In this document: positions 1 to 24,594 of the stretch, piece after piece | Numbering within the stretch: the first letter of the stretch is position 1 | Layout of the letters: every line of letters begins with the position of its first letter | Source: a virus | Taxonomy: Duplodnaviria > Heunggongvirae > Uroviricota > Caudoviricetes | Direction: 5' to 3' (one strand) | Length of the DNA stretch: 24,594 bases | Virus record (IMG/VR): IMGVR_UViG_2609459839_000005 | The notes under the pieces: generated by a model | Seen by the model: the letters and a program-made list of their open reading frames with translations, nothing else | What the model was told of the DNA's origin: nothing | Databases searched by the model: none | Translations under genes and position numbers: made by a program

Positions 1-1236
1 CTACGATAACCGCGCATTCAACATGGCTATCTGTTCGTCGTTCATGTCATCAATCCACATACCGTAAATTTCATACACCATCTGCGCAGTTTCATGCCCC
101 ATTTGGCTGGCTATAAATGCCGGGTTCGCTCCTGCCGTCAACAGCCAGCAGGCAAAAGTATGCCGCGTATGGTACGGATTACGGCGGCGAATACCAGCAC
201 GTTTTACTGCTGCATTCCACCTTGCCCCCAAACTGCTTACCGAGTAATAAGGTTTTTGTTTTCCGTTACACACCCTGGGCATGAAAACAAAATGCAGTTT
301 TTGCTTTTCGGTTCTGCCGTACTCCCGATGATAAAAGGTGATTTCGCTTTTGCGATGATGCCCGGTCAGTTTGTATTGCTCCTTCAGTGCTTCAAGAGCA
401 GGCTGCAGTAGTGTTACTGTTCGGATCCCGGCATTTGTTTTTGGGGGACCGAACATATCAAGTATCGTCAGGTTTCTTCTGACATTCACTATTCCCTTTT
501 CGAGATCCACATCCTCCCACGCCAGAGCTGCCAGTTCCCCGTGACGAAGTCCTGAGTAAACGGCAAATTTCCACAAGTTCTGGCTCTGTCCTTTTTCACT
601 TTCCATTAATGCATTGAATTCTGTTTTAGATAACGGATCAGGCTTTATTCTGTTTCGCTGTAATTTTTTTACTCCTTCAAATGGTTTGGTTGATATAAAT
701 CCCGACTGATACGCAAAACGTAACAGCGAACAGAGCAGGGCGATATAGTTATCAACTGTGCGTACGGTTCTTCCTTTTTTGTTGGATCTTGGATTATCCA
801 TGTAAAGCGTTTCTCCATGCAGCAGTTCATTCCGGTAATTTAAGATATCGCTATAACGAATATGTGATATCGGGGTACTTTCACAAATTATTATTCTGAG
901 TGTTTTTAATTGTGATTTCGTTTTCTTCATTGTGTTTGTTGTTAACTCTGTCTCTTTAATTTTTGTCCAGATATCACAAAGCTCCCCGAACGTTTTTATG
1001 ACTCTCGTTGTCACCATTTTTGCTCCAGTGCTGGACTGGGGAAAACGTCTTAAATACTCAAATTCACCGGAGTTTATTTCATGAACTATCAGCGCTCTTA
1101 AATTTCCGGCCTTTTTAATATTACTGTTTGTAATCTCCCAGCCTTTTAATGTTTCCCGACATCGTTTTCCTCGAAACATGAACCAGATGCGAATGTATCT
1201 ACCTCTAATCTCGACACCTGTTGGTAATTTAGACAT
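1..1236 (-). CDS. intR: Phage tyrosine integrase (site-specific recombinase), 411 aa
   Basis: Full ORF with stop at 1-3. C-terminal tyrosine-recombinase signature (...HTRHTFACWLL...MGHETAQMVYEIYG) and lambda-Int-like N-terminal arm. First gene of an int-xis-ralR-recT-recE (Rac-like) block. Symbol from synteny and recollection, not a search. Confidence 0.88.
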   Translation of the reverse strand: MSKLPTGVEIRGRYIRIWFMFRGKRCRETLKGWEITNSNIKKAGNLRALIVHEINSGEFEYLRRFPQSSTGAKMVTTRVIKTFGELCDIWTKIKETELTTNTMKKTKSQLKTLRIIICESTPISHIRYSDILNYRNELLHGETLYMDNPRSNKKGRTVRTVDNYIALLCSLLRFAYQSGFISTKPFEGVKKLQRNRIKPDPLSKTEFNALMESEKGQSQNLWKFAVYSGLRHGELAALAWEDVDLEKGIVNVRRNLTILDMFGPPKTNAGIRTVTLLQPALEALKEQYKLTGHHRKSEITFYHREYGRTEKQKLHFVFMPRVCNGKQKPYYSVSSLGARWNAAVKRAGIRRRNPYHTRHTFACWLLTAGANPAFIASQMGHETAQMVYEIYGMWIDDMNDEQIAMLNARLS

Positions 1237-1237
1237 A

Positions 1238-1453
1238 TCATGATTCTTTGATAAACTGATTTATCTTTGGATAGTTGTACCAGATAATTCCTCGTTTGCT
1301 GTCTGGCTTACCTAAAGGAGATACTCGTTTGAAGTGGAAGCCCTCCACCCAACAGTTCTGGCGGTATGCTTCAATTTGTCTGGCCCCCAGACCAGTGCGA
1401 AGCATCAGGCCGTATTCAACCATCCACTCTTCATTAAAGATTACTTGTGCCAT
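1238..1453 (-). CDS. Excisionase-like small DNA-binding protein (about 71 aa)
   Basis: Small ORF directly upstream of int on the same strand. Internal ATG at 1453 ([10 protein letters not shown]...) follows GAGGTG 5 nt upstream, so the track start at 1477 is probably too long. Size, position and a W/R-rich winged-helix-like pattern fit Xis. Confidence 0.55.
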
Positions 1454-1552
1454 CGCATCACCTCTGGCAGGCGCCAATGTTAGACTGAAATTGACGCCCG
1501 ATGTTGATTATTAATAATCAGCTATGAAGTTTTAATTTGAATACAATGCAAC

Positions 1553-1741
1553 TCACGAGGACTGAAGTTTCTCGCAATTAAAATTAATCAGTTTTACTTT
1601 CTGCTCTCTGGAAACGCCTGCTTCTTTTTTACCTGAGAGCATTTTTTCGCATTCTGATTTCGTTAGTTTAGATTTTGAATATCTTGTCCAGTTAGTAGGA
1701 GTGCCACCTTCCTTTTCAATAGTGGCGGTAATTTTATACAT
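1553..1741 (-). CDS. Hypothetical small protein (YdaC-like by position)
   Basis: Track ORF 1553..1813. Preferred start is ATG at 1741 (MYKITATIEKEGG...), 6 nt after GGAG and overlapping the stop of the upstream Lar-like gene. No recognisable motif. Confidence 0.4.
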   Translation of the reverse strand: MYKITATIEKEGGTPTNWTRYSKSKLTKSECEKMLSGKKEAGVSREQKVKLINFNCEKLQSS

Positions 1742-1943
1742 GAACATCTCCATTATTATTTCCAGTGGTTCGTTTATTCCATCTTTCGAGTGCTTCTTTT
1801 TCACTTCCACCATAACCGGTTCGGGATTCGCATGCGTTACACTTCGCTCGGTAATATCCTGAAATGGCTTTCACCGTTACTGATGGACAACCACAAAATG
1901 GACATGGTTTGACTTTTTCATACCGCATTGTCTTTTCTCTCAT
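1734..1943 (-). CDS. ralR: Lar/RalR-family restriction-alleviation protein (small Cys4 zinc-ribbon)
   Basis: Translation contains KPCPFCG...CNAC, a four-Cys zinc-ribbon typical of Lar. Lies between xis-like and recT-like genes as in Rac. True start may be the second ATG at 1928 (MRYEKVKP...). Confidence 0.72.
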   Translation of the reverse strand: MREKTMRYEKVKPCPFCGCPSVTVKAISGYYRAKCNACESRTGYGGSEKEALERWNKRTTGNNNGDVHV

Positions 1944-1991
1944 ATGATAAAATTTTGTGATGGCGGTGAGGCTACACCGCCAAAGTCAATA

Positions 1992-3095
1992 TTAGGATCC
2001 GATATATTCTGGTTTCATATCTGTCAGTGTCGTTTTATACGCCTCATATAATTCACCCAGATGTGGTCGAGCAGCATTCAGCGTATTTTCCAGAGCAGTA
2101 AATTTTTGTTCTGCTTCTGGATCACCTGATGAAGGCAGGTCATTTATCATCTTCTCGATACTGGCAATAGCATTGAGACGGTGATGACGCCGAACCACTT
2201 TTCCTTTAAGCTCGGCAAAGAATTCGCCGATCTGGTTTTTCTGATCCTCTATCTCTTGGCGTAATGCAGTGGTTTCCTCAGTCGTGGCCGCGCTTTCGAC
2301 ACGCTGCCGGAATTCATCAATCCACGCTTCGTCAATACGCTGTTCGATGGTTTCTGTTCGCTGCTCGCTTACCTCTCTATAATTCTGTACCGGCACAGGA
2401 TTGATGATTTTTTCCTGTGGCTCTTCCAGTTCGTCCGGGGTATACACGCCCAGGATGACGTCAGGACAATAAAGGCGAGCCCAGTATTTCAACGCCAGAT
2501 AGGCGAGCTGTTGTTTCGGGTTTGAGGTCCATAAAGGAGAATTACGCGTAATCACGCTGGAAAGAAACACCGGTTCTCCCCAGGTAATCTCACTTTCACC
2601 GCGAAGAACTGCACCAACTCGAACGGATAGACCATACTCATCTTCACTGGTCCAACATGGGATCGTTTCTTTTTTCTCATAGATTCCGCCTCCTTTGGCC
2701 GTTTTCTTAACGGTCTCCACTCGGGTGCGAGAGCATTTCTCCCAGTCTCCCTCGTACTTGTAATGGAAGCGGCCTACAATTGCACTTGAGCTAGAGATCA
2801 CAGCGTTAACAAGTTGTGCTTCATAACCCAGAACTCCGTTTACCAGGTGTGTTTTCTGAGCCACAGCGTAGGGGTTCATGCCCCATTGCATGGCTTGCAT
2901 GATGATTGCCATGCAGTCGGCAGGTTTTCCGCGAAGGTGATCGGGAACTGTGACGGTGGCCTGTGACATCAACCCGGCTACTTCCTGAAGTTGCGTCAAC
3001 GCCTGAACGTTAAAAATAGTGTTACTGGCAGAAATGGTATTTGGTGTCTGCTCTGTCGTGATGATATTGGTATTTTGCATGGTCAGGTTCTCCAT
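1992..3095 (-). CDS. recT: RecT/Bet-superfamily single-strand annealing protein, 367 aa
   Basis: Core resembles RecT/Bet annealing proteins (…CMAIIMQAMQWGMNPY…GVLGYEAQL…). Its ATG overlaps the stop of the upstream exonuclease gene (TAATG), typical of recE-recT coupling. Longer than K-12 RecT, with a C-terminal extension. Confidence 0.68.
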   Translation of the reverse strand: MENLTMQNTNIITTEQTPNTISASNTIFNVQALTQLQEVAGLMSQATVTVPDHLRGKPADCMAIIMQAMQWGMNPYAVAQKTHLVNGVLGYEAQLVNAVISSSSAIVGRFHYKYEGDWEKCSRTRVETVKKTAKGGGIYEKKETIPCWTSEDEYGLSVRVGAVLRGESEITWGEPVFLSSVITRNSPLWTSNPKQQLAYLALKYWARLYCPDVILGVYTPDELEEPQEKIINPVPVQNYREVSEQRTETIEQRIDEAWIDEFRQRVESAATTEETTALRQEIEDQKNQIGEFFAELKGKVVRRHHRLNAIASIEKMINDLPSSGDPEAEQKFTALENTLNAARPHLGELYEAYKTTLTDMKPEYIGS

Positions 3096-6000
3096 TAAGC
3101 CAGATGCAGTGCTTCAAGACGACGAAGATCAAAGTCGTTTAATTCGTCGGTATAACTTTCGGTAATCGGTGCTGGCCAGTTGTTTGTCTCTAGGGCTTCG
3201 TTTATCTGGCGTAGCGTCCGGCGATATTCCTGTCGACCAAGTTCCAGGAGTTCCTGCGAGGCTTCCACGACTGCCACCCAGTGATAGCCAACATCTTTGT
3301 TGACGAAGATCCAGAAAAATTTGTCCAGGTTTGCCACATCACAATACATTGCGGCGCTGAGGTGATAATCACGCTCAATAATTTCACGGTGCAGGCGATC
3401 TTTAAGTCGTTCCTGCCGCACATAACCGAGGCTGACTGACTTCACGTCAGCGCAAATGCTTTCGTATGGCAGCCGGATTTCGATATCAGGACGGACCCTG
3501 ATTTCCAGCCCGGTTTCTTCATCAAACCCGAAATAGCTGATTTCAGATTTGCGATCCGGGTGGTTGAGTAGCCTTGCTGCATCGGTATTGTTTTGCAGTG
3601 CCGCGTGAATATTTTTTGCCTGTTCATACATATCCGCACTGATAAACGTTTTCCCGGCGTTTTCTTCTTGCTGTCGTTTTTGCCAGTCCTCCAGTGTCAC
3701 CAGTTCCGGGCGAATTTTCCGTGCGATTTCGGTTAATTGCTCTTTTGTGCCACTGATGTTGTAAGGCAACGATTTAGCACGTTCTTTTTTTGCCAGTTCT
3801 GGATCTACAGTTTCAATTTGCTCCAGAAGCTGCTCCCGTGTTCCACTGGTTTTCAGCAGAGGAGGGAGGCTTGCGTTGTATTCTTTAATACAGGCTTTCA
3901 TTGCTGATGCTGTGTGTTTTTCCCCCTCAGGAATACGCCGAAATTCCTCCGGAAGCGAACCGTAAAGGATGCCTGTTTCTTCGGCCCCAGCGCTTACCGA
4001 CAGTGGCTGTATAAGAATGCTGTTGTAGCTTTCGATCCACTCTTTCATCTGCTCTGGTGTCATCAGTGATGGCAGACTGGCATTGTGTTTTTTAATGATG
4101 GTGATCAGTTCGTTAGAAGTAGTAACCACATATTCAGGAACCGGTACCGGAATGGCATATTCATCAGCGAATTTATCCGTTTCCAGAACATAGCTGTGAA
4201 TGATCCGCCCACGCAGCAATGCATCACTTTCCTCGTTCGGAATAGTCCCGGCAATGTGCCGCCCGTGGTAATACATCAGACTGATGCGGGCATCCTTCAG
4301 CATTGTGCTGCTTATTCCGTTGGCGGAGTGATAAACCTCGTTCGGGAGGTTTTCATAGCGGCCAGGCTCGAAATATGACGGCCACATGATTTCAGTTGCT
4401 ACATTAGCTGACGCTTCACCAGTTTCATCACTGCAATCGTGATGCGGATGGTTGCCAGCATTCTCCTTGTGTGGATGTTCAGCGCTTTCCATTTCCTCCG
4501 GATCATTTTCCTGAACTTCAACCTGATTCTCTTCATCGAATGTTTCCTGGTATGTTGCGTCGCCCATCACCGCACCACAATCAGGGCAGTTGCCGCCGTC
4601 GGTCTGACCGCAGGCGGCGCAGGCTTTTTCCGGCTCCTGTTGCGTTATTGGCTCGGATTGTTTCGTTTCTGGCTCGTTTTGTTGCGCATTTCGGCTGTTT
4701 TGTTCCGCTTTCTGGTCGTTCTGTTCCGTTTCTTGCTGGTTCTGATTCACTGAATCGCGGGTTTCAATCCCCTTCACCCATTTCGGATCGTTCGGGTCGC
4801 TAATTCCGTCAACAAATTCACCACGTGATGCAGCAAGTAATTTATCGGCATCGACAGGATTTTTTGATGGAATGTTTTTCCGGGCTTCATGGAGTTCTGC
4901 CCGCAGTTCCTGATATTTCGCATCAACAGAATTTACCTGTGACTGAGCATCCAGCGGCTGCGTGTCCTGATGATGTTCAGTTGCATTCGGTTCCACTGTT
5001 TCAGCCGTTGCCTGTTCATCTGCCATTGCGCCAGATGGTTGTGGTTTTTCTTCATCGTCCTGTTTTCCTTCTTCTGTCACACGCTGCGGCATCGGGGCAG
5101 AGGAGCGACCGCAGGCAATATCCACAATTTCCGGATCAGGGTTGGCATGATCAGTTTCAGTCAGTACTTTGTTCAGATATTCAGTGACGTGCGCGGGGAT
5201 GACCTCGATCCCAATTGGTGCTTCTTTCACGGACGCAACCACGGTGGCGCGGGAATAATCCAGCCCGCCAGGCATGGTGATGAATTTGTCGCGGAAAACA
5301 GAAAAGGGCGGTTTATTTTCAGCGATAATTTCCTCAATGCGTTTAGCGTGTGCCGGATGAAGGTTATAGATGTCCACGTCCATTGAACGGGCCAGTACGC
5401 CAGTGGCTACATCGCGTGCCAGTGACGTCAGATCGTGGACGAAACCTTCGCCGCGATCGGTGAGGTTCCCGCCGCCAGCATTAGCACCGGAAGCCGTGCG
5501 AGTGATGCGTGAAACACGATTCCCTTTCCTCCATTCTTTTGTCAGAAGACCACGATCAATGTGTTCGGTATCCAGCCAGGCTGAAATGAAATTCTTAAAT
5601 TCATAGGGCTGATGTTTTTTCGTGATAGAGAAAACTGCCTTAATTGCATCAGTCAGGCGGAGCAGGGCGGCATTATCCAGAGTTGTCGGTTCTGCCATGC
5701 CGCGTATGGCCAACAGCAGATTCTGGACATAGCTGTTTTCCTGGTCCATCTCAAGAGCAGTAATGTGTTCGCGTTGTTCACGGGTGGCATGATGCAGGTA
5801 TTTCCGATCCCCGGCCGCATACGTAAAAATGTGCAGAAGACGCTGTGTGAACCGCAAAGTGGCTACAGAAACTTCGCAATCCTGGCAATCCCCGTGGGCG
5901 TCTGCCTGCGCGTTTTCTTCCTGGCCTCCCGCCAGTTCTTTGGTTTCCTGGGTATTCTCCTGATGGTGAACGTCGTCTGGTGCTGCACCCGGTTTTAGTT

Positions 6001-6262
6001 CCCAGGTGATGGAGTCCTTGCCGAGTTGATAGCGTTCACACCACGTAAAATCGATCTCACCTTCAGGGGGAAGGTCATTAACGACAGGAAAATTAGTTGC
6101 AACAGTTTTAAAATAGTTGCTCAGTTTTTTACCTGACTTAACGATCAGGTAGTCCAGAGTGGCACTGGTCGATTCAAAATCGTCGCTTGCCCACAGGACG
6201 ACGTCAGGTTCACCGGATGATTTTTTCGCTTTCCGTAAAAGGAAGAGTGGTTTTGTGCTCAT
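3095..6262 (-). CDS. recE: RecE-like exodeoxyribonuclease VIII, 1055 aa, with acidic low-complexity central linker
   Basis: Large ORF ahead of the annealing-protein gene. C-terminal third looks like a PD-(D/E)xK-type exonuclease domain (…[11 protein letters not shown]…DVKSVS…). Central Q/E/D-rich segment holds a CAACG…CPDCG Cys4 cluster. Start at 6262 follows GAGG. Confidence 0.68.
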
Positions 6263-6361
6263 TGTTTTTTAACCTCAACTCAGATTAAAATTACTGCGAG
6301 TGATGAATAAATGTCCCAGGTTCTTCACTCAGGCCTGCACACTGTGCAGGCTTTCTTTTTT

Positions 6362-6637
6362 TCAGATTTCACCGTTTAATTTCATTGCGATCAGAGTTGC
6401 CAGAAATCCAGCTTTTTTTTCTGCGGGCAGATTCTTTCCGATGTAAACCAGGCACATTTTTGTGACACCTTCATCAAGTGTTTTAACGTTGCCTGATGGA
6501 CCGTCGATATCAACCACAGTGAAAGGGGTTTCTTTATTTTCTGTTTTAATCACGTAGCCAATGCGCTTTCCTTCCAGATTCACCTCGTGAACAATGTCAT
6601 CGGTAGTTACAACAGTGGCTTCATAATTGGTAATCAT
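6362..6637 (-). CDS. racC: RacC-like small protein (91 aa)
   Basis: Track ORF runs to 6685, but the ATG at 6637 (MITNYEATVV...) follows AAGGAG with a 6-nt spacer. Sits between recE-like and kilR-like genes as in Rac. Confidence 0.55.
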   Translation of the reverse strand: MITNYEATVVTTDDIVHEVNLEGKRIGYVIKTENKETPFTVVDIDGPSGNVKTLDEGVTKMCLVYIGKNLPAEKKAGFLATLIAMKLNGEI

Positions 6638-6711
6638 GTTTTTCTCCTTAATTAAGGTTGAGCGAATCTCTACCATTTCTGGCATAAATTCAGTTTCGAA
6701 TAGTCAATTAA

Positions 6712-6882
6712 TTAAAGTTCGTGTGCCATCTGGTCTTTTTCGGCACAGATTTCACTACAATATTTTTTCATTTCCGTCGTTGGTATAACTCCACGCATGA
6801 AATGAAGTGGTCTTGTAATGATTTTGCTTTCTTCAATTTCTTTATTGCAAAGGTGATAAGCACATTTTATTTTCTTAGTCAT
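6712..6882 (-). CDS. ydaE: Small Cys-rich protein (YdaE-like; 56-58 aa)
   Basis: Not in the ORF track (below 60 aa). Hand translation of the minus strand gives (MV)[56 protein letters not shown] with a CxxxxC…CxxxC pattern. Alternative start at 6888. Confidence 0.45.
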   Translation of the reverse strand: MTKKIKCAYHLCNKEIEESKIITRPLHFMRGVIPTTEMKKYCSEICAEKDQMAHEL

Positions 6883-7103
6883 TACCATGACTCCGCCTTT
6901 ACAGGTAAACCATCACGACCGAGGAAGACTTTAATCATGCAGTCAGAAATGCATGTTTTTGTAGTCAGGCTACGAATATAAAGTTTTCGCTTTTTAATAT
7001 TGTTTGCCGAGGCGATATATGTCCGACCTTCATGAAGAACATAATCGCCAGGGGTCACACACTGACGTGGTATTTCATCAGTTCCGAAGTGATGAGCAAT
7101 CAT
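6882..7103 (-). CDS. kilR: KilR-like cell-division inhibitor (73 aa)
   Basis: ATG at 7103 ([15 protein letters not shown]...) follows GGAG with a 6-nt spacer; the track start at 7115 lacks an SD. Small basic protein in the kil position of a Rac-like early operon. Confidence 0.65.
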
Positions 7104-7511
7104 AATTATCTCCATTTTTACAAATGAATTTTGTCGATGCGGTGCCTGGTGCCTCCAGGTGACGTTAACCAGTTAACAATTAACGCCGGATAATCCACCC
7201 ATAACACTGATGCTTTTAACTGCGCCGCGTGCGCTTAGCCGCATTCACCGCATCACAAAATTCACTTTAAAAAGGGGCGGCAGGGCAGCTACGGAGTAGA
7301 ACTGGTGCCGCCAAAAACTAGACACAGCAATGTCGTTATTTACAACCGGAGGCGCACTCCCACCATTTAAATTTAACAGACAAGACCGACTCTTTATGGA
7401 TACCGGAAATGCGCCTTCGTATTGTGCCCGGTTTTATTTCACCACCTCCGGGCTTTGGTGGCCTCGGCTATACCCCTACAGCAAGAATATTGAATTAATC
7501 CAATAAATGGT

Positions 7512-7664
7512 TTAGCTGGTATTTTTGGCAAGCCAGCGACGTGCGCCAGCTTCGGTTTTAAACGATTTGCTTTTGGTATACGTCATGGCGGTGAATGTGC
7601 CGTCCTGATTGGGAAACACGCCACATACCAGAGATTCGTTGTTGCCAAGATCGATAGTATCCAT
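7512..7664 (-). CDS. Small hypothetical protein (about 50 aa; YdaF-like by position)
   Basis: Internal ATG at 7664 (MDTIDLGNNESLVCGV...) is preceded by GAGG; track ORF is 7512..7727. No motif recognised. Confidence 0.35.
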   Translation of the reverse strand: MDTIDLGNNESLVCGVFPNQDGTFTAMTYTKSKSFKTEAGARRWLAKNTS

Positions 7665-7913
7665 GTTGACCTCATTTCCCCTTAACGCCGGGTGGCGGAA
7701 CGTTTTATCTACTGCGCTTTGTATCAATCAACAACTGCCGTCATGTTCGTATGCCTCAGGCTGGCTACTTAGCCCTGTTCAGTGGCTGGATAACTCGAGG
7801 TATTGTCCTGCCGTTCTCTGGTGGGGCGTTGTTTGGATATGTTTATTAAACACAATTCGTTTTCTCATGTCAACACGAAGTGTGTTTTATAGTGGGTGTC
7901 ATATGATGATGGT

Positions 7914-7939
7914 ACAAAAAAGCCCGCTGATAGCGGGCT
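7914..7939 (-). terminator. Rho-independent terminator downstream of the repressor gene
   Basis: Hairpin AGCCCGC-tgata-GCGGGCT, followed on the minus strand by a U-run (plus-strand A-run 7915-7920), 30 nt past the repressor stop. Confidence 0.55.
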
Positions 7940-7969
7940 GATTGGCATATTACTGTGATAGCAAGATCA

Positions 7970-8389
7970 TTACTCCGGTGGGGGATTATCTTTAAGCCTG
8001 CCTCTCAAATATTTTTCTACATACTCATCGATTTCTTTTAGCCGGACTTCAAATAGCTCAATCATTCGTTGTTGTTCTGAGCCCGGTAGCTGGTTAAACA
8101 ACTCAAGAAGTTTTCGTTGGGATTCATTTAACCACAATTCAGAAGATTCCTGTTCTCCAAAGAGGAGCTCAGGAGGAGATATGCCAAGTGCCTTTCCCAA
8201 TACGACAGCGTCATGCACTCCAACATTTCTGCTGCCCGCCTCATAGTTACCTATACGCGATTGCGTCCATCCGCAGATTTCAGCAAGTTTTCCTTGAGAT
8301 AAACCAAGCTTCTGCCTGCGCTCTTTAAGACGCATTGCAATTTTGTCATTGAGCCTACTAGCGGCAATTTTTTCGTTTTCTTTTTCCAT
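7970..8389 (-). CDS. racR: XRE-family HTH repressor (cI-like, RacR-like), 139 aa
   Basis: N-terminal helix-turn-helix (…LKERRQKLGLSQGKLAEICGWTQSRIGNYEAG…). Divergent from a Cro-like gene across a 96-bp region with inverted repeats. Confidence 0.75.
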   Translation of the reverse strand: MEKENEKIAASRLNDKIAMRLKERRQKLGLSQGKLAEICGWTQSRIGNYEAGSRNVGVHDAVVLGKALGISPPELLFGEQESSELWLNESQRKLLELFNQLPGSEQQRMIELFEVRLKEIDEYVEKYLRGRLKDNPPPE

Positions 8390-8400
8390 TGCATCCTTGT

Positions 8401-8461
8401 ATCACGAATCGTGATTTACATAAAACACAAAACAGCTTGACCATATAACACAAGATGTGTT
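8401..8461. promoter_or_regulatory. Immunity-region operator/promoter: two inverted repeats within the divergent intergenic region
   Basis: Perfect palindrome ATCACGA-a-TCGTGAT (8401-8415) and AACACA-aga-TGTGTT (8447-8461). The second lies in the spacer of a plus-strand promoter candidate (TTGACC 8437-8442, TTTAAA about 8460-8465). Confidence 0.4.
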
Positions 8462-8485
8462 TAAAATTGTCATCGGAGGTTTTCA

Positions 8486-9000
8486 ATGAACAAAATTTCA
8501 ACATATCGAAAACAGCTTGGGCTGTCTCAAAGACAACTTGCTGTTCAGTTACCACATCACGCAAAGTGGCTTCAACGCTGGCAATGGCAATCAGCAAAGG
8601 TCGTCTGATTCGCGTAAATCAGGGCGGTAAATTTCGTTACTGCATACCGGGCGATAATTTACCAGCAGAGCCGAAAGCAGCATCGGTAGCGGAAACTGAT
8701 GGTAAGGCCTTTCCTCAGCCCGCAGGTGTTGCATTACCAGTACAGGAGGCTGCAACACAGGAAGATATTAAAACAGAAACGGTGGTGGACATTGTGCAAT
8801 CGCTGCCATCGTTTACTGAAACGCGAGCGGATGACCTGGTTTTACCATCGCTGCATATGGCAAACCGCGAACTGCGTCGGGCGAAAAATCATGTCCAGAA
8901 GTGGGAGCGAGTCTGCGCCGCGCTGCGGGAGCTGAACAAGCACCGGGATATTGTTCGACAGATTGTCGATTCCTCCAGTCGTATTGTGTCGGAAAAGTGA
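8486..9000 (+). CDS. Cro/YdaS-like early gene with disrupted reading frame (possible pseudogene)
   Basis: ATG at 8486 with GGAGG 8 nt upstream opens [22 protein letters not shown]…, which stops after 40 codons (TGA 8606-8608). The long track ORF 8455..9000 is in a different frame and has no SD at its own ATG. Confidence 0.4.
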
Positions 9001-9015
9001 TTGCCGGAGGCACCT

Positions 9016-9438
9016 ATGGCAAAAGTATTTACACCAGAAGAGCGGGAAAAAATTAAAGGGCAGGTTGTTGAACTTGTACGTCTGAGCGGTCGCGAGACGT
9101 TACGGGCTCTGGAGGCTAAAACCGGTGCATCAAGGTATTACATAAGCACTCTCGCCAGAGAACTGGTCGCCAGTGGTGATGTTTACAATTCAGGCTACGG
9201 ATTATTCCCGTCTGAGCAGGCGCGTAAAGACTGGCAAAACGCCCGCAAAAAACTCTCAAGGGCAAATCTGAAGAAACCATCTGTGGTTGATCCGGATCTT
9301 ATCTGGTCATTACCAGACGGAGAAATACGCCGCTACAACAGGCGTCTGAACATAATTTGCCGTGAGTGCCGGAAGAGTGAGGTTATGCAGCGAGTGCTGG
9401 CGTTTTATCAGGGGAAATTTCAGGAGGTGATGCTGTGA
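9016..9438 (+). CDS. Hypothetical early protein, 140 aa (YdaT-like by size and position)
   Basis: ATG at 9016 (MAKVFTPEEREKIKG…) is preceded by GGAGG; track ORF starts at 9001. Position after the cro-like gene. Confidence 0.5.
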   Translation: MAKVFTPEEREKIKGQVVELVRLSGRETLRALEAKTGASRYYISTLARELVASGDVYNSGYGLFPSEQARKDWQNARKKLSRANLKKPSVVDPDLIWSLPDGEIRRYNRRLNIICRECRKSEVMQRVLAFYQGKFQEVML

Positions 9439-9689
9439 GCGAATCAAAATGTCAGGTTAATGGCAATCAGATAGAACCGTGTACGGCACTGGCAAAATCC
9501 CTTGAGCATGATGCTGAATACACGACGCGAAAAGGTCTGCTGATATACAAAATCTGGAATGAGAATTTAACTCGCGACCCTGATTTGGTGATGTTGCGTT
9601 CCGGTGAATTTTCTAAATTACCAGTGCGGGTTTCATTTTGTCCGTTCTGTGGTGAAAGTCTGAAAACGTGGGAGAACAGAAATGAATGA
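9435..9689 (+). CDS. Small Cys-motif protein (84 aa), putative zinc-ribbon
   Basis: GTG start overlapping the previous stop (GTGA), with CAGGAGG upstream. Contains KC…PC near the N-terminus and CPFCG near the C-terminus, the same motif as in the Lar-like protein. Confidence 0.45.
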   Translation: MSESKCQVNGNQIEPCTALAKSLEHDAEYTTRKGLLIYKIWNENLTRDPDLVMLRSGEFSKLPVRVSFCPFCGESLKTWENRNE

Positions 9690-9993
9690 AATTAGAGAAA
9701 TACCAGTAGTACGTGATGAATATGGCTGCTGGACGCATCCTGAATATGAAAAATTCTGTGATGGTAGAGAACTTATTTCAACGAAAGAGTTTAACGCCTG
9801 GATGGAGGAAAATAATCTTCAATACGTCCTCTGCTTCAGAGATGAAGGATGTGCTGACCTTGATGCGTGTGATGCTGATATTTCTGCATGGGAACCGGAA
9901 CGACCAGAGGGCAATGGATGGTTTATTGGTTCAATACATGACACCGAAGATGGCCCGGTTTGTGTATGGCTGAGAAATAAGGCCGAAGCATAA
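9682..9993 (+). CDS. Small strongly acidic hypothetical protein (103 aa)
   Basis: ATG overlaps the previous stop (ATGAATGA). About 24 Asp+Glu versus 9 Lys+Arg, plus scattered Cys. Confidence 0.5.
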   Translation: MNEIREIPVVRDEYGCWTHPEYEKFCDGRELISTKEFNAWMEENNLQYVLCFRDEGCADLDACDADISAWEPERPEGNGWFIGSIHDTEDGPVCVWLRNKAEA

Positions 9994-10298
9994 AGGCTAT
10001 AAACCGACTAACAACTAAATACTGAAGATTTAAATCAGAAACGATTTTTATTAAATCCTTAACCGGAGGGATTCTGCACCCTCAGAACATCAGGAGGCCG
10101 TCTGAAAGGGCGGAACAGATAATGCTTACGTTGAAACATTTTATCGACATACCAACATGGTTAGCCGTCATTGCTTTTGTTAAAATACACATCCACTTTT
10201 CTGTGCAATGTTTAACCACTGGTCATATCAAATGGCATTCATGCGAACCATGATATAGAATCATGGCTTGAGAGAGTCGATGAAAGCGCAACTATGGT

Positions 10299-10871
10299 AT
10301 GAGAGACATTGATGTAAGAAAGGCTGTGCATGCCAAGATTCTGAGAGATCATCATAAAGATCCTGACACCCTAATCATTGATGAGTTTACGATGAATCTA
10401 GGGGCTAGCAGAGCTGATATAGCAGTGATCAATGGGCTTATACATGGTTATGAGTTGAAGAGCAAGAGTGATAACTTGCTCAGATTACCAGCGCAGGTGC
10501 AACATTACTCATCAGTGATGGATAAAGTAACGTTGGTTGTCTCTGATTGCCATCTTTATGATGCTTTAAGCATAGTTCCATCATGGTGGGGGATAAAGCA
10601 AGTTACGCAAGGTGCACGGCAAGGTATCCATTTAAAAACAATTCGAACTAGCAAGTTGAATCCACAAGTGGACAAACTTTCCTTAACAATGCTTCTTTGG
10701 AAAGATGAATTGCTTTCCCTATTAAGTGATGTAGGGGAGCTACAGAATTTGAAAAATAAACCTAAACGCGTCTTATGGTCAAAACTCGCCAATAGTATGG
10801 ATGTTGGCGAGCTTCGTGAAGCTGTTCGAGTTAAACTTAAAGCCCGTAAAGAGTGGCGAGTTGCTCAATAA
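10299..10871 (+). CDS. PD-(D/E)xK-motif nuclease-like protein, 190 aa (first gene of candidate defence cassette)
   Basis: Translation has …IDEFTMNLGASRADIAVINGLIHGYELKSKSD…: Asp in a hydrophobic strand, then E-L-K about 12 residues later. AT-rich (about 35-40% GC in sampled 60-nt stretches). Weak SD, so the start is uncertain. Confidence 0.6.
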   Translation: MRDIDVRKAVHAKILRDHHKDPDTLIIDEFTMNLGASRADIAVINGLIHGYELKSKSDNLLRLPAQVQHYSSVMDKVTLVVSDCHLYDALSIVPSWWGIKQVTQGARQGIHLKTIRTSKLNPQVDKLSLTMLLWKDELLSLLSDVGELQNLKNKPKRVLWSKLANSMDVGELREAVRVKLKARKEWRVAQ

Positions 10872-11934
10872 CCTTAGTTATGTGATGGTTTTGCCCAATC
10901 CTACGCCATACCTCTGGGCTACCAAATTTATAGTTACCAGAGGGATTGGCTTTGTAGGCTTGATACTCGTTTGCATAATATTCTATGTCTCTATCTCCCG
11001 CACAGAATGTAGGCCCTGAATATTCTCGATGAGCAAGAATATCCTCACTATGTTTACCATATTGTTCATAACCAAAGCGATTAGCTACTCTTCCTCGAAA
11101 TACCCAAAAGTCATTATCTCCAGAGTATCTGACGCTGGCAGATACGCTAGGGAATCGCGTCGAAAGCCTATTAAAGTCGGGGTGCTGTACTCCATAATCA
11201 CTATAAATCACATTTCTGGCAAGTTCTTTTCTATTCATTAAACTCTGCCATAAAATCCACTCGATTCGAGGTTGAGAATATAGACCAACAGAAATATCAC
11301 TGAGATCTGTAGGAAATGAACCCCCAGAAAGAATCACTTTTCTGTATTCATTGAGGTGCGCCAGATTGTTTATCAATCCCATTGCCAAAGTATATAGTTC
11401 GCCGGAATTAAGTTTATCCTCGGTTAACTCATCTCTTAAGTCAATAATTATATCAATATTTGATAAAGGAATTCCCAGATGATTAATGTAATGCGTTATT
11501 AATTGTGGGTTAACCAGATCTAACGTGGTTAATCTCAAGCATATTTCATTCTGCATTAATTCATCAATCGCTCTTTTATAGTTAGATGGGCGAGTTGGTG
11601 AACTGACAGGAATAACTCTTATCCCCATATCTCTAACTTGATTAACCGCATTTATTATAGGGTAATGATCTTCAGGAGAAATAAAATGCTCTTCAATTAA
11701 TAATCCATCAATATAAACACCTTGCATATCTGAGCAAGATTTTGAGACTTTCTTTCCGAACTCTATAAGAGTCTCGTTATAACTCTTTAAGGCAATACCT
11801 GAATCAGGGTCAATTGGCACTGGTTCAATTTCGAGTAATGGCAAAATTTTTGATTTCTTTTCAATGGATAGCTGCGATAAAGCTGATAACTCAGAACGTT
11901 TCGCTTTCAGAATAGGAATATATGAAATTGTCAT
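10837..11934 (-). CDS. 365-aa partner protein of the cassette (possibly beta/sce7725-like family)
   Basis: Long clean AT-rich ORF (MTISYIPILKAKRSELSALSQL…) converging on the 190-aa gene, with 35 bp of 3' overlap. SD-like AAGG 7 nt ahead of the ATG. Family assignment is recollection only. Confidence 0.62.
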   Translation of the reverse strand: MTISYIPILKAKRSELSALSQLSIEKKSKILPLLEIEPVPIDPDSGIALKSYNETLIEFGKKVSKSCSDMQGVYIDGLLIEEHFISPEDHYPIINAVNQVRDMGIRVIPVSSPTRPSNYKRAIDELMQNEICLRLTTLDLVNPQLITHYINHLGIPLSNIDIIIDLRDELTEDKLNSGELYTLAMGLINNLAHLNEYRKVILSGGSFPTDLSDISVGLYSQPRIEWILWQSLMNRKELARNVIYSDYGVQHPDFNRLSTRFPSVSASVRYSGDNDFWVFRGRVANRFGYEQYGKHSEDILAHREYSGPTFCAGDRDIEYYANEYQAYKANPSGNYKFGSPEVWRRIGQNHHITKVIEQLATLYGL

Positions 11935-12286
11935 GTTAATACCTTATACAGAATCAATTAACAATTAATGGTTCTTCGGACATTGAAATTTATATCGCAA
12001 AAATTGGCAAACTCTCCTCGACTACTCACTTGTGGGTATCCTGGCGTAAAAGGAATGACTTGGCAATACCCGGTGTGATCATAAGTCATTGAAAATGATC
12101 ATTTTTATCAGTCTTTCTTCCATGATGAATGCTAATGCCATTTGATTTGTTGAGGTGAAAACTGTTAAAAATCAAAACGATGTAATTGAAATGAACGTTC
12201 GGTAGCATTCACGCTTTAAATGTTTCTTTTGTGCTGATTGGATGAATTTTGGTCACTTATGATGAGAGATGTTGCAGGAAAAGAAG

Positions 12287-12315
12287 TTGGCATTGATCTA
12301 TTGGATAGTTAGAAT
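12287..12315 (+). promoter_or_regulatory. Sigma70-type promoter candidate for the hok-family mRNA
   Basis: TTGGCA (12287-12292), 17-bp spacer, TAGAAT (12310-12315). Predicted transcript of about 415 nt to the terminator at about 12737, typical of hok mRNAs. Confidence 0.4.
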
Positions 12316-12490
12316 TGCTGCGGGTGCTTGAGGCTATCTGCCTCAGGCATGAACACCAAAAGGCAGATAGAGAAAAGCCCCAGTTAACATTACGCGTCCT
12401 GCAAGACGTTTAACATTAATCTGAGGCCATATCTATGCGACACATAGAGATTAGCCTCTTACGGACCGAAAGGTCAAGGAGAAGCAGGCT

Positions 12491-12646
12491 ATGAAGCAGC
12501 AAAAGGCGATGCTAATCGCCCTGATCGTCATCTGTTTAACCGTCATAGTGACGGCACTGGTAACGAGGAAAGACCTCTGCGAGGTACGAATCCGAACCGG
12601 CCAGACGGAGGTCGCTGTCTTCACAGCTTACGAACCTGAGGAGTAA
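12491..12646 (+). CDS. Hok/Gef-family type I toxin (51 aa, single TM segment)
   Basis: Not in the ORF track (below 60 aa). Hand translation: MKQQKAMLIALIVICLTVIVTALVTRKDLCEVRIRTGQTEVAVFTAYEPEE, with the Hok/Gef signature LVTRKDLCEV…RTGQ…EVAVF…AYE. AAGGAG lies 8-13 nt upstream. Confidence 0.82.
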   Translation: MKQQKAMLIALIVICLTVIVTALVTRKDLCEVRIRTGQTEVAVFTAYEPEE

Positions 12647-12713
12647 GAGACCAGGCGAGGGAGAAATCCCTCGCCACCTCTCATGTGTCAGGCATCCTCA
12701 ACGCACCCGCACT

Positions 12714-12737
12714 AAACCCGCTTCGGCGGGTTTTTTG
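12714..12737 (+). terminator. Rho-independent terminator of the hok-family transcript
   Basis: AAACCCGC-ttcg-GCGGGTTTTTT: GC-rich stem, tetraloop and T-run, about 70 nt past the hok stop. Confidence 0.65.
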
Positions 12738-12921
12738 TTGCGTGCTGAATGCGCAGGGTGAAAAATAACCATATATTTGATTATATACACAACAAAAAAT
12801 AAAAGTCATTGTACCTGCACATTAAATAATCAAATATACAGCGTGAAATAAATGTTTTTCAGATTAATATTTTTGTCTCTATGTGGATATAACCGTTTGT
12901 ACTTATAAACTCGGAGGCATC

Positions 12922-13134
12922 GTGGAAAAAATAAAGAAACTATTTAGTTGCAAATACGCAGTCATACGTCGTGATGACCTGTCAGTTATAGTCGAAATGG
13001 ATTACTTCCCTGACCCCCCAAAATCAATGATGTATCGTAATGGTCGAAAGGCAATTTTTTTACCGATGAGGGTAAGTGACATTATGGGAAATGATAAACT
13101 GCTGGATGAATTGCGAGTCAGAGCATCCTGTTAG
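12922..13134 (+). CDS. Hypothetical protein (about 70 aa)
   Basis: Track ORF 12883..13134. GTG at 12922 follows GGAGG (short spacer); the ATG at 12883 has no SD. No motif recognised. Confidence 0.3.
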   Translation: MEKIKKLFSCKYAVIRRDDLSVIVEMDYFPDPPKSMMYRNGRKAIFLPMRVSDIMGNDKLLDELRVRASC

Positions 13135-13205
13135 TATTGGCATTAATTCTGGTATACTACATAACGGGCTGAACACCCATTCTACTGCGCCAGCGGAGAA
13201 CTACG

Positions 13206-13805
13206 ATGGCGCATATACAACTGGTCAAACAAACCTCTTCCGGATTACTTCTCCCGGCGACGCCGGAGAGTTGCGATTTTTTGCATCAAATCAAAATAGG
13301 TGAGTGGATACACGCAGACTTTAAGCGTGTGCGTAACTACGCATTCCACAAGCGTTTTTTCAAACTCCTGCAACTGGGATTCGATTACTGGACTCCGGTC
13401 GGTGGGGCGATCACGCCTCGCGAACGAAAACTGGTATCAGGCTTCGTTGATTACCTGTGCGAATCAGTAGGTCGGGAACACACTCCAGCCCTGAGTGATG
13501 CCGCAGAGCAATACCTTAATACAGTTGCGACATGCAGAACCCGGGATACGGCATTGCTAAAGTCGTTTGACGCTTTCCGCGAGTGGGTAACCATTCAGGC
13601 CGGATTTTACACCGAGCATATTTATCCTGATGGTAGTCGTGGGCGCAGGGCAAAATCTATCGCATTTGCGAACATGGACGAAACCGAGTTTCAGCAGGTT
13701 TATAAATCTGTACTGAATGTGCTGTGGAACTGGATCCTGTTCCGTAAATTTTCCTCTCCGGAGGAAGTCGAAAATGTGGCCGCGCAGTTACTGGAGTTTG
13801 CGTAA
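13206..13805 (+). CDS. Nin-region phage protein, 199 aa (possibly DUF1367/YbcN-like)
   Basis: ATG preceded by GGAGA. First gene of a tightly packed plus-strand block that ends in a Q-like gene. Confidence 0.5.
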   Translation: MAHIQLVKQTSSGLLLPATPESCDFLHQIKIGEWIHADFKRVRNYAFHKRFFKLLQLGFDYWTPVGGAITPRERKLVSGFVDYLCESVGREHTPALSDAAEQYLNTVATCRTRDTALLKSFDAFREWVTIQAGFYTEHIYPDGSRGRRAKSIAFANMDETEFQQVYKSVLNVLWNWILFRKFSSPEEVENVAAQLLEFA

Positions 13806-14095
13806 TGGTGGATTTACGTAAAGCGGCGCGGGGGCAGATGTGCACCGTCAGAATTCCTGGCTACTGCAATCACAATCCCGAAACTTCTGTGCTGGCGCAT
13901 TACAGGCTGGCGGGGACGTGCGGAACAGCGATAAAGCCACACGATATGCAGGCAGCGATTGCCTGTAGCTCGTGCCACGATTTAATCGACGGGCGGGTAA
14001 AAACCAGCGATTACACCAAAGAAGAATTACGCCTGATGCATGCAGAAGGTGTTTTTCGCACACAAGAAATCTGGAGAAAGGAGGGATATTTATGA
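13805..14095 (+). CDS. YbcO-like small Cys/His-rich protein (DUF1364-type putative nuclease), 96 aa
   Basis: MVDLRKAARGQMCTVRIPGYCNHNPETSVLAHYRL…IACSSCHDLIDGR, with conserved Cys/His spacing as recalled for DLP12 YbcO. Start overlaps the previous stop. Confidence 0.55.
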   Translation: MVDLRKAARGQMCTVRIPGYCNHNPETSVLAHYRLAGTCGTAIKPHDMQAAIACSSCHDLIDGRVKTSDYTKEELRLMHAEGVFRTQEIWRKEGYL

Positions 14096-14634
14096 TTTAC
14101 CCAACGAATACAGGAAAAAGCGGAGAACACCTTCGTCTCACCACGCTGGAAAGTGTCTGGATTCAGGGAAAACTGCGCATGTGGGGGCGCTGGTCGTATA
14201 TTGGCGGCGGTAAGACGGGGAATATGTTCAACCAGTTGTTGGCCTCTAAAAAGCTGACAAAAACGGCAATTAACGAGGCGCTCCGGAGGATGAAAAAAGC
14301 AGGTCTGAACAAGTCTGAACTTGAGGCTTTTTTGCGGGATATGATTAACGGTAAGCAAAAGAGCTGGCTGGCGCATTGTACTGATGCAGAGGCGTTATGT
14401 ATTGATCGGGTGATTAGTGAAGTGCTGGCAGAACACCCAGGATTGATTTTTATCCTCCGGCAACGATATGAAGGAAGGGGGATGACTAAGCGAAAAATGG
14501 CTGAATTGCTAAATGATGCACACCCTGAGTGGTGTTTTAGCACATGCGAAAAGCGAATTGCTAATTGGTTGGCTGTTGCTGAGTATGCGCTGTACGTTCC
14601 CATGCGAGAATCATTCGCTCAAAAAATAGCTTGA
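14092..14634 (+). CDS. Putative late-gene antiterminator (Q-like), 180 aa
   Basis: ATG at 14092 overlaps the upstream stop (ATGA) and follows AGGAGG. Last gene before a non-coding stretch with a hairpin plus T-run, tRNAs and lysis genes. Assignment is by position; no motif confirmed. Confidence 0.45.
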   Translation: MIYPTNTGKSGEHLRLTTLESVWIQGKLRMWGRWSYIGGGKTGNMFNQLLASKKLTKTAINEALRRMKKAGLNKSELEAFLRDMINGKQKSWLAHCTDAEALCIDRVISEVLAEHPGLIFILRQRYEGRGMTKRKMAELLNDAHPEWCFSTCEKRIANWLAVAEYALYVPMRESFAQKIA

Positions 14635-14990
14635 TTTTTTACGCATAAACTGCTTCAATTCCGGTATGCTTCGCAAAGCTGTATCGCGAGGCGAATAGCA
14701 GTTTTGAACATCTAAAGACCCCGTTTAATGCGGGTTTTTTTATGCCCAAAAACGAAGTAGTGCGTTAAAATGTGATGGTCGGGAGTATACAGACTTTTAT
14801 ATAGCACTGCGTAAAAATCAATTTATCCGGGGTAAATGTCAATTTGCTTATTAAAAAAAACAAAAAGATAAATTTATAGCAATTGTGTTTCTTTGGGTTG
14901 AAAGTTTTAATGTCGTCAGTATTATCTGAAGCGGTTCTGAGGAGGGGGTTTCCATTGCTCGGCCACGATACTTCCGAGGAACCAATTAAC

Positions 14991-15066
<76 letters not shown>

Positions 15067-15069
15067 TAT

Positions 15070-15144
<75 letters not shown>

Positions 15145-15190
15145 GCAGAGGACGATGCTAGGCTGTTTCAGGCACTGACACATTATATGT

Positions 15191-15469
15191 GTGGGATGTT
15201 TTACCCTAACTCCTTACCACATCCTGTTCTGTAATGAATATTATTTATTACGGTACCAGTGTTGTTTTTTTACAATAGTGGAATGGTGCATTACTGGTGG
15301 AGATTTGTATTTCCTGGCAGGGCTGGTAATGTATCATTCCGGTGTTGTAAATAACACCCCAGAGACGTTCCTCAGTGCGAGGGTGGTTGAAAGAGTCGGT
15401 TTTGCGGGAAACCACAGCATCCATGCAGGACTGGATGTTTCGGGAGGCACCCGACGTCTCTGGTCATAA
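15191..15469 (+). CDS. Hypothetical ORF (92 aa), doubtful
   Basis: Track ORF only; no SD and odd composition. Sits where cargo genes lie in some lambdoid phages, but shows no similarity to Stx A subunits as I recall them. Confidence 0.2.
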   Translation: MGCFTLTPYHILFCNEYYLLRYQCCFFTIVEWCITGGDLYFLAGLVMYHSGVVNNTPETFLSARVVERVGFAGNHSIHAGLDVSGGTRRLWS

Positions 15470-15508
15470 TAAAATCATAGTGTTCTCTTCATGCCATTTT
15501 ATGCCATA

Positions 15509-15534
15509 GACCGCCACGCCAGGCGGTTTTTTTT
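15509..15534 (+). terminator. Rho-independent terminator
   Basis: CCGCC-acgcca-GGCGG followed by a T8 run. Confidence 0.55.
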
Positions 15535-15716
15535 ATTCAGAATTCAGTATTTATGCGGCTCGCTACGGCGGGCCTTTTTCATATCCGCGCCACGCCCGGC
15601 GCATATCAAAAACCACAGAGCCTTTCAGGGGTGAGCTTACGGGATGGTCAGTGTGACTTTCTCTGTGGGCTGGTCACCCCCGGGCGCAGGCCCACCCACT
15701 AAGAGGAAACGTCACT

Positions 15717-16143
15717 ATGTTTGGTATTTTCAAAAAGAAAACCCGCAAGGCCATTACTGAAGTGAAGAAAATGGAGAACCGCGACGCGGTGGAGGCGACC
15801 GTCTGGGGTGCATATTCCATTGCATACGCTGACGGCACCTGTGACGCGAAAGAAATCGCGGTACTGGAAAAAAACCATTGCAGCACTTCCTGTCTTTGCG
15901 CCGTTCTCCGGTGAGATTGCACAAATGAGTGCAAATATCCGCGCCCGTTATGAAGCGTCGCCGCGTTCTGCCAATGCCGAAGCTCTTCGTCAGCTGGCTG
16001 ATGTTGCCGGTACTGATGATGCAGTTAATGTGCTGTGCCTGTGTCTGGATATCGCTGACCAGGACGGTATCGGTCAGGAAGAAGAAGCGCAACTGAAGAA
16101 AATTGCGCAGGCGCTGCAGTTGCCGCTGGAGCAGTACCTGTGA
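15717..16143 (+). pseudogene. TerB-like protein gene interrupted by a +1 frameshift in an A7 tract
   Basis: Track ORFs 15717..15914 and 15808..16143 join into one TerB-like protein (…AYADGTCDAKEIAVLEK|TIAALPVF…DDAVNVLCLCLDIADQDGIGQEEEAQLKKIAQALQLP) if the A-run at 15868-15874 were 6 or 9 nt. GAGG upstream of the ATG. Confidence 0.5.
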
Positions 16144-16292
16144 AAAGTGCGCGCCTTGTGCTGGCTGTCATCCTGTTGTTTCTGGTAGTGGTGGTTGATT
16201 TCACCGGACGACTGATGTCGGTGCTGGCAGATGGTGTGCTGGTGGCGATGGCGCTGGTCGTGCTCCGGCCTTTACTGCGTAAATCTGAATAA
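16140..16292 (+). CDS. Small hydrophobic membrane peptide (about 50 aa), GTG start
   Basis: Hand translation VKSARLVLAVILLFLVVVVDFTGRLMSVLADGVLVAMALVVLRPLLRKSE. GTG overlaps the TerB-like stop (GTGA). No SD, so speculative. Confidence 0.3.
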   Translation: MKSARLVLAVILLFLVVVVDFTGRLMSVLADGVLVAMALVVLRPLLRKSE

Positions 16293-16302
16293 CATCACAC
16301 AA

Positions 16303-16340
16303 AAGGCATCTGCGGATGCCTTTGACGGGGTGTTTTTTAC
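16303..16340 (+). terminator. Hairpin plus T-run (terminator-like)
   Basis: GGCATC-tgcg-GATGCC followed by TTTgacggggtgTTTTTT. The interrupted T-run makes this weak. Confidence 0.3.
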
Positions 16341-16378
16341 GGGTCGCTGGTGGCCCTTTTTTATTTTCAGGAGGAAGT

Positions 16379-16771
16379 ATGTCTGAACCCTTATCCGGTT
16401 CCGGCACGGCTGCGGCGCTGGGTGGCGCGACGGTATTCGGGCTGTTTACCGGGATGGATTTCGGGATTGTGTTTGGCGCGTTCGCCGGGGCGTTATTTGT
16501 GGCAACGATGCCGCAGTCACTTTCAGTCTGGCGCGTGGTGGCACATTTTCTGGTGTCGTTTATTGTCGGCGTGCTGGGAGCGCGTGTGCTGTCAGCCTGG
16601 ATTGCATCAAAAACAGGGTATGACGGTACATCAGCAGATGCGCTTTGCGCGGTGCTGGTCTCGGTTGTGTCGGTGAAGATTCTCTCGTTCATCCACCAGC
16701 AGGATATTGCATCGCTGGTGTCCGGTGTGTTCTCCCGCCTGCGGGGTGGAGGAGGCGGCAATGTTAAGTAA
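16379..16771 (+). CDS. Holin-like membrane protein (about 130 aa, Gly/Ala-rich TM segments)
   Basis: ATG at 16379 after AGGAGG. Three predicted hydrophobic segments, directly upstream of a second membrane protein and the endolysin remnant. Confidence 0.5.
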   Translation: MSEPLSGSGTAAALGGATVFGLFTGMDFGIVFGAFAGALFVATMPQSLSVWRVVAHFLVSFIVGVLGARVLSAWIASKTGYDGTSADALCAVLVSVVSVKILSFIHQQDIASLVSGVFSRLRGGGGGNVK

Positions 16772-17036
16772 CCTTCCCGGATTGCTGAATGTGGTGTTAT
16801 GCACAGTTATCGTGCTGACGCTCTTTTTTTATCGTCGCCGTGATTCCAGACATAAACCGCTGGTGTCATGGCTGGCCTGGCTGCTGATGCTGCTGTATGC
16901 CTTTGCGCCCCTCAGTTATCTGTGTGGTCGCCCGTTAGCAACGGGCTGGCTGGAAGTGTTTTTTAACCTGCTGTTCTGCGTGCTGGTGATACGCGCACGC
17001 GGGAACGTCACAAAAATCTTTCCATTGTTGAGGTGA
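16761..17036 (+). CDS. Second small membrane protein of the lysis cassette (holin/antiholin-like, 91 aa)
   Basis: ATG at 16761 after GGAGG, overlapping the previous gene. Two or three TM segments and a basic stretch (YRRRDSRHK). Confidence 0.45.
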   Translation: MLSNLPGLLNVVLCTVIVLTLFFYRRRDSRHKPLVSWLAWLLMLLYAFAPLSYLCGRPLATGWLEVFFNLLFCVLVIRARGNVTKIFPLLR

Positions 17037-17038
17037 AT

Positions 17039-17254
17039 ATGTCGGGTAAATTCAGATTTAGTCGTCGCAGCGAAAAGAATCTGGAGGGCGTTAAACCACA
17101 GCTGGTTGCTGTCGTTCGCCGTGCGCTGGAGCTGACGGAGGTTGATTTCGGTATTACGGAAGGGCTGCGCACGAAAGAACGCCAGAAACAGCTGGTCGCG
17201 GAAGGGAAAAGCCAGACCATGAACAGCCGCCAGCTTTATAGCGTGGATAGATAA
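17039..17254 (+). pseudogene. Truncated endolysin (T5-type L-alanyl-D-glutamate peptidase, M15 family), N-terminal about 70 aa only
   Basis: MSGKFRFSRRSEKNLEGVKPQLVAVVRRALELTEVDFGITEGLRTKERQ… matches my recollection of the T5 Lys N-terminus. ORF stops at …TMNSRQLYSVDR, where the catalytic SxHxxGxAxD motif should be (His replaced by Gln). Confidence 0.6.
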
Positions 17255-17615
17255 CAATGCCGAGTCTTGAGGAATTATTCCTGCGCAGCAGTGCATCGTG
17301 CAGCAGATTTACCCGGACTACTATGTGAACATGGTTCAGCAACAGTTTGCCGGCTATTTTGCATCATTGGCAATTTCAAAGGTAGATGGAGCAGATAACC
17401 CCACCTATAACATCGATGTTGTGTTTTTTAATGGGACCAGTTACCGGACGCAGGTGCCGGTATGAATCACAGTTTTATGATAAAACTTTTACCTTGGTTT
17501 GGAGTGCTGTAGAGAGATATTTTAGGGGAGGCGAGTAATTTTCTAAGCTGGAGCATATTGACATATATTATTTCGGATTTGCAAAATACAGATTGTAACC
17601 ATGGAGGAGACAAGC

Positions 17616-18776
17616 ATGGAAAATTTTGCAAATAAGTTAAAAATACACACAGAGCATGTTGCAAAAATGGGGGTGTTTTGTACAACTGAAGAAACGACAA
17701 AACAAGCACTCATTATGCCATTACTAGATATTCTTGGTTTTACTCCGTATGATCCAAGAAAAGTCAAAGCTGAGTATAGTGCTGACTTCCCCGGGGTTAA
17801 GGCTAATGAACGGGTTGATTACGCTTTATTTTGTCATGATGTTCCTGTGATGTTCATTGAGGCGAAATCGTTTTCAGAACAAATTGATAATCACTGCCCA
17901 CAGCTATCAAGATATTTTAATTCAACACCGGAAGTTACTATATCAGCCATTACAAATGGTGTTGAATGGCGTTTTTTTACGGATTTGAAACAAAAAAACA
18001 TAATGGATTCAACGCCGTTTTTAAAATTAAGAATGGATTCTCTAACTCACTCCGATATTACACAATTATTTCGTTTTCGTTATGATAAATTCAAACCAGA
18101 GGCTTTACGGACACTGGCTGAAGAAAGTGTTTATTTGAATTCATTTACTAAAACAATCAGTTCTAGTCTTCGTGAAGTTGATCTGGAGTTTGTTCGATAT
18201 GTTGCTAGTCGTTCAAATATTGAGAGGCAACTTAATCAGAGATTTCTTGAGTTCGTGACTCCATTAGTTAAACAGGCCGTTGAGCGCGCTGTTAGCGCAA
18301 TGGTGGTTTCCGGGCTATCTACACAACCGGTAGAGCAAACTAAAGAAAATGATGCAACGGATACACAAGTTAATAACGCCATTGTTGATGAAGAAAACCC
18401 CAACATAATAACCACAGCCAAAGAATTGGAGCTATTTGAAAGGGTAAAACAAATCATACAAACAGAAGATAATATAGAATATAAAGATACTGAGTCATAT
18501 TTCGGTGTACTATTGAATGGTAAAACTAATAGATGGCTGTTAAGATTTTATGATAAAAAATCTTCATTTATAACTTTACCTATTTCGCTTAGTGAAGTTC
18601 AGTTGAATGAAATAAGACGAGCTCGACTTGATACGGATGGTAAAAGGATACATATAACTAATCCGGAAGATATACTTCGCATATCTGGTTTGATTCTGGA
18701 TTCATACGAGTATGTTAAAAATGATGATAATTTCCGCCGAGGGTCCAGAGTGAGCAGTTTAGAAGAGGTTGAATAA
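17616..18776 (+). CDS. 386-aa protein with N-terminal HsdR-N/Mrr-like PD-ExK nuclease motif and uncharacterised C-terminal domain
   Basis: N-terminus …TKQALIMPLLDILGF…KAEYSADFPGVKANERVDYALFCH-DVPVMFIEAKS… gives an E…D-x13-E-A-K arrangement. ATG at 17616 after GGAGGA. AT-rich (about 35% GC in a sampled stretch), own promoter candidate and a strong terminator. Confidence 0.68.
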   Translation: MENFANKLKIHTEHVAKMGVFCTTEETTKQALIMPLLDILGFTPYDPRKVKAEYSADFPGVKANERVDYALFCHDVPVMFIEAKSFSEQIDNHCPQLSRYFNSTPEVTISAITNGVEWRFFTDLKQKNIMDSTPFLKLRMDSLTHSDITQLFRFRYDKFKPEALRTLAEESVYLNSFTKTISSSLREVDLEFVRYVASRSNIERQLNQRFLEFVTPLVKQAVERAVSAMVVSGLSTQPVEQTKENDATDTQVNNAIVDEENPNIITTAKELELFERVKQIIQTEDNIEYKDTESYFGVLLNGKTNRWLLRFYDKKSSFITLPISLSEVQLNEIRRARLDTDGKRIHITNPEDILRISGLILDSYEYVKNDDNFRRGSRVSSLEEVE

Positions 18777-18778
18777 GT

Positions 18779-18806
18779 AAAAAACCCGCGAAAGCGGGTT
18801 TTTTAA
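18779..18806 (+). terminator. Rho-independent terminator
   Basis: AAAACCCGC-gaaa-GCGGGTTTTTT immediately after the stop of the 386-aa gene. Confidence 0.7.
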
Positions 18807-18816
18807 TGGAGTAAAT

Positions 18817-20043
18817 ATGTCAGAAATACCAATTACTATGACCAGTGCGGGTGCGCAGCCTACGCCACCCAATGATTTGCTCGCGAATCTTATCACTAGA
18901 GTTGCTGAAAAAGTACCTGGATATACAGCCAACCTTCCGGCGGGGCTTATTACAGACCTTGCCAGCACGGCTGTCGGGGCGCTGGCATTAATAGACCAGG
19001 CGCGGGTGGACCTTATTAACTCCGTAAGCCCATACGGCGCGAATATTCCGTTACTGATGCAACTCGGAAACATATATGGAGCACAGAAGGGATTAAGTAC
19101 AAATACGGCGGTATACGTGGTGTTTGAGGCGTTGCCGGGGTTTGGTATCCCTAAAGGATTTGTTGTCGGTGACGGCAACTACCAGTATGCGGTTTCCCGC
19201 GATACCGTGGTACCGGAAAACGGGCAGACTGAGCCAGTCTACTGTGTGGCCACAACGTCAGGCTCATGGGCTGTACCGGAAGGGACCGTGACGCAGGTCA
19301 TTACCTCAGTACCCAAAGACCAGCCTGTAAAATGCACCAACTTTACCGCAGGAATGCCCGGTCAGGAGGCGCAAACGTGGGCATCTTACCGCGCCGAAGT
19401 CATGGAGTCCGGCATGTTTGGTGTGCAGGGAACACCGGATTGCTTTAAAGCTATGCTCAAATCAGTAAGCGGTGTGCGAGAAAACCTGATTTCTTTCCGG
19501 CAGTCGTCGCTGGGGAAATGGGTTGCGGTTGTTGGTGGCGGTGATCCGTATGATGTGGCTTATGCGATTTACAAATCTGTACCGGATATTTCGAAACTGA
19601 CCAACGATGTAAGCAATCCATCCGGTGCGGCAGTGGAAAAACGCACGGTTTCAATAACCGTTTCGCCGGACGTTTATCAGGTGCCTTTCGTTATCCCGTC
19701 ATCACAAAACGTCATGGTGCTAATCACCTGGAACACGGTGTCTGATGATTATGTTGATCCGGCGGGTATTGCTATGGCTGTGCAGCAAAACGTTGCTGAT
19801 TACATCAATTCAATTGAAGTCGGACACCCGATAAATCTTCTGCGTATCCAGGATATTTTTACCAGTTCTGTCAGGTTGCTGGTTGATGCGACGTTGATCT
19901 CAACAATCAGTGTGAGCATTGGTATTAACGGTCATATTGTTCTTCCGGCGAAAGACACAAGCCTGGTTTATGGCGATACCTATTCCTATTTTTCAACGGT
20001 GGCATCACAGGTTCAGGTCAACAAGTATGCAATATCTGACTGA
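18817..20043 (+). CDS. Baseplate J/gp47-like protein, 408 aa
   Basis: First gene of a co-directional tail block; size and position fit a Mu/P2-type baseplate protein ahead of a DUF2313-like gene and fibre genes. Assignment from module context. Confidence 0.5.
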   Translation: MSEIPITMTSAGAQPTPPNDLLANLITRVAEKVPGYTANLPAGLITDLASTAVGALALIDQARVDLINSVSPYGANIPLLMQLGNIYGAQKGLSTNTAVYVVFEALPGFGIPKGFVVGDGNYQYAVSRDTVVPENGQTEPVYCVATTSGSWAVPEGTVTQVITSVPKDQPVKCTNFTAGMPGQEAQTWASYRAEVMESGMFGVQGTPDCFKAMLKSVSGVRENLISFRQSSLGKWVAVVGGGDPYDVAYAIYKSVPDISKLTNDVSNPSGAAVEKRTVSITVSPDVYQVPFVIPSSQNVMVLITWNTVSDDYVDPAGIAMAVQQNVADYINSIEVGHPINLLRIQDIFTSSVRLLVDATLISTISVSIGINGHIVLPAKDTSLVYGDTYSYFSTVASQVQVNKYAISD

Positions 20044-20653
20044 GAAAATTCTCCCTGCTTATCCATTTGCGCAGTACAGAGATGATCCGAATGTTGTTGC
20101 GTTCTTTGATGCATACAATGAAATTGCTCAGGAATACCTCGATTCACTCAACAATCTGGCATTGCCATGCTGGACATCGGAATCAATAACCGGGCAATTA
20201 CTGGACTGGATTGCACTCGGGATTTATGGCGTTGAAAGGCCTTTACTACAGGTTTCCGAGGAGGCTATTGCACGCGGCGCATACGATACCATTGAATACA
20301 ATACGATCCCGTATGCAGCAATGCGGAATTATGTTCCGGGGCAGGCATCGTATGTACCTGATGATTATTTCAAACGAATATTAACGTGGAATTTTTATAA
20401 GGCTGACGGTTCGCATTTCTGCATTGACTGGTTAAAGCGCCGTGTGGCGCGGTTCATTCATGGGAAAAACGGAATAGACCCGCCGTTGCAGCACACTTTT
20501 GATGTGAGCGTGACTGTATCGGACAGTGTTTTTTCTATTCAGATACCAGAATATGGTGATGGTATAGGCTATTTTCTGAAAGATGCCATTGACCAGAAAT
20601 ATGTAAAACTCCCTTTTATTTATTCCTATGCAACAACGGTGATTCAAAAATGA
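20027..20653 (+). CDS. Tail protein (Mu gp48 / P2 gpI / YmfQ-like), about 208 aa
   Basis: Internal ATG at 20027 (MQYLTEKILPAYPF…) chosen because the track start at 19919 overlaps the upstream gene by over 100 nt. Lies between baseplate and fibre genes. Confidence 0.45.
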   Translation: MQYLTEKILPAYPFAQYRDDPNVVAFFDAYNEIAQEYLDSLNNLALPCWTSESITGQLLDWIALGIYGVERPLLQVSEEAIARGAYDTIEYNTIPYAAMRNYVPGQASYVPDDYFKRILTWNFYKADGSHFCIDWLKRRVARFIHGKNGIDPPLQHTFDVSVTVSDSVFSIQIPEYGDGIGYFLKDAIDQKYVKLPFIYSYATTVIQK

Positions 20654-22200
20654 TTCTTGGATTCGGCAATAACGTTGTTTCAGCACTGGCTGGTGATATT
20701 ACGACGATTCAGACTGATATTCCGGTGATGCCGGGCACGGGAGCTAAATTTGCAAAATTGCTTTCTGCCGATTTTGAAAATAAATCGAACGGGCAACGCG
20801 TCTATGCAAAAATTACGCTTACCGATAATAAAGAGTCAGCGTTTGAGATTTGTCACCTGGTATCGGTAAGCGGTGATGTGCTGAAAGTCATTCGTGGGCA
20901 GGAAGGAACAACCGCGAAAGGTTGGTCCCTTAATGACGTTGTGGCTAACTTTGCCACACGTGGATCGGAAAACTATTTCGTACAGATAGCGCAGCTTCAG
21001 AGCGGTCATTATATTGCAGGTGTCGCTGGCGGCACTGCAAATGCACTGACGCTGGAGCTTCCCGCGACGTTTTTTGTTAATGGAGGTACAGATTGGACGC
21101 TACGAACTCCTATTATCGTTTTCCCCGTTCAGAACAATACCAACGCCGCAACGCTTCAATTGACACTGGGCGGAAAGGTTCTTGGTACGTTTCCACTTTA
21201 TAAGGGGAACAAGTCCGGGCTGGTAGCGAACGATATCATTAAAGGTATTCCCTTAATTTGCCTTCTTGATAGCGAGAAAAGCTATTTCAGCGTGATAAAC
21301 CCCGGCAATATCTATTCAGATTTTGATCTGCGATATGTAAAAAAATCTGGTGATTTGATGACCGGGGAGCTGAAAATCCGTGGTGTTAATGCACTGAGGA
21401 TTTTCAACGACGCTTTTGGTCTGATTTTTCGTCGTTCGGAAGAGTGCCTGCACCTTATTCCTACCAGTGAAGGTCAGGGCGAGAATGGCGATATTGGTCC
21501 ACTTCGACCGTTCACTATTAATCTGCGGACGGGTGAAATATCCATGTCGCATAAAGTGTCTGTTGGCGGTGGTTCTCAGGTCAATGGTGCGCTGGGTATC
21601 GGCGTTCAGAACGCGCTGGGCGGAAACTCAATTGCTTTCGGGGATAACGATACAGATATAAAACAAAACGGCGACGGCATTCTGGATGTTTATGCGAATG
21701 GACAGCATGTATTTCGTTTCCAGAATGGTGTGGCGATAGCGTTAAAAAATATTCAGGCCGGAAATGCTAAAAAATTCACGTTATCCAGCGCCAACAACTC
21801 AACGAAAAACGCAACGTTTAATTTATGGGGCAATTCGTCCCGTCCTGTAGTTGCAGAGCTTGGTGATGATTCCGGCTGGCATTTTTACAGCCAGAGAAAT
21901 ACGGATAACAGTATAACGTTCGCTGTAAACGGACAGATGGTCCCGTCAAATTATGGAAATTTCGATGCCCGTTACCAGACCAAATCAGGGGGCGTGCAGA
22001 ATTTTCAGTACACCAGTGAGGTGTTTTACAACCCTGGTGGGAATGAGCGCAGCTGGACGTTTCGGGCACCTTCTGGTTGTGTTTTGTCAGGCATTAATGT
22101 TCAGGACACTGGCAGTAACTCTGCAGATAATATCGGTGGCGTGTATTACAAACAGGCTCAGATTTATATCAATGGTGCATGGCGATCCGTATCAGGTTAA
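20650..22200 (+). CDS. Tail fibre protein, 516 aa
   Basis: Start overlaps the previous stop (ATGA). Gly/Asn/Ser-rich beta-type composition, immediately followed by a tail-fibre assembly gene. Confidence 0.55.
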   Translation: MILGFGNNVVSALAGDITTIQTDIPVMPGTGAKFAKLLSADFENKSNGQRVYAKITLTDNKESAFEICHLVSVSGDVLKVIRGQEGTTAKGWSLNDVVANFATRGSENYFVQIAQLQSGHYIAGVAGGTANALTLELPATFFVNGGTDWTLRTPIIVFPVQNNTNAATLQLTLGGKVLGTFPLYKGNKSGLVANDIIKGIPLICLLDSEKSYFSVINPGNIYSDFDLRYVKKSGDLMTGELKIRGVNALRIFNDAFGLIFRRSEECLHLIPTSEGQGENGDIGPLRPFTINLRTGEISMSHKVSVGGGSQVNGALGIGVQNALGGNSIAFGDNDTDIKQNGDGILDVYANGQHVFRFQNGVAIALKNIQAGNAKKFTLSSANNSTKNATFNLWGNSSRPVVAELGDDSGWHFYSQRNTDNSITFAVNGQMVPSNYGNFDARYQTKSGGVQNFQYTSEVFYNPGGNERSWTFRAPSGCVLSGINVQDTGSNSADNIGGVYYKQAQIYINGAWRSVSG

Positions 22201-22213
22201 TTAAGGAGAAATA

Positions 22214-22744
22214 ATGGAACTCGTAAACGTTACGCGTTACTACCCTGAAGATATGCCTTATGGTGAAGGCATTCAGTATTTCCGTAGTGAAGACGGGCAG
22301 GATTTTTATGAATCACTGGATAAGTTCACGAAGAAATACAAGCTGTGCACACATCCTGAAACCGGCGTTATTTATTCCATGGCGGAAGATGTATCCCGCC
22401 TTTATCCCGTTGGTTTTACCATTGTGGAAGTGGATGAACTACCGGAAGGATTTTGTATTGAAGCCCGCTGGTATTATAAAGACGGTGAAGTACTGCCGGT
22501 CCCTGTTGACTACCGGCAGCAGGCCGAGTCGGAGCGTGCACGTCTTACTGCGATTGCCGAACGGGAAATATCCGATAAGAAGACGGATTTACTTCTGGGA
22601 ATCATCAGTGATGAAGAAAAAGAAAAGTTGACAGCCTGGCGCATTTACGCGAAATCGCTGCAGGCGATGGATTTCAGCACCATCGCTGATAAAACCTCAT
22701 ATAACGCCATTGAATGGCCCGTCTCTCCGGAAGCCTCTTCCTGA
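22214..22744 (+). CDS. Tail fibre assembly protein (Tfa), 176 aa
   Basis: AAGGAG upstream. C-terminal …LLLGIISDEEKEKLTAWRIYAKSLQAMD… matches the conserved Tfa chaperone motif. Confidence 0.75.
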   Translation: MELVNVTRYYPEDMPYGEGIQYFRSEDGQDFYESLDKFTKKYKLCTHPETGVIYSMAEDVSRLYPVGFTIVEVDELPEGFCIEARWYYKDGEVLPVPVDYRQQAESERARLTAIAEREISDKKTDLLLGIISDEEKEKLTAWRIYAKSLQAMDFSTIADKTSYNAIEWPVSPEASS

Positions 22745-22767
22745 TTTAATTTATCGCGAGAAAAACT

Positions 22768-24594
22768 ATGTCTGTAGTGATATCAGGTGCGCTGATAGAT
22801 GGCGCAGGCATCCCCATGTCCGGATGCCACATAATTCTGAAATCCCGGGTAAACACCTCAGAGGTGGTGATGCGCACAGTTGCCGACGTGGTGACAGGAA
22901 ACTGTGGCGAGTACTGTTTTAAGGCGCAGACCGGAAAATATTGCGTATATCTGAAACAGGACTGGCGCGACGAGTACTATGTTGGCGACATTGCTGTATA
23001 CGACGACTCAAAGCCCGGCACGCTGAACGACTTTCTGACTGCCCTTGATGAAGGCGATTTAAAGCCGGATGTAGTGAAACGATTTGAGGAAATGGTGGTG
23101 CAGGCACAGCAGAGTGCTGAAATCGCAGCATCATGTGCAGAACAGGCAGGGCAAATATTAAATAACATCCAGGAGGTTGCAGGGCAGCTTTCCACAGTAC
23201 GCTTCGAAAATTTTAACGATATTAGCAGGCGGTGTACGACAGCCATGCTGAAGCTGGAACAACCCGAGGTTGTTAATACATCAATATCTTTAAAAATAAA
23301 AGAAAATATCGATTTTAATTATGTCGGTGCAGTTAACGGATATTGCGATATTCCTGAACCTGAAAAGTATAAAGTCGAAATGTATGCTTATACAACTGGA
23401 GAGTATTTTAACGGCGACGCTAATTTGAATAGTGACGGAACTTTCTATTTCAGACGTTGCTGGACGGGAGCAAAACAGTTTCGTCTTATTCGGATTGAGG
23501 ATAATGCGTGGATCACAACGCTGGAATTTCCGCTGCTCATTCGTAGTTACTGGATGCCAGAGGACGCAGATCCTGACGTGATCAGGGTGATGAAAGACCG
23601 ATGTTACACGTATGACCAGGCGCTGGCAGCACTGGCGTTGATGGTTCAGCGACATGAAGCTGTGGAAAGATACGTTTCAGGTTTGTGTGCACTTGTTGAT
23701 GAAAACGGCGGGGTGAAATTTTTTGTTAACAGGCTGTCGGCCATGTCTTCGCGCGCCTATTATCGACTGGGCAATGCGGCATGGGTTTACTATGCCCTTG
23801 CGTTCTATCTGGAGAAATACCCGGACGGAGCACAGGTAAATATTGTTCGGGCAAAGTTGTTATCTGGCATCAGCTGGCTGGATTCTTTCCTGGTAACCGC
23901 CCCTGGTGATTTACGTGAAGGCCTGTATAAAGGCGGCCTTGGTCGTTATGTAAATGGCGAATTTGACGCCAGTTTCGTTGCCGAATGGTGCGCACTGGAG
24001 CATAACGTTGATATCTGGTTTTTGTTTGAACTGATGGGGAGACTGGAATTTGACGGCTTCATTCAACGCGCCGATGCGCTGGCAAAAAGTATCATCAGGG
24101 GGTTCTGGATGGAAGAGGAAGGCCGGTTCCGGCAGGGAGTACACCCAACCAGTTATGATAACGCGGCGGCTCTCGATCAATCGTCATGGGGCGGGCTGTT
24201 TGTAGCGAATATAGACATGGCTAAAGCTGTACGTTGTCGTAAGTATATGGGGCGTTTCTTTTTTGGCACCCGCGAAGCCACGGGTTACACACCTTACCAC
24301 CCCGATTATGGATACAGTGGTCACAGTCGAGGTGTATGGGTGGAAGGGACCGCAGGAGTGGCACTTTTTGAGAGAAAGCTTGGAAACGAGGTTACAGCAG
24401 TGAATCTCATTGCAGCAATGGCACCGCTTCGTGATGAATACGGCTATCGTGATTCATGCGATGACCCGGCATATGATGTGCTCCCACCCTGGCCATCAAC
24501 AACAAACACGGCGTGGGTAATCCTGACAGTAAAACCTGATAATTTTTGGCTGGTAGATTCACCGATCATGGACGTTGGCATGATTCGATACTGA
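22768..24594 (+). CDS. Side-tail-fibre-like protein with enzyme-like C-terminal domain (putative polysaccharide depolymerase), 608 aa
   Basis: N-terminal about 120 aa resembles the conserved lambdoid Stf N-terminus (MSVVISGALIDGAGIPMSGCHIILKSR…YDDSKPGTLNDFL…). The rest is helix- and aromatic-rich (…AWVYYALAFY…LDQSSWGG…WVEGTAGVAL…), suggesting an (alpha/alpha)-toroid glycosidase-like fold. Stop is at the window end. Confidence 0.55.
   Translation: MSVVISGALIDGAGIPMSGCHIILKSRVNTSEVVMRTVADVVTGNCGEYCFKAQTGKYCVYLKQDWRDEYYVGDIAVYDDSKPGTLNDFLTALDEGDLKPDVVKRFEEMVVQAQQSAEIAASCAEQAGQILNNIQEVAGQLSTVRFENFNDISRRCTTAMLKLEQPEVVNTSISLKIKENIDFNYVGAVNGYCDIPEPEKYKVEMYAYTTGEYFNGDANLNSDGTFYFRRCWTGAKQFRLIRIEDNAWITTLEFPLLIRSYWMPEDADPDVIRVMKDRCYTYDQALAALALMVQRHEAVERYVSGLCALVDENGGVKFFVNRLSAMSSRAYYRLGNAAWVYYALAFYLEKYPDGAQVNIVRAKLLSGISWLDSFLVTAPGDLREGLYKGGLGRYVNGEFDASFVAEWCALEHNVDIWFLFELMGRLEFDGFIQRADALAKSIIRGFWMEEEGRFRQGVHPTSYDNAAALDQSSWGGLFVANIDMAKAVRCRKYMGRFFFGTREATGYTPYHPDYGYSGHSRGVWVEGTAGVALFERKLGNEVTAVNLIAAMAPLRDEYGYRDSCDDPAYDVLPPWPSTTNTAWVILTVKPDNFWLVDSPIMDVGMIRY

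Follow-up and report, generated by a model that had tools for sequence, protein, structure and literature searches.

A defective Rac-family prophage of E. coli and its deletion junctions

Gene content of the prophage

The window, i.e., the whole stretch of 24,594 nucleotides analysed here, is the interior of a ~25-kb defective Rac-family prophage of E. coli that sits in ttcA, adjacent to uspF, and extends from intR to the last tail-fibre gene. The 26-bp att core flanking the element, in ttcA and before uspF, is that of K-12 Rac: the attL core is found inside ttcA, 76-101 bp before the first position of the window, and attR 380 bp past the right edge, with uspF and ompN beyond it. To check the gene order, the window was mapped onto annotated relatives and searched with Pfam, PHROGs, NCBIfam and Rfam.

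The left arm is read from the minus strand and opens with intact intR (1-1236; Pfam Arm-DNA-bind_2 and Phage_integrase) and xisR (1238-1453; Pfam DUF1233 excisionase), the products of which share 99.8 and 98.6% of their amino acids with K-12 IntR and XisR. These are followed by a rcbA-like DUF1187 gene (1553-1741; Pfam DUF1187) and the ralR toxin gene (1734-1928; Pfam Lar_restr_allev), with the RalA antisense sRNA on the plus strand (1557-1735; Rfam RalA, 223.8 bits). Identity to K-12 Rac is 98.6-100% for IntR, XisR and the DUF1187 protein and 94% for RalR, which, with the shared att core in ttcA, confirms the defective prophage with a Rac-type left arm proposed in the earlier note. Next, recT (1992-3080, 362 aa; Pfam RecT) and recE (3095-6262, 1055 aa; Pfam Exonuc_VIII and DUF3799 PDDEXK) are of the SA53-type allele (99 and 95% amino acid identity to phage Rac-SA53); RecE is just 63% identical to K-12 RecE, over residues 1-767, and the window RecT gave no tblastn match to K-12 RecT. 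The stretch from the racC-like gene (6362-6637) through ydaE (6712-6882), the kilR FtsZ inhibitor gene (6882-7103; NCBIfam PRK11354 FtsZ inhibitor, 160.9 bits) and a DicF/KilS-like sRNA (7275-7326; Rfam DicF, 49.9 bits) to a DUF1391 gene (7512-7664; Pfam DUF1391) can be aligned with the kilS region of K-12 Rac. The intact 139-aa repressor (7970-8389; Pfam HTH_3 and HTH_31) is 100% identical to that of the 214-4 prophage and without a match in K-12 Rac; its immunity type differs from that of K-12 RacR.

The right arm, on the plus strand, starts with a cro-like stump (8486-8608), a 40-aa peptide. Its translation, set against the 80-aa gene of relatives, shows 22 native codons followed by an out-of-frame read into DUF1627, the recognition helix being lost. 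A C-terminal remnant of the ydaW-type DUF1627 gene follows (8551-9000; Pfam DUF1627); a 181-aa ORF (8455-9000) was rejected as a true fusion, frame analysis identifying it as a gene-caller artefact. Beyond a DUF977 gene (9016-9438; Pfam DUF977) and two small hypothetical genes mapped from relatives (9435-9689 and 9682-9993) lies a convergent pair, a sce7726/P4 cII-like gene (10299-10871; NCBIfam sce7726_fam) and a Beta_protein family gene on the minus strand (10837-11934; Pfam Beta_protein). This pair has a GC content of ~36-39%, yields PADLOC matches to cll and PD-Lambda-2_C, and also occurs in Rac-SA53 and the full-length relatives; we consider it a candidate defence pair. A hok/sok type I toxin-antitoxin locus (RNA element 12322-12493, Rfam sok, 108.3 bits; hokD 12491-12646, Pfam HOK_GEF) precedes an intact nin-type region with DUF1367 (13206-13805; Pfam DUF1367) and YbcO putative nuclease (13805-14095; Pfam YbcO) genes, and an intact Q-like DUF1133 late activator (14092-14634; Pfam DUF1133 and Phage_antitermQ). 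Then come tRNA-Thr(TGT) and tRNA-Gly(TCC) (14991-15144; ARAGORN and Rfam tRNA), a frameshifted TerB-family pseudogene (15717-16143; Pfam TerB fragment), which is marked frameshifted in relatives and has an intact 141-aa version in one (L029), and a DUF3927 gene (16140-16292; Pfam DUF3927).

Both holin genes (16379-16771 and 16761-17036; Pfam Phage_holin_8 and Phage_holin_3_7) are intact and 100% identical to those of the 214-4 prophage. The adjoining M15 endolysin gene (17039-17254) is truncated, with 64 native residues of 125 followed by 7 foreign ones: in translation the cut falls at the His codon of the NSRHLTGDAVD motif, and a Pfam search of the stump returned no match, whereas the full-length protein of relatives is a Peptidase_M15_4. 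With the 60-aa gene downstream gone as well, the “dead lysis genes” of the earlier note apply to the endolysin end of the cassette and not to the holins. The C-terminal 62 codons of a rac59-type gene (17277-17465; mapped by tblastn; 115 aa and PHROG 7986 when intact) are followed by a 386-aa HSDR_N-domain endonuclease-like cargo gene (17616-18776; Pfam HSDR_N and HSDR_N_2; PHROG 4225 “endonuclease”, 496 bits) of ~36.5% GC, which gave no PADLOC match and occupies the same position in full-length relatives, the corresponding slot of Rac-SA53 holding other genes. Of the two nuclease cargo loci previously proposed, this one is indeed nuclease-like, but no nuclease domain was detected in the cII-like/beta pair. 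The window closes with a baseplate wedge gene (18817-20043; Pfam Baseplate_J, 30.7 bits; PHROG 6 baseplate wedge), an adjoining 208-aa tail gene (20027-20653; PHROG 8212), a tail fibre (20650-22200), its chaperone (22214-22744) and a second fibre (22768-24594), the region 20650-24594 matching Pfam Caudo_TAP and phage_tail_N and PHROG tail-fibre families.

The window thus passes from a truncated endolysin to baseplate-wedge and fibre genes, and the virion genes between are absent. This jump in gene order, noted earlier, was confirmed by mapping onto relatives. Genes for replication, packaging, head, sheath, tube or tape measure were not found in the window, and tblastn with 27 proteins of the missing regions (4 from the replication block and 23 from the morphogenesis block of a full-length relative) matched only a 47-bp island. 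As attR is followed by uspF and ompN, no morphogenesis genes lie past the right edge.

Full-length relatives and deletion junctions

The full-size, ~48-kb form of this element is already known, and has been deposited as phage Rac-SA53 and as vB_Apl-pPE4. Jobling's term, as it appears in PMC5917428, is “full-sized Rac-like prophages”, and the same text cites Jobling (2016) for Rac-SA53 (KU052037) as the LT-IIa prophage. Against the 47.8-kb prophage of E. coli 214-4, the window aligns as five colinear blocks of 98.7-100% identity with one diverged stretch (21729-22591) in the fibre/chaperone region, and three gaps account for the size difference; it is also colinear with Rac-SA53, except for three deletions. 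Retained proteins mapping to 214-4 are 98.6-100% identical, save for hokD (94%), mosaic patches in the DUF1627 remnant and DUF977 (~91%), and a swapped fibre and chaperone.

A blastn comparison with the 214-4 prophage, together with alignment of the junctions, defined three breakpoints, each with 2 nt of microhomology. At J1 (8550/8551; TA), 3,154 bp are missing, comprising the rest of cro, the cII-like ydaT, two small ORFs, a DnaT-like/O-like gene, replication protein P and 104 codons of DUF1627. J2 (17231/17232) and J3 (17276/17277) lack 11,658 and 8,535 bp, respectively, and are separated by the 47-bp island, which originates from the boundary of two tail-region genes. Missing genes assigned by PHROGs include both terminase subunits (small and large), portal, head morphogenesis, sheath, tape measure and baseplate hub; the head protease and major head protein are weaker, secondary PHROG matches, and the tube gene is identified by position only.

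Undeleted full-length prophages of other genomes are 99.95-99.99% identical either side of the scars. GCA_900448935.1 differs by 5 nt over the 9,987 nt flanking J1 and J2 and retains ydaT, DnaT, P, the full M15 endolysin, ParB, terminase and portal, while a single nucleotide in 7,319 right of J3 separates the window from each of GCA_027225755.1 and GCA_049978845.1, which share its 516-aa/176-aa fibre cassette and retain sheath, tube, tape measure and hub. The J1-specific protein is known from GCA_001912105.1 and SRR1186308, and the J2/J3-specific 71-aa protein in these two plus SRR9330559 and ERR10505581, i.e., one draft genome and three sequencing runs overall; the best-matching public record differs from the window by 1 nt, which makes the source assembly a sister of GCA_001912105.1. 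Neither J1 nor J2/J3 occurs in any of 5,426 complete E. coli genomes. Since near-identical undeleted relatives exist, and the junctions are absent from complete genomes and present in few datasets, the deletions are real, recent and restricted to one lineage.

Origin and present capacity of the remnant

Taken together, these comparisons make the window very probably a Rac-family remnant, derived from a ~48-kb Rac-SA53-type temperate phage by three recent non-homologous deletions. Such a phage combines lambdoid regulation with a contractile-tail virion module. J1 (3.15 kb) took out the O/P-type replication genes along with the cII-like ydaT and the greater part of cro. At J2 and J3 (11.66 and 8.53 kb), the endolysin lost its catalytic part, and all genes from ParB and terminase through the baseplate hub disappeared; as only a short distance separates these two junctions, we infer that they represent one complex event.

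The earlier note instead read the lysis-to-baseplate jump as a joint between a Rac-type early region and a foreign Mu/P2-type baseplate-fibre module, domesticated by selection for recombination, toxin and nuclease genes. The family as a whole is indeed mosaic (L021 and L029 combine the same Q/lysis block with lambda-type Nu1/gpA/gpW heads), cargo slots differ among relatives, survivors include toxin-antitoxin loci and candidate defence genes, and K-12 Rac provides a precedent for a long-retained remnant. However, the flanks of this junction are colinear within a single phage genome seen in many strains, and in full-length relatives the identical right arm follows native sheath, tube and tape-measure genes, which makes the junction a deletion scar. 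“Mu/P2-type” holds at the level of the Baseplate_J superfamily, through a weak Pfam match, and no further: a tblastn search of the baseplate protein against 50,697 phage records matched 20, with neither P2 nor Mu among them. Besides the recombination, toxin and cargo genes listed as survivors, int, xis, the repressor gene, Q and the nin-region genes have stayed intact, and the cargo genes are standard equipment of intact phages rather than gains of the remnant. Since only a few assemblies show the deleted state, and its undeleted counterpart is at least 99.95% identical, no evolutionary time has elapsed over which retention for host benefit could be demonstrated, and we consider domestication of a mosaic improbable.

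Still less likely is a helper-dependent, satellite-like element, with int/xis, immunity, Q and fibres kept to allow its mobilisation, or the use of its fibres, by a superinfecting full-length Rac-like phage. Int, xis and the att sites are intact, as are the late operon and two fibre genes, and full-length helper-like relatives occur in 77 of the 5,426 complete genomes; against this, the terminase small subunit region (the expected location of a pac site) and replication are deleted, no sign of satellite hallmarks was seen, and the element is a very recent derivative rather than a conserved architecture. That the deletions are assembly or scaffolding artefacts in a genome with a full-length prophage is hardly credible: a 47-bp island between two large gaps does look odd and the window comes from a draft-quality lineage, but junction-specific proteins recur across separate assemblies as well as in the Logan assemblies built from different sequencing runs, and with just 2 nt in common at each junction, there is no repeat on which an assembly collapse could act.

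The three-deletion remnant cannot replicate, make active endolysin, or build and package particles. Repression and excision are probably still possible, the early-left operon (recET, kilR, ralR) is probably still expressed on derepression, and the two type I toxin-antitoxin loci are probably maintained. The candidate defence cargo would still be carried, and the late operon would now read from Q and the holins into the endonuclease, baseplate wedge and fibres, these retained functions being judged from intact ORFs only. The element is at an early stage of ordinary prophage decay. Selection against lethal lytic functions is a plausible driver, but this “detoxification” argument is weakened by the survival of kilR, hokD, ralR and both holins, as not all host-lethal genes were removed.

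Comparison with known prophages

Rac-SA53, 214-4 (NZ_CP025840) and “Actinobacillus phage vB_Apl-pPE4” (PP818812) share the window's integration site, att core and gene order from intR to the tail fibres. Relative to these full-size elements, 23.3 kb are absent from the window: cro/ydaT/O/P, the endolysin C-terminus, and every gene for packaging, head, sheath, tube, tape measure and hub. In DNA, the window is 98.7-99.7% identical to 214-4. Most of its retained proteins match those of Rac-SA53 at 90-100% identity (Q at 75%, the two holins at 84 and 68%), but the repressors are unlike, Rac-SA53 carries eplBA in place of the tRNAs and TerB pseudogene and ant plus two ORFs in place of the HSDR_N endonuclease, and the window is without LT-II.

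Other strains show different deletions or IS1 insertions at the Rac site, indicating independent decay. MB06101 (NZ_CM129890; holin joined to a tail gene, tape measure kept), GCA_027984685.1 (L025; deletion from recE through DUF977, plus most of the tail) and the IS1-disrupted L014, L016 and L017 belong to the window's family and site and also lack parts of the virion module or immunity region; J1, J2 and J3 were present in none of them. The previously suggested comparison with K-12 e14 revealed an analogous layout only, a lambdoid early region beside baseplate and fibre remnants: e14 is integrated in icd, and no protein-level similarity to 33 window proteins was detected at E ≤ 1e-4.

K-12 Rac itself (b1345-b1375) occupies the same site (ttcA/ttcC-uspF) with the same core, and is 98% identical to the window in DNA across intR-xisR-rcbA-ralR/RalA and ~89% across the racC, ydaE, kilR and kilS/DicF-like region, with no DNA similarity right of position 8688. 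Its RecT, RecE C-terminus and repressor differ, and it carries trkG, IS5, lomR, stfR and pinR, a further difference from the window; K-12 Rac retains ydaS/ydaT/ydaU/ydaV and has lost Q and the holins, all of which the window keeps. Both are deletion remnants of a larger phage, shaped by independent deletions.

Colinearity with a full-length prophage

A megablast search of 5,426 complete E. coli genomes with the entire window as query gave one record, E. coli 214-4 (NZ_CP025840), in which 96% of the window is covered at 99.1% identity, the match stretching over 47.8 kb in that genome vs. 24.6 kb in the window. The 214-4 prophage, located between ttcA and uspF, carries in its left part intR, xisR, ralR, recT, recE, kilR, a repressor, a cro-like gene and ydaT, followed by DnaT-like and P replication genes, nin-type genes, a Q-like gene and then two tRNAs, holins and an M15 endolysin, and in its right part ParB, terminase, portal, head, sheath, tube, tape-measure and baseplate genes, an HSDR_N “restriction endonuclease”, baseplate J and fibres. 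Mapping of the 214-4 proteins on the window, along with independent Pfam, PHROGs, NCBIfam and Rfam scans, confirmed the absence of replication, packaging, capsid, sheath, tube and tape-measure genes, and tblastn of 27 proteins of the missing regions against the window gave only one match, a 47-bp fragment. Measured against full-sized (potentially viable) Rac-SA53-type phages, the window thus lacks replication, a complete lysis cassette, and terminase to baseplate hub. Among the lost genes, PHROGs identified small and large terminase, portal, head morphogenesis, sheath, a tape measure with a transglycosylase domain and the baseplate hub; head protease and major head protein had weaker secondary matches only (their top families are without assigned function), and the tube gene was identified from position alone. 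One 478-aa protein of the 214-4 locus (L001 26512-27948) bears the RefSeq name “anti-CBASS protein Acb1 family protein”; it is a portal by PHROGs (phrog_146, 252 bits) and precomputed Pfam Phage_portal_3, and the Acb1 name is probably a misleading automatic annotation.

By blastn, the window and the 214-4 prophage align in five colinear blocks: w1-8551 (window coordinates) with L001 1001-9550, w8550-17232 with 12703-21391, w17231-17277 with 33048-33094, w17276-21728 with 41628-46079, and w22592-24594 with 46782-48784. Between the last two blocks, w21729-22591 is a diverged fibre/chaperone part, in which no match beyond a weak one of 228 nt (75% identity) was obtained. Three deletions of 3,154, 11,658 and 8,535 bp relative to 214-4, at junctions J1 (w8550-8551), J2 (w17231/17232) and J3 (w17276/17277), account exactly for the difference in length when taken with small indels and the fibre-cassette difference. 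The jump from lysis to baseplate genes, in which a 71-aa endolysin stump (w17039-17254) and then a 62-codon gene remnant precede the HSDR_N, baseplate wedge and fibre genes, is therefore a deletion in a colinear genome instead of the mosaic joint proposed in the earlier note. The parental sequences share only 2 nt at each junction (TA, CA and TA in the junction alignment), which points to illegitimate rather than homologous recombination. J2 and J3 are 47 bp apart, with the island between them in native orientation, and because two independent deletions ending 47 bp or less from each other are improbable, we infer that both arose in one complex event.

On the left, J1 breaks an 80-aa cro-like gene (ATG at w8486, GGAGG 8 nt upstream) past codon 22, ahead of the recognition helix, after which the reading continues for 18 out-of-frame codons. 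Also lost at J1 are ydaT, a cII analogue (PMC5917428), two small ORFs, the DnaT-like gene, replication protein P and 104 DUF1627 codons. Gene callers give a 181-aa or a 165-aa (ATA-start) “DUF1627” protein at w8455-9000. The 181-aa ORF uses an upstream ATG (8455) and is open only through a 1-nt A-run difference, TTTAAAATTG vs. TTTAAATTG in 214-4; an in-frame Cro::DUF1627 fusion over 8455-9000 was ruled out by frame analysis, the true cro-like start at 8486 being out of frame after J1. By these reading frames, both calls are a deletion remnant and should be flagged as an annotation artefact. Scanning 8300-8700 for consensus promoters found one weak site, not above shuffles.

J2 in turn interrupts the M15 endolysin gene (125 aa), the break falling on the His codon of the NSRHLTGDAVD sequence. 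M15 peptidases typically bind metal through an H-x6-D motif; this motif and all that lies downstream of it are absent from the endolysin stump, which no longer matches any Pfam family. With three deletions mapped to the base and both the cro recognition helix and the endolysin motif gone, the prophage is defective, as the earlier note had held, and the remnant can neither replicate, nor lyse its host by way of an endolysin, nor assemble and package virions.

Reality, spread and age of the deletions

The deletions are real, as junction-specific proteins are recorded in independent data sets: the J1-specific protein in GCA_001912105.1 and the Logan assembly of SRR1186308, and the J2/J3-specific protein in GCA_001912105.1, SRR9330559, SRR1186308 and ERR10505581. 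Contig LGMR01000013.1 (GCA_001912105.1) is identical to the window over w1-11236 and has one mismatch over w7039-24594. Since neither J1 nor J2/J3 was found in any of the 5,426 complete E. coli genomes, but only in a handful of contigs, the deletions are restricted to one lineage; the intact form, counted where 80% or more of the 20-kb block that the window lacks is present, occurs in 77 of these 5,426 genomes.

Undeleted counterparts that are 99.95–99.99% identical show that the deletions are also recent. GCA_900448935.1 shows five differences over 9,987 nt that flank J1 to the left and right and J2 to the left, and its replication, endolysin, ParB, terminase and portal genes are complete. 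Right of J3, GCA_027225755.1 and GCA_049978845.1 show one difference over 7,319 nt, including the cassette of a 516-aa fibre and a 176-aa chaperone, and retain sheath, tube, tape measure and hub upstream. As near-identical undeleted counterparts exist on either side of the scars, the window is a full-length prophage minus three pieces. Domestication, also proposed earlier, would be expected to leave one deleted architecture shared by diverged lineages and signs of purifying selection in the genes that survive; what we find is an architecture confined to a few contigs, and undeleted relatives so similar that there is too little divergence for selection on the survivors to be measurable.

Other prophages at the Rac site have decayed independently: in MB06101 a truncated holin is joined to a tail gene with the tape measure kept, GCA_027984685.1 has lost recE through DUF977 plus most of the tail, and three assemblies carry IS1 in the immunity region.

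Integration site and retained genes

The prophage is integrated at the 5' end of ttcA, with a 26-bp core (TTGTTCAGGTTGTATTGTTCTTTCTT) on both flanks and uspF at the far side, and this core is present at attL and attR of both the 214-4 prophage and K-12 Rac. In the source lineage (that of GCA_001912105.1), attL lies inside ttcA, 76-101 bp left of the window, with 25 of the 26 core bases matching, and the window itself is bounded by two stop codons, that of intR at its start and that of the last fibre gene at its end. The attR site follows 380 bp right of the window, then uspF and ompN; morphogenesis genes are absent past the right edge, and the reading of a defective prophage thus survives the check that the earlier note had set for it. 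The attL core of the source lineage (locus L013, about 11310-11340) has one T>C mismatch vs. attR (TTGTTCAGGTTGTATTGCTCTTTCTT), common to two relatives (L012 and L015) with the replication module retained. Downstream of the second fibre gene (608 aa) there is no chaperone gene, only a DUF4376 fragment before attR (L001 48787-48897; 17557-17936 in locus L003), where Rac-SA53 has a 1,061-aa fibre and a 187-aa chaperone. Because this chaperone-less end is also seen in “full-length” relatives, the right end of the family was already trimmed before the J1-J3 deletions.

The early-left region shares orthologues and synteny (ralR-recT-recE-racC-ydaE-kilR) with the Rac family, with amino acid identities to K-12 of 99.8% for IntR, 98.6% for XisR, 93.8% for RalR and 94.5% for KilR, and RalA present. 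The recT and recE C-terminal allele is of the SA53 type, not the K-12 type. RecT (362 aa, within w1992-6262) has no tblastn similarity to K-12 RecT, and the match of RecE (1,055 aa) to K-12 RecE is restricted to residues 1-767 (63%), its C-terminus being a DUF3799 PDDEXK domain; hence at least two non-orthologous recET “business ends” lie behind a conserved int-xis-ralR segment in the Rac family. Between kilR and DUF1391, w7275-7326 (minus strand) matches Rfam DicF just above the gathering score (49.9 vs. 48 bits) and aligns with the annotated kilS sRNA of K-12 Rac, so that a DicF-like sRNA sits beside the FtsZ inhibitor kilR in the Rac-family early-left operon. Two loci combine a toxin ORF with its cognate RNA, as in type I toxin-antitoxin systems: ralR/RalA (Pfam Lar_restr_allev; Rfam 223.8 bits) and hok/sok (Pfam HOK_GEF; Rfam 108.3 bits), both RNAs scoring above gathering. 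From this gene content, these loci may stabilise the remnant.

The cargo genes have a low GC content and are candidate defence genes. At w10299-11934, a sce7726/P4 cII-like gene and a Beta_protein family gene are convergent with a 35-bp overlap and low GC (PADLOC cll, E = 2.4e-28; PD-Lambda-2_C/beta, E = 1.7e-41). Relatives of this pair act in Abi/TA-like systems, and gop-beta-cII and PD-lambda-2 are three-component, with gop, beta and cII or HigB-like, Xre-peptidase and beta-like C (PMC9519451; bioRxiv 10.1101/2023.04.06.535777). Only two components are found here, with no adjacent gop, HigB-like or Xre-peptidase partner detected, and the pair may represent gop-beta-cII-type abortive infection in a two-gene form; a nuclease domain was not detected in it, contrary to its earlier description as nuclease cargo. 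The second locus (w17616-18776) encodes 386 aa with an N-terminal HSDR_N domain (type I R-subunit N-terminal, PD-(D/E)xK-like) and about 250 uncharacterised C-terminal aa, matches PHROG 4225 ‘endonuclease’, and has a GC content of about 36.5%. PADLOC gave no match for this protein or the small hypothetical genes, and PDB sequence searches with the HSDR_N, beta and cII-like proteins returned nothing significant. The HSDR_N slot, just upstream of baseplate J, is variable, Rac-SA53 having ant and two ORFs there on the other strand. All window cargo is also found in intact phages; the remnant has neither acquired nor specially retained it.

Downstream of the Q-like gene, w14991-16143 holds tRNA-Thr(TGT) and tRNA-Gly(TCC), then a TerB-family gene whose frameshift is common to full-length relatives (an intact 141-aa version occurs in the relative locus L029); this is the slot in which Rac-SA53 has eplBA, pertussis-like toxin genes. 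A cassette swapped relative to 214-4 occupies w21729-22744 (vs. L001 46080-46934); it comprises the C-terminal portion of the first fibre along with the chaperone, the fibre being 81% and the chaperone 42% identical to 214-4. The same 516-aa/176-aa cassette is found in three full-length prophages (L033, L038 and L041), and the swap is a host-range cassette exchange within the family.

Present state and relation to known phages

Given its intact ORFs and RNAs, the remnant would be kept silent by its repressor, and IntR and XisR with near-perfect att sites should make excision possible. Derepression would lead to leftward expression of recET, kilR and ralR, and, via Q, of a shortened late operon with two holins, the endonuclease, the wedge and the fibres. 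It is possible to imagine that the deletions were selected as a “grounding” of the phage rather than being neutral decay: they remove what lytic growth needs (cro, the cII-like ydaT, replication, endolysin catalysis and virion genes), and would leave a repressible, excisable island of TA loci, cII/beta and a rewired late operon (Q, holins, HSDR_N endonuclease, baseplate wedge and fibres) for abortive infection or fibre donation against superinfecting Rac-like phages. We consider this scenario very improbable; the window is an ordinary derivative that arose recently, by deletion, within a known prophage family. Of the earlier picture, the defective prophage stands, while the mosaic join to a Mu/P2 module and the domesticated element find no support.

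Such a derivative has little importance on its own, and records the onset of prophage decay cleanly and at base resolution. With the ancestor state still circulating at 99.95% identity or more, it offers a natural “before and after” pair, which could show which prophage functions go first and probe the effects of cro/ydaT, replication and endolysin loss on host fitness, immunity and excision. It also calls for caution in annotation, as a deletion scar is a simpler reading than modular mosaicism where the lysis genes of a prophage run straight into baseplate genes.

Mosaicism does exist at the family level: in two relative loci (L021 and L029), an identical Q protein is joined to lambda-type Nu1/gpA/gpW heads, and the cII/beta slot is occupied by different genes. 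The lysis/baseplate junction is not a joint of this type. The “Mu/P2-type” label is unsupported beyond the superfamily level, a weak Pfam Baseplate_J match (30.7 bits): tblastn of the baseplate J protein against 50,697 phage genomes matched 20 records, neither P2 nor Mu among them, which included Rac-SA53, pPE4, temperate phages of Yersinia, Klebsiella, Pantoea and Shewanella and a few others, and its 208-aa neighbour had no Pfam match. A P2-like or Mu-like tail module would be expected to show sequence-level relatedness to P2 gpJ/gpI or Mu gp47/gp48, or to come with other P2/Mu hallmark genes, and the window does not qualify as carrying one; the baseplate-fibre module is the native contractile-tail module of the Rac-SA53-type phage family. 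One pPE4 record, “Actinobacillus phage vB_Apl-pPE4” (PP818812.1), has a virion module about 95% identical to E. coli Rac-site prophages and a Rac-type recET/kil/ydaT layout, and its assignment to A. pleuropneumoniae as host looks doubtful.

Among known prophages, e14 of K-12 has no tblastn match to any window protein (E ≤ 1e-4), and so shows no protein similarity. K-12 Rac shares the site, the core and intR-xisR-rcbA-ralR/RalA (98% DNA identity) as well as racC-ydaE-kilR (about 89%), but otherwise resembles the window little: it has a different RecT and RecE C-terminus allele and an unrelated repressor, with zero DNA-level match right of w8688. The literature on Rac-SA53 and the att core yielded little, “full-sized Rac-like prophages” being Jobling's term for such elements (PMC5917428). 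Rac-SA53 (KU052037), the LT-IIa prophage, shares the whole architecture of the window, and most retained genes are 90–100% identical to it at the protein level, except for the Q-like protein (75%), holins (84% and 68%), chaperone (85%) and second fibre. It otherwise differs in its cargo slots: eplBA after Q where the window has tRNAs and a TerB pseudogene, LT-IIa after the endolysin, and ant with two ORFs before baseplate J in place of the HSDR_N gene.

Follow-up and report, generated by a model that had tools for sequence, protein, structure and literature searches.

The window is the whole stretch of DNA that was analysed, 24,594 nucleotides in length, and it comprises a whole prophage running from integrase to tail fibre. 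Gene content and order are those of the Rac family (intR, xisR, ralR/RalA, recT, recE, kilR, and the repressor onward), and positions 1-8551 are 99.7% identical to the prophage of E. coli 214-4. The window begins at the integrase gene; the 214-4 element abuts ttcA. Features are collected in Table 1, in which L003 and L004 denote the loci of the intact prophages of strains RM8385 and 214-4, L001 denotes a further related locus, Rfam matches are those above the gathering score and the codons of the DUF1627 gene are numbered from L004 12392-13153.

The immunity region carries a repressor gene and, divergent from it, a start codon at ATG 8486 with the sequence GGAGG at 8475-8479, six bases 5' of it. 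The frame opened there comprises 40 codons and is closed by TGA 8606-8608; its 40-aa product has no Pfam match and is not on record as a called gene. A longer ORF at 8455-9000 (181 codons) occupies another frame (8455 mod 3 = 1; 8486 mod 3 = 2), and its ATG 8455 is not preceded by a Shine-Dalgarno sequence. The sequence and the ORF list therefore agree with the original prediction, which had described a Shine-Dalgarno-backed start at 8486 opening a 40-codon frame and a long ORF in a different frame that lacks translation signals at its start. It had also placed at 8486 the start of a Cro-position gene that diverges from the repressor and is broken near its 5' end. Both points hold: the gene is the first of the rightward operon, its start lies 96 nt from the repressor start (8389) with an operator region common to the two, and identity to intact prophages stops at 8551.

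Table 1. Coordinates of features in the window
Feature	Position	Strand	Basis and remarks
RalA antitoxin sRNA	1557-1735	+	Rfam; adjoins ralR
DicF sRNA	7275-7326	-	Rfam; between kilR and the DUF1391 gene
Repressor gene, intact, 139 aa, XRE/HTH_3	7970-8389	-	Pfam HTH_3 E 4.7e-13; maps onto WP_000410105.1 in L003 and L004
Divergent promoter/operator region, intact	8390-8485		100% identical to intact prophages
Spurious 5' extension of the long ORF	8455-8549	+	Cro and promoter sequence in intact prophages
Cro-like gene, 5' remnant, codons 1-22 of 80	8486-8551	+	100% identical to L003 6527-6592 and to L004
Deletion junction	8550-8551		2-nt overlap (TA) common to both parental sequences; base-by-base comparison and blastn block overlap
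DUF1627 (YdaW-family) gene, 3' remnant: third base of codon 104, codons 105-253, stop	8550-9000	+	100% identical to L001 2501-2951
Out-of-frame tail of the 40-codon ORF	8552-8608	+	DUF1627 DNA in the wrong frame: 18 codons, then stop (translation)
DUF977 gene, intact	9016-9438	+	Pfam DUF977 E 1.2e-27, full length; same order in L001, L003 and L004
sce7726 family / beta family pair, convergent, overlapping	10299-10871 / 10837-11934	+ / -	Names from related-genome annotation
sok antisense RNA	12322-12493	+	Rfam; adjoins hokD
Two tRNA genes	14991-15063, 15070-15141	+	Rfam; annotated tRNA-Thr and tRNA-Gly at the corresponding 214-4 positions

The region 8380-9020 was searched against 5,426 complete E. 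coli genomes. It was matched in 2,773 of them, at a query coverage of about 75% at most. All good matches begin at query positions 163-171 (window 8542-8550), inside an annotated DUF1627 gene with a DUF977 gene downstream of it, and window 8550-9020 shows 100% identity to the inner part and the 3' end of a DUF1627 gene annotated at 253 aa. When 7960-8560 was used as the query, 162 complete E. coli genomes matched, 139 of them at 99% identity or more. Among the matches listed (30 genomes), all stop at query position 592, which is window 8551, and lie over a divergent pair of HTH genes; eight of these 30 are 100% identical to window 7960-8551.

At the level of single bases, the window agrees base for base with the Cro-like gene as far as ...GCTGTTCAGTTA (8551), where the parent goes on with GGGTGGATAC; from TACCACATCACG (8550) it agrees in every base with the DUF1627 gene, in which the parent has ...ACATTGTTTGG before that point. 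Seven of the ten nucleotides ending at the junction match between the two parental sites (TGTTCAGTTA and TTGTTTGGTA), and both breakpoints encode the end of HTH helix 2 and the turn, QLAVQLG in the Cro-like gene and ELATLFG in the DUF1627 gene. Codon 22 of the former is joined to codons 104/105 of the latter one base out of frame. Since the change of frame coincides to the base with the breakpoint in homology at 8550/8551, it is not a chance feature. Illegitimate recombination at the two-nucleotide overlap, within this short and imperfect similarity, would have fused the Cro-like gene to the DUF1627 gene.

In the intact relatives (O103 RM8385 and 214-4), the 139-aa repressor on the minus strand is followed by a Cro-position HTH regulator of 80 aa, a YdaT-family gene, two replication genes, the DUF1627 gene (253-256 aa) and the DUF977 gene. 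When intact, the Cro-like gene consists of one uninterrupted frame of 80 codons, and it is found on at least 1000 contigs. Its product matches HTH_3 over residues 6-52, and the only Pfam families matched at E≤0.01 are HTH_3, HTH_19 and HTH_31; the YdaS family (PF15943) is not matched at that threshold, and comparison with K-12 YdaS by BLASTP yields no alignment at E≤100. The earlier label of the gene as Cro/YdaS-like is thus right as to position and wrong as to family, the protein being of the XRE/HTH_3 type, with no similarity to YdaS by Pfam or BLASTP. The window copy holds residues 1-22 and hence an incomplete HTH domain: helix 2 is kept, and the recognition helix and everything after it are gone. 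A 40-aa product that keeps only HTH helices 1-2 could presumably not act as a DNA-binding Cro.

Two shorter variants of the Cro-like protein (P0018, 61 aa, on 101 contigs; P0019, 69 aa, on 59 contigs) keep the HTH domain and diverge at the C-terminus beyond residues 60 and 66; in many E. coli genomes the 3' part of the Cro-like gene may contain further junctions or indels, of which these variants would be a sign. The run TTTAAAATTG (window 8460-8469; L004 9455-9727 compared with window 8455-8486) is one A shorter in strain 214-4. The upstream ATG is as a result in frame with the Cro-like gene, and RefSeq calls a 90-aa instead of an 80-aa product, whose start inside the promoter region is probably an annotation artefact.

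The DUF1627 remnant is the 3' 60% of its gene, the match starting at nt 312 of 762, with the 5' 40% lost. Residues 32-170 of the ORF at 8455-9000 match positions 17-155 of the 155-position Pfam profile PF07789 (E 1.1e-89), which places it in the family, and residues 1-31 have no Pfam match. Codons 1-104 are absent, including the N-terminal winged-helix-like region (residues 1 to about 87 of 253); in the full-length protein, weak matches of the HTH_20/TrmB/MarR type are found at residues 4-46, a part missing from the window. The intact protein is encoded on at least 1000 contigs. The remnant has neither a start codon nor a ribosome-binding site of its own, and the only nearby ATG in its frame, at 8584, lacks a Shine-Dalgarno sequence. 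Backwards from the junction, the DUF1627 frame meets no stop codon in the Cro 5' end, the ribosome-binding site or the promoter and so extends to ATG 8455. Judged from the sequence, the 181-codon ORF is created by the accident of this frame being open upstream. It and the 40-codon ORF appear to be pseudogene fragments without function, and some translation of the DUF1627 frame, for instance from ATG 8584, may persist.

Compared by blastn with the 48-kb intact prophage of 214-4, window 1-8551 corresponds to L004 1001-9550 at 99.7% identity and window 8550-17232 to L004 12703-21391 at 98.7%. Relative to that prophage, 3,152 bp are absent at 8550/8551. The missing segment holds codons 23-80 of the Cro-like gene, ydaT, two small ORFs, both replication genes (a DnaT-domain initiator gene and a lambda-P-like gene) and codons 1-104 of the DUF1627 gene; Pfam matches of the proteins of the intact relative for the deleted genes are YdaT_toxin, DnaT and Phage_lambda_P. 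Both the 3,152 bp and the gene content are values for 214-4 as the closest proxy, not for the true parent, because the left side of the window is of the RM8385 type, the right side is of the B4103-1 type, and 214-4 combines the two halves at 98.7-99.7% identity. Had the parent carried an RM8385-type replication module, about 2.5 kb would have been lost. Among the phage collection no relative of the immunity region exceeded about 76% identity, so phage records could not serve as the parent.

The frame break is thus very probably the scar of a deletion of about 3.15 kb in a decaying Rac-family lambdoid prophage, a reading that comes from comparison of sequences. The original prediction had offered instead that a single Cro/YdaS-like gene is frameshifted near its 5' end, which would mean an indel of 1-2 nt and a long ORF that is the remainder of the gene. 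The two frames are indeed adjacent and overlapping, and the 5' part resembles the start of an HTH protein. Past 8551, however, the window shares only chance-level base matches with the rest of the intact Cro-like gene; the DNA there is 100% identical to the interior of the unrelated DUF1627 gene, whose place in intact prophages is some 3 kb downstream, and Pfam assigns the long ORF to DUF1627 and not to an HTH regulator. We therefore give a single frameshifted gene virtually no chance of being correct. A variant with two small frameshifts was also considered, the third frame being vaguely like an HTH recognition helix, and was ruled out because each flank matches a different gene at 100% identity. 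An assembly error that left out about 3 kb has in its favour that none of the 5,426 complete E. coli genomes carries the junction. The two nucleotides common to the parental sequences at the join are nevertheless far too short to mislead an assembler, and the window contains two more deletions of the same style, in keeping with real decay. The 181-aa fusion ORF is moreover present on an independent Logan contig of 1,403 nt (SRR1186308) that contains the repressor and the DUF1627 3' end as well as the junction, and agrees with the window at 761 of 761 nt. The strain behind these reads may be that of the window itself; they would then confirm the assembly and not be a second independent occurrence. 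An assembly artefact is extremely unlikely on this evidence.

It had further been suggested that a short Cro-like peptide is followed by an internally initiated protein. In a functional arrangement of this kind the peptide would be made from 8486 and the DUF1627 C-terminal part by internal initiation, by re-initiation or by a -1 slip. The ribosome-binding site, the operators and the predicted promoter upstream are intact, and a candidate internal start in the DUF1627 frame, ATG 8584, lies near the end of the short ORF, 22 nt before its TGA. Two GCA-AAG sites (8561-8566 and 8594-8599) are so placed that a -1 slip there would take ribosomes out of the Cro frame and into that of DUF1627, and A_AAG is a weak -1 shift-prone tetramer in E. 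coli, which counts in favour of such an arrangement. Against it, no Shine-Dalgarno sequence precedes 8584, the peptide has 22 native residues and no recognition helix, and the DUF1627 fragment lacks the N-terminal winged-helix region and profile positions 1-16. Alignment with orthologues, proposed as a check, shows that the two-frame arrangement is not common to them: the fusion ORF is found on one contig, compared with at least 1000 each for the intact Cro-like frame and the intact DUF1627 protein, and the arrangement that programmed frameshifting would call for is absent from the complete genomes searched. The junction is rare: exact searches with a 40-mer and a 24-mer spanning it found it neither in GTDB species-representative genomes nor in JGI metagenome contigs. 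A single read set contains it, and there is accordingly no sign that it has been selected. A functional two-product arrangement is rated very unlikely. The junction is a strain-specific deletion scar, and the feature as a whole is ordinary prophage decay.

Outside the deleted segment the control region is complete. Operator-like repeats are found at 8403-8418 and 8447-8464, with a related copy to the left at 7872-7889 (repeat families D1/D3, inverted repeat I2). Sequences of this kind, with the core AACAC-N5-GTGTT or CACGA-N-TCGTG, flank the repressor gene at 7844-7891 and 8403-8464. The layout is as expected for OL- and OR-type operators, the leftward set being upstream of the DUF1391/kilR operon. 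A putative rightward promoter was read by eye as TTGACC (8437-8442), a spacer of 17 nt and TTTAAA (8460-8465). A consensus promoter scan of 7800-9100 gave nothing above the shuffled expectation and did not list it. If derepressed, this promoter would drive the 40-codon ORF and then the DUF1627 fragment, DUF977 and the downstream genes; the DUF977 gene is now about 0.5 kb from it, compared with about 3.7 kb. With the repressor and the operator/promoter region untouched, the element can still repress its early promoters.

The remainder of the element has decayed as well. Further blastn blocks pair window 17231-17277 with L004 33048-33094, 17276-21728 with L004 41628-46079 and, at the end, 22592-24594 with L004 46782-48784. 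Two further deletions at about 17.2 kb accordingly remove about 20 kb (L004 21392-33047 and 33095-41627), comprising the 3' half of the M15 endolysin gene and the terminase, portal, head and tail-shaft genes, and each of their junctions has a 2-nt overlap (CA at 17231-17232, TA at 17276-17277). The 47-nt island between them (17231-17277) suggests one complex rearrangement rather than two separate events. Because these deletions take the late genes, the prophage is locked and cryptic; lacking Cro, YdaT, the initiator, the loader and most late genes, it cannot enter lytic growth. A segment of about 860 nt (21729-22591) has no megablast match to 214-4 and covers the 3' end of the ORF at 20650-22200 and the 5' part of the ORF at 22214-22744. 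It occupies the place of the tail-fibre-assembly gene and resembles an exchanged tail-fibre/host-range cassette. The sce7726/beta pair matches the PADLOC candidate-defence models cll (E 2e-28) and PD-Lambda-2_C (E 2e-41), and it is possibly a prophage-borne anti-phage system retained through decay.

The relevance of these results is mainly to annotation, and no new question is raised. Neither a Cro/YdaS-like nor a DUF1627 protein is a suitable name for the 181-codon ORF. This ORF and the 40-codon one should be annotated as remnants on either side of a deletion, and the prophage should be recorded as defective, having no Cro, YdaT, replication, head or tail-shaft genes. The locus adds one more example of Rac-type prophages being reduced step by step through short-homology deletions in which early genes toxic to the host are lost and the repressor, recET, kilR, toxin-antitoxin loci and accessory genes are kept. 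Any effect of the deletion on fitness is presumptive, and it is unlikely that the deletion was a selected step of domestication and not neutral decay. Were it so, a single event that took away Cro, YdaT and the replication genes would have ended the derepression lethality known for K-12 Rac and kept a repressor-controlled promoter, with DUF977 and the candidate defence pair brought to 0.5-2 kb from it. A weaker variant of this reading is that low-level -1 slippage at GCA-AAG might yield a hybrid in which helix 2 of the Cro-like protein is joined to the recognition helix of the second domain of the DUF1627 protein.

Among intact prophages at ttcA, 214-4 (NZ_CP025840.1) and O103 RM8385 (NZ_CP028112.1) are 99.7% and 100% identical, respectively, to the window over the repressor/Cro 5' side, and 214-4 is 98.7% identical over the DUF1627 3' end and downstream. 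Unlike the window, both have the full 80-codon Cro-like gene, ydaT, the replication genes and the full 253-256-codon DUF1627 gene, and 214-4, whose full map was read, retains all morphogenesis genes. The Rac prophage of K-12 (racR-ydaS-ydaT-ydaU-ydaV-ydaW') is of the same family as the window, with the order intR, xisR, ralR, recET, kilR and repressor, followed by a Cro-position gene, ydaT, two replication genes, DUF1627 and further genes. Both elements are remnants of about 23-25 kb of phages of about 48 kb and were shaped by internal deletions. K-12 keeps ydaS, ydaT, ydaU and ydaV intact and loses the 3' end of ydaW, whereas the window keeps the 3' end of its DUF1627 gene and has lost all from Cro codon 23 to DUF1627 codon 104. 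K-12 YdaW (186 aa; 5253-5813 of the K-12 locus, L006) aligns with the intact DUF1627 protein over residues 1-151 only and then diverges, so that the DUF1627 gene is a deletion end-point in K-12 also, at the opposite end. The immunity alleles are unrelated: BLASTP finds no similarity between K-12 YdaS and the Cro-like protein or between RacR and the repressor of the window.

In K-12, racR is essential because derepressed ydaS/ydaT is lethal (PMC5700373, PMC5700377). The earlier suggestion that a frameshift may relieve such toxicity has a real background, and it is right that ydaS/ydaT-type functions are lost, the Cro-position gene being destroyed and ydaT gone; it fails in its mechanism, which is not a frameshift, and toxicity of the Cro-like protein itself is putative. 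Rac ydaS and ydaT have been argued to be the Cro and CII analogues of a lambda-type cI/Cro/CII switch (Jobling 2018, PMC5917428). The intact relatives resemble that switch in having a divergent repressor and Cro-position gene, common operators and ydaT in the CII position. The window differs from it in that the Cro-position gene is destroyed, ydaT is absent and only the repressor half is left.

What the first reader, a model, noticed from the sequence alone, without database searches (positions are those of the whole stretch)
9435..9993. Overlapping pair of small early genes: CPFCG zinc-ribbon protein plus a strongly acidic protein
These genes occupy the position of the missing replication genes. 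The first shares the CPFCG motif with the Lar anti-restriction protein. The second carries roughly 24 acidic versus 9 basic residues (hand count), a composition reminiscent of DNA-mimic anti-restriction or anti-defence proteins. Both starts overlap the preceding stops, which suggests co-translation.
Basis: inference. Interest (0 to 1): 0.4.

Follow-up and report, generated by a model that had tools for sequence, protein, structure and literature searches.

The report
Two small accessory genes in Rac-like prophage
Two small overlapping early genes of a defective Rac-like E. coli prophage are real: one encodes an uncharacterised four-cysteine protein unrelated to Lar, and the other belongs to a widespread, very acidic phage protein family, one member of which is known to set off the Gop-beta-cII suicide defence.

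Summary
orf84 (9435-9689) and orf103 (9682-9993) are real genes under purifying selection, and each start overlaps the preceding stop. orf103 has exactly 24 acidic and 9 basic residues (pI 4.24).

The window is a Rac-like E. coli prophage that lost about 3.15 kb (cro 3' end through O/P). The two genes sit in their normal place downstream of DUF1627-DUF977. They do not replace the replication genes.

orf84 shares only the CPFCG knuckle with Lar. It belongs to an unannotated family (phrog_4030) with four invariant cysteines.

orf103 belongs to phrog_1372, a large family that is acidic throughout and has no known fold. It is 43% identical to mEp213 orf184, which Silas et al. showed triggers cell death through the P4 gop-beta-cII abortive-infection system.

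In this window orf103 lies 306 bp upstream of a distant beta/cII-like pair that lacks gop.

The two genes reassort independently, so they are not a module. An anti-defence role is plausible by association but unproven. A DNA-mimic mechanism fits the charge only.

The parts
9422..9427 (+). Shine-Dalgarno AGGAGG for orf84
   Evidence: Read from the sequence; 7 nt upstream of GTG 9435.
9435..9689 (+). orf84: 84-aa protein with four conserved cysteines (C6, C16, C69, C72; CPFCG at 69-73). Member of phrog_4030 and identical to WP_000004329.1.
   Evidence: ORF. phrog_4030 E 3.2e-39. Invariant C6, C16, C69, C72, K33, G34, S56, G57 and W79 in 45 diverse homologues. dN/dS 0.26. No Pfam, NCBIfam or PADLOC family.
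9670..9674 (+). Shine-Dalgarno-like GGGAG for orf103, inside the 3' end of orf84
   Evidence: Read from the sequence; 7 nt upstream of ATG 9682.
9682..9993 (+). orf103: 103-aa acidic protein (pI 4.24). Member of phrog_1372, the mEp213 orf184 family, and identical to WP_001353219.1.
   Evidence: phrog_1372 E 1.4e-54. 43% identity to orf184, E 1e-28. AF2 pLDDT 82.9. Invariant R11, G15, W17, H19, E36, W70, P72, W80, F81, S84, I85, H86, G91 and W96. dN/dS 0.19.
9001..9438 (+). Context: upstream DUF977 gene (LygF; Ren-like phrog_142). Its stop overlaps the orf84 start.
   Evidence: PF06163 E 1.4e-27. phrog_142 E 1.8e-45.
10299..10871 (+). Context: cII-like sce7726-family gene, 306 bp downstream of orf103
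   Evidence: NF033832 E 1.6e-56. PADLOC 'cll' E 2.4e-28. 28% identity to P4 cII.
10837..11934 (-). Context: Beta-protein gene, convergent with the cII-like gene as in P4; no gop present
   Evidence: PF14350 E 3.2e-52. PD-Lambda-2_C E 1.7e-41. 23% identity to P4 beta. No Gop in any of six frames.

Best explanation
These are two independent accessory genes of the delayed-early rightward (pR-type) operon of a Rac-like lambdoid prophage. They are translated by coupling to the upstream DUF977 gene. They are not a two-part system.

orf103 is a member of the orf184 / phrog_1372 family. This is a small alpha/beta domain with a strongly conserved motif, RDxxGxWTHP ... WxPxxPxGxGWF[IV]GSIHDTEDGP, and a net negative charge that is conserved across the family. 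The most likely role is a stoichiometric binder or inhibitor of a host or defence protein, that is, a counter-defence-type accessory protein. Gop-beta-cII-type abortive-infection systems in turn recognise at least one member of the family.

orf84 is a small protein of an unannotated family with four invariant cysteines. It most likely binds one structural zinc ion and acts as a separate small binding factor. It is not a Lar homologue.

Shown here: gene reality, family membership, conserved acidity, lack of obligate linkage, and (from the literature) the trigger activity of a homologue.

Inferred: the counter-defence role, the binding mechanism, zinc binding, and translational coupling.
For: Genes are real and coupled: start/stop overlaps and Shine-Dalgarno sites; dN/dS 0.19 and 0.26.

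orf103 family:
- phrog_1372 E 1.4e-54.
- 977 clusters at 50% identity with E<=1e-3.
- 43% identity to orf184 over the full length.
- Silas et al. (bioRxiv 10.1101/2023.04.06.535777) found that orf184 triggers Gop-beta-cII cell death in ECOR59 and in a reconstituted lab strain. Suppressor insertions mapped to beta and gop. orf184 shares an accessory region with ral.
- In mEp213 the gene lies directly after N on the pL side.
- Acidity is conserved: median pI 4.22 in 142 members. Charge density is -0.146 per residue, between Arn (-0.098) and Ocr (-0.239).
- The domain occurs fused to Lar (3 proteins), Tad2-like (1), Rv2179c-like exonuclease (2), DHHA1, KTSC and HTH domains. One Lar fusion is a single ORF on an assembled contig.

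Independence of the two genes:
- 0 of 32 loci in other species carry orf84 near orf103.
- 66 of 80 close relatives have the pair and 13 lack orf103.
- orf84 homologues occur in Mu-like, P22-like and Yersinia prophage early regions without orf103 or DUF977.
- Many O157:H7 genomes have orf103 alone.

orf84 cysteines are invariant in 45 sequences down to 34% identity.
Against: - orf103 is only 43% identical to orf184 and has a shorter acidic loop, so trigger activity may not transfer.
- The ECOR59 system is P4-type, and the window's beta is only 23% identical to P4 beta.
- Domain fusions in phage accessory cassettes may reflect mere adjacency of overlapping small genes rather than shared function.
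- The orf84 structure model is poor (pLDDT 62.6), so the zinc site is unverified.
- There is no match to any PADLOC model, and no anti-defence database was available.
Confidence: 0.55

Rival explanations
1. One reading: the two proteins work together as an anti-restriction pair. orf84 is a Lar-like zinc-ribbon restriction alleviator, and orf103 is a DNA mimic that blocks restriction or another DNA-targeting defence.
For: The literal CPFCG motif is shared with the window's own Lar. orf103's charge density lies between those of the DNA mimics Arn and Ocr. Acidity is conserved across the family. Lar domains are fused to the orf103 domain in three protein clusters. The two genes are coupled in this window.
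Confidence: 0.12
2. orf103 is an adaptor domain for phage DNA or nucleotide metabolism. It would bind a host replication or repair hub and recruit partner enzymes, with the stand-alone form acting as a regulator after the replication genes.
For: It lies downstream of O/P-DUF1627-DUF977 in intact relatives. It is fused to a 3'-5' exoribonuclease-like domain, a DHHA1 phosphoesterase and many other small phage domains.
Against: In mEp213 it sits in the pL 'ral slot', far from the replication genes. Its neighbours differ in almost every genus. The partner domains are too heterogeneous for one pathway. The only experimental phenotype known is activation of an abortive-infection system.
Confidence: 0.15
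3. orf103 is functionally tied to the adjacent beta/cII-like pair, for example as the cognate trigger, decoy or regulator of a gop-less exclusion module carried by this prophage lineage.
For: A homologue triggers Gop-beta-cII. orf103 is 306 bp upstream of a cII-like gene and a convergent Beta gene. In IMG/VR relatives the pair occurs only next to this loop allele of orf103: 19-20 loci have it, against 0 of 27 for other alleles.
Against: 0 of 32 loci in other species and only 20 of 80 close relatives have the pair nearby. The allele association is what simple linkage would give. There is no Gop toxin anywhere in the window. In Rac-SA53 an IS1 separates the genes.
Confidence: 0.08

Closest known systems
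orf184 of phage mEp213 (AFM76385.1 / YP_007112388.1; phrog_1372), the trigger of Gop-beta-cII cell death in Silas et al. 2023 (bioRxiv 10.1101/2023.04.06.535777)
   Same: Same family and full-length alignment: 43% identity, E 1e-28. Same invariant WF[IV]GSIHDTEDGP motif, same size and same acidity (pI 4.09 versus 4.24). Both are early accessory genes of lambdoid phages.
   Different: orf103 has a shorter central acidic loop. It lies in the pR/nin-side operon rather than the pL 'ral slot'. Its trigger activity is untested. The native function of the family is unknown.
Lar / RalR restriction-alleviation protein (PF14354), present in this window at 1734-1943 (-)
   Same: orf84 shares the literal CPFCG zinc-knuckle motif. 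Both are small cysteine-rich prophage accessory proteins.
   Different: The motif is C-terminal in orf84 and N-terminal in Lar. orf84 has no second CxxC; it has C6-x9-C16 instead. There is no PF14354 hit. hhalign gives 42% probability over 17 columns.
DNA-mimic anti-restriction proteins (T7 Ocr, T4 Arn, ArdA)
   Same: Small, early-expressed and strongly acidic. orf103 is at -0.146 charge per residue, Arn at -0.098 and Ocr at -0.239.
   Different: No sequence or fold similarity to any PDB entry. The acidic middle segment is a variable loop, not a rigid array of charges. No activity data exist.
P4 gop-beta-cII abortive-infection system (context genes 10299-11934)
   Same: The window has a cII-like sce7726 protein and a Beta protein in the same convergent arrangement as P4 beta/cII.
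   Different: There is no gop. Identity to the P4 proteins is only 23-28%. The Beta protein is closer to PD-Lambda-2_C. The pair sits in a lambdoid prophage, not in the P4 hotspot.

Membership tests
orf184 / phrog_1372 family (orf103) | Significant full-length match to the family profile | tested here: met
   phrog_1372 E 1.4e-54, residues 1-102.
orf184 / phrog_1372 family (orf103) | Direct similarity to the experimentally studied member, orf184 | tested here: met
   BLASTP 43% identity over 106 columns, E 1e-28. tblastn to mEp213 E 3e-19.
orf184 / phrog_1372 family (orf103) | Triggers Gop-beta-cII toxicity | not testable with these tools
   Known only for orf184; needs an expression assay.
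Lar restriction alleviation (PF14354) (orf84) | Match to the Lar profile at or near the gathering score | tested here: not met
   No PF14354 hit at E<=1. The window's own Lar scores 53.7 bits against a cut-off of 28.6.
Lar restriction alleviation (PF14354) (orf84) | N-terminal CPxCG, then a second CxxC about 18-35 residues later, then a C-terminal WNxR | tested here: not met
   orf84 has C6-x9-C16 near the N-terminus and CPFCG at 69-73. hhalign against a Lar alignment gives 42% probability over 17 columns.
Zinc ribbon / Cys4 zinc-binding protein (orf84) | Four conserved metal-ligand cysteines | tested here: met
   C6, C16, C69 and C72 are invariant in 45 homologues at 34-92% identity.
Zinc ribbon / Cys4 zinc-binding protein (orf84) | Two beta-hairpin knuckles brought together in a confident 3D model or a match to a solved ribbon | tested here: inconclusive
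DNA-mimic anti-restriction proteins (orf103) | High net negative charge | tested here: met
   24 acidic versus 9 basic residues, pI 4.24. Conserved in the family. Comparable to Arn and Ocr.
DNA-mimic anti-restriction proteins (orf103) | Fold or sequence similarity to a known mimic (Ocr, ArdA, Arn and others) | tested here: not met
DNA-mimic anti-restriction proteins (orf103) | Binds and inhibits a DNA-binding enzyme | not testable with these tools
   Requires biochemistry or efficiency-of-plating assays.
Gop-beta-cII system (neighbouring genes) | Presence of gop, beta and cII | tested here: not met
   cII-like and Beta are present. Gop is absent from all six frames of the window.

The most novel reading that the evidence does not exclude
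The orf103 / orf184 domain is a new, very widespread class of acidic phage counter-defence module with a fold not seen in the PDB. It may act as a nucleic-acid or phosphate mimic through its invariant acidic hairpin tip, SIHDTEDG. Rac-type prophages place it directly beside a gop-less beta/cII-like sensor pair, forming a trigger-and-sensor cassette. Such a cassette could discriminate the resident phage's allele from those of superinfecting phages.
Probability: 0.1. Interest if true: 0.75.

Novelty: new member of a known kind. Interest (0 to 1): 0.4.

Why it matters
The orf184 family is one of the few phage proteins known to set off a specific abortive-infection system, yet what it does for the phage is unknown.

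This analysis adds four points:
- The family is large: 977 clusters at 50% identity, spread across Proteobacteria phages.
- It is uniformly acidic and has no match among solved folds.
- Its domain is repeatedly fused to Lar, Tad2-like and nuclease domains.
- In Rac-like prophages it lies next to a divergent beta/cII pair without gop.

Together these give concrete handles for testing what Gop-beta-cII-type systems sense. The analysis also removes a false lead, the supposed kinship of orf84 with Lar. Otherwise the pair is ordinary lambdoid accessory cargo.

Tried and rejected
- Lar homology for orf84: rejected.
- Gop homology for orf84: hhalign probability 0.05%.
- Pfam, NCBIfam and PADLOC scans of both proteins gave nothing significant.
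- PDB sequence searches gave only marginal hits: an Agenet domain at E 0.2 for orf103, and RpoM-2 at E 0.003 rising to 0.09 with the broader profile for orf84.
- Rfam and promoter/terminator scans found no RNA gene or signal inside 9435-10298.
- Conserved two-gene module: rejected by neighbourhood analysis.
- Literature searches by accession, PHROG id, DUF names and sequence motifs in main texts found nothing on these proteins. The link to orf184 came only from a motif search in the supplementary tables of Silas et al..
- The Iyer et al. and Pas-sRNA papers proved irrelevant.

Full report
**What the window is.** The window is a Rac-like lambdoid prophage of E. coli. It corresponds to IMG/VR contig IMGVR_UViG_2617270987_000005. 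Its left end carries intR, xisR, DUF1187, Lar/RalR, recT and recE. It is 99.9% identical over 8550-12731 to a prophage next to ttcA in strain E275a.

In intact relatives (strain 214-4 and phage Rac-SA53) the rightward early operon reads: cro-like, YdaT, one or two small ORFs, DnaT-like O, P, DUF1627, DUF977 (LygF), orf84 (rac21), orf103 (rac22). A cII-like sce7726 gene, a convergent Beta-protein gene and hok/sok follow.

**The missing replication genes.** The left side of position ~8550 matches the cI/cro immunity region of many genomes, and the right side matches the interior of DUF1627. No complete E. coli genome spans the junction. Strain 214-4 has about 3.15 kb more at this point. So the replication genes are missing because of a deletion. 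orf84 and orf103 are in their usual place, not in the place of the replication genes.

**The observation.**
- orf84 runs from 9435 to 9689. It starts with GTG, which overlaps the TGA stop of DUF977 in the sequence GTGA. An AGGAGG lies 7 nt upstream.
- orf103 runs from 9682 to 9993. Its ATG lies 8 nt before the end of orf84, with GGGAG 7 nt upstream.
- The hand count for orf103 was exact: 24 acidic and 9 basic residues, pI 4.24, charge about -15. orf84 has four cysteines, with CPFCG at residues 69-73.
- Both match RefSeq CDSs, both have large homologue families, and both are under purifying selection. Median dN/dS is 0.19 and 0.26 among 29 and 27 E. coli alleles.
- No RNA family, promoter or terminator interrupts them. 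Expression by read-through of the early operon with translational coupling is the simplest reading, but it is an inference.

**orf84.**
- Only PHROGs recognises it: phrog_4030, function unknown.
- A broad alignment of 45 homologues from Escherichia, Salmonella, Citrobacter, Yersinia, Kosakonia, Enterobacter and Lelliottia (34-92% identity) has invariant C6, C16, C69, P70, F71, C72 and G73. K33, G34, S56, G57 and W79 are also invariant. This supports a Cys4 metal site.
- The window encodes a true Lar at 1734-1943 (-), with PF14354 E 2.6e-14. orf84 shares with it only the knuckle: a 9-residue BLASTP match, hhalign probability 42% over 17 columns, and no PF14354 hit. The cysteine layout also differs.
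- Weak Pfam and PDB hits (DUF6980, DUF7835, UPF0547, RpoM-2) all centre on CPxCG.

**orf103.**
- It matches phrog_1372 at E 1.4e-54.
- Forty diverse homologues share invariant V9, R11, G15, W17, H19, E36, W70, P72, W80, F81, S84, I85, H86, G91 and W96. D12, D66, D87, E89, D90 and R98 are nearly invariant. Apart from C94, its cysteines are not conserved, so it is not a zinc protein.
- The AF2 model (pLDDT 82.9) has two helices and a three-stranded sheet. Residues 56-63, inside the variable acidic segment, have pLDDT below 50. The invariant SIHDTEDG lies at the tip of the last hairpin.
- A full profile search finds 977 clusters at 50% identity.
- Homologues occur in lambdoid, P1-like, N15-like, Burkholderia, Pseudomonas, Vibrio and Acinetobacter phages. 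Nearly all are annotated as hypothetical.
- Acidity is a family trait: 142 stand-alone members have median pI 4.22 and median net charge -16.
- Sixty-five of the 147 newly listed representatives are 180 aa or longer. They carry the domain fused to other modules: Lar (3), Rv2179c-like exoribonuclease (2), Tad2-like, KTSC, DHHA1 and HTH_24 (1 each). Many partners are unannotated phage domains, and one protein has a tandem duplication of the domain. One Lar fusion is a single ORF on an assembled contig.

**The literature link.** A motif search in the supplementary tables of Silas et al. (bioRxiv 10.1101/2023.04.06.535777) found their orf184, which is AFM76385.1 of phage mEp213. It aligns with orf103 over its full length at 43% identity, E 1e-28.

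Rousset et al. (PMC9122126) showed that gop-beta-cII protects against lambda and P1.

So orf103 belongs to a family with one experimentally documented phenotype, that of a defence trigger. This is the behaviour seen for several counter-defence proteins. The family's native function remains unknown.

**The two genes are not a module.**
- None of 32 loci with an orf103 homologue in other species has an orf84 homologue within 5 kb. Their neighbours differ almost everywhere.
- Among 80 IMG/VR contigs with close orf84 relatives, 66 have orf103 adjacent and 13 do not.
- Distant orf84 homologues sit in a Mu-like semi-essential early region, a P22-like pL operon and a Yersinia prophage. None of these has orf103 or DUF977 nearby.
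- Among 5426 complete E. coli genomes, 252 carry the pair and 892 carry at least part of it. Many O157:H7 strains have orf103 only.

**The neighbouring beta/cII-like pair.** orf103 lies 306 bp upstream of a cII-like sce7726 gene (PADLOC 'cll' E 2.4e-28; 28% identical to P4 cII). A convergent Beta-protein gene follows (23% identical to P4 beta, and closer to PD-Lambda-2_C). The orientation is the same as beta/cII in P4. There is no gop anywhere in the window.

This adjacency is found in 20 of 80 close relatives and in none of the 32 loci from other species. It occurs only with this loop allele of orf103, which simple linkage would explain. It is intriguing given the orf184 result, but it is not evidence of a functional unit.

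**Mechanism and confidence.** The most likely reading is that orf103 is a small acidic binder or inhibitor of a host or defence protein, which Gop-beta-cII-type systems can sense. orf84 is most likely a separate small zinc-binding accessory factor.

- Family membership of orf103 is near certain.
- A counter-defence role is plausible, roughly 0.4.
- A true DNA-mimic mechanism rests only on charge. Its charge density lies between Arn and Ocr, and no fold evidence supports it.

Overall this is a new member of a recently flagged but mechanistically unknown family, paired by chance of phage mosaicism with an orphan Cys4 protein.

Noticed in passing
window 10299-11934: A cII-like sce7726 gene (+) and a convergent Beta-protein gene (-) overlap by 35 nt. 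This is a distant, gop-less relative of the P4 gop-beta-cII defence locus; the Beta protein is closer to PD-Lambda-2_C. It lies directly downstream of a homologue of the known Gop-beta-cII trigger.
   Followed up: partly
window ~8486-8551: Deletion junction. The 5' end of a cro-like HTH gene is joined to the interior of DUF1627. About 3.15 kb is lost: the cro 3' end, ydaT, two small ORFs, DnaT-like O and P. No complete E. coli genome shares this junction, so this prophage copy is replication-defective.
   Followed up: yes
window 1557-1943: A complete RalR (Lar) / RalA type I toxin-antitoxin pair: Lar at 1734-1943 (-), PF14354; RalA sRNA at 1557-1735 (+), Rfam 223.8 bits.
   Followed up: partly
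window 7275-7326 (-), 12322-12646, 14991-15141: A DicF sRNA, a sok/hokD type I toxin-antitoxin locus and two tRNA genes are present (Rfam gathering-score matches).
   Followed up: no
window 1935-4414: The recT-like gene (1992-3095, -) and the 3' part of the 1055-aa recE (3095-6262, -) have no nucleotide similarity to the otherwise very similar prophage L001. This indicates a swapped recombination-module allele.
   Followed up: no
proteins P0263, P0308, P0384, P0343, P0297, P0320/P0321, P0301, P0258: The orf103 domain occurs fused to Lar, Tad2-like, Rv2179c-like exonuclease and DHHA1 domains, and as a tandem duplication. About ten representatives are fused to an unannotated 'EHDDEH...WKP..RRDLVKAGAL.AEIERLDR' domain that matches only PHROGs of unknown function.
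   Followed up: partly
L055, L069, L085, L105, L115 (IMG/VR relatives): Where orf103 is absent, orf84 is followed instead by Ead/Ea22-like or other small ORFs, and its C-terminus changes (…KTWKKETTSEQD). This points to a recombination breakpoint at the 3' end of orf84.
   Followed up: partly
L035 (phage Rac-SA53) 6462-7227: In the inducible phage Rac-SA53 an IS1 is inserted between rac22 (the orf103 homologue) and the cII-like gene. The target duplication AAACATTT corresponds to about window 10131-10138.
   Followed up: no

Follow-up and report, generated by a model that had tools for sequence, protein, structure and literature searches.

The question raised by this locus is whether an AT-rich segment of approximately 2.7 kb (9994-12740) came to stand in place of the replication genes of a Rac-like prophage. 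The window, by which we mean the whole 24,594-nt stretch of DNA that was analysed, has a gene order of the Rac/Qin type (int, xis, ralR, recET, kilR, repressor, and so on). No replication genes were found anywhere within it, in agreement with the preliminary description. The latter had also reported a nuclease cassette and a hok locus in the segment, which we recovered as a predicted cII nuclease, a Beta-family protein and hok with its sok region, and had noted that the nin/Q region then resumes, as is borne out by the DUF1367, YbcO and Q-like genes downstream of the segment. It went on to read the segment as a moron or hotspot insertion coupled to a deletion, with the cargo occupying the site of the lost replication module. 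The features discussed below are given in Table 1.

Comparison with the replication-proficient relative in E. coli 214-4 locates the loss elsewhere. By blastn, positions 1153-8551 of the window correspond to 1-7398 of the 214-4 prophage at 99.7% and positions 8550-17235 correspond to 10551-19242 at 98.7%. The sole break in collinearity is at 8550/8551, where about 3,154 bp of the relative (about 7399-10552) are missing from the window. According to the 214-4 annotation, the genes lost are the rest of the cro-like gene, ydaT, two hypothetical genes, a DnaT-like (O-type) gene, a P-type gene and the DUF1627 (ydaW-like) gene over its 5′ third. This is the normal site of the replication genes in relatives, which lies between the cro-like and DUF1627/DUF977 genes and upstream of the two small early genes. 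The flagged segment begins approximately 1.45 kb downstream of the junction, with 1.44 kb of collinear sequence (8551-9993) in between. The replication genes are absent because of a separate deletion of approximately 3.15 kb, whose breakpoint falls at 8550/8551 and not at the edges of the segment.

The junction itself shows microhomology of 2 bp (TA) only. A search of 5,426 complete E. coli genomes did not find it, every match ending at 8550/8551, and it recurs on an independent read-assembly contig. The truncated cro-like gene retains 22 native codons, after which the reading frame enters the ydaW remnant out of register and yields a product of 40 aa, and the DUF1627 remnant is read within an accidental fusion ORF of 181 aa (8455-9000). 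Judged from these alignments, the prophage is defective through a plain internal deletion and not through displacement by cargo, and the loss of its genes from lysis to tail adds to the defect.

Table 1. Features of the window around the deletion junction and the cargo slot, with coordinates, strand and basis or remarks.
Feature	Position	Strand	Basis or remarks
Truncated cro-like (ydaS/dicC-type) gene	8486..8608	+	ORF list, alignment to 214-4, translation
Deletion junction	8550/8551		blastn against E. coli 214-4 (L001) and junction sequences
DUF1627 (ydaW-like) 3′ remnant	8551..9000	+	Pfam DUF1627 1.1e-89, profile positions 17-155 of 155
DUF977/lygF gene	9001-9438	+	Backbone, collinear with relatives
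Two small early genes	9435-9689, 9682-9993	+	Backbone, collinear with relatives
64-bp non-coding landmark, left edge of slot	10050..10113	+	Common to phages 666R9 and 640R1
beta/cII cargo cassette	10114..12285		GC 0.378; mosaic unit exchanged among lambdoid prophages
cII/sce7726-family protein, 190 aa, predicted PD-(D/E)xK nuclease	10299..10871	+	
3′-end overlap of convergent cII/beta, 35 nt	10837..10871		
Beta-family protein, 365 aa, predicted TIM barrel	10837..11934	-	
Promoter-like site of hok/sok	12287-12315		Promoter scan
hok/sok type I toxin-antitoxin locus, intact	12310..12739	+	Pfam, Rfam, promoter/terminator scan
sok/hok leader region	12322-12493		Rfam RF01794, 108 bits against a gathering score of 59
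Leader ORF, 19 codons, stop overlaps hok start (ATG)	12435-12494		
hok, 51 aa, intact	12491-12646	+	PF01848 HOK_GEF 1.2e-23
hok/sok terminator	12714-12733 and T run		Terminator scan

The slot that holds the cassette is opened by the 64-bp landmark and closed by the intact hok/sok locus. In phages 666R9 and 640R1 the landmark is kept while the sequence on either side of it differs from the window. Of the 5,426 E. coli genomes, 2,261 have it, at a total of 2,960 prophage sites; it is never annotated, and the matches stop at 10113. Only 94 (3%) of these sites carry the beta/cII cassette and others carry unrelated genes, with alternative cargo seen after the landmark in six prophages (L007, L009, L016, L017, L019 and L020). 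Related phages differ in what they carry between the conserved flanks, as is characteristic of a moron or hotspot, and in this respect the earlier reading was right. These comparisons show the variable slot that is usual in Rac/Qin-type lambdoid prophages, and as a hotspot it is ordinary. The hok/sok locus is a separate mosaic module that is also present in phages with other cargo. We found no published name for the landmark, which provides a recognisable and very common opener of the cargo slot in Rac/Qin-type prophages. A structured RNA within it was considered and rejected, since its predicted fold gains no stability over shuffled sequence (z -0.69) and Rfam gives no match.

As a whole the segment is AT-rich, with a GC content of 0.401 against 0.456 for the window, which places it in the lowest 6% of windows of the same size. 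Composition is not uniform across the region, the 2,172 bp of the cassette being the lowest-GC stretch of that size in the window. However, the hok/sok locus has a GC content of 0.516, which is normal for the window, and several other stretches are equally AT-rich. The claim of an AT-rich island thus holds for the overall composition and for the cassette, but not for hok, nor is such composition peculiar to the segment.

The cassette was found in 93 of the 5,426 genomes, with at least 99% identity in 92 of those, on backbones that differ. Moreover, five related prophages (that of 214-4, or L001, together with L002, L006, L103 and L104) carry it at the equivalent place with O-like and P-like or DnaC-like genes intact upstream. 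A check for short direct repeats flanking the segment, and for direct repeats or target-site duplications at the cassette borders, returned none. Because these five cassette-bearing relatives keep their replication genes, and because other cargo follows the landmark elsewhere, the low-GC genes are, on the evidence of sequence comparison, accessory cargo and not a substitute for the replication genes. The annotation of the window is corrected accordingly: the cargo did not displace the replication genes.

The two genes of the cassette are convergent, as are beta and cII in P4. The cII product belongs to the cII/sce7726 family (PF26915; NCBIfam 1.6e-56, PADLOC 'cll' 2.4e-28) and has both the restriction-endonuclease-like fold, as predicted, and the D...(D/E)xK catalytic motif by which the PD-(D/E)xK superfamily is recognised, so that it is predicted to be a nuclease. 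Beta matches Pfam PF14350 over its full length (3.2e-52) and the PADLOC PD-Lambda-2_C models at 1.7e-41 and 5.3e-38, but the P4-specific PADLOC 'beta' model at only 1.5e-4. Each strand of the overlap encodes the conserved C-terminus of one of the two proteins. A specific enzyme for Beta was rejected, as its predicted fold matched generic TIM barrels only. Sequence searches found no solved structures for cII or Beta, and the literature on sce7726, PF14350 and PF26915 yielded passing annotation mentions only. A promoter scan gave a weak promoter-like site before cII (10232-10261) and none for beta, with a number of sites not above that in shuffled sequence. An inverted repeat has one 16-nt arm upstream of cII (10224-10239) and the other upstream of beta (12134-12149), with 15/16 positions complementary; it is not kept in five other cassettes and is unexplained or due to chance.

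In a survey across phyla, a convergent and overlapping cII gene was present at 77/77 beta genes, although this may overstate how universal the pairing is, given that the loci were picked with peptide patterns of this beta subfamily. PD-Lambda-2 A and B were found upstream of beta in 36 of the 77 loci; gop was found in none of 78 surveyed loci. The pair lies between gpA and the portal gene in a P2-like prophage, also between lysis and terminase genes in lambdoid prophages, and near the integrase gene in a Gordonia phage. Toxin-antitoxin genes are among its neighbours, namely hok here and HicAB in Dickeya and the Gordonia phage. In Mx4, a cII homologue is found inside a co-directional gene block. 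Set beside the published systems, these loci show the beta/cII pair as a core common to P4 Gop-beta-cII and most natural PD-lambda-2-type loci.

Gop-beta-cII of satellite phage P4 protects against lambda and P1, and P4 beta neutralises the toxicity of gop (PMC9122126); moreover, a phage gene triggers cell death via gop-beta-cII (bioRxiv 10.1101/2023.04.06.535777). PD-lambda-2 was published as three components, in a text without mention of cII (Vassallo 2022, PMC9519451). Both systems have been described as toxin-antitoxin-like (PMC9122126, PMC9519451). By analogy with them, we infer that the cassette may have an anti-phage function. We regard as probable an explanation in which two independent events, the deletion at 8550/8551 and the placing of beta/cII cargo in the downstream variable slot, are combined with an anti-phage role of the pair. 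The pair would protect the lysogen against other phages, with the cII nuclease as its effector and Beta as a sensor or regulator of the nuclease. The antisense 3′ overlap would prevent the two genes from being separated and might also bring their expression into balance, and hok/sok could stabilise the element or add post-segregational or abortive killing. Gop, the known toxic component in P4, and component B, which has that role in PD-lambda-2, are both absent, so that the cassette may have no effector at all unless cII acts as such.

Other explanations fit parts of these data. Physical replacement of the replication module by the AT-rich island, in a moron insertion coupled to a deletion, would account at once for a window without replication genes and for an island of foreign composition. 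However, 1.44 kb separate the sole break in collinearity from the left edge of the island, five prophages have the island at the equivalent place with their replication genes kept, and the island is without flanking repeats, which together make replacement extremely unlikely. Alternatively, the low GC could be a local fluctuation of a mosaic prophage and the genes ordinary early genes that the phage uses in its own lytic cycle, e.g. in recombination or counter-defence. The equally AT-rich parts of the window and the co-directional setting of the Mx4 homologue are in its favour, but the presence of the cassette at only 3% of landmark sites, its identity of at least 99% across diverged backbones and its movement, or that of the pair, between unrelated hotspots leave this very improbable.

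The remaining explanations concern what the pair does. If beta/cII were an addiction module of the toxin-antitoxin type, it would stabilise the prophage as hok/sok does and have no role against other phages. The neutralisation of gop by P4 beta and the toxin-antitoxin-like description of both related systems are consistent with this, as are the antisense 3′ overlap, which resembles that of RNA-controlled toxin-antitoxin loci, and the adjoining hok and HicAB loci. Nevertheless, the related systems do protect against phages, and the slots used by the cassette hold defence genes in other prophages; a pure addiction role is therefore unlikely. A restriction-modification-like pair, in which a TIM-barrel Beta would modify DNA and cII would cut unmodified DNA, with the convergent layout setting the timing as in some restriction-modification systems, seems to us quite unlikely.

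The anti-phage reading can be extended, tentatively, beyond this prophage. It is possible, though doubtful, that the convergent beta/cII pair is the true conserved core of Gop-beta-cII and PD-lambda-2, and that the pair alone is a self-sufficient nuclease-based anti-phage system whose range extends from Enterobacterales as far as Patescibacteria. In that case the three-gene definitions in the literature would describe lineage-specific toxin add-ons, and that of PD-lambda-2 would overlook the cII nuclease. Two published defence systems do share a strictly linked core of beta and a nuclease which also circulates alone, and a minimal two-gene construct offers a handle on the role of Beta and on cII as a possible effector. 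The minimal two-gene variant without toxin genes has a modest interest.

With the cryptic prophages Rac and Qin of K-12, the window shares both its gene order and its decay through internal deletions. A comparable ydaT'-'DUF977 deletion of replication genes exists in a Qin-like locus, whereas the breakpoints of the window are unique among the 5,426 complete genomes. The hok/sok locus resembles those of plasmid R1 and the chromosomal hokA-E in its 51-aa Hok/Gef protein and the RNA match of its sok region, and it has a short candidate leader ORF that ends on the hok start and a putative hairpin at its 3′ end. It differs in being a prophage-borne copy of the hokD type in which the upstream sok region is kept. 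In the hokD/relF copy of K-12 this region is not known to be kept. The slot is similar to the hotspots for morons and defence genes in temperate phages (lambdoid mosaic boundaries, and those of P2/P4 in Rousset 2022) in its conserved flanks, in cargo that is unrelated from phage to phage and of low GC, and in near-identical cargo on diverged backbones. It is set apart by its 64-bp landmark and by its position in Rac/Qin-type prophages, where lygF and the small early genes lie on one side of it and the hok/nin region on the other.

With Gop-beta-cII of P4 (Ghisotti 1990, Rousset 2022), the cassette has in common a Beta-family protein (PF14350) and a cII/sce7726 protein (PF26915), encoded convergently as non-essential cargo in a mobile-element hotspot. 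In contrast to P4, gop is absent from the window (tblastn of P4 gop, best E 2.6), Beta shares no more than about 23% identity with P4 beta and cII is 190 aa long as opposed to 264 aa. Moreover, the ORFs overlap by 35 nt, whereas P4 beta and cII are separated by a 27-nt gap, and the cassette is carried by a Rac-like lambdoid prophage and not by the P4 satellite. As regards PD-lambda-2, a profile of component A (HigB-like toxin) built from 36 loci found no match at E up to 10 when run against the window's ORFs in all six frames, and component B (Xre HTH fused to Peptidase_M78) had no match in the window. Remnants of gop, HigB-like or Xre-peptidase genes were also looked for in the window and none were found. 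Beta of the window is nevertheless nearest to the component C models, and the natural PD-lambda-2-type loci (36 surveyed) likewise carry a convergent cII.

The window represents an E. coli prophage of the Rac type and is collinear with the prophage of strain 214-4 (L001, NZ_CP025840) and with phage Rac-SA53 (L002, KU052037). Its genes run intR, xis, ralR, recT, recE, kilR, repressor, early genes, a DUF1367/YbcO/Q-like region, tRNAs and holins. Rfam matches were found for RalA, the sRNA antitoxin that partners ralR in a type I toxin-antitoxin system (1557-1735, + strand, 224 bits), and for the DicF antisense RNA left of the repressor gene (7275-7326, - strand, 49.9 bits, gathering score 48). 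Two tRNA genes lie 3′ of the Q-like gene (14991-15141), and a TerB-family gene (15717-16143) is broken into two overlapping ORFs; the 214-4 copy is annotated as frameshifted.

The preliminary description held that the replication genes were missing and the prophage defective, and blastn against L001 bore this out. Two collinear blocks were recovered (window 1153-8551 to L001 1-7398, 99.7%; window 8550-17235 to L001 10551-19242, 98.7%), and therefore ~3,154 bp of L001 is absent from the window. As annotated in L001, this stretch holds the 3′ part of a cro-like gene, ydaT, two hypothetical genes, a DnaT-like (O-type) gene, 'replication protein P' and the first third of a DUF1627 (ydaW-like) gene. 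The junction reads ...GTTCAGTTA followed by CCACATC..., with 'TA' alone common to both parental sequences. From its true start at 8486 the cro-like gene retains 22 native residues before an out-of-frame tail, whilst an extra A near 8463 brings an upstream ATG into frame with the DUF1627 remnant and, with the deletion, yields an accidental 181-aa fusion ORF (8455-9000). When 5,426 complete E. coli genomes were searched with a 400-bp probe, no match crossed the 8550/8551 junction; every match ended there. The identical junction is present on an independent read-assembly contig, SRR1186308_275, and it is therefore a real but rare genotype. A separate deletion in the Qin-like prophage of E. coli K_EC180 (L018 3135-3458) fuses truncated ydaT to truncated DUF977, with the replication genes gone; therefore, loss of the replication module looks like a recurrent path of prophage decay.

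It had also been proposed that an AT-rich island at 9994-12740 replaced the replication module by an insertion coupled to a deletion. Both position and causation were wrong. Collinearity with L001 breaks 1.44 kb to the left of that segment, and collinear backbone (the DUF1627 remnant, DUF977/lygF and two small genes) lies between them. The AT-richness stood in part: GC is 0.401 against 0.456 for the window, among the lowest 6% of equal-size windows, but is centred on 10114-12309, and the hok locus does not share it (see table). The 2,172-bp cassette at 10114-12285 is the window's GC minimum for that length; several shorter patches of equal AT-richness occur elsewhere.

Local blastn against phages with other cargo placed the two conserved borders of a variable slot at a 64-bp element (10050-10113) and at the hok/sok module (from 12310, or 12286 in one phage, to ~12735). 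Copies of the 64-bp element lie at 2,960 places, spread over 2,261 of the 5,426 genomes (42%), always unannotated and with matches stopping at 10113. The first cargo gene typically begins 8-15 nt past it, and this non-coding landmark may mark a boundary, act as a linker, or serve as a signal for transcription or translation. Cargo following it includes DUF4014 and DUF551 (O157:H7 prophage), DUF7167 with small genes, a hypothetical gene with an HNH endonuclease, an IS66 element and decayed genes (Qin-like prophage). By contrast, the beta/cII cassette was limited to 94 places, in 93 genomes (identity ≥99% in 92/93), on backbones either Rac-like with recE/kilR or Qin-like with dicB/ydfABC and with varying right-hand nin regions. 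Moreover, O-like plus P-like or DnaC-like genes lie upstream of DUF977 in all five other cassette-bearing prophages examined (L001, L002, L006, L103, L104). Together these data support hotspot cargo and refute replacement.

Direct repeats, which the preliminary description proposed to look for, were not found flanking the cassette; it would most simply have been acquired through homologous exchange at the conserved borders. In Rac-SA53 (L002 14749-15514) and at least one other strain (CAU16175) an IS1 sits between landmark and cII, at window position 10134-10141, with an annotated 8-bp target duplication in Rac-SA53 (AAACATTT). A 16-nt inverted repeat (10224-10239 / 12134-12149, 15/16 complementary) lies upstream of both cassette genes, its left arm overlapping the promoter-like -35 site ahead of cII. 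Because other cassettes do not conserve the repeat, chance or a lineage-specific operator may account for it.

The hok locus reported in the segment was confirmed and looks intact. Its GC is normal, and it forms a mosaic module in its own right, common to many lambdoid phages regardless of cargo; with RalA/ralR it gives the window two type I toxin-antitoxin loci. At the right-hand end, collinearity with strain 214-4 stops at 17235, within the endolysin gene. Beyond it lie an HSDR_N gene, which may be further cargo, and Baseplate_J-like, tail-fibre and tail-fibre-assembly genes (to ~24594); terminase, portal and head genes are thus also missing, suggesting that a second large deletion occurred.

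Features of the cassette, the hok/sok module and the right-hand end
Feature	Position	Strand	GC	Remark
cII, sce7726-family, 190 aa	10299-10871	+	0.408	
Beta-family protein, 365 aa	10837-11934	-	0.372	
Spacer	11935-12309		0.349	
hok locus	12310-12739		0.516	
sok region	12322-12493			Rfam match
Hok, 51 aa	12491-12646	+		
Terminator	12714-12733			
391-aa protein	17601-18776		0.36	type I restriction HSDR_N domain

Neither the hotspot nor hok/sok is out of the ordinary; the most interesting by-product is the strictly convergent, overlapping pairing of beta and cII across phyla. cII is recognised by NCBIfam sce7726_fam (1.6e-56) and by the 'cll' model of PADLOC (2.4e-28), and its relatives carry PF26915 (Phage_P4_cII). 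In an alignment spanning phyla, E29, D40, E52-x-K54 and Q66 are invariant and Y70 almost so. Given this conservation, cII is predicted to be an active PD-(D/E)xK nuclease, and the earlier label 'nuclease' was fair. Beta is a full-length PF14350 member (3.2e-52), nearest to the PD-Lambda-2_C models of PADLOC (1.7e-41) and distant from the P4 beta model (1.5e-4).

The two genes are convergent, with 3′ ends overlapping by 32-89 nt, in the window, Gordonia phage Powerball, a Dickeya P2-like prophage, a Paenibacillus element, a metagenomic element and a Photorhabdus lambdoid prophage. Scanning a beta alignment against one genome per species gave 78 loci from many phyla, including Patescibacteria, Acidobacteriota, Planctomycetota, Chloroflexota, Bacillota and Myxococcota. 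A convergent cII overlapped beta in 77/77 loci with room downstream (16-133 nt between reading frames, stop to stop; commonest 43 nt), which is unusually strict for a gene pair so widely spread. The conserved C-termini of both proteins are encoded on opposite strands of shared DNA (10837-10871 in the window; 77 surveyed loci). Upstream of beta, 36/78 loci carry a HigB_toxin gene and an Xre-Peptidase_M78 gene (PADLOC PD-Lambda-2_A, 3.6e-41; PD-Lambda-2_B, 2.9e-140), and 15 a peptidase-type gene with no HigB gene detected, three of these having little upstream sequence. The pair is bare in 24, including all Enterobacterales and Bacillota loci, and a further 3 lie at contig ends. E. coli also has another allele of the bare pair (cII 54% identical), placed between the lysis genes and terminase Nu1 in lambda-like prophages.

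For the pair, homology, predicted folds, catalytic motif, strict linkage and hotspot mobility are established. [quoted passage not shown] We lean modestly towards an anti-phage role, in which the nuclease cII would be the effector and Beta would either sense infection or restrain the nuclease. The overlap would hold the genes inseparable and may permit antisense control. Alternatively, the pair could be a pure addiction module, could resemble restriction-modification with Beta as a DNA-modifying enzyme, or could serve the phage's own cycle.

With its bare pair and the linkage shared across surveyed loci, the window cassette is, as judged from sequence, the minimal form of a module also underlying Gop-beta-cII and PD-lambda-2-type loci. 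Neither gop nor PD-Lambda-2 A or B was found on searching the window, and gop was found in 0/78 surveyed loci; a beta/cII cassette lacking all three is new as a variant of these systems. P4, in contrast, has gop beside beta, co-stranded, with cII convergent. PD-lambda-2 was described with three components, cII absent (PMC9519451), whereas in 36/36 sampled natural loci (L036-L099; for example L036 2456-5062 and L052 583-2904) the HigB-like, Xre-peptidase and Beta genes have a cII-family nuclease gene after them, convergent and overlapping.

Follow-up and report, generated by a model that had tools for sequence, protein, structure and literature searches.

Results

A convergent, overlapping gene pair in an AT-rich segment

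We analysed a 24,594-nucleotide stretch of viral DNA (IMGVR_UViG_2609459839_000005), here called the window, in which two convergent open reading frames of 190 and 365 aa had been proposed as a candidate phage-defence system. Both frames were confirmed at the predicted positions. The cassette and its surroundings comprise the following features.

10150..12310 (approximate): swapped-in cargo segment between the DUF977/small-ORF backbone and sok/hokD, delimited by breaks in the match to cassette-less prophages and by low GC
10232..10261, plus strand: weak sigma-70-like promoter candidate upstream of cII, ATGGCA-18-TAGAAT (consensus scan, 9/12 matches)
10299..10871, plus strand: cII/sce7726-family gene, 190 aa; the product is a predicted PD-(D/E)xK nuclease whose C-terminal part (residues ~126-181) forms a helical bundle
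10837..10871: 35-bp overlap of both 3' ends, in which each strand codes for the C-terminus of one protein (from coordinates and sequence)
10837..11934, minus strand: beta-family gene, 365 aa, predicted (beta/alpha)8 TIM barrel
11935..12320, minus strand: AT-rich leader/promoter region of beta, about 385 bp, with a Shine-Dalgarno (SD)-like AAGG ~9 nt before the ATG
12322-12493: sok RNA (Rfam RF01794, 108 bits), adjacent to the beta start
12491-12646, plus strand: hok, likewise near the beta start

Because the 3' ends of cII and beta overlap, there is no room for an intergenic terminator between them. The GC content of the cassette is 38.4% (cII 40.8%, beta 37.2%) and that of positions 10000-12320 is 37.9%, while the window as a whole has 45.6% and either flank 46%. 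The segment is thus AT-rich as originally predicted, but the contrast is smaller than had been assumed for a backbone of roughly 50% GC.

Both genes were compared with stand-alone homologues in other genera, namely Dickeya, Phytobacter, Samsonia, Cedecea, Photorhabdus, Tatumella, Rahnella, and Aeromonas. In these comparisons pN was 0.20-0.35 and pS 0.71-0.87, with synonymous sites saturated. As pN lies well below pS, both cII and beta are under purifying selection.

Promoter and terminator scans returned no more sites in the region than expected from shuffled sequence. No same-strand ORF was found upstream of beta, and two small ORFs in its leader (43 and 40 aa) were absent from homologous cassettes. 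A 16-nt inverted repeat (10224-10239 / 12134-12149) was considered as a shared operator or terminal repeat and rejected, as it was not conserved in homologous cassettes and its score was sometimes reached by shuffles.

The 190-aa protein is a predicted nuclease of the cII/sce7726 family

The 190-aa protein matched NCBIfam sce7726_fam (E 1.6e-56) with 191.1 bits against a curated cutoff of 70. It also matched PHROG 984 and the PADLOC 'cll' model, which was built on P4 cII (E 2.4e-28), and its homologues bear Pfam PF26915 "Phage_P4_cII". Direct comparison with P4 cII gave 28% identity (E 2e-17). The small partner that the original prediction had paired with the 365-aa protein is therefore a member of the P4 cII/sce7726 family, which comprises about 3,300 clusters at 50% identity (E <= 1e-10).

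The nuclease motif reads D40-x11-E52-L-K54. The pattern described in the original prediction is thus present, with a spacing of 11 rather than 12 residues. Its possible loss in homologues had been raised as a concern; D40, E52, and K54, together with E29, D58, R62, and Q66, were identical in 81/81 non-redundant homologues (26-71% identity, including P4 cII). The proposed structure prediction yielded a confident AlphaFold2 model (pLDDT 94.3) with a restriction-endonuclease-like alpha/beta core fold, and the predicted nuclease core residues are E29, D40, E52-x-K54, and Q66. By its fold and conserved catalytic residues, the protein is predicted to belong to the PD-(D/E)xK superfamily and to have nuclease activity.

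Proteins with a restriction-endonuclease or PD-(D/E)xK fold that serve for comparison include SPO1766 (PDB 3dnx), which we take to be MmcB-like in line with one source's annotation, as well as NucS, Can2, and type II restriction endonucleases. Unlike this group, the 190-aa protein carries an additional helical domain at its C-terminus and is encoded beside an obligate TIM-barrel partner. Profiles of the cII and beta families showed no significant sequence similarity to any solved protein in searches against PDB sequences.

The 365-aa protein is a beta-family protein with a predicted TIM barrel

The 365-aa protein belongs to Pfam Beta_protein (PF14350, E 3.2e-52), so that both genes of the cassette match their families far beyond chance. 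Among PADLOC models, it is far closer to those for PD-Lambda-2_C (PDLC03983, 1.7e-41; PDLC03984, 5.3e-38) than to the P4 'beta' model, to which the match is weak (E 1.5e-4). Alignment with P4 beta nevertheless extended over the full length at 23% identity (E 8e-9). The expected relationship to the beta family and P4 gop-beta was thus borne out. The protein did not reach NCBIfam sce7725_fam, the other affiliation that had been suggested: it scored 12.3 bits against a cutoff of 60, over the N-terminal 35 residues only.

The predicted model is a (beta/alpha)8 barrel (pLDDT 93.3), and its structural matches among TIM barrels were generic. Across 84 beta homologues, the conserved polar residues K10/K12, E15, D76, R134, D161/D165, R223, D246, and Y270 lie at or just past the C-terminal ends of the barrel strands, and an H350-H351 pair is conserved in the last helix. 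In TIM-barrel enzymes, active sites are located at the C-terminal ends of the strands. The position of the conserved polar residues therefore suggests an enzymatic or ligand-binding role for beta.

The cassette occupies a variable cargo slot of a Rac-like prophage

The window, which corresponds to IMG/VR contig IMGVR_UViG_2617270987_000005, represents a Rac-like prophage of E. coli; it carries RalR/RalA, RecE/RecT-type genes, DicF, hokD, DUF1367/DUF1364, and a Q-like region. Comparison with cassette-less prophages showed that the match ends at or before ~10148 on the left and starts again at ~12310 on the right. In relatives, the slot is bounded by DUF977 with two small ORFs on one side and by hokD on the other. 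Elsewhere the same DUF977-hokD slot holds QueH, RelA/SpoT-domain, methyltransferase, KilA-N, and several DUF genes.

An identical cassette was found in 93 out of 5,426 complete E. coli genomes, and the cassette also occurs in the LT-II phage Rac-SA53. The system is already named in public records. RefSeq calls the two products "sce7726 family protein" and "beta family protein", and the depositors of Rac-SA53 labelled the genes "beta" and "CII phage-like protein".

The original prediction had placed the cassette where the replication module should be, which did not hold. In the close relatives E275a and Rac-SA53, an intact ydaU/ydaV-type replication module is present upstream of the cassette. 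The replication genes of the window were lost by a separate deletion with a junction at ~8542-8551, where a truncated cro-like gene is joined midway into a DUF1627 gene; none of the complete E. coli genomes shares this junction. Since the relatives keep both the cassette and an intact replication module, and the loss in the window was separate, the cassette is not a substitute for the replication module.

The nearby hok toxin gene had been read as a sign of a defence island. It does adjoin the start of beta, but hok/sok is found in about 4,700 genomes compared to 93 with the cassette; it is conserved prophage backbone and hence does not point to a defence island. An IS element separates hok from an intact cassette in O111 strains.

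Beta and cII form a conserved pair in diverse mobile elements

A scan with a beta profile, with one genome per species, recovered 80 loci in more than 10 phyla. A convergent, 3'-overlapping cII gene was present at every beta locus with downstream room, in the scan as well as in the other loci fetched, the only two exceptions being contig ends. The overlap ranged from 14 to 158 bp and was mostly 35-50 bp. Approached from the cII side, an adjacent convergent beta (-14 to +59 bp) was found in 77 out of 79 viral loci with downstream room. Beta was disrupted or absent beside an intact cII in three of the 79 viral loci (L105, L137, and L135). This indicates that cII is not a strong toxin restrained by beta alone.

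The architecture upstream of beta was sorted for 85 loci. About a third (30/85) were stand-alone, with nothing recognisable upstream of beta. This class includes the window and all examples from Enterobacterales, Firmicutes, Chryseobacterium, and Psychrobacter. HigB plus an Xre-M78 peptidase preceded beta in 22/85 loci, matching PADLOC PD-Lambda-2_A (7e-37) and PD-Lambda-2_B (3.5e-143). Further classes comprised Xre-M78 with a ~200-aa protein lacking a Pfam match (18/85), Xre-M78 only (5/85), Xre-M78 with a ~150-aa protein (4/85), and the ~150-aa protein alone (one locus); the remaining loci were too short to classify or carried a partial module. The upstream genes typically abut or overlap the start of beta, an arrangement that suggests translational coupling.

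On a Paraburkholderia plasmid, pairs of HigB and ImmA/IrrE occur without beta-cII, and this module is therefore independent of the beta-cII core. The constant pairing of beta with cII and the varied upstream modules together indicate that beta-cII is a conserved core, to which gop or Xre-peptidase modules are add-ons.

Homologous pairs were located in a P2-like prophage between portal and gpA, beside HicAB; in a lambdoid prophage between Rz and Nu1, i.e., in the lysis-terminase slot; in an integrase island; and on Paenibacillus and Psychrobacter chromosomes. The P2-like, lambdoid, and integrase-island sites, like the Rac-like slot, are recognised as variable or defence positions. The P2-like, lambdoid, and integrase-island contexts of the pair lack hok. 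The pair shifts as a two-gene unit among different element slots and is horizontally mobile cargo, in agreement with the acquisition proposed from base composition and with the variable Rac-like slot described above.

The pair is shared with two validated anti-phage systems

The gop-beta-cII locus of P4 protects against lambda and P1, and its gop becomes toxic when beta is missing (Rousset et al. 2022, PMC9122126). Toxicity is set off by the phage accessory gene orf184 (bioRxiv 10.1101/2023.04.06.535777). In PD-lambda-2, the Xre-peptidase is toxic and is neutralised by a HigB-like protein, while the beta homologue PD-lambda-2C is required for defence and dispensable for neutralising the toxin (Vassallo et al. 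2022, PMC9519451). None of these three reports (PMC9122126, bioRxiv 10.1101/2023.04.06.535777, PMC9519451) gives cII a role.

The cassette resembles P4 gop-beta-cII (DefenseFinder Rst_gop_beta_cll) in having homologues of both beta and cII, likewise convergent, and in residing on a mobile element in a variable cargo slot. The two differ in several respects. P4 has the layout gop(+)-beta(+) with a convergent cII(-), where gop is a small membrane toxin that has no counterpart in the window. The P4 beta and cII genes are separated by a 27-bp gap with a terminator, whereas those of the window overlap by 35 bp. P4 cII has 264 aa with a C-terminal extension compared to 190 aa here, and the host element is a P4 satellite in one case and a Rac-like prophage in the other.

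With PD-lambda-2, the cassette shares the third component, a beta-family protein to which the 365-aa protein is a close match. Component A (HigB-like) and component B (Xre-M78 peptidase, the toxic part) are absent from the window. The published definition of PD-lambda-2 has three genes and no cII, yet a convergent cII was present in 22 out of 22 PD-lambda-2-type loci sampled. The published clone from ECOR42 stops 396 bp past beta, which is too short for a whole cII. The validated clone thus probably lacked a complete cII; if a cII gene lies at that locus, it was truncated in the clone, yet defence worked.

Relative to the sce7725/sce7726 pair of NCBIfam, the 190-aa protein is a clear sce7726 member, while its partner falls into the broader Pfam Beta_protein family rather than the sce7725 subfamily. 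Profile searches of the kind that had been proposed as a check, here against Pfam, NCBIfam, and PADLOC, placed both proteins in families that occur in the two validated systems. PADLOC contains no system composed of only this pair. A test of the two-gene beta/sce7726 form was not found in the searchable literature.

Searches for the toxin components were negative in the window. With P4 gop as query, tblastn found no gop near the cassette, the top match in the window (E 0.011) being at 16761-16889. A gop-like gene or remnant upstream of beta was ruled out by tblastn and by small-ORF conservation tests, both negative. Likewise, jackhmmer searches with representatives of PD-lambda-2 A and B, which found these genes in 22 other loci, revealed no HigB-like or Xre-M78 peptidase gene in the window.

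Discussion

Taken together, we favour, with modest confidence, the interpretation that the cassette is a stand-alone beta-cII module, the conserved core of two validated anti-phage systems, carried as cargo by a Rac-like prophage and serving an anti-phage function. The cassette can reasonably be called a candidate phage-defence system, since its two proteins have counterparts in both validated relatives. By analogy to these relatives, the two-gene form is probably active against phages. Since gop, the Xre-M78 peptidase, and its HigB-like partner are all absent, defence by the two-gene form is an extrapolation. Against this interpretation, toxicity in the validated relatives maps to gop or the Xre-M78 peptidase, neither of which is present here. 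The PD-lambda-2 clone, with its probably incomplete cII, and the viral loci in which cII is intact beside a broken or missing beta also count against it.

In such a module, the sole effector would be the cII-family protein, acting as a PD-(D/E)xK nuclease that also bears a small helical domain of DNA-binding-like character. The beta TIM barrel, with its enzyme-like conserved pocket, may sense infection or control the nuclease, and the convergent 3' overlap may tie the expression of cII and beta through antisense RNA or transcriptional interference. The lysogen would be protected against other phages by exclusion or abortive infection. In related loci, the core appears to be translationally coupled to upstream toxin modules, i.e., gop, HigB plus Xre-M78 peptidase, or Xre-M78 with other proteins. 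We hold these mechanistic details with lower confidence than the anti-phage assignment itself.

Several other explanations were considered. The pair might instead maintain the prophage or control lysogeny, either as an addiction-like pair or as a regulator of the element's own life cycle. The P4 name cII comes from a clear-plaque phenotype. The pair is always on mobile elements, the cassette adjoins another addiction module (hok/sok), and P4 beta acts as an antitoxin to gop (PMC9122126). Yet the genes are convergent, unlike the co-directional, co-transcribed genes of a type II toxin-antitoxin operon, and intact cII beside a broken or missing beta argues against both an indispensable antitoxin and classic addiction. 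The pair is also found on non-phage islands and on chromosomes of many phyla, and both characterised relatives protect against phage, so that we regard a maintenance role as unlikely. A restriction-modification-like system, in which the beta TIM barrel would be an enzyme that modifies or marks self DNA or nucleotides, much as TGT/DpdA do, leaving unmarked DNA to be cut by cII, appears less likely again.

An inert remnant of gop-beta-cII or PD-lambda-2, left from three or four genes after loss of the toxin, would explain why gop, HigB, and Xre-M78 genes are all missing and why ~385 bp of AT-rich non-coding DNA occupies the position upstream of beta where relatives have toxin genes. It is difficult to reconcile with the recurrence of the stand-alone form across Enterobacterales, Firmicutes, Bacteroidota, and Moraxellaceae, with two intact ORFs that retain all catalytic residues and a pN well below pS, or with the mobility of the cassette as a two-gene unit, and no similarity to gop is left upstream of beta; we consider decay improbable. 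The pair could also be a sensor-regulator acting in trans on toxins encoded elsewhere, such as hokD or resident toxin-antitoxin modules. Such a role would fit a modular core to which four or more different toxin modules are coupled upstream, as well as the requirement of PD-lambda-2C for defence but not for toxin neutralisation (PMC9519451). However, hok is missing from the other contexts of the pair, the cassette remains intact in O111 strains where an IS element splits it from hok, and the strictly conserved nuclease active site argues for catalysis by cII itself. This last explanation is the least probable of those considered.

Extending the favoured interpretation of a stand-alone anti-phage core, we tentatively raise the possibility, which falls short of being probable, that beta-cII is an autonomous and very widespread two-gene immune module. 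A TIM-barrel enzyme of a previously uncharacterised kind would control a PD-(D/E)xK nuclease in this module, and the 3' overlap would provide antisense coupling. The gop-beta-cII and PD-lambda-2 systems would then be elaborations with added toxins, and published PD-lambda-2 would be short of a fourth conserved gene.

Public annotation already contains both genes under their family names, and the Rac-SA53 depositors had remarked on the P4 connection. What appears to be new is that the toxin-less two-gene form is a common, selected, and mobile unit, and that cII appears to be a near-universal partner of beta, including in PD-lambda-2. This suggests that PD-lambda-2 has been defined without one of its conserved genes.

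As the pair is common to two validated but mechanistically opaque defence systems, it offers a minimal and tractable system for asking how the beta TIM barrel acts and whether the true effector is the cII nuclease. For Rac-like prophages of pathogenic E. coli, including those of O111 and O103 STEC and the LT-II phage Rac-SA53, the cassette provides a candidate exclusion function.

Association of cII with PD-lambda-2-type loci

The published anti-phage system PD-lambda-2 comprises three genes and does not include cII/sce7726, whereas a convergent, overlapping cII/sce7726 gene was present in 22 of 22 sampled PD-lambda-2-type loci encoding HigB, an Xre-M78 peptidase and beta (L007, L024, L028-L034, L037, L040, L044, L045, L048, L052, L053, L055-L057, L063, L064, L067, L083). 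The published ECOR42 clone of PD-lambda-2 ends 396 bp past beta (PMC9519451), and therefore any such cII gene would be truncated in it.

Beta and cII were also found downstream of other modules. In 18 loci (L043, L046, L058-L062, L068, L073-L081, L088), the gene order was Xre-M78 peptidase, a protein of ~200 aa without a Pfam or PADLOC match, beta and convergent cII. Another 4-5 loci encoded a ~150-aa protein together with a variant Xre-M78. On the Paraburkholderia graminis plasmid pPHS1_P (L095), a HigB and ImmA/IrrE pair occurs without beta-cII and is followed by unrelated genes, one of them a DUF6527 gene. This shows that the PD-lambda-2 A/B module is independent and mobile.

Three viral contigs retain an intact cII gene while beta is disrupted by an IS-associated rearrangement (L105), frameshifted (L137) or absent (L135), which argues that cII is tolerated in the absence of beta.

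Prophage context of the cassette

Rfam matches in the window include RNA genes that are typical features of Rac/Qin-type prophages:

1557-1735, + strand, RalA sRNA (RalR antitoxin)
7275-7326, - strand, DicF sRNA
14991-15141, + strand, two tRNA genes

The ydaT/ydaU/ydaV-type replication module is present in the close relatives E275a and Rac-SA53 but missing from the window, where a truncated cro-like HTH ORF runs into an internal part of a DUF1627 gene:

8486-8608, truncated cro-like HTH ORF joined to DUF1627, junction at ~8542-8551

Given the missing module and a junction without counterpart in the 5,426 complete E. coli genomes, the prophage looks replication-defective.

The cassette is bracketed by an inverted repeat that places the same motif upstream of cII and of beta:

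10224-10239 and 12134-12149, 16-nt inverted repeat, 15/16 bases matching

As homologous cassettes do not conserve the repeat and it is near shuffle expectation, it is probably due to chance. IS elements adjoin the cassette, with none inside. In O111 strains (L097, E. coli O111:H- 11128), beta and hok are separated by IS1203, and in phage Rac-SA53 (L096), IS1 is located 166 bp upstream of cII; beta and cII are intact in both cases.

The cassette occupies the following slot:

~9440-10150 to 12310, cargo slot flanked by DUF977 and hokD

In other E. coli genomes, the DUF977-hokD slot contains genes for QueH, a RelA/SpoT-domain protein, SAM methyltransferases or KilA-N, or DUF551/DUF4014/DUF7167 genes. 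It is a hotspot for variable cargo in Rac-like prophages.

Follow-up and report, generated by a model that had tools for sequence, protein, structure and literature searches.

A conserved, fixed-phase coding overlap between convergent sce7726 (P4 cII-like) and Beta family genes in a Rac-like prophage and in homologous loci across bacterial phyla

In this work we describe two convergent genes that share their coding ends in a 24,594-nucleotide stretch of viral DNA (IMG/VR record IMGVR_UViG_2609459839_000005; this entire stretch is referred to below as the window). In the list of open reading frames (ORFs), a gene of the sce7726/P4-cII family occupies positions 10299..10871 on the plus strand (190 aa, ATG start), and a Beta family gene occupies positions 10837..11934 on the minus strand (365 aa, ATG start). 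The two ORFs overlap tail to tail on both strands over 35 nt (10837..10871) in antisense phase 1, in which codon positions are paired 1:1, 2:3 and 3:2; this count takes in both stop codons, TAA at 10869-10871 on the plus strand and TTA at 10837-10839, which reads TAA on the minus strand. An earlier note on this DNA had proposed that the cassette genes converge with overlapping coding ends, an arrangement that the ORF list bears out, and that each mRNA would be antisense to the 3' end of its partner, which follows directly, full-length mRNAs sharing at least 35 nt of complementarity. The overlap is confirmed as real, and an identical pair with the same 35-nt overlap is present in the RefSeq/PGAP annotation of E. 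coli O27:H7 B4103-1. Profile scores well over the NCBIfam and Pfam cut-offs show that both of the overlapping ORFs are real genes. The exact length of 35 nt is local to the allele found in the window: close relatives mostly carry CAA at 10869-10871, giving a 192-aa sce7726 protein and a 41-nt overlap, so that the window departs from the usual 41 nt because of a CAA-to-TAA change.

The product of the plus-strand gene matches the NCBIfam family sce7726_fam (NF033832) with 191.1 bits against a cut-off of 70 (E=1.6e-56), a match which covers residues 1-184 of 190, and it also matches the PADLOC 'cII' profile from the P4 Gop-beta-cII model (E=2.4e-28); homologues of the protein carry PF26915, named Phage_P4_cII in domain tables. 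Three residues, D40, E52 and K54, are invariant in 27 diverse sce7726 sequences, in an alignment that includes homologues from actinophages and a Myxococcus phage. Profile searches of PDB sequences with the sce7726 and Beta families returned nothing useful, and fold searches were therefore needed. When the AlphaFold (AF2) model of the sce7726 protein (pLDDT 92.6) was used as a Foldseek query, the best match was 3dnx (E 1.9e-5), followed by SfsA, NucS/EndoMS and tRNA splicing endonuclease; these top matches are all PD-(D/E)xK-fold proteins, with 3dnx alone being significant. The sce7726 protein, which contains the D...E-x-K motif, is thus predicted to be a PD-(D/E)xK nuclease-fold protein. The product of the minus-strand gene matches the Pfam family Beta_protein (PF14350) with 178.6 bits (gathering score 27; E 3e-52) from residue 5 to residue 356, spanning profile positions 1-341 of 342, and it matches the PADLOC profile PD-Lambda-2_C with an E-value of 1.7e-41. 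Its predicted model (pLDDT 92.1) is that of a TIM-barrel protein whose C-terminus forms a long helix (residues 340-362). A further family assignment of Beta, as "sce7725", was rejected, since no NCBIfam match was obtained for the Beta proteins of Sorangium, P4, Bradyrhizobium or Brevibacillus.

With respect to its genomic setting, the cassette region (10200-12100) shares 99.8% identity with Escherichia phage Rac-SA53, and the cassette was found in 93 of 5,426 complete E. coli genomes. It is AT-rich, with a GC content of 33-43% against ~50% in the flanks, and lies between replication/DUF977 genes and a hokD/sok locus; these neighbours locate it within the nin-type region of a Rac-like lambdoid E. 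coli prophage. The same prophage carries RalA and DicF.

The junction was compared across three sets of homologous loci: 80 contig loci from one genome per species, obtained with the sce7726 profile, 80 viral-contig loci, and 4 loci reached through homologues of PD-Lambda-2_B. Both genes were located by HMM on stop-to-stop ORFs, and the counts of convergence and overlap are therefore independent of start-codon choice. The window together with the E. coli, phage and genome-contig loci made up 88 entries, with 84 convergent pairs, 81 of them overlapping; the viral contigs, which contain the window itself as entry L108, contributed 79 convergent pairs from 80 entries (78 overlapping); and all 4 loci reached through PD-Lambda-2_B homologues were both convergent and overlapping. 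Over all sets, 172 entries, some of which are redundant, yielded 167 convergent pairs, and no co-directional or divergent sce7726/Beta pair occurred among these 167. The 5 entries (of 172) that are without Beta comprise 2 cut by contig ends and 3 solo sce7726 genes, from Myxococcus phage Mx4 and from one Xenorhabdus koppenhoeferi contig that was fetched twice (L016 = L125). The earlier note had suggested comparing stop-codon positions in homologous cassettes, naming homologues in which one ORF ends earlier as evidence against its proposal; overlap is retained in 163 of the 167 pairs, always in one phase, and homologues without overlap were seen only in P4 and one small gamma-proteobacterial lineage.

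The 163 overlaps are between 11 and 167 nt long, and all of their lengths are 2 mod 3, corresponding to antisense phase 1. The junction resembles long natural convergent overlaps in general in adopting this phase, which is the commonest one in natural convergent overlaps longer than 4 nt. Convergent overlaps in prokaryotes are mostly a few nucleotides long and lineage-specific; the sce7726/Beta junction, in contrast, holds the same register over many phyla as well as in phages. Clustered at 60% identity, the sce7726 proteins from the 168 entries of the first two sets gave 47 groups, and at 50% identity they gave 21. Judging by record titles, the taxa represented include Gamma-, Alpha- and Betaproteobacteria, Myxococcota, Bacilli, Clostridia, Acidobacteriota and Chloroflexota, together with Gemmatimonadota, Armatimonadota, Melainabacteria-like organisms and two candidate-phyla lineages. 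Convergent and overlapping sce7726/Beta genes are also found in the Gordonia phages Powerball and DumpsterDude and in Mycolicibacterium phage Mycofy1.

To resolve the constraints acting within the overlap, codon-position entropy was analysed for 59 unique loci in a gapless alignment on the Trp codon of the C-terminal R..W[RK] motif of sce7726; this Trp is fixed by the selection of the 59 loci, and is also invariant in the unselected 27-sequence alignment. Upstream of the Trp codon the pattern is that of the sce7726 frame, with free third and fixed second positions, and from the Arg codon after the Trp onward the entropy pattern is that of the Beta frame. A dual-coding core of ~12 nt can accordingly be placed at 10849..10860 on both strands, encoding K184-E185-W186-R187 of sce7726 on the plus strand and L359-A360-T361-L362 of Beta, at the end of its last helix, on the minus strand. 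Beyond it lie tails that, as the codon-position entropy shows, are unconstrained, V-A-Q-stop of sce7726 (10860..10871, plus strand) and Y-G-L-stop of Beta (10837..10848, minus strand). Each ORF reads on past the core until it meets a stop codon, which accounts for the variation in the annotated overlap among relatives.

The effect of this shared coding is visible at individual bases. Position 10859 serves both as the last base of the Arg187 codon and as the middle base of the Beta Leu/Ile359 codon. Its role in Beta explains why it is A in 58 of 59 unique loci, and Arg187 is therefore written only as CGA or AGA in those loci, whatever the GC content of the genome; two other conserved Arg codons nearby in sce7726 use all four bases at the third position. 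Similarly, position 10850, the second base of the Beta L362 codon, is A in 47 of 59 loci. The Trp codon TGG in turn forces the codon of Beta residue 361 to begin with A (Thr/Asn/Ser) and that of residue 360 to take the form xCC (Ala/Ser), and the presence of Ala or Ser at Beta 360 should track the use of CGA or AGA for Arg187, an expectation derived from codon geometry and not from a per-sequence tally. The motif at the end of the Beta helix, V..QL..L, is kept where the genes do not overlap (QLSKL in L018, QLTRL in L019 and IELSEAL in P4), and in these separated loci the two Beta residues dictated by the Trp codon are released from that constraint. Survival of the helix motif without the overlap implies that it is constrained for its own sake, and that both proteins constrain the core. 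We also considered a conserved RNA or DNA motif within the overlap, and rejected it, as constrained codon positions of either protein explain all of the conserved bases.

These patterns bear on whether the overlap could be a meaningless product of chance ORF extension or of annotation. In the window each ORF continues for just 3 codons past its last constrained residue, such that the overlap in this single case is not beyond chance, and the length of 35 nt is allele-specific, with close relatives having the 41-nt form. However, in 105 loci drawn from many phyla the conserved cores overlap in one and the same register, bear a codon-level signature of dual constraint, and belong to overlaps that share one phase in 163 of 163 cases. 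Conservation, register and codon constraint together refute chance, annotation artefact and pseudogene alike, leaving a probability that we regard as practically negligible. Conservation of the junction, unlike the overlap taken as a single case, is far beyond chance.

The extent to which the two genes have been able to separate was examined through the spacing of the junction, defined as the distance between the sce7726 Trp codon and the Trp343 codon of Beta. This spacing is 54 nt in the 105 loci of fixed register, 57 nt (+3) in 3 loci and 78 nt (+24) in 1 locus. A spacing of 93 nt (+39, in frame) characterizes 42 loci of one gamma-proteobacterial clade, in which the cores have moved apart and an overlap of 11 or 59 nt persists between the tails. 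A Photobacterium locus (fetched twice, as L018 and L126) has a spacing of 94 nt (+40) and L017 one of 95 nt (+41), and these are the only loci besides P4 that are without ORF overlap. Out-of-frame spacing is thus confined to non-overlapping loci, which indicates that phase is lost only with loss of the overlap. In P4, for which gene layout and terminator were taken from the GenBank feature table, the order is gop (+), beta (+), cII (-), with beta and cII convergent across a 27-nt gap that has an annotated rho-independent terminator. Separation of the junction has apparently happened on no more than a few occasions. Since P4 defends actively against phage with its junction resolved, function probably does not depend on the ORF overlap.

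The surroundings of the pair differ between loci. Between the window and other enterobacterial modules, ~65% DNA similarity extends from the sce7726 ATG to the Beta ATG, and on the evidence of these boundaries the mobile unit appears to be just the two ORFs, with variable flanks supplying the promoters. In 16 genome loci a PD-Lambda-2_B protein (Xre HTH plus M78 peptidase; PADLOC E 1e-77 to 1e-147) is encoded directly upstream of Beta, and all four contexts obtained via PD-Lambda-2_B homologues have the order HigB_toxin > Peptidase_M78 > Beta_protein, followed by a convergent Phage_P4_cII gene, with cII/Beta overlaps of 56, 56, 32 and 158 nt. Elsewhere the position upstream of Beta is taken by an FRG-domain (PDC-S15) gene or by an HTH-S24 peptidase gene. 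From this variety of upstream partners the Beta/cII pair looks like a constant core, of which the window represents the bare form. The P4 toxin gene gop is likewise absent here, there being no ORF longer than 43 aa in 11935-12490, and tblastn with P4 gop gave no match in the window or in any examined locus except P4. In a search for the PD-lambda-2 locus of ECOR42, the E. coli homologue was not in the best 120 of >7,900 matches, and the two plasmid matches inspected, at ~41-43% identity, proved to be HigB-ImmA/IrrE pairs without Beta/cII.

Two experimentally characterized systems contain relatives of this pair. The Gop-beta-cII system of satellite phage P4 (Ghisotti 1990; Rousset 2022, PMC9122126) confers protection from lambda and P1, and an accessory phage gene acts as its trigger. 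The window resembles it in pairing a Beta protein of PF14350 with a cII protein of the sce7726 family, encoded by adjacent and convergent genes, and differs from it in three respects: gop, a membrane-protein-like toxin gene that is co-transcribed upstream of beta in P4, is missing; the cII protein has 190 aa and not the 264 aa of P4 cII; and the genes overlap by 35 nt where those of P4 are separated by the gap and terminator described above. PD-lambda-2 was published as three genes, with component C being needed for defence and not for toxin neutralisation (Vassallo 2022, PMC9519451). Component C is a Beta-family protein, as is Beta of the window; PD-lambda-2 is, however, recognized by components A and B upstream of C, and the window matches C only: neither its ORFs nor the genes that RefSeq annotates at the identical locus include a HigB-like or an Xre-M78 peptidase gene. 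The cloned PD-lambda-2 fragment ends 396 nt past gene C (PMC9519451), and an intact cII partner was therefore probably not in the construct. The paired, defence-type cassette recognized in the earlier note is in this sense borne out, the pair being the core of both P4 Gop-beta-cII and PD-lambda-2. Anti-phage activity has been demonstrated for the three-gene P4 and PD-lambda-2 systems alone (PMC9122126, PMC9519451), and from these we infer a defence role for the two-gene form.

A core that travels as a unit raises the question of whether the overlap has been selected for genetic linkage, stabilising a toxin-like/antidote-like pair during horizontal transfer. The module moves as exactly two ORFs whose flanks are unrelated between hosts, it has a very wide phyletic spread with its junction intact, and solo sce7726 genes are rare (Mx4 and L016), all of which such linkage would predict. 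On the other hand, the sharing is confined to the final four residues of each protein, most deletions of one gene would therefore spare its partner, and Beta occurs in the cloned PD-lambda-2 fragment, whose end point would truncate any ECOR42 cII located there. We therefore consider selection for linkage to be highly unlikely.

The arrangement also differs from the classical forms of toxin-antitoxin control. Type II systems are bicistronic operons, whereas the genes in the window lie on opposite strands, tail to tail. In type I systems of the B. subtilis bsrG/SR4 type, a toxin gene and its regulator converge and their transcripts pair at the 3' ends; the type I antitoxin is, however, a non-coding RNA, whereas the partners in the window are both conserved protein-coding genes with confident folds.

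Signals for transcription in the region were sought in the sequence. A promoter-like site, ATGGCA-18-TAGAAT, lies at 10232..10261 on the plus strand, 38 nt upstream of sce7726, as a match to consensus only, and is overlapped by a 7+7 palindrome, CCATGAT-ATAGA-ATCATGG, at 10248..10266 on the same strand; the consensus scan gave no promoter-like site for Beta, and the region holds no more promoter-like sites than expected from shuffled sequence. Rfam searches identified no RNA family in 10.2-12.0 kb. A standard terminator scan found none at the junction, and a looser custom scan yielded a candidate terminator-like hairpin for the Beta mRNA at 10778..10816 on the minus strand, inside the sce7726 ORF. 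Its stem (10785-10792 / 10804-10811) encloses an 11-nt loop and is followed by UUUUG, 28 nt past the Beta stop; the minus strand from 10780 to 10930 (151 nt) folds with z = -4.09, and the stem is kept in the C311 allele, which is 97.6% identical. Strong hairpins with a T-run occur within 75 nt after the Beta stop in 10 of 75 unique modules, compared with 2 cases in all in the other 18 75-nt bins on the Beta strand, and none was found after the sce7726 stop in the 75 modules. This concentration behind the Beta stop suggests that, in some lineages, Beta transcription ends within the partner gene. If the Beta mRNA of the window stopped at the hairpin, it would be antisense to ~95 nt of sce7726, and sce7726 transcripts, for their part, appear to have no evident intrinsic terminator. 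The embedded Beta hairpins suggest that antisense read-through matters, and that what has evolved is insulation from it rather than its use.

A coupling of sce7726 and Beta expression through the overlap, as put forward in the earlier note alongside mutual transcriptional interference, is plausible and has precedents. Convergent genes that lack a terminator between them, reviewed as excludons, produce mutually antisense mRNAs subject to polymerase collision and RNase III cleavage (PMC7154746), and arfA-mscL is a documented case of overlapping convergent 3' ends (PMC10070815). The window resembles such pairs in that its genes converge with no terminator between them; since the coding regions overlap there is no intergenic space, and the only terminator-like element is located inside the sce7726 ORF. 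It differs from them in that excludon cases overlap in untranslated regions and have regulation established by experiment, whereas here the coding sequences themselves overlap under dual amino-acid constraint.

The junction might accordingly be a selected device of this kind, in which colliding transcription of the nuclease-like gene and the Beta gene or operon, and/or RNase III cutting, lets expression of either lower that of its partner, so that their ratio serves to trigger the defence or to hold it in check. Convergence in 167 of 167 pairs, those without ORF overlap included, and an overlap that has outlasted very deep divergence would be expected of such a device, as would the general scarcity of terminator-like sites after the sce7726 stop, as a result of which this transcript probably runs antisense into Beta. 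The enrichment of Beta hairpins right behind the stop, in the partner ORF, would then reflect selected placement of 3' ends in some lineages, and the mechanism itself is well documented for terminator-less convergent genes (PMC7154746) and for arfA/mscL (PMC10070815). However, conservation at the nucleotide level is no greater than the codons of the two proteins explain, the length of the ORF overlap is free to drift between 11 and 167 nt with ~12 nt dually constrained, P4 remains an active defence with a terminator between its genes, and the embedded terminators indicate insulation and not exploitation. We therefore regard this reading, the chief alternative to the one set out below, as possible but doubtful. 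Rather less probable, in our estimation, is its stronger form, in which the junction is a selected antisense switch that predates the divergence of the phyla and renders the nuclease-like gene and the Beta gene or operon mutually exclusive through transcription or RNase III. If that were true, a shift in promoter activity, on phage infection or prophage induction, would flip the module to a killing state, and the junction would be an equivalent of type I toxin-antitoxin control that is made of protein-coding genes and spans phyla, as well as the shared regulatory core of Gop-beta-cII and PD-lambda-2.

The interpretation towards which we lean, with some reservation, is that of a frozen dual-coding junction kept by purifying selection, with antisense effects being a tolerated or insulated side effect. 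Under this interpretation, the overlap in the window would be the local form of an ancient junction in the core pair of anti-phage systems of the abortive-infection type. The constrained C-termini of the two proteins, Trp-Arg in sce7726 and the last turn of the final helix in Beta, would share ~12 nt on opposite strands, and the junction would persist mainly through purifying selection on both proteins, in the manner of a ratchet. Separation of the genes would be possible only by duplication of the shared segment, and has been rare, being represented by P4 and by the one in-frame +39-nt expansion in gamma-proteobacteria. A junction of this form requires separate, converging promoters, and complete transcription of both genes yields complementary 3' ends; mutual damping by RNA polymerase collision or RNase III cleavage would then be a by-product, insulated in some lineages. 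Antisense effects are assigned this secondary role because the overlap length drifts, no extra nucleotide conservation is seen, and a terminator separates the genes in P4, whose system is functional. Because separation is irreversible, a ratchet that is purely neutral would be expected to wear away with time, and survival of the overlap in >90% of lineages at ~40% protein identity may therefore point to selection for the junction itself. Counting against a frozen junction, convergence is also kept in lineages where the overlap has been resolved.

Both protein families and both the P4 and PD-lambda-2 systems were already known, and the locus is routinely annotated as "beta family protein" plus "sce7726 family protein". 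Within the literature searched, we found no description of a phylum-spanning, fixed-phase dual-coding junction, of a stand-alone two-gene Beta/cII form, or of a link between Gop-beta-cII and PD-lambda-2 through a Beta/cII core; the same searches returned nothing for PF14350 and Gop_beta_cII, and mentions of sce7726 were incidental genome reports.

Together, these comparisons provide an unusually clear natural case of two proteins constraining one stretch of DNA from opposite strands, in a register held over Proteobacteria, Firmicutes, Acidobacteriota, Chloroflexota, Myxococcota, candidate-phyla bacteria and actinobacteriophages. For the biology of phage defence, Gop-beta-cII and PD-lambda-2 appear, from the gene families and arrangements that they share, to be elaborations of one conserved two-gene Beta/cII core, and detection rules that require gop, or HigB together with Xre-M78, probably miss this core where it stands alone, as in the window and in the 93 of 5,426 E. 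coli genomes. The findings further raise the question of whether the cII-like nuclease is the real effector, and whether it was truncated in the construct by which PD-lambda-2 was defined.

Natural loci of the PD-lambda-2 type, in which HigB, an Xre-M78 peptidase gene and Beta follow one another, were found to be closed by a fourth gene, cII/sce7726, which is convergent with Beta and overlaps it. The loci concerned are the four fetched through PD-Lambda-2_B homologues (L168-L171) and, with a B-like gene directly upstream of Beta, L025, L045, L047, L052, L060, L061, L067, L069, L071, L072, L077, L080, L083 and L085-L087. The ECOR42 PD-lambda-2 construct was cloned as 228989-232396, with its genes at 229385-232009 (PMC9519451); since the clone reaches only 396 nt beyond the Beta-family gene C, a cII gene, if ECOR42 has one there, would be truncated in it. 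In some lineages the slot upstream of Beta is filled by different genes, namely an FRG-domain protein matching the PADLOC candidate system PDC-S15 (L076:4643-5470, minus strand) and an HTH plus S24 peptidase (LexA/CI-like) protein (L038:4521-5216, minus strand).

Within the prophage cassette, sce7726 ends at a TAA stop codon (window 10869-10871) where most close relatives carry CAA and encode a protein of 192 aa with the C-terminus ...WRVAQQL, so that the window allele is two codons shorter and the overlap spans 35 nt, compared with 41. Of 75 unique modules, 10 have a terminator-like hairpin for the Beta transcript that falls within the coding region of sce7726, 28-73 nt downstream of the Beta stop; elsewhere in the modules such hairpins are nearly absent. 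The window hairpin lies at 10785-10811 on the minus strand, and the feature recurs in L009, L010, L036, L038, L043, L053, L079, L081, L082 and L084. Upstream of sce7726, a perfect 7+7 palindrome (CCATGAT-ATAGA-ATCATGG, window 10248-10266) lies across the -10 element of a promoter-like site and may represent an operator. On the opposite flank, a very AT-rich spacer (33-36% GC) of approximately 350 nt without ORFs (window 11935-12290) separates the start codon of Beta from hok/sok, and the promoter scan gave no promoter-like site for Beta within it. Rfam matches to the RalA antitoxin sRNA (window 1557-1735), DicF (7275-7326, minus strand) and sok (12322-12646), together with a hokD peptide ORF (12491-12646), indicate that the prophage has, apart from the cassette, two or more toxin-antitoxin loci of type I. 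A pair of tRNAs is found at 14991-15141.

The gop gene of phage P4 (L007, 247-645) resembles a small membrane protein, its N-terminal part containing two hydrophobic segments, and, having no homologue in any other locus of the comparison set, is a lineage-specific addition. Homologues of sce7726 in Gordonia phage DumpsterDude (L004, 3001-3633) and Mycofy1 (L005, 3001-3642) are absent from the annotation of the phage records, presumably because gene callers avoid the long convergent overlap; in the DumpsterDude record, a short ORF on the opposite strand is annotated instead. Furthermore, sce7726-family genes with no Beta nearby, in Myxococcus phage Mx4 (L006, 2992-3561) and Xenorhabdus koppenhoeferi (L016), show that the nuclease-like protein is able to exist alone.

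Follow-up and report, generated by a model that had tools for sequence, protein, structure and literature searches.

The window analysed here is a whole stretch of 24,594 nt of viral DNA. It carries, at 12287-12737, a short toxin gene whose upstream in-frame reading frame is closed by a stop codon. The locus raises the question of whether it is a complete and working type I toxin-antitoxin system of the hok/sok kind or a decaying one. The data given below favour, with a probability of about 0.88, a complete hok/sok cassette of the hokD/hokW subgroup in a Rac-like lambdoid prophage, its mechanism being assigned by homology. The locus itself is an already known, annotated (hokD) and very common element.

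The whole window corresponds to a Rac-like lambdoid prophage, the best match being E. coli 214-4 (96% covered, 99.1% identical), where recE and intR-type neighbours were found. The cassette is placed between the replication and nin/Q regions, with a 'beta family protein'/sce7726 pair on one side and a DUF1367-DUF1364-DUF1133 region with tRNAs on the other. The 601-nt region around the locus had matches in 4724 of 5426 complete E. coli genomes (median 2, up to 10 matching places per genome), and the matching loci are labelled in RefSeq as 'hokD: type I toxin-antitoxin system toxin HokD' or 'Hok/Gef family protein'. The alignment to annotated hok loci with their mok and sok, suggested as a check by a sequence-only reading of the window, yielded 92-99% DNA identity to hokD/hokW loci. 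In the phage collection, the cassette was matched from about 12310 to 12713-12735 with 84-96% identity in the records holding most of it; these records include 933W and VT2-Sakai, in which mokW, hokW, and sokW are annotated.

The sequence-only reading had claimed a 51-aa Hok/Gef-like ORF with a near-consensus promoter about 170 nt upstream and a strong terminator, and each of these elements was confirmed. The toxin gene and a motif within it are located as follows.

12491-12646, plus strand: hok toxin gene encoding a 51-aa protein, MKQQKAMLIALIVICLTVIVTALVTRKDLCEVRIRTGQTEVAVFTAYEPEE (ORF translation, Pfam)
12629-12632, plus strand: TACG at Tyr47, candidate TadA A-to-I editing motif, Tyr to Cys (sequence reading)

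The Pfam model HOK_GEF (PF01848) was covered completely by the toxin ORF, with an E-value of 1.2e-23 and a score of 82.9 bits (cut-off 22). The protein is 100% identical to HokD (RelF) of E. coli K-12, 92% identical to HokW of phage 933W, and 42% identical to Hok of R1. The TRK-LCE-R core conserved among Hok/Gef proteins is present as ...VTRKDLCEVRIR..., so the absence of conserved Hok residues, which the earlier reading had named as an argument against its own proposal, was not observed. The scores of the NCBIfam Hok subfamily models were under their cut-offs (48.5 against 73). At the codon of K-12 hokD equivalent to Tyr47, Tyr-to-Cys editing occurs at a low level (PMC5630033, PMC12214031). 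A second TACG is located at 12585-12588, where editing would be synonymous at Val32. The hokD gene of E. coli 214-4 (L001, 6292-6456) contains a 9-nt in-frame duplication, CTAATCGCC, resulting in ...LIALIALIV... and a 54-aa protein; this duplication is absent from the window.

The elements defining the hok transcript were identified on the same strand.

12287-12315, plus strand: hok promoter with -35 TTGGCA (12287-12292), a 17-nt spacer, and -10 TAGAAT (12310-12315) (promoter scan)
12322-12737, plus strand: predicted full-length hok mRNA of about 416 nt (5' end from the Rfam model start, 3' end from the terminator)
12714-12739, plus strand: intrinsic terminator of the hok mRNA with a stem at 12714-12733, a UUCG loop, and a T-run (terminator scan)

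In the promoter scan, the hok promoter agreed with the sigma-70 consensus in 10 of its 12 positions. The -10 box ends 6 nt before 12322, at which the match to the Rfam hok leader starts, and the hok leader has a length of 169 nt. Over the 700-nt region, the scan returned 2 hits against 1.1 +/- 1.2 expected from shuffles, showing no enrichment. The Rfam family RF01794 matched at full length on the plus strand at 12322-12493 (108.3 bits, cut-off 59, E = 4.4e-24). This family is named 'sok', but the match was assigned to the hok leader and not to the antisense RNA, because it lies on the plus strand and ends at the hok AUG. The terminator stem consists of 8 pairs, 5 of them G-C. The -10 box is kept in 933W, mEp460, and E. 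coli 214-4, and the -35 region varies with the prophage background. The similarity to phage hokW/hokD loci also starts from the -10 box, and both flanks of the cassette differ among prophage backgrounds, as does the -35 region; this variation suggests that the cassette acts as a small mobile module, which obtains its -35 box from the local context.

The structure of the predicted transcript was then compared with the hok/sok family using minimum free energy (MFE) folding and a 13-locus alignment, which gave the following elements.

12322-12350, plus strand: 5' element, pairing with fbi in the full-length RNA and forming the tac hairpin after loss of the 3' end (predicted pairing, 13-locus consensus)
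12377-12427, plus strand: long leader hairpin burying the mok Shine-Dalgarno (SD) sequence, with the Sok terminator stem-loop as its complement (MFE pair table)
12456-12481, plus strand: anti-SD/SD hairpin, CUCUU (12456-12460) with AGGAG (12477-12481), inside the hok SD AAGGAG (12476-12481) (13-locus consensus)
12696-12708, plus strand: fbi (fold-back inhibition) element, whose sequence complements the 5' end of the mRNA (predicted pairing)

The folding of the 12322-12737 transcript, another check suggested by the sequence-only reading, gave an MFE of -173.9 kcal/mol (z = -10.3 against shuffles), and both the fbi and tac alternative folds were predicted. In the predicted full-length fold, 12322-12333 pairs with 12696-12708 with a probability of at least 0.97, and both the SD and the AUG of mok are paired, as is the hok SD. 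In RNAs ending at or before 12695, the 5' end is predicted to refold to a local hairpin, which is known as tac in the R1 literature. This hairpin is a consensus structure over 13 diverse loci and includes a compensatory change of a U-A to a C-G pair, and in the great majority of related loci examined, the fbi element follows the hok stop at a distance of about 49 nt. At leader position 4, the window has U, and L003 (an R1-type plasmid locus), L116 (Photorhabdus), and L125 (Pantoea) have C. This U-to-C change is matched by an A-to-G change in fbi in L116 and L125, and by an A-to-G change of the tac partner in all three sequences, and the coupled covariation supports both alternative structures. 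Such covariation is reportedly the pattern classically described for hok mRNAs by Gultyaev, Franch and Gerdes in 1997. The consensus helix at 12377-12427 had compensatory changes at three pairs in 4-5 sequences of the 13-locus alignment. The anti-SD/SD pairs are nearly invariant in the 13 loci and are thus conserved with no covariation signal.

The reading frames upstream of hok, on which the question of function turns, are as follows.

12423-12426, plus strand: mok SD GAGG, 8 nt before the mok ATG (sequence reading)
12435-12494, plus strand: mok leader ORF, read in the -1 frame with respect to hok, with 19 codons (MRHIEISLLRTERSRRSRL) and a UGA (translation)
12452-12454, plus strand: TAG closing the hok-frame (mokW-type) upstream reading frame (translation)

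Upstream translation in the hok frame reads ...D*PLTDRKVKEKQAM, and the closure of this frame by the TAG at 12452-12454, noted in the sequence-only reading, was evident. With this TAG and the mok ATG in the -1 frame, an in-frame fusion of about 70 aa of the mokW/mokC type is absent from the window. The mok ATG (12435-12437) is, according to the alignment, homologous to the annotated mokW start of 933W. Compared with 933W, the window has a 2-nt deletion just past the mok ATG and a 1-nt insertion at GGTCAAGG, and these two indels place the mok start in the -1 frame. In 933W, mokW is a 70-aa in-frame N-terminal extension of HokW with a shared stop and 57 nt between the starts, whereas in the window the starts are 56 nt apart and mok is a separate 19-codon ORF. 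The GAGGC at the mok SD is invariant in the 13-locus alignment. The mok UGA (12492-12494) overlaps the hok AUG as AUGA; every hok starting with AUGA carries that stop in that frame. The 19-codon ORF crosses the hok SD (12476-12481). The description of mok as truncated is thus correct relative to the in-frame 70-aa mokW annotation, but not with regard to the start codon and SD, which are kept and open the 19-codon ORF in the -1 frame. It was also considered whether the term 'in-frame mok' was an error of the earlier reading, given the out-of-frame mok of R1; this was rejected, as the 933W annotation and the survey below show an in-frame majority.

In R1, toxicity is lost when the mok start codon is mutated or when mok has a stop upstream of hok, while stops past the hok start are harmless; according to the authors, mok translation is needed 'at least up to the hok SD' (PMC9841398). 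The window mok spans the hok SD and terminates on the hok AUG. This corresponds to what R1 requires, and the locus is therefore probably functional, with a mok that should still activate hok translation. The 19-codon mok is read here as a working minimal mok and a common natural allele rather than a lesion.

To place this configuration within the family, 122 hok loci were surveyed (that of the window, 4 references, 80 from IMG/VR, and 37 from GTDB genomes), with the following distribution of mok starts relative to the hok start.

94 loci: mok 57 nt upstream, in-frame fusion
16 loci: mok 56 nt upstream, short leader ORF
5 loci: mok 58 nt upstream, out of frame, overlapping hok for 55-68 codons
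7 loci: no recognisable mok start (K-12-type truncations included)

Of the 122 loci, 115 thus keep a mok ATG with its SD at a distance of 56-58 nt upstream of hok. The 56-nt class includes three Erwinia/Kalamiella loci (L133-L135) with unrelated leader sequences, which indicates that this class arose more than once. For the IMG/VR counts, the window allele was defined by a 62-nt sequence; the exact allele was found in at least 120 contigs, and as the in-frame allele also reached at least 120, no frequency ratio is derivable there. Among the IMG/VR matches listed, the window allele is surrounded by at least 24 upstream and at least 44 downstream flank classes. A 101-nt query over the mok region had matches of at least 99% in up to 778 complete E. 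coli genome records. No specific treatment of the mok frame was found in the literature searched, and a prior account of the 19-codon mok is possible; a recent Hok survey explicitly left Mok unanalysed (bioRxiv 10.1101/2025.08.07.668861).

These counts bear on the main rival explanation, by which the cassette looks intact but is silent or attenuated, the -1 frameshift of mok being an early decay step that cuts hok translation. The window allele is indeed separated by two indels from the majority in-frame configuration (94 of the 115 loci with a recognisable mok start). Among the matches listed, a full-length Hok ORF was found in 100 of 107 evaluable copies of the window allele and Hok was intact in 110 of 111 copies of the in-frame allele, that is, Hok was disrupted in 7 of 107 against 1 of 111, in samples that are non-independent. 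It is this slightly higher disruption that keeps attenuation under consideration, as an unlikely reading. The same matches, on the other hand, show the allele to be widespread over many prophage backgrounds with Hok intact in 93% of the copies listed, and the 56-nt spacing arose independently in Erwinia and Kalamiella. A recent preprint summarises that the intact chromosomal loci hokA, hokB, and hokC, tested earlier, gave no post-segregational killing (bioRxiv 10.1101/2025.08.07.668861), which would suit a silent locus; in the window, however, every other regulatory element is intact, and the 19-codon mok has the extent that R1 requires (PMC9841398). The remaining explanation, a chance ORF with promoter-like and terminator-like motifs and no hok/sok locus, finds some favour in the unenriched promoter-like hits (2 against 1.1 expected in 700 nt) but can be practically dismissed given the Pfam match, the mRNA fold, and above all the Rfam E-value of 4.4e-24 together with 92-99% nucleotide identity to thousands of annotated hokD/hokW loci, by which chance is no issue for the locus as a whole.

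The complete hok/sok cassette also calls for an antisense gene, whose position was predicted by means of 933W.

12448-12477, minus strand: predicted Sok promoter with -35 TTGACC (12477 down to 12472), an 18-nt spacer, and -10 TAATCT (12453 down to 12448) (sequence reading)
12371-12441, minus strand: predicted Sok RNA, about 71 nt long and antisense to the leader hairpin and to the SD and start of mok (933W sokW transfer)

The coordinates of Sok were obtained by transferring the sokW annotation of 933W (L004, 1563-1633, minus strand) through alignment A1. The minus-strand boxes TTGACC and TAATCT, pointed out in the sequence-only reading, are present at 12472-12477 and 12448-12453, 18 nt apart, and lie just upstream of the point corresponding to the annotated 5' end of sokW. 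The promoter scan did not report the Sok promoter, which has 8 of 12 matches to the consensus; its support accordingly comes from positional homology rather than from the consensus. In 933W, the corresponding boxes are TTGCCT and TAACCT with a 17-nt spacer. In the predicted fold of the Sok RNA (-26 kcal/mol, z = -4.2), a long hairpin lies between a 5' tail that is single-stranded and a 3' end rich in U, and the length of the RNA agrees with the 71-nt complementarity of sokW (PMC8621323). The predicted Sok gene at this locus is thus supported by homology. About 9 of the 71 Sok positions differ between the window and 933W, and these differences are clustered at the 5' recognition end.

The mechanism proposed for the window follows by homology from R1 hok/sok and hokW-sokW of Sp5; Thisted and Gerdes (1992) are said to be the source of the R1 mechanism. 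The promoter at 12287-12315 would give rise to a stable hok mRNA of about 416 nt, in which 12322-12333 would be locked to fbi at 12696-12708. With the mok SD buried in 12377-12427 and the hok SD paired, the full-length RNA is proposed to be neither translated nor bound by Sok. Slow 3' trimming would strip the terminator and fbi, upon which the 5' end would refold to the tac hairpin and the leader would open. As long as the prophage is present, the unstable Sok RNA of about 71 nt would pair with the mok initiation region, leading to a block of mok and to RNase III cleavage. After Sok decay, ribosomes would start at the mok AUG at 12435 and read 19 codons through the anti-SD/SD hairpin at 12456-12481; termination at the UGA 12492-12494 atop the hok AUG would lead to hok translation, and the 51-aa Hok peptide would damage the inner membrane. 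On these grounds, we infer that both RNAs are transcribed, that the mRNA is processed at its 3' end, that translation of mok and hok is coupled, and that Hok is toxic in this host.

The closest described relative is hokW-sokW of the Stx2 phages 933W and Sakai prophage Sp5, a cassette of the same type in a lambdoid prophage, with 91.6% nucleotide identity between 933W and the window over 404 nt. The leader structure, the fbi element, and the position of the mok ATG are common to both, whereas differences are found in the -35 region, in the flanks, and around the terminator. Experiments on the hokW-sokW locus of Sp5 showed a type I toxin-antitoxin pair, in which sokW has 71 nt; upon mitomycin C treatment, the level of sokW drops and that of HokW increases, and lysis by the prophage is thereby helped (PMC8621323). 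In the cryptic Qin prophage of K-12, hokD (relF) encodes an identical toxin, and it differs little from the window in its coding sequence and in its 3' UTR with fbi. Its site within a lambdoid prophage is comparable too, as it precedes rem, ydfU, and the Q-like ydfT. However, the homology of K-12 hokD to the window ends about 15 nt upstream of the hok ATG, and relBE replaces the promoter, leader, mok, and sok in K-12, whereas the window holds the complete cassette.

R1 hok/sok (parB) and the window share a Hok/Gef toxin, a structured leader, the fbi and tac pairings, a mok start about 57 nt upstream with translation over the hok SD, and an antisense Sok promoter overlapping mok, which in the window is predicted. 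The mok of R1 starts 58 nt upstream, with its start codon at 116-118 and that of hok at 174-176 (PMC9841398); it is read in another frame than hok, with which it shares an overlap of 70 codons. R1 is a plasmid-stabilisation locus, whereas the window locus belongs to a prophage. The enrichment of hok in prophages was reported in a survey that left its function open (bioRxiv 10.1101/2025.08.07.668861). In addition to helping lysis, prophage maintenance and phage exclusion are possible roles of the window locus.

The value of the locus lies in its annotation: the full hokD cassette (promoter, leader, mok, sok, fbi, and terminator) can be set against the truncated K-12 hokD that most work cites. 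It is a better template for the roles of prophage hok/sok in maintenance, lysis help on induction, and phage exclusion. The mok start is conserved in position but not in frame, and the length of mok varies as well, in agreement with the published view that ribosome passage over the hok SD alone matters. The current understanding of the hok/sok family is unchanged.

Sequence variation along the transcript was compared among 70 distinct E. coli-type hok mRNA alleles. The most variable stretch was 12432-12449, which includes the AUG of mok together with its codons 2-5 and is complementary to the 5' tail of the predicted Sok RNA. The mean column entropy was 0.84 at 12432-12439 and 0.45 at 12440-12449, and did not exceed 0.1 across the hok coding sequence. 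This stretch may set the specificity of Sok/hok pairing between co-resident copies. As a tentative proposal, to which we give less than an even chance, the mok frame is evolutionarily free (56, 57, or 58 nt), the 56-nt AUGA allele being a natural minimal mok that works by termination-reinitiation and avoids a Mok-Hok fusion, and 12432-12449 perhaps setting private Sok/hok specificities. If so, a genome could, thanks to such specificities, carry several hok/sok copies that do not interfere with one another. The literature searched was found to state neither the idea of a free mok frame with a minimal mok nor that of private specificities.

Several other features of the window prophage were observed. 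Directly upstream of the hok cassette, at 10299-11934, there are two convergent, overlapping ORFs. One encodes a 365-aa Beta_protein (PF14350, 3.2e-52), which matches PD-Lambda-2_C of PADLOC (1.7e-41); the other encodes a 190-aa protein matching PADLOC 'cll' (2.4e-28), annotated as 'sce7726 family' in E. coli 214-4. The Beta_protein and sce7726-type ORFs may represent a prophage-borne defence gene pair. A full-length Rfam match to RalA (223.8 bits) was found at 1557-1735 on the plus strand; RalA is the sRNA antitoxin of the RalR/RalA type I system of Rac-type prophages, making this a second RNA-antitoxin system in the window prophage. An Rfam match to the DicF sRNA (49.9 bits, cut-off 48) was detected at 7275-7326 on the minus strand, as in the Qin-type dicB operon. 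Tandem phage-borne tRNA-Thr(UGU) and tRNA-Gly(UCC) genes are located at 14991-15144 on the plus strand, downstream of the nin/Q-like region.

Follow-up and report, generated by a model that had tools for sequence, protein, structure and literature searches.

A seven-adenine run splits the TerB-family gene tciA of a lambdoid prophage: a very probable frameshift pseudogene

A TerB-like gene in a 24,594-nucleotide stretch of viral DNA (IMGVR_UViG_2609459839_000005; the whole stretch is referred to here as the window) is distributed over two overlapping reading frames, and the frame changes within a run of adenines. This layout raises the question of whether the locus is a decayed gene, a gene whose product is made in a regulated fashion by slippage or recoding, a pair of separate genes, or the outcome of an error in the sequence.

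The reading frames at the A7 run and the protein encoded by the repaired gene

Direct reading of the plus strand and a regular-expression check agree on exactly seven A residues at 15868-15874 (Table 1), as had been stated in the initial annotation of this DNA. The run lies in the context GGTACTGG, then AAAAAAA, then CCATTGC; its immediate 5' flank is GCGGTACTGG and its 3' flank is CCATTGCAGC. In frame 0 the site is read as CTG GAA AAA AAC CAT, and ORF1 consequently comprises 52 native TciA residues followed by 13 out-of-frame residues (NHCSTSCLCAVLR). Removal of one A gives CTG GAA AAA ACC ATT and a continuous 141-aa ORF; a run of nine A residues likewise joins the frames of ORF1 and ORF2, with one added lysine residue. 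The expectation that the two ORFs would fuse at either A6 or A9 is thus borne out. The 72-aa ORF begins with an ATG codon at 15926 that is positioned 11 nt past the stop codon of ORF1 and is preceded by GGTGAG; it was called in the allele copies L019-L028. The window as a whole contains four runs of at least seven A and ten runs of at least seven T residues, and the A7 run as such is therefore not unusual. The non-random point is its position, namely exactly at the frame change of a conserved ORF.

Table 1. Coordinates of the features in and around the split tciA gene (window numbering).
Feature	Position	Strand	Remarks
Q-like antiterminator gene (DUF1133), head of the late region	14092..14634	+	Pfam DUF1133 355.8 bits, Phage_antitermQ 26.2 bits
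tRNA-Thr(TGT) and tRNA-Gly(TCC), between the Q-like gene and tciA	14991..15144	+	
tciA, frameshifted pseudogene (TerB family; ortholog of P1 tciA)	15717..16143	+	427 nt, 1-nt insertion; intact gene 426 nt
ORF1	15717..15914	+	65 aa, ATG start, TGA stop
ORF2 (mechanical)	15808..16143	+	111 aa, GTG start, +1 frame relative to ORF1
A7 homopolymer, the frameshift site	15868..15874	+	intact alleles: A6 (GAA AAA ACC) or interrupted (GAG AAA ACC)
Remnant C-terminal frame, TciA residues 70-141	15926..16143	+	72-aa ORF of gene callers
CTGTGC/CTGTGT hexamer (Leu-Cys repeat of TciA)	16033..16044	+	copy number varies among frameshifted alleles
tciB-like gene (DUF3927)	16140..16292	+	50 aa; Pfam DUF3927 54.2 bits; phrog_1470 'TciB-like' 82.3 bits
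Holin gene, Phage_holin_8	16379-16771	+	downstream of tciA-tciB
Holin gene, Phage_holin_3_7	16761-17036	+	downstream of tciA-tciB
M15 endolysin gene, truncated	17039..17254	+	match to intact copies ends at 17232

Against the Pfam TerB profile (PF05099), the repaired 141-aa protein reaches 32.4 bits (E = 1.3e-7), above the gathering cut-off of 24.4 bits, and hence belongs to the TerB family by the Pfam gathering standard, in keeping with the initial description of the gene as TerB-like. The split fragments all fall under this cut-off (ORF1, 20.2 bits; ORF2, 13.8 bits; 72-aa ORF, 14.8 bits). In a tblastn comparison, the repaired protein shares 85.8% amino acid identity with TciA of phage P1 over its full length (residues 1-141), and the repaired gene has GAA AAA ACC at the site in question, as in P1; the window tciA differs in being split by a 1-nt insertion. 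The family phrog_632 ('tellurite resistance', moron category) matches the repaired protein with 216.6 bits over positions 1-141 of 143. The repaired protein is the ortholog of P1 TciA. The tciA gene resembles terB, and the tciABC region varies among P1-like phage-plasmids (PMC9603915); according to a note in the P1 record, TciA is about 41% identical to a putative TerB, and the function of P1 tciA has been deduced from homology alone (P1 record note; PMC9603915). A literature search on tciA/tciB returned no experimental study of phage tciA, its results being dominated by the Trypanosoma cruzi genotypes TcIa/TcIb. With the TerB proteins of ter operons (tellurite resistance/phage inhibition/colicin resistance; PF05099), the repaired protein shares a Pfam score over the threshold; its predicted fold is all-alpha, but its similarity to solved structures is weak, and, unlike the ter-operon genes, the window gene stands alone in a phage, without terZACDEF partners.

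For the repaired protein, AlphaFold predicts a bundle of six helices (pLDDT 87; pTM 0.82), an all-alpha fold that contains two acidic D-G...E loops. When the model was compared with the PDB by Foldseek, no structure was found at E <= 0.001; the top match, the uncharacterized Porphyromonas gingivalis protein 2h5n, which we presume to be a TerB-family member, was marginal (TM 0.53-0.56, E = 0.01). When the repaired protein was searched against the PDB by sequence and by profile, no TerB structure was recovered, and NCBIfam gave a sub-threshold DjlA match only. Region 60-111 of the Pfam TerB profile aligns to both halves of the protein (residues 11-52 and residues 89-139), a pattern that suggests an internal duplication in TciA.

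Orthologs of tciA and the origin of the frameshift

Among complete E. coli genomes, 216 records match a 651-nt region around the gene. In an alignment of the window with fourteen prophage copies from E. coli, each of the nine copies with A6 or GAG AAA ACC encodes 141 aa, and each of the five A7 copies is split. The gene is intact and encodes 141 aa in P1, in phage LMessi and in phage vB_Apl-pPE4, and a search of 5.8 billion proteins recovered 233 homolog clusters across the Enterobacterales, almost all of which are 140-142 aa long and nearly all of which carry a precomputed PF05099 match. RefSeq lists a normal 426-nt coding sequence in nine of nine A6-type genomes inspected. The repaired translation of the window gene is identical to WP_000466941.1 of E. 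coli B7A, the genes being 98% identical at the DNA level. The intact lambdoid copies (those of B7A, LMessi and vB_Apl-pPE4) resemble the window gene in being located upstream of the same holin-holin-M15 endolysin cassette, and they differ from it by having A6 or GAG AAA ACC and the full 141 aa. Either GAA AAA ACC or GAG AAA ACC is found in the orthologs, and the A-run is hence not conserved among them. A comparison of orthologs that might have uncovered two separate genes with the same boundaries thus uncovered a single gene of about 141 aa instead.

Nei-Gojobori counts for the repaired window allele versus P1, LMessi, ETEC4085 and PSJ-22 gave pN/pS values in the fused frame of 0.06-0.16 for residues 1-51 and of 0.08-0.15 for residues 52-141. 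Since pN/pS is low on both sides of the break, both tciA halves are under purifying selection in one shared frame. The single gene is the ancestral and normal state.

In our view, the locus has, with high probability, an ordinary explanation: a heritable 1-bp insertion (A6 to A7) has made tciA a frameshift pseudogene in a decaying lambdoid prophage. Replication slippage in the short homopolymer would have converted A6 into A7, and with the extra A, translation would enter a frame with a stop 13 codons further on. Of the six helices, the 65-aa fragment would keep the first and part of the second, together with the first ADG loop, and would lack helices 3-6; we infer that TciA is inactivated. 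The remaining 72 codons would still be open only because the allele is young. Re-initiation at the ATG at 15926 may give a 72-aa piece, which is unlikely to function as TciA, and might preserve the coupling to tciB; if re-initiation did not occur, the expression of tciB would probably be lowered too. The A7 allele would have spread vertically in lineages of enterotoxigenic E. coli (ETEC), and short-patch recombination would also have carried it from one co-resident lambdoid prophage to another, or it would have arisen more than once, or both.

Alternative readings of the split gene and the spread of the A7 allele

A different account, to which we assign a low probability, makes the A-run a low-frequency switch at the heritable or the expression level, either through recurrent A6/A7 slippage that toggles tciA and with it the coupled tciB in ETEC lineages, or through +1 ribosomal or polymerase slippage that provides a trickle of full-length protein. 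If this were true, the wide spread of the 'broken' allele would reflect selection and not decay. In its genetic version, which we hold to be very unlikely, the run would be a contingency tract through which tciA is reversibly switched on (A6) and off (A7) by slipped-strand mispairing. Consistent with such an arrangement, both A6 and A7 are present in the population, and allele P0049 lacks 3 nt in frame at this position, which implies that the site is mutable. Moreover, at least three backgrounds, as defined by haplotype or flank, carry A7. The first is the window type with the 5' haplotype CTAACGTAT; the second, represented by 214-4 and PFZY01, has window-type flanks and a B7A-type patch at gene positions 35-99 (window 15751-15815), where eight synonymous SNPs are of the B7A type and the rest of the region is of the window type; the third, UGCC01 (L026), is B7A-type (A6-like) on both sides of the run and lies behind a different antiterminator region. 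These backgrounds, including that of UGCC01, are compatible with recurrent A6-to-A7 events, and the wide spread of A7 on several backgrounds would also be expected from a slow on/off switch or from selection for loss of the gene.

Nevertheless, active short-patch recombination, as seen in the mosaic of strain 214-4, explains the several backgrounds equally well. A comparison of flanking SNPs showed no difference between the two haplotype families over about 330 nt around the run, so that a short conversion patch and an independent A6-to-A7 slip look alike. The mosaicism points to gene conversion between co-resident lambdoid prophages, to repeated mutation from A6 to A7, or to both; the multiple A7 backgrounds are accordingly a matter of ordinary mutation and recombination and not evidence for a contingency tract. 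Several observations speak against a reversible switch. The nine complete genomes closest to the window over 15145-15904 (98.9-99.9% identity) all carry A7, with no A6 copy on the window background among them, and the next relatives over this interval (at most 98.2%) are intact and have GAG AAA ACC. All five genomes of the O169:H41/L7 group, two of them labeled O169:H41 and the others having the same allele, carry A7. Among about 100 records, run lengths of 6 and 7 were the only ones seen; no A5 or A8, for instance, was present. In many orthologs a synonymous GAG codon breaks the run, which argues that there is no selection to keep the tract. A 7-nt A-run in mismatch-repair-proficient E. coli is also far shorter than the known contingency tracts. 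The phase-variable slippage considered in the initial annotation is therefore disfavored, as A6 and A7 do not mix within a lineage and the run is not conserved.

Programmed recoding, which would make the split a regulatory design, is in our judgment hardly credible. In this reading the A7 allele would give rise to full-length TciA, either because ribosomes shift by +1 on AAA-A or because the RNA polymerase slips and produces mRNA with A6 or A9. Such recoding has the appeal that a +1 shift of tRNA-Lys from AAA at 15870-15872 to AAA at 15871-15873 would allow perfect re-pairing and would give the exact wild-type protein, and A/T runs are known to be bypassed at a low, non-programmed level (PMC6260861; PMC5009743). 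A -1 shift at the site leads into the wrong frame. The two-ORF layout, however, is limited to one young allele group; the divergent orthologs are all single ORFs, and their synonymous GAA/GAG variation at the site lacks the conservation of a programmed frameshift site. Features that might stimulate a shift were likewise not found. Beyond the shift site, frame 0 continues with AAC, an ordinary codon that is neither a stop nor rare; inspection of GCGGTACTGG upstream of the site revealed no Shine-Dalgarno-like core; and the 80 nt downstream of the run fold no better than shuffled sequences (z = 0.13). In an Rfam scan of 14600-16500 the two tRNAs alone scored above threshold, with no RNA family or recoding element at the A7 site.

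As to slippage during transcription, A7 falls short of the published requirement of the polymerase of E. coli, 'at least 7 thymidine and even more adenine residues' (PMC6260861); selection against A/T runs is evident from about 9 nt in many bacteria (PMC1088944). With the A9 run of Thermus dnaX, the T9 run of Shigella mxiE, IS elements (PMC1088944) and +1 sites of the prfB type, the window locus shares overlapping ORFs at a homopolymer, where one shift restores the protein. It differs from them in that its run is 7 nt long, its split is not conserved, and a Shine-Dalgarno element, a stop or rare codon and an RNA structure are lacking. Hence, the option of programmed frameshifting raised in the initial annotation is unsupported: the split is not conserved, no stimulators were detected and the orthologs consist of one ORF. 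A trace of full-length TciA through non-programmed bypass on A7 is conceivable.

It is almost certainly not the case that the 65-aa and 72-aa halves represent two genuine genes, each with one D-G...E motif, whose products act as separate or associating half-TerB proteins. The match of the TerB profile region to both halves, with the internal duplication that it suggests, would fit this idea, as would the GGTGAG-preceded ATG shortly behind the stop of ORF1 and the existence of a PHROGs family of such C-terminal pieces, phrog_9865 ('unknown function', 74 positions), which matches TciA residues 68-141 only (168.8 bits). The latter family seems to be a database artifact built from split-tciA fragments. 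Two separate genes are contradicted by the divergent orthologs, which are never split; by the position of the break inside helix 44-55 of the AlphaFold model and not at a domain boundary; by the 13 out-of-frame residues with which ORF1 ends; by the absence of residues 53-69 from both products; and by the changes that the downstream piece is gathering, namely Y78H at a conserved site and helix-disrupting Leu-Cys insertions.

Y78 is nearly invariant in the intact TciA family, and the Y78H substitution is found in the downstream remnant of the O169:H41/L7 ETEC lineage (window 15948 region, TciA codon 78; 141 contigs). The Leu-Cys insertions stem from expansions of a hexamer: the CTGTGC unit is present once in the window and two to four times in several other A7 alleles (L005, L006, L021-L024 and L027 were sampled), and an extra Leu-Cys pair was seen in only one rare intact allele (P0046). 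The expansions place Leu-Cys pairs into an invariant LCLC helix. Tandem Repeats Finder did not report the hexamer in the window, where there are only two units. Either the hexamer is a small repeat prone to slippage, or its variation reflects a loosening of constraint once the frame had been broken; taken together with Y78H, the Leu-Cys expansions are possible signs of relaxed constraint in the A7 alleles. The downstream frame is open in every A7 allele seen, and a C-terminal fragment may be made from the restart ATG at 15926. Annotations should list the pair of small ORFs as a single frameshifted pseudogene of tciA instead of two genes.

The A7 allele is by no means confined to the window. 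Searches with a 67-mer and a 66-mer centered on the run recovered the identical A7 67-mer in nine complete E. coli genomes (E275a, 214-4, B4103-1, MB06101, L7_E1373, F9792, F8111-1SC3, F6326-C1 and 2014EL-1345-2); the search with the A6 version had 102 matching records, and the non-A7 matches listed all span 66 nt (A6 or equivalent length). The exact 65-aa product of ORF1 is encoded on 452 contigs (NCBI, ENA, MGnify and Logan; 803 blocks in the position index), the 72-aa remnant product on 248 contigs and its Y78H variant on 141. The best local identity is that of a draft contig (LGMR01000013.1; GCA_001912105.1), which matches the window at 100% over the 6.2 kb around tciA. In five of five A7 genomes inspected, RefSeq describes the gene as a pseudogene ('tellurite resistance TerB family protein, frameshifted'). 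Thus, A7 is a real and heritable allele that is common in diarrhoeagenic E. coli, the locus is a frameshifted pseudogene in the sense of NCBI PGAP, and the tciA frameshift is already flagged as such in public annotation.

Although homopolymers are a classic error site on some platforms, it can be all but dismissed that the true run is A6 and that the extra A is a sequencing or assembly miscall, since the nine complete genomes come from different laboratories, neighboring entries of the accession series CP0242xx and CP0358xx include A6 as well as A7 strains, four sources contributed contigs with the truncated products, and haplotype and flank co-segregate with A7. Among the options offered by the initial annotation, the pseudogene is thus the one that agrees with the intact orthologs, with the reality and wide distribution of the allele and with the RefSeq flags.

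Split copies have already seeded database families, as judged from the hundreds of contigs that encode the 65-aa and 72-aa products and from phrog_9865, apparently a C-terminal fragment. The A7 allele is a possible lineage marker for certain ETEC prophages, and the comparison of A7 with A6 lysogens would offer a natural knockout for the roles of TciA and TciB, which are known so far by TerB homology alone.

The tciA-tciB gene pair in a defective lambdoid prophage

Because the GTG start codon of tciB overlaps the stop codon of tciA (GTGA), tciB is probably translationally coupled to tciA. The order tciA-tciB is also found in P1 and in phage LMessi, and as in P1 the gene that directly follows tciA encodes a small tciB-like membrane protein (DUF3927, phrog_1470) and phage tRNA genes adjoin. 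Unlike in the phage-plasmid P1, the window tciA is part of a lambdoid late operon that extends from the Q-like gene and the tRNAs to the holins, and tciC is absent: the 86 nt between the end of tciB (16292) and the start of the first holin gene (16379) are too short for the 35-codon tciC of P1. The locus is therefore a two-gene tciAB variant, as are other lambdoid copies, and not a tciABC cassette of the P1 type. We regard tciA as a TerB-family accessory ('moron') gene that is located, together with tciB, between the Q-like antiterminator/tRNA genes and the lysis cassette.

The M15 endolysin gene is broken after about 64 codons (breakpoint 17232). On its 3' side follow an ORF with an HSDR_N domain and then Baseplate_J, tail and tail-fiber genes (ORFs 17601-24594); no terminase, portal or capsid genes are present between the truncated endolysin gene and the tail/baseplate genes of the window. 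Because the endolysin gene is truncated and the head genes are missing downstream, the element is a defective lambdoid prophage, a remnant of deletion or recombination. No complete RefSeq E. coli genome is colinear with the whole window. The best complete genome, that of strain 214-4, covers 96% of it in five pieces at 99.1% identity, and strain E275a, which is 100% identical to the window over 15650-16300, yet has only mosaic similarity to the window as a whole.

The spacer between tRNA-Gly and tciA (15145-15716) comprises about 570 nt of non-coding DNA. It contains terminator-like hairpins at 15508-15537 and 15557-15584, a long hairpin at approximately 15264-15356 with sub-threshold, miRNA-like Rfam matches, and a weak Rfam match to STnc100 at 15334-15506.

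Further upstream, between the replication genes and the hokD-like/Q-like region, the segment 10299-11934 contains a convergent, overlapping pair of ORFs of 190 aa (plus strand) and 365 aa (minus strand). This segment is 99.9% identical to E. coli E275a, whose annotation lists a 573-nt gene for a 'sce7726 family protein' and a 1098-nt gene for a 'beta family protein' at the matching position. The pair may represent accessory or defense cargo of the prophage.

Follow-up and report, generated by a model that had tools for sequence, protein, structure and literature searches.

Genes and Features of the Locus

The whole stretch of DNA analysed here, referred to as the window (24.6 kb; 24,594 nucleotides), is occupied by a Rac-like prophage, as indicated by its gene content and by comparison with intact relatives. 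The early genes of the minus strand are followed, after kilR, by the repressor, a Q-like gene, two holin genes, and the baseplate J and tail-fibre genes (Table 1). Among 5,426 complete E. coli genomes, the closest match is the prophage of strain 214-4 (99.1% identity, 96% of the window covered), which sits between ttcA and uspF and spans 47.8 kb versus the 24.6 kb of the window. The genes intR, xisR, ralR, recT, recE and kilR are 98.6-100% identical to those of this prophage. The NCBI contig of a carrier strain (312 kb) runs on into uspF and ompN, while ttcA itself lies outside the window; the element has the Rac-type integrase and early region at the ttcA locus by which a Rac-like prophage is recognised. 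The 214-4 prophage serves, at this level of identity, as a stand-in for the direct ancestor, and the breakpoints derived from it are exact within microhomologies of 2 bp. A second intact relative, F9792, shows the same deletion picture.

Table 1. Features of the window. J0, J1 and J2 are deletion junctions; L003 denotes the 214-4 prophage sequence and L004 the contig of GCA_001912105.1.
Feature	Position	Strand	Description
intR	1-1236	-	Followed by xisR, ralR, recT, recE and kilR, minus strand
Junction J0	8550-8551		2-bp microhomology TA; separate 3,154-bp deletion, L003 9551-12704
Holin 1	16379-16771	+	130 aa, Phage_holin_8; 100% identical to 214-4 over 130 aa; PF16931 on the identical L004 gene
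Holin 2	16761-17036	+	91 aa, Phage_holin_3_7; 100% identical over 91 aa; PF05449 in L004
Truncated endolysin ORF	17039-17254	+	ATG 17039, TAA 17252-17254, 71 codons
Junction J1	17231-17232		2-bp microhomology CA, endolysin L003 21390-21391 / island source L003 33048-33049; 11,658 bp lost
Island	17233-17275	+	43 bp from the middle of the deleted block, L003 33050-33092; direct orientation, collinear order
Junction J2	17276-17277		2-bp microhomology TA; 8,535 bp lost
rac59-like remnant	17276-17465	+	3' end of a 115-aa baseplate-module gene, from the last base of codon 53 through codons 54-115 to the stop
Low-GC moron	17466-18776	+	32-40% GC; promoter-like site TTGACA-18-CAAAAT at 17558-17587, and the HSDR_N gene
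HSDR_N-domain endonuclease-like gene	17616-18776	+	386 aa, 100% identical to the 214-4 protein

The Truncated Endolysin

The endolysin ORF begins directly after the stop of the preceding gene, holin 2. Its codons 1-64 are those of the native 125-aa M15/LAS endolysin of 214-4 (98.5% identical over residues 1-66 by tblastn). Codon 65 lies in the motif S-x-H-x-x-G-x-A-x-D and reads CAG (Gln), versus CAC (His) in the intact alleles, because J1 falls after the second base of the His65 codon; codons 66-71 (LYSVDR) and the stop are supplied by the island, read out of its native frame. An earlier note on this DNA had described an endolysin ending after about 72 residues, exactly at the catalytic motif and with its His read as Gln. 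The truncation and its position, at the first zinc ligand, are borne out, and the length is corrected to 71 codons.

Profile searches delimit what has been lost. The window ORF matches the endolysin family phrog_465 (E=1e-33) at profile positions 39-105 only, versus 39-166 for the intact 125-aa protein, and it has no Pfam match, whereas the intact protein carries PF13539 (Peptidase_M15_4) at residues 58-123. Compared with solved structures, the intact protein aligns over residues 4-124 with ChiX (5opz, E=1e-42) and with T5 Lys (2mxz, E=2e-23), and it also matches 8q2g, the structure of an L-Ala-D-Glu endopeptidase. The alignment with T5 Lys-type endolysins that the earlier note had proposed places the end of homology at His65 of an allele that is 125 aa long when intact. 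In ChiX, zinc is bound by His68, Asp75 and His123, and Asp120 is the essential catalytic residue, together with Arg47 in the active site (PMC5778951). By spacing, these residues map here to His65, Asp72, His120, Asp117 and Arg44, respectively.

Measured against the M15 family, the window ORF retains homology over just its N-terminal 64-66 residues instead of the whole catalytic domain. The zinc-ligand arrangement His-x6-Asp...His is broken, with His65 replaced by Gln and both Asp72 and His120 deleted, and the catalytic acid Asp117 (ChiX Asp120) lies in the deleted part. The lysis-cassette context has been kept, the endolysin ORF following on from holin 1 and holin 2 without a break, with a Q-like DUF1133 gene upstream. 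The ORF is, by descent, a predicted pseudogene of the T5 Lys/ChiX M15 family. Since only Arg44 of the active site is kept, its 71-aa product is predicted to be a non-enzyme that, given the established mechanism of the family, cannot bind zinc or cut peptidoglycan.

The Downstream Remnant and the Island

The DNA beyond the endolysin had been described as an unrelated, out-of-frame ORF fragment of some 210 bp without a start context, and this description holds. The remnant reading frame (...VNMVQQQFAGYFASLAISKVDGADNPTYNIDVVFFNGTSYRTQVPV) stops at TGA 17463-17465 in a frame other than that of the endolysin ORF, and its sole possible start, GTG 17298, lacks a preceding Shine-Dalgarno sequence. The stretch 17255-17466, which the earlier note had left to be identified, contains the 62 last codons of a baseplate-module gene, namely rac59 of phage Rac-SA53 (WP_001261327.1, phrog_7986). 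The remnant is 100% identical to residues 54-115 of the 214-4 protein (tblastn) and 97.4% identical to the Rac-SA53 gene. Its 55-aa ORF matches phrog_7986 (E=1.7e-26) at positions 61-115 of the 115 in the profile instead of over the full length, as befits a gene fragment. With no translation signals, the remnant is not expected to function.

In intact phages the parent gene lies 20 kb from the lysis cassette, between the spike (V-like) and baseplate J genes, so that the remnant is not part of that cassette, to which the earlier note had assigned it. The parent is possibly a sheath-initiator or baseplate-wedge protein comparable to P2 gpW, T4 gp25, Mu gp46 and TssE. Structure prediction for the rac59-like protein gave a medium-confidence model with weak fold matches, and searches of Pfam, NCBIfam, PDB sequences and PADLOC with this parent and with the HSDR_N moron protein returned nothing decisive.

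Between endolysin and remnant lies a 43-bp island that was absent from the earlier account. Its source is located 11.7 kb into the lost block, where the stop of a phrog_6560 gene overlaps the start of a phrog_6359 gene. A 45-bp query covering the island matches this native position at 100% identity in 27 complete genomes and at 95-99% in a further 58; in all 85 complete genomes with a match it lies at the same two-gene overlap, and never beside an endolysin. The same search led to the rejection of positions 17236-17275 as unmatched 'filler', since it places their sequence inside the deleted block. The island also brings with it the native ATG of the phrog_6359 gene, which opens a 23-codon ORF (17257-17328; MPSLEEL..., then the remnant read out of frame) that is very unlikely to be of consequence.

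Architecture of the Deletions

In BLAST comparisons with the 214-4 prophage (L003), the window decomposes into collinear blocks: 1-8551 corresponds to L003 1001-9550, 8550-17232 to 12703-21391, 17231-17277 to 33048-33094, and 17276-21728 to 41628-46079. Both flanks and the island share the same orientation and show 98.7-100% DNA identity to this one intact prophage. J1 and J2 make up a compound deletion of 20.2 kb with the island retained between them, its left breakpoint inside the His65 codon of the endolysin and its right breakpoint in codon 53 of the rac59-like gene; the 3' half of the endolysin and the downstream 60-aa gene form its left edge. Read base by base, each of J0, J1 and J2 shows exactly 2 bp of microhomology and no longer similarity, and neither an IS element nor a repeat longer than 2 bp is found at any of the three joints. 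Direct observation covers the breakpoints, the residues lost, the intact state of the neighbouring genes and the fact that the junction recurs in independent assemblies; the comparison with intact relatives is deterministic, involving no statistical signal.

The separate deletion at J0 removed the 3' part of a cro-like gene, the five genes ydaT, two small genes, a DnaT-like and a P-like replication gene, and the 5' part of a DUF1627 gene. The product of ydaT (cII-like) is toxic when overexpressed (PMC5917428). As a side product, J0 joins codons 1-32 of the cro/ydaS-like HTH gene, in frame, to the stretch encoding residues 105-253 of the DUF1627 (ydaW-like) protein, which creates a 181-aa chimeric ORF in the region 8455-9000.

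Gene Losses and the State of the Prophage

Gene-by-gene comparison with 214-4 shows that the window lacks 25 genes of the intact relative and carries four others in cut form. Besides the five lost in the replication region at J0, the absent genes comprise 20 between the endolysin and the rac59-like gene: the 60-aa gene after the endolysin, ParB/Srx, the small and large terminase genes, portal-region, head and tail genes, the tape measure, the baseplate hub and the spike. The sheath and tube genes also fall within the 20.2-kb loss. The 60-aa protein carries a lipobox-like LVGC motif and may have been a spanin lipoprotein. Still present are int/xis, recET, kilR, the repressor, Q, both intact holins, the morons and the tail-fibre genes.

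The retained genes that were compared are intact, and most are 99-100% identical to those of 214-4, including the holins, Q, the HSDR_N moron and baseplate J; only two genes beside J0 (about 91%) and the mosaic tail-fibre end depart from this. Since these genes are intact and mostly so similar, the deletions look recent. The earlier note had spoken of a decayed lysis cassette, which is apt for the endolysin, since it is cut, and inapt for the cassette as a whole: with both holins unchanged, the cassette stands at the edge of a large deletion and was not eroded gene by gene or by point mutation. Its further reading as a cryptic prophage with missing replication and head genes agrees with the absence from the window of the replication, terminase, portal, head and most tail genes. 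The element is such a cryptic prophage by prediction, and it should be incapable of replication, packaging and lysis. Upon derepression, KilR and the holins could be expressed.

Other parts of the window deserve a brief description. The 386-aa moron protein next to the remnant has only an N-terminal HSDR_N nuclease-like domain (phrog_4225, 'endonuclease') and no PADLOC match. In Rac-SA53 the corresponding slot, bounded by rac59 and baseplate J, is filled with an antirepressor and two further genes, and this difference in contents marks the slot as a moron exchange site. At 10299-11934, a convergent overlapping pair encodes an sce7726/P4-cII-like protein (190 aa, + strand) and a 'beta family protein' (365 aa, - strand); the pair matches the PADLOC models 'cll' (E=2e-28) and PD-Lambda-2_C (E=2e-41) and is a candidate anti-phage defence module. 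Upstream of the holins (15717-16143), a TerB-family gene is split into two overlapping ORFs by a frameshift that is also an annotated pseudogene in the intact F9792 and 214-4 prophages, and is thus older than the deletions. Finally, at 21728-22768 the C-terminal part of a 516-aa tail-fibre protein and its assembly protein show 81% and 42% protein identity to 214-4, respectively, between flanks of 99-100%. This corresponds to a swapped host-range cassette in a prophage predicted to make no particles.

Other Decayed Copies

Independently decayed relatives provide further joints. In L010 (GCA_013694195.1), a deletion of about 21 kb joins codon 8 of holin 1 to codon 43 of rac59 with the microhomology 'TT' (L010 2947-2948). 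This joint was considered as an IS1 target-site duplication and rejected, since such a duplication would lie on the other side. B4103-1 (L013) has two internal deletions with overlaps of 2 bp and 3 bp (19554-19555 and 23187-23189), one of which truncates holin 1; B4103-1 and MB06101 (27.9 kb) cover the window alike. In yet another allele (L012 1-578) an IS1 end abuts rac59 at L003 41606, and the contig ends on the other side. The low-GC moron is kept in all decay alleles found through the remnant look-up.

The right breakpoints of L010, the IS1 allele and the window fall within 32 bp of one another (L003 41597, 41606 and 41628, respectively). A recombination hotspot at this site was rejected as mostly a matter of ascertainment; the exact 55-aa look-up detects only truncations located about 54-180 bp upstream of GTG 17298. 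A separate case is P0028 (L008 1118-1330, a Logan DRR517650 contig), in which an M15 endolysin allele of 83% identity is cut at the same His codon (...MNSRQ, then GKLTF*). Downstream of the cut lie AT-rich non-coding DNA and then a Peptidase_S24 gene, with no 3' part of the endolysin on the contig, and megablast of the contig found no match in E. coli. P0028 is an independent truncation that strikes the identical codon, probably by coincidence, which is expected at roughly the 5% level.

Occurrence of the Scar

Homologues of the 71-aa ORF were sought among 5.8 billion protein clusters. Leaving aside entries named partial, the homologues that carry the Pfam peptidase domain have lengths of 121-125 aa; most of the shorter entries aligned bear the name partial or stem from contigs of very small size, and the remainder represent other truncations or frameshifts. 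The exact 71-aa sequence occurs in a handful of contigs (three counted in one look-up, six read in another) and has been deposited as EYE25613.1 and EYE38064.1 from E. coli 1-110-08_S1_C3. All contigs retrieved with it carry the same scar. A 151-bp sequence across the junction is found exactly in NCBI assembly GCA_001912105.1 (L004), and the Logan assemblies SRR9330559, SRR1186308 and ERR10505581 each show one ungapped alignment over it at 99.97-100% identity. The junction occurs in none of the 5,426 complete E. coli genomes. An exact scan of GTDB contigs gave 0 matches, which is uninformative, as that set holds one genome per species. The earlier note had named full-length homologues of about 73 aa ending at the same point as the observation that would speak against a truncation; the 71-aa form is found only as identical copies of the deletion allele. 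The 71-aa copies represent a single deletion allele and not a family of short proteins.

Origin of the Scar

Taken together, positions 17039-17466 very probably mark the place where a Rac-like prophage of full size suffered a compound deletion of 20.2 kb. The literature mentions such full-sized prophages (PMC5917428), and a relative of full size that has been described is Escherichia phage Rac-SA53 (KU052037). Before the deletion, the source element would have been a full-size prophage of the Rac-SA53 type, located next to ttcA and equipped with a myovirus-type baseplate, and we hold this best explanation as a whole with high confidence.

Several other explanations of the same DNA have to be weighed. 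Short-read assemblers might have collapsed the prophage, so that the 20 kb would still be present in the strains; indeed, the carriers found are all draft or SRA-derived assemblies, and no complete genome has the junction. Yet assemblies from four different accessions cover it, the exact 151 bp in L004 and three Logan contigs without gaps, the joints share just 2 bp and offer no repeat able to cause a collapse, and the 312-kb NCBI contig continues into uspF and ompN, all of which makes such an artefact highly improbable. A synthetic join was rejected on the same recurrence in four independent assemblies. Almost as improbable is a genuine short protein or functional N-terminal fragment, for instance a regulator or holin partner. 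The native start and the translational coupling to holin 2 are kept and the ORF is annotated as a protein in NCBI, whereas the lengths of its domain-bearing homologues, the partial, short-contig, truncated or frameshifted nature of most shorter ones, and the origin of the last six codons as an out-of-frame read of another gene all argue against it, as does the loss of three zinc ligands, the catalytic Asp and residues 66-125, which is almost the whole Pfam domain (58-123). The joints might, alternatively, be mosaic boundaries left by recombination with another phage, or by an insertion. Lambdoid prophages are highly mosaic, and the tail-fibre end of the window is itself swapped relative to 214-4; against this, flanks and island are collinear and equally oriented with one intact prophage at the identity given above, both cut genes are incomplete, and the island is found only at its native position in 85 genomes. 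A mosaic origin of the joints is accordingly held to be extremely doubtful.

The remaining alternative concerns the number of steps. Two independent deletions of 11.7 kb and 8.5 kb, in either order, could have ended 43 bp apart and left the island between them. The same prophage has a clearly separate third deletion at J0, and relatives such as B4103-1 carry two separate internal deletions, multi-step decay being normal in this family. On the other side, with tens of kb of dispensable DNA available, a second deletion would have an endpoint no more than about 45 bp from the first scar with a probability of the order of 0.1-0.5%, and no allele with J1 only or J2 only was found, either by exact look-up of the 71-aa and 55-aa ORFs in an index of 153 billion genes or among the 5,426 complete genomes; the lineage is rare, so that the missing intermediates are weak evidence. 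Sequential deletions are, on balance, unlikely. We favour the formation of J1, island and J2 in a single compound event, which we regard as fairly probable, because a second endpoint so close to an earlier scar is unlikely a priori and because the look-ups able to detect a J1-only or J2-only allele returned none. The island, which along with the uniform microhomology of 2-3 bp is the one mildly unusual feature of the scar, suggests a single multi-step joining.

The joints probably formed by microhomology-mediated illegitimate joining, through either alternative end-joining or template switching, on 2 bp each; the pathway is deduced from junction anatomy. Microhomology is present at all six independent non-IS joints (2 bp at each of the three in the window; 2, 2 and 3 bp in the decayed relatives), while the random expectation of at least 2 bp is 0.156 per joint, or about 1e-5 for six out of six. 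In E. coli, alternative end-joining is Ku-independent and RecBCD-dependent and uses microhomologies of 1-9 nt or 1-3 nt (bioRxiv 10.1101/605246). The microhomology at the six joints fits this pathway, or replication template switching. As a short patch in direct orientation that derives from the DNA between the breakpoints, the island looks like the templated insertions known from template switching. Work by Chayot and colleagues in 2010 reportedly found that alternative end-joining rarely involves DNA synthesis; if so, the island would fit template switching better than simple end-joining. We therefore offer, tentatively and as a joint proposal that seems to us slightly less probable than its contrary, that a single event of serial template switching made two jumps, one of 11.7 kb and one of 8.5 kb, with 2 nt serving as the primer for each and 43-47 nt copied in between and, more generally, that the uniformity of the six joints would make RecA-independent end-joining or template switching, and not IS elements or repeat recombination, the principal way in which these prophages are disarmed in E. 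coli.

Implications for Annotation

The scar is an ordinary, textbook cryptic-prophage scar in a known prophage family, and its importance lies in little more than annotating it correctly. Database entries name the 71-aa ORF 'L-alanyl-D-glutamate peptidase domain protein' and the 55-aa ORF 'hypothetical protein'; both merit a flag as pseudogene fragments, and the element merits annotation as a Rac-like remnant that is predicted to be non-inducible. Together with its independently decayed relatives, the locus provides a small, clean natural set of deletion joints with 2-3-bp microhomology and one templated-looking patch, which could help the study of how E. coli prophages are disarmed. It also illustrates an intermediate state, in which two intact holins, a Q-like gene and kilR persist without an endolysin.

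Comparison with Known Systems

The intact endolysin allele shares with T5 Lys (2mxz) and ChiX of Serratia marcescens (5opz) the arrangement H-x6-D...D-x-x-H and lies directly after the holin genes, as expected of an endolysin. Unlike these enzymes, the window copy breaks off where the first zinc ligand should stand and lacks every catalytic residue. As for the joints, they resemble the products of alternative end-joining and of FoSTeS/MMBIR-type events in combining large deletions with 1-3 nt of microhomology, in the absence of longer repeats and IS elements; alternative end-joining is characterised by its dependence on RecBCD and LigA, whereas the joints of the window are known from their sequence.

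Regarding the prophage, Rac of E. coli K-12 and Rac-SA53 have, like the window, intR next to ttcA, xisR, ralR, recT, recE, kilR, a racR-like repressor and ydaS/ydaT-type regulators. The Rac-SA53 record follows the same order of lysis, terminase, head and tail genes, bppV, rac59, the moron slot and a baseplate J-like gene. It differs from the window in having another endolysin (182 aa by annotated coordinates) and LT-IIa toxin genes after the lysis cassette, which are absent here. The K-12 Rac prophage, of about 23 kb, is likewise a defective deletion derivative. The scar of the window is analogous to this K-12 remnant but independent in origin, since the two elements were reduced by independent deletions with other breakpoints, and the window has a myovirus-type late region.

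Follow-up and report, generated by a model that had tools for sequence, protein, structure and literature searches.

A cassette of 1,332 bp with a promoter-like site, a ribosome-binding site, a single gene and a strong terminator lies in the window, the whole stretch of 24,594 nucleotides that was analysed. Its host element is a decayed Rac-type prophage of E. coli. In window coordinates, the features of the cassette and its flanks are:

17233-17275: deletion junction, 43 bp with no counterpart in the intact prophage, between the truncated endolysin gene and the baseplate-module remnant
17276-17465, plus strand: 3' remnant of a 115-aa rac59-like baseplate-module gene, bounding the slot on the left
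17477-18808, plus strand: cargo (moron) cassette, delimited by homology breaks, GC contrast and the series of promoter-like site, gene and terminator
17558-17587, plus strand: sigma-70-like promoter candidate (TTGACA, 18-nt spacer, CAAAAT), from consensus match alone
17604-17610, plus strand: ribosome-binding site GGAGGAG, read from the sequence, 5 nt before ATG 17616
17616-18776, plus strand: CDS of 386 aa, its start shared by homologues and RefSeq
17616-18035, plus strand: N-terminal HsdR-type PD-(D/E)xK nuclease domain, aa 1-140 (Pfam HSDR_N, conserved motifs)
17772-17774, 17817-17819, 17859-17861 and 17865-17867, plus strand: codons of the catalytic residues E53, D68, E82 and K84 (386-aa numbering)
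17901-17903 and 17913-17915, plus strand: codons of Q96 and Y100, the QxxxY motif
18036-18314, plus strand: conserved all-helical middle region, aa 141-233
18315-18377, plus strand: hypervariable acidic linker, aa 234-254 (low pLDDT, low identity)
18378-18725, plus strand: C-terminal alpha/beta domain, aa 255-370, with a fold like the YdhG/DUF1801 and YjbR/MotA-CTD "double-wing"
18778-18805, plus strand: intrinsic-terminator hairpin with a GC-rich stem, a GAAA loop and flanking A and T runs (folding energy)
18817-20043, plus strand: baseplate J gene, bounding the slot on the right (Pfam Baseplate_J, 2.5e-7, and annotation)

An open reading frame on the plus strand covers 17601-18776 (391 aa). 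Its sixth residue is the start in 34 of 34 aligned homologues and in the RefSeq annotation, and therefore the true CDS is taken to be 17616-18776, with 386 aa. Judged by these starts and by the spacing of GGAGGAG, the true start codon is ATG 17616 and not 17601, where the longer frame begins. The CDS is that of RefSeq WP_000426903.1, "type I restriction endonuclease" (100% DNA identity). Its product matches PHROG 4225 ("endonuclease") over its full length (residues 6-375, 1e-148), a family in the PHROGs category DNA, RNA and nucleotide metabolism.

The Rac-type phages Rac-SA53 and pPE4 are homologous to the window up to 17476 and again from 18809, which gives the cassette sharp borders; the limits of 17467-18806 drawn earlier from the letters are essentially the same. 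The AT-richness noted then was confirmed, with 35.9% GC in the cassette against 51-52% in the flanks and a GC3 of 26% in the nuclease CDS against 44-59% in neighbouring genes. The perfect TTGACA was found exactly where it had been placed, at 17558-17563, within a promoter candidate that has 10 of 12 consensus matches and is the top-scoring one in 17200-19000. Its -10 element, CAAAAT, is weak, and sites of this kind turn up often in AT-rich DNA (10 observed against 5.3 expected). The geometry of the candidate would fit a transcript start at about 17594, upstream of the ribosome-binding site. The strong terminator reported earlier is borne out by folding: at -17.4 kcal/mol (z = -5.8) the hairpin is more stable than any of 200 shuffled sequences. 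A pattern scanner for terminators reported none in the region, as the A and T runs of this one pair together. The gene has the marks of a moron: it brings its own transcription signals, deviates in composition and is present or absent at a fixed slot. The view of it as a self-contained unit is supported.

Window positions 8550-17232 correspond to 12203-20891 of the intact prophage sequence L027, and 17276-21728 to 41128-45579. Comparison with strain 214-4, whose prophage is intact, shows that the window lacks 20.2 kb at this point; a truncated M15 endolysin gene borders the deletion on one side and a truncated gene of the baseplate module on the other. The location of the cassette next to lysis genes and tail genes, to which the sequence-only reading had attached significance, is thus secondary and a product of this deletion. 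In intact relatives the cassette occupies a variable slot within the baseplate module that otherwise holds antirepressor genes. Of 84 E. coli genomes in which both flanks are present, 25 contain it at an identity of at least 99%; among six listed slot-spanning genomes of these 84, the other four carry AntA/AntB antirepressor cargo. The alternative content consists of AntA/AntB antirepressor genes with or without LprI, and in E. coli the nuclease family is present in three different prophage slots. The gene is cargo, as its homology breaks, low GC3, own terminator and promoter-like site, and slot swapping demonstrate; its proposed status is upheld by the alternative genes that other genomes carry in the same slot. 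The Rac prophage itself is cryptic, with all head genes and most tail genes lost, and the nuclease cassette is still intact. Its retention despite the loss of 20 kb of virion genes was counted in favour of a role in defence of the lysogen.

The N-terminal domain matches both HSDR_N and HSDR_N_2 of Pfam above thresholds and has the type I HsdR hallmarks D...ExK and QxxxY, the latter being the RecB/HsdR nuclease motif whose importance for cleavage was shown in EcoR124I (PMC2475608). E53, D68, E82, K84, Q96 and Y100 are invariant across 88 homologues at about 30-86% identity, with the most distant as low as about 26%. The E...D-x13-EAK arrangement recognised earlier (E53, D68, E82, K84) is therefore real, and its residues are conserved in all 88. 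The protein has an HsdR-type nuclease fold with intact catalytic motifs, and given these matches and invariant residues the nuclease looks active. The initial description as HsdR-N/Mrr-like held for the HsdR type; the Mrr type was rejected, Mrr_cat having matched only one of 35 relatives, and weakly.

What had been taken for a single C-terminal domain of about 250 aa is in fact a helical region, an acidic linker and a YdhG/YjbR-like domain of roughly 115 residues. The final AlphaFold model, built on an 88-sequence alignment that includes distant members, has a pLDDT of 87.1 and a pTM of 0.54, which leaves the relative arrangement of the domains undefined. It superseded a model from 35 close homologues (pLDDT 67.8), with which a Foldseek search of the PDB gave no match at E <= 0.001. 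The linker has a pLDDT below 50, a mean identity of 12-16%, a pI of about 4.2 and a length of 16-34 residues in the family. In the predicted structure, the C-terminal domain resembles the YdhG/DUF1801 and YjbR/MotA "double-wing" DNA-binding group, and its best structural match is YdhG/DUF1801, itself without an assigned function. The HMM and structure searches recommended at the outset have thus returned HSDR_N for the N-terminus and a double-wing-like fold for the C-terminus. The group includes the DNA-bound C-terminal domain of T4 MotA and the YjbR proteins, and YjbR-nuclease fusions are found in restriction-like contexts (PMC7641849). In addition, the 5mC reader of McrB is distantly related in structure to YjbR (PMC3424535). 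A double-wing domain fused to an HsdR-N nuclease is not described in the literature consulted.

The likeness to MmcQ/YjbR (PF04237), DUF1801/YdhG and the T4 MotA CTD is one of fold, with no Pfam sequence match: ten diverse C-terminal domains searched against Pfam at E up to 10 gave nothing meaningful. Sequence searches of solved structures, with the single protein and with a profile, returned chance matches alone (haemagglutinin and chemoreceptor helices), and a viral fold library yielded one further family member and nothing else. None of the modified-base readers SRA, EVE/PUA, YTH, McrB-N or Mrr-N winged helix was recognised in the protein. With a pI of 5.0 in the window protein and a mean of 5.7 in the family, the domain is, unlike those of the double-wing proteins compared, net acidic, and therefore a generic DNA-binding surface is not favoured; net charge was accordingly rejected as support for DNA binding. 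Within Enterobacterales, identity is 81% in the nuclease, 61% in the C-terminal domain and 16% in the linker. That the last two evolve faster than the nuclease is in keeping with a module for specificity or sensing.

The family is very large. At E <= 1e-30 it comprises 290 clusters (50% identity), mostly of 350-400 aa and aligned end to end, and more than 5,000 clusters (90% identity) match its profile. Proteins of about 350-390 aa are similar over their full length, through nuclease, helical region and C-terminal domain. Members occur in bacteria, archaea and 19 deposited phage genomes, and the homology searches assigned the protein to no structural or housekeeping family. JGI names relatives "predicted type IV restriction endonuclease", as does the label of COG2810, which has been placed together with HSDR_N (PMC3424549). 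No experimental work on any member was found in the literature searched. Among the 5,027 defence-protein models of PADLOC-DB 2.0.0, none matched the window protein at E <= 1, and none matched it or three distant relatives at 1e-3.

The survey of gene neighbourhoods suggested earlier was carried out on 16 hand-picked lineages, which are not a statistical sample. In 10 of the 16 contexts the nuclease gene directly follows a prophage repressor and is co-oriented with it: a Clostridium phage-plasmid, a Citrobacter lambdoid prophage (22-nt gap), a Salmonella Mu-like prophage, a Bacillus prophage, a gut Firmicutes prophage, S. pneumoniae phage IPP25, Klebsiella phage KpF5, a Carboxydothermus prophage (20-nt gap), a Yersinia prophage with a Mnt/Arc-type repressor and an E. 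coli RacR-type prophage. Family genes situated among late genes are encoded on the other strand or, as in the window, come with signals of their own. This placement next to repressors suggests expression in lysogens. In Methanococcus and Gilliamella it is a solitary chromosomal gene among housekeeping genes. A conserved adjacent partner, as in toxin-antitoxin or two-gene abortive-infection systems, was sought and not found in these contexts; neighbours differ in every lineage. A cognate methyltransferase is no conserved neighbour either, one lineage having a convergent D12 adenine methylase and the others none adjacent. With no conserved neighbour and two solitary chromosomal cases, the nuclease probably works alone.

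Exclusion and defence genes are well known in the immunity regions of prophages, for example lambda rexAB, lactococcal sie2009, Salmonella BstA and the P22 immI region. Their habit is the same, beside or behind a maintenance repressor (CI-type or Mnt-type) and co-oriented with it, whereas their proteins are not HsdR-type and are unrelated to the nuclease family. A defence or abortive-infection role, first suggested by the position of the gene, now appears better founded because its relatives lie in prophage lysogeny modules. We consider a restriction-like defence nuclease expressed in the lysogen the most likely role, and the cassette probably serves as a defence that one virus carries against others. 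The protein would be a single-chain, Mg-dependent HsdR-N-type PD-(D/E)xK endonuclease, connected to the double-wing domain by way of the helical region and the flexible acidic linker. In the lysogen its gene would be expressed, driven here by its own promoter and in most relatives as part of the repressor operon, and the protein would leave resident DNA unharmed. On entry of foreign phage DNA, some feature of it, whether a base modification, its sequence or its structure, may be bound and recognised by the C-terminal domain; the nuclease tethered to this domain would then cut, restricting the superinfecting phage. Single-chain Type IV enzymes (PvuRts1I/AbaSI, MspJI; the McrB-N reader) are alike in that a solitary nuclease acts with no cognate methyltransferase and with a separate reader; here a separate candidate recognition domain lies on the same chain. 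Taken as a whole, the proposal of an autonomous Rac-prophage cassette for a Type IV-like, methyltransferase-independent nuclease of superinfection defence seems to us somewhat better than an even bet.

The RefSeq product name implies a true type I R subunit or its remnant, acting with host HsdM and HsdS. The nuclease domain is indeed like that of HsdR subunits (EcoR124I, PDB 2w00; HsdR fragment, 3h1t). However, the protein has 386 residues, about one-third of the length of HsdR, and an extra helical region and C-terminal domain. The SF2 helicase/translocase motor (ResIII and Helicase_C) is absent, HSDR_N families alone matching in the protein and 35 relatives, and this already contradicts such a role. 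With the NCBIfam equivalog model for type I endonucleases the protein reaches 18.9 bits where 729 are required, and neither hsdM nor hsdS is present among the ORFs of the window, in the intact prophage or in any context examined. Since more than 5,000 clusters share the short architecture, it is not a fragment of an R subunit, and we regard this explanation as very improbable. With no helicase motor, methyltransferase or conserved partner, the name is misleading. Type IIG/IIL enzymes (BpuSI, 3s1s; DrdV, 7lo5) share the N-terminal nuclease and helical connector, but they continue into methyltransferase and target-recognition domains, both of which are missing here. Improbable too, if less so, is a selfish element, in which a homing- or addiction-like endonuclease spreads or retains its own cassette with no benefit to host or phage. 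The sharp borders, the several unrelated slots in related phages and the presence/absence variation would agree with it; on the other hand, insertion sites differ with no evident common target, full-length conservation across phyla is strong, and there is no antitoxin or immunity partner.

Phage recombination modules often contain PD-(D/E)xK nucleases. This, the PHROGs category of the family and its presence in 19 deposited phage genomes would suit a nuclease of the phage life cycle, which might serve DNA processing or recombination, degrade host DNA after induction or attack competing prophages and satellites, leaving the lysogen unprotected. Yet in each phage type most relatives lack the gene, which is exchanged for unrelated cargo; it runs in the direction of the repressors and against that of the early and late lytic operons, has been kept in a prophage unable to make virions, and elsewhere is a solitary chromosomal gene. 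We give this reading a small chance. Somewhat more credible, though still unlikely, is an abortive-infection nuclease, auto-inhibited until its C-terminal domain senses a phage protein or small molecule, whereupon host and phage DNA are degraded and the cell dies. Against it, there is no conserved partner or antitoxin, and the double-wing group has a proven DNA-binding member in the MotA CTD (PMC7641849). Nor do the data give a sign of auto-inhibition, the model leaving the domain arrangement undefined.

If restriction of superinfecting phages from the lysogen is the true role, the same one-gene shield would be expressed in thousands of prophages of Proteobacteria, Firmicutes, Actinobacteria and Bacteroidetes, in plasmid-prophages of spirochaetes and in some archaea, masked by its misleading label and missing from at least one major defence catalogue (PADLOC). 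As a single-gene system it would be easily tested. Fillol-Salom and colleagues reportedly described, in 2022, a single PICI-encoded "HsdR-like" gene with anti-phage activity, the DefenseFinder system FS_HsdR_like. The window nuclease could be of the same family, in which case it would become a new member of a known system. We suggest, tentatively and with more doubt than belief, a very widespread unrecognised family of single-chain restriction enzymes, regular passengers of repressor operons in temperate phages of many phyla, whose YdhG/YjbR-like double-wing reader distinguishes invading from resident DNA by modification or some other mark. Such a family would explain the frequent mis-annotation as "type I restriction endonuclease" in prophage lysogeny modules, and its reader would be a new fold for Type IV-like restriction. 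A possible new DNA-recognition module on a well-understood nuclease would matter for phage-host ecology and might provide a tool enzyme.

The AT-rich unit picked out by the sequence-only reading contains one long open reading frame (17601-18776, + strand). The sixth residue of this frame is the first residue of all 34 aligned homologues and of the RefSeq annotation, and a ribosome-binding site is present; we therefore set the gene as follows.

17604-17610, + strand: ribosome-binding site GGAGGAG, from the sequence
17616-18776, + strand: nuclease gene, 386 aa

Its DNA is 100% identical to the RefSeq gene for WP_000426903.1 (product name "type I restriction endonuclease"). As had been read from the sequence, the unit is AT-rich (35.9% GC vs 51-52% in the flanks), and the gene's GC3 is 26% compared to 44-59% in neighbouring genes. 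Folding bore out the strong terminator, a hairpin at 18778-18805 (-17.4 kcal/mol, z = -5.8) that a pattern scanner for terminators missed because its flanking A and T runs pair together. The perfect TTGACA at 17558-17563 is indeed present and, with an 18-nt spacer and CAAAAT, scores highest (10/12 matches) among promoter-like sites of the region. Because such sites occur there at about twice the frequency seen in shuffles, it is only a candidate promoter.

Homology with Rac-SA53 and vB_Apl-pPE4, Rac-type phages with other genes at the same place, stops at 17476 and restarts at 18809. The mobile unit (cassette) is therefore 17477-18808, almost exactly the 17467-18806 proposed earlier. In both phages this slot, flanked by a 115-aa baseplate-module gene on one side and baseplate J on the other, is filled by minus-strand genes, namely an antirepressor and one or two hypothetical ones. 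With both flanks joined as the query, 84 E. coli complete genomes were found to carry the slot. Among six slot-spanning genomes listed, two have the nuclease gene and four have AntA/AntB antirepressor genes, some accompanied by an LprI-family gene. The nuclease cassette occurs at at least 99% identity in 25 genomes. An intact relative (L001) has, in the interval from its baseplate protein gene to its 115-aa gene, a stretch of about 190 bp (19520-19711) that is deleted from the window. It matches hundreds of other E. coli genomes, mostly where no feature is annotated (best match at 80-90% identity in 872 records; about 83% among the matches listed), and is a conserved, widespread prophage element, either intergenic or a small ORF.

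The window itself is a defective E. coli prophage of the Rac type, integrated beside ttcA.

1-1236: intR
3095-6262, minus strand: recE
16316-16771 and 16707-17036: holins (Pfam)
17033-17275: M15 endolysin gene truncated to 73 codons, fused to the 3' part of the baseplate-module gene
18817-20043: baseplate J (Pfam)

Positions 8550-17232 match the intact prophage of strain 214-4 as far as the middle of the M15 endolysin gene, and the match resumes at 17276 in the middle of the 115-aa gene. The 20.2 kb lost between these points carried genes for packaging, head and tail, among them terminase, portal and most of the tail set, and the junction (17233-17275) now has 43 unmatched bases instead. The location between lysis and tail genes, on which the sequence-only reading had relied, is thus secondary, a product of this deletion. 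In the window the cassette's own terminator sits within a late operon. A lambdoid phage can live with this arrangement, since terminators do not stop polymerase modified by Q; comparison with related loci assigns a DUF1133/antiterminator-Q-like gene to 13972-14634. Two further differences from strain 214-4, about 3.1 kb of its immunity/early region (L027 9051-12202) with no counterpart at window position 8551 and an unmatched tail-fibre segment at 21729-22591, are mosaic variation typical of these phages. A second AT-rich island (10299-11934, 34-39% GC) carries two overlapping convergent genes, encoding a 190-aa protein (PADLOC 'cll', 2.4e-28; RefSeq 'sce7726 family') and a 365-aa Beta_protein (PF14350, 3e-52; PADLOC PD-Lambda-2_C, 1.7e-41). 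The island resembles part of a defence module of the gop-beta-cII / PD-Lambda-2 type, carried by the same prophage.

Pfam HSDR_N and HSDR_N_2 match residues 25-128 above gathering scores, and PHROG 4225 "endonuclease" matches the whole protein (1e-148). PADLOC models gave no match and NCBIfam no meaningful match, neither holding a specific model for the family. The family is very large: 3,356 clusters (50% identity) match at E <=1e-3 and 290 at <=1e-30, and the majority of the 150 clusters listed have about 350-400 aa and can be aligned along most of the length. A family profile matches over 5,000 clusters (90% identity), among them Clostridium, Bacillus, Methanococcus and Methanocella. Members are inconsistently named 'type I restriction endonuclease', 'subunit R', 'DUF450', 'prophage Lp2 protein 6' or even 'DNA polymerase III subunit epsilon'; for some, the JGI name is "predicted type IV restriction endonuclease". 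COG2810 was placed with HSDR_N in a PD-(D/E)xK census (PMC3424549).

In an alignment of 88 sequences, down to about 26% identity, D68, E82 and K84 of the proposed catalytic motif (D68-x13-E82-A-K84) are invariant, as are K29, E53, Q96 and Y100 among other N-terminal residues, and D291 and Y295 in the C-terminal domain. Q96xxxY100 is the RecB/HsdR QxxxY motif, mutation of which slows or abolishes EcoR124I cleavage (PMC2475608). A structure model built from close homologues only was poor; a second, from the 88-sequence alignment, reached a pLDDT of 87.1 and predicts the following parts.

1-140: PD-(D/E)xK domain
141-233: helical region
234-254: disordered linker
255-370: compact alpha/beta domain

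Within Enterobacterales, the nuclease domain and the helical region have mean identities of 81% and 79% to the window protein, the linker 16% and the C-terminal domain 61%. The latter has no Pfam match and is net acidic (pI 5.0; family mean 5.7). YjbR, PSPTO_3016 and MotA-CTD form a "double-wing" DNA-binding group, and some defence-type proteins join a YjbR domain to a GIY-YIG or PLD nuclease (PMC7641849). YjbR is also distantly related in structure to the McrB domain that reads 5mC (PMC3424535). DNA binding by the C-terminal domain is plausible from its modelled fold, not from its charge.

In ten lineages the nuclease gene directly follows a lysogeny-maintenance repressor in the same orientation, with the particulars noted.

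Clostridium phage-plasmid, CWou-2020a type
Citrobacter lambdoid prophages: 22 nt after cI with S24 domain
Salmonella Mu-like prophages
Bacillus prophages
Gut Firmicutes prophages
S. pneumoniae phage IPP25: order repressor, small gene, nuclease, integrase
Klebsiella phage KpF5
Carboxydothermus prophage: 20 nt after cI-S24
Yersinia myovirus-type prophages: 36 nt after Mnt/Arc-type repressor, immI-like island within the tail module
E. coli RacR-type prophage

Antiterminator Q and the lysis genes flank an 87%-identical allele, and a 78% (DNA) allele in an E. coli Stx2 phage (L035 1506-6649) is found between Q and the methylase/tRNA/stx2AB block; both alleles are oriented against the late genes. 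Family members occur in 19 deposited phage genomes, mostly temperate, and on plasmids, including about 20 of Borrelia/Borreliella whose members are distant (about 26% identity). The gene is solitary amid housekeeping genes in Methanococcus and Gilliamella, and in E. coli the family is rare (33/5,426 complete genomes). In a Yersinia prophage (L033 5472-7164) a P22 immI-like island (Arc, Mnt-like repressor, nuclease homologue) sits amid baseplate genes, and a sister contig has a P22-type antirepressor there. This parallels the window's slot, where other Rac-type phages hold antirepressor genes. In the contexts examined the gene has no conserved partner beside it, be it a methyltransferase, a helicase or anything else. 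An adjacent methylase was seen in one lineage only, a Salmonella Mu-like prophage (L012 7001-9000), where a D12-class adenine methyltransferase gene is convergent with the homologue, 62 bp apart; this may be chance or an R-M-like pairing peculiar to the lineage.

The protein looks like an intact nuclease, one that would need no fixed partner. Its gene is interchangeable prophage cargo and as a rule occupies the one region that is transcribed in the lysogen. Such a placement is the classical one for superinfection-exclusion and lysogenic-conversion genes, examples being lambda rexAB, sie2009 and P22 immI. It is for this reason that we favour, as somewhat probable, a defence nuclease expressed in the lysogen, which would act in a restriction-like manner with its C-terminal domain supplying target discrimination. 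The main rival, an abortive-infection nuclease activated by a trigger, draws on the acidity of that domain and on its best structural match, which is YdhG-like and of unknown function; we consider it unlikely. Service in the phage's own cycle is doubtful, and a selfish cassette more so. A true type I R subunit was rejected and is very improbable, as the motor is missing and so are HsdM and HsdS.

On present evidence, the protein belongs to a known kind, the stand-alone restriction-type nuclease borne by mobile elements, and the window gene is unremarkable within a family already catalogued. Fillol-Salom 2022 reportedly described a PICI-borne single-gene system, listed in DefenseFinder as "FS_HsdR_like", which may be the same family. 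A literature search found no experimental study of any family member. With so large a family, so regular a position behind prophage repressors and an unassigned, reader-like C-terminal domain, experiments on it would be worthwhile as well as cheap.
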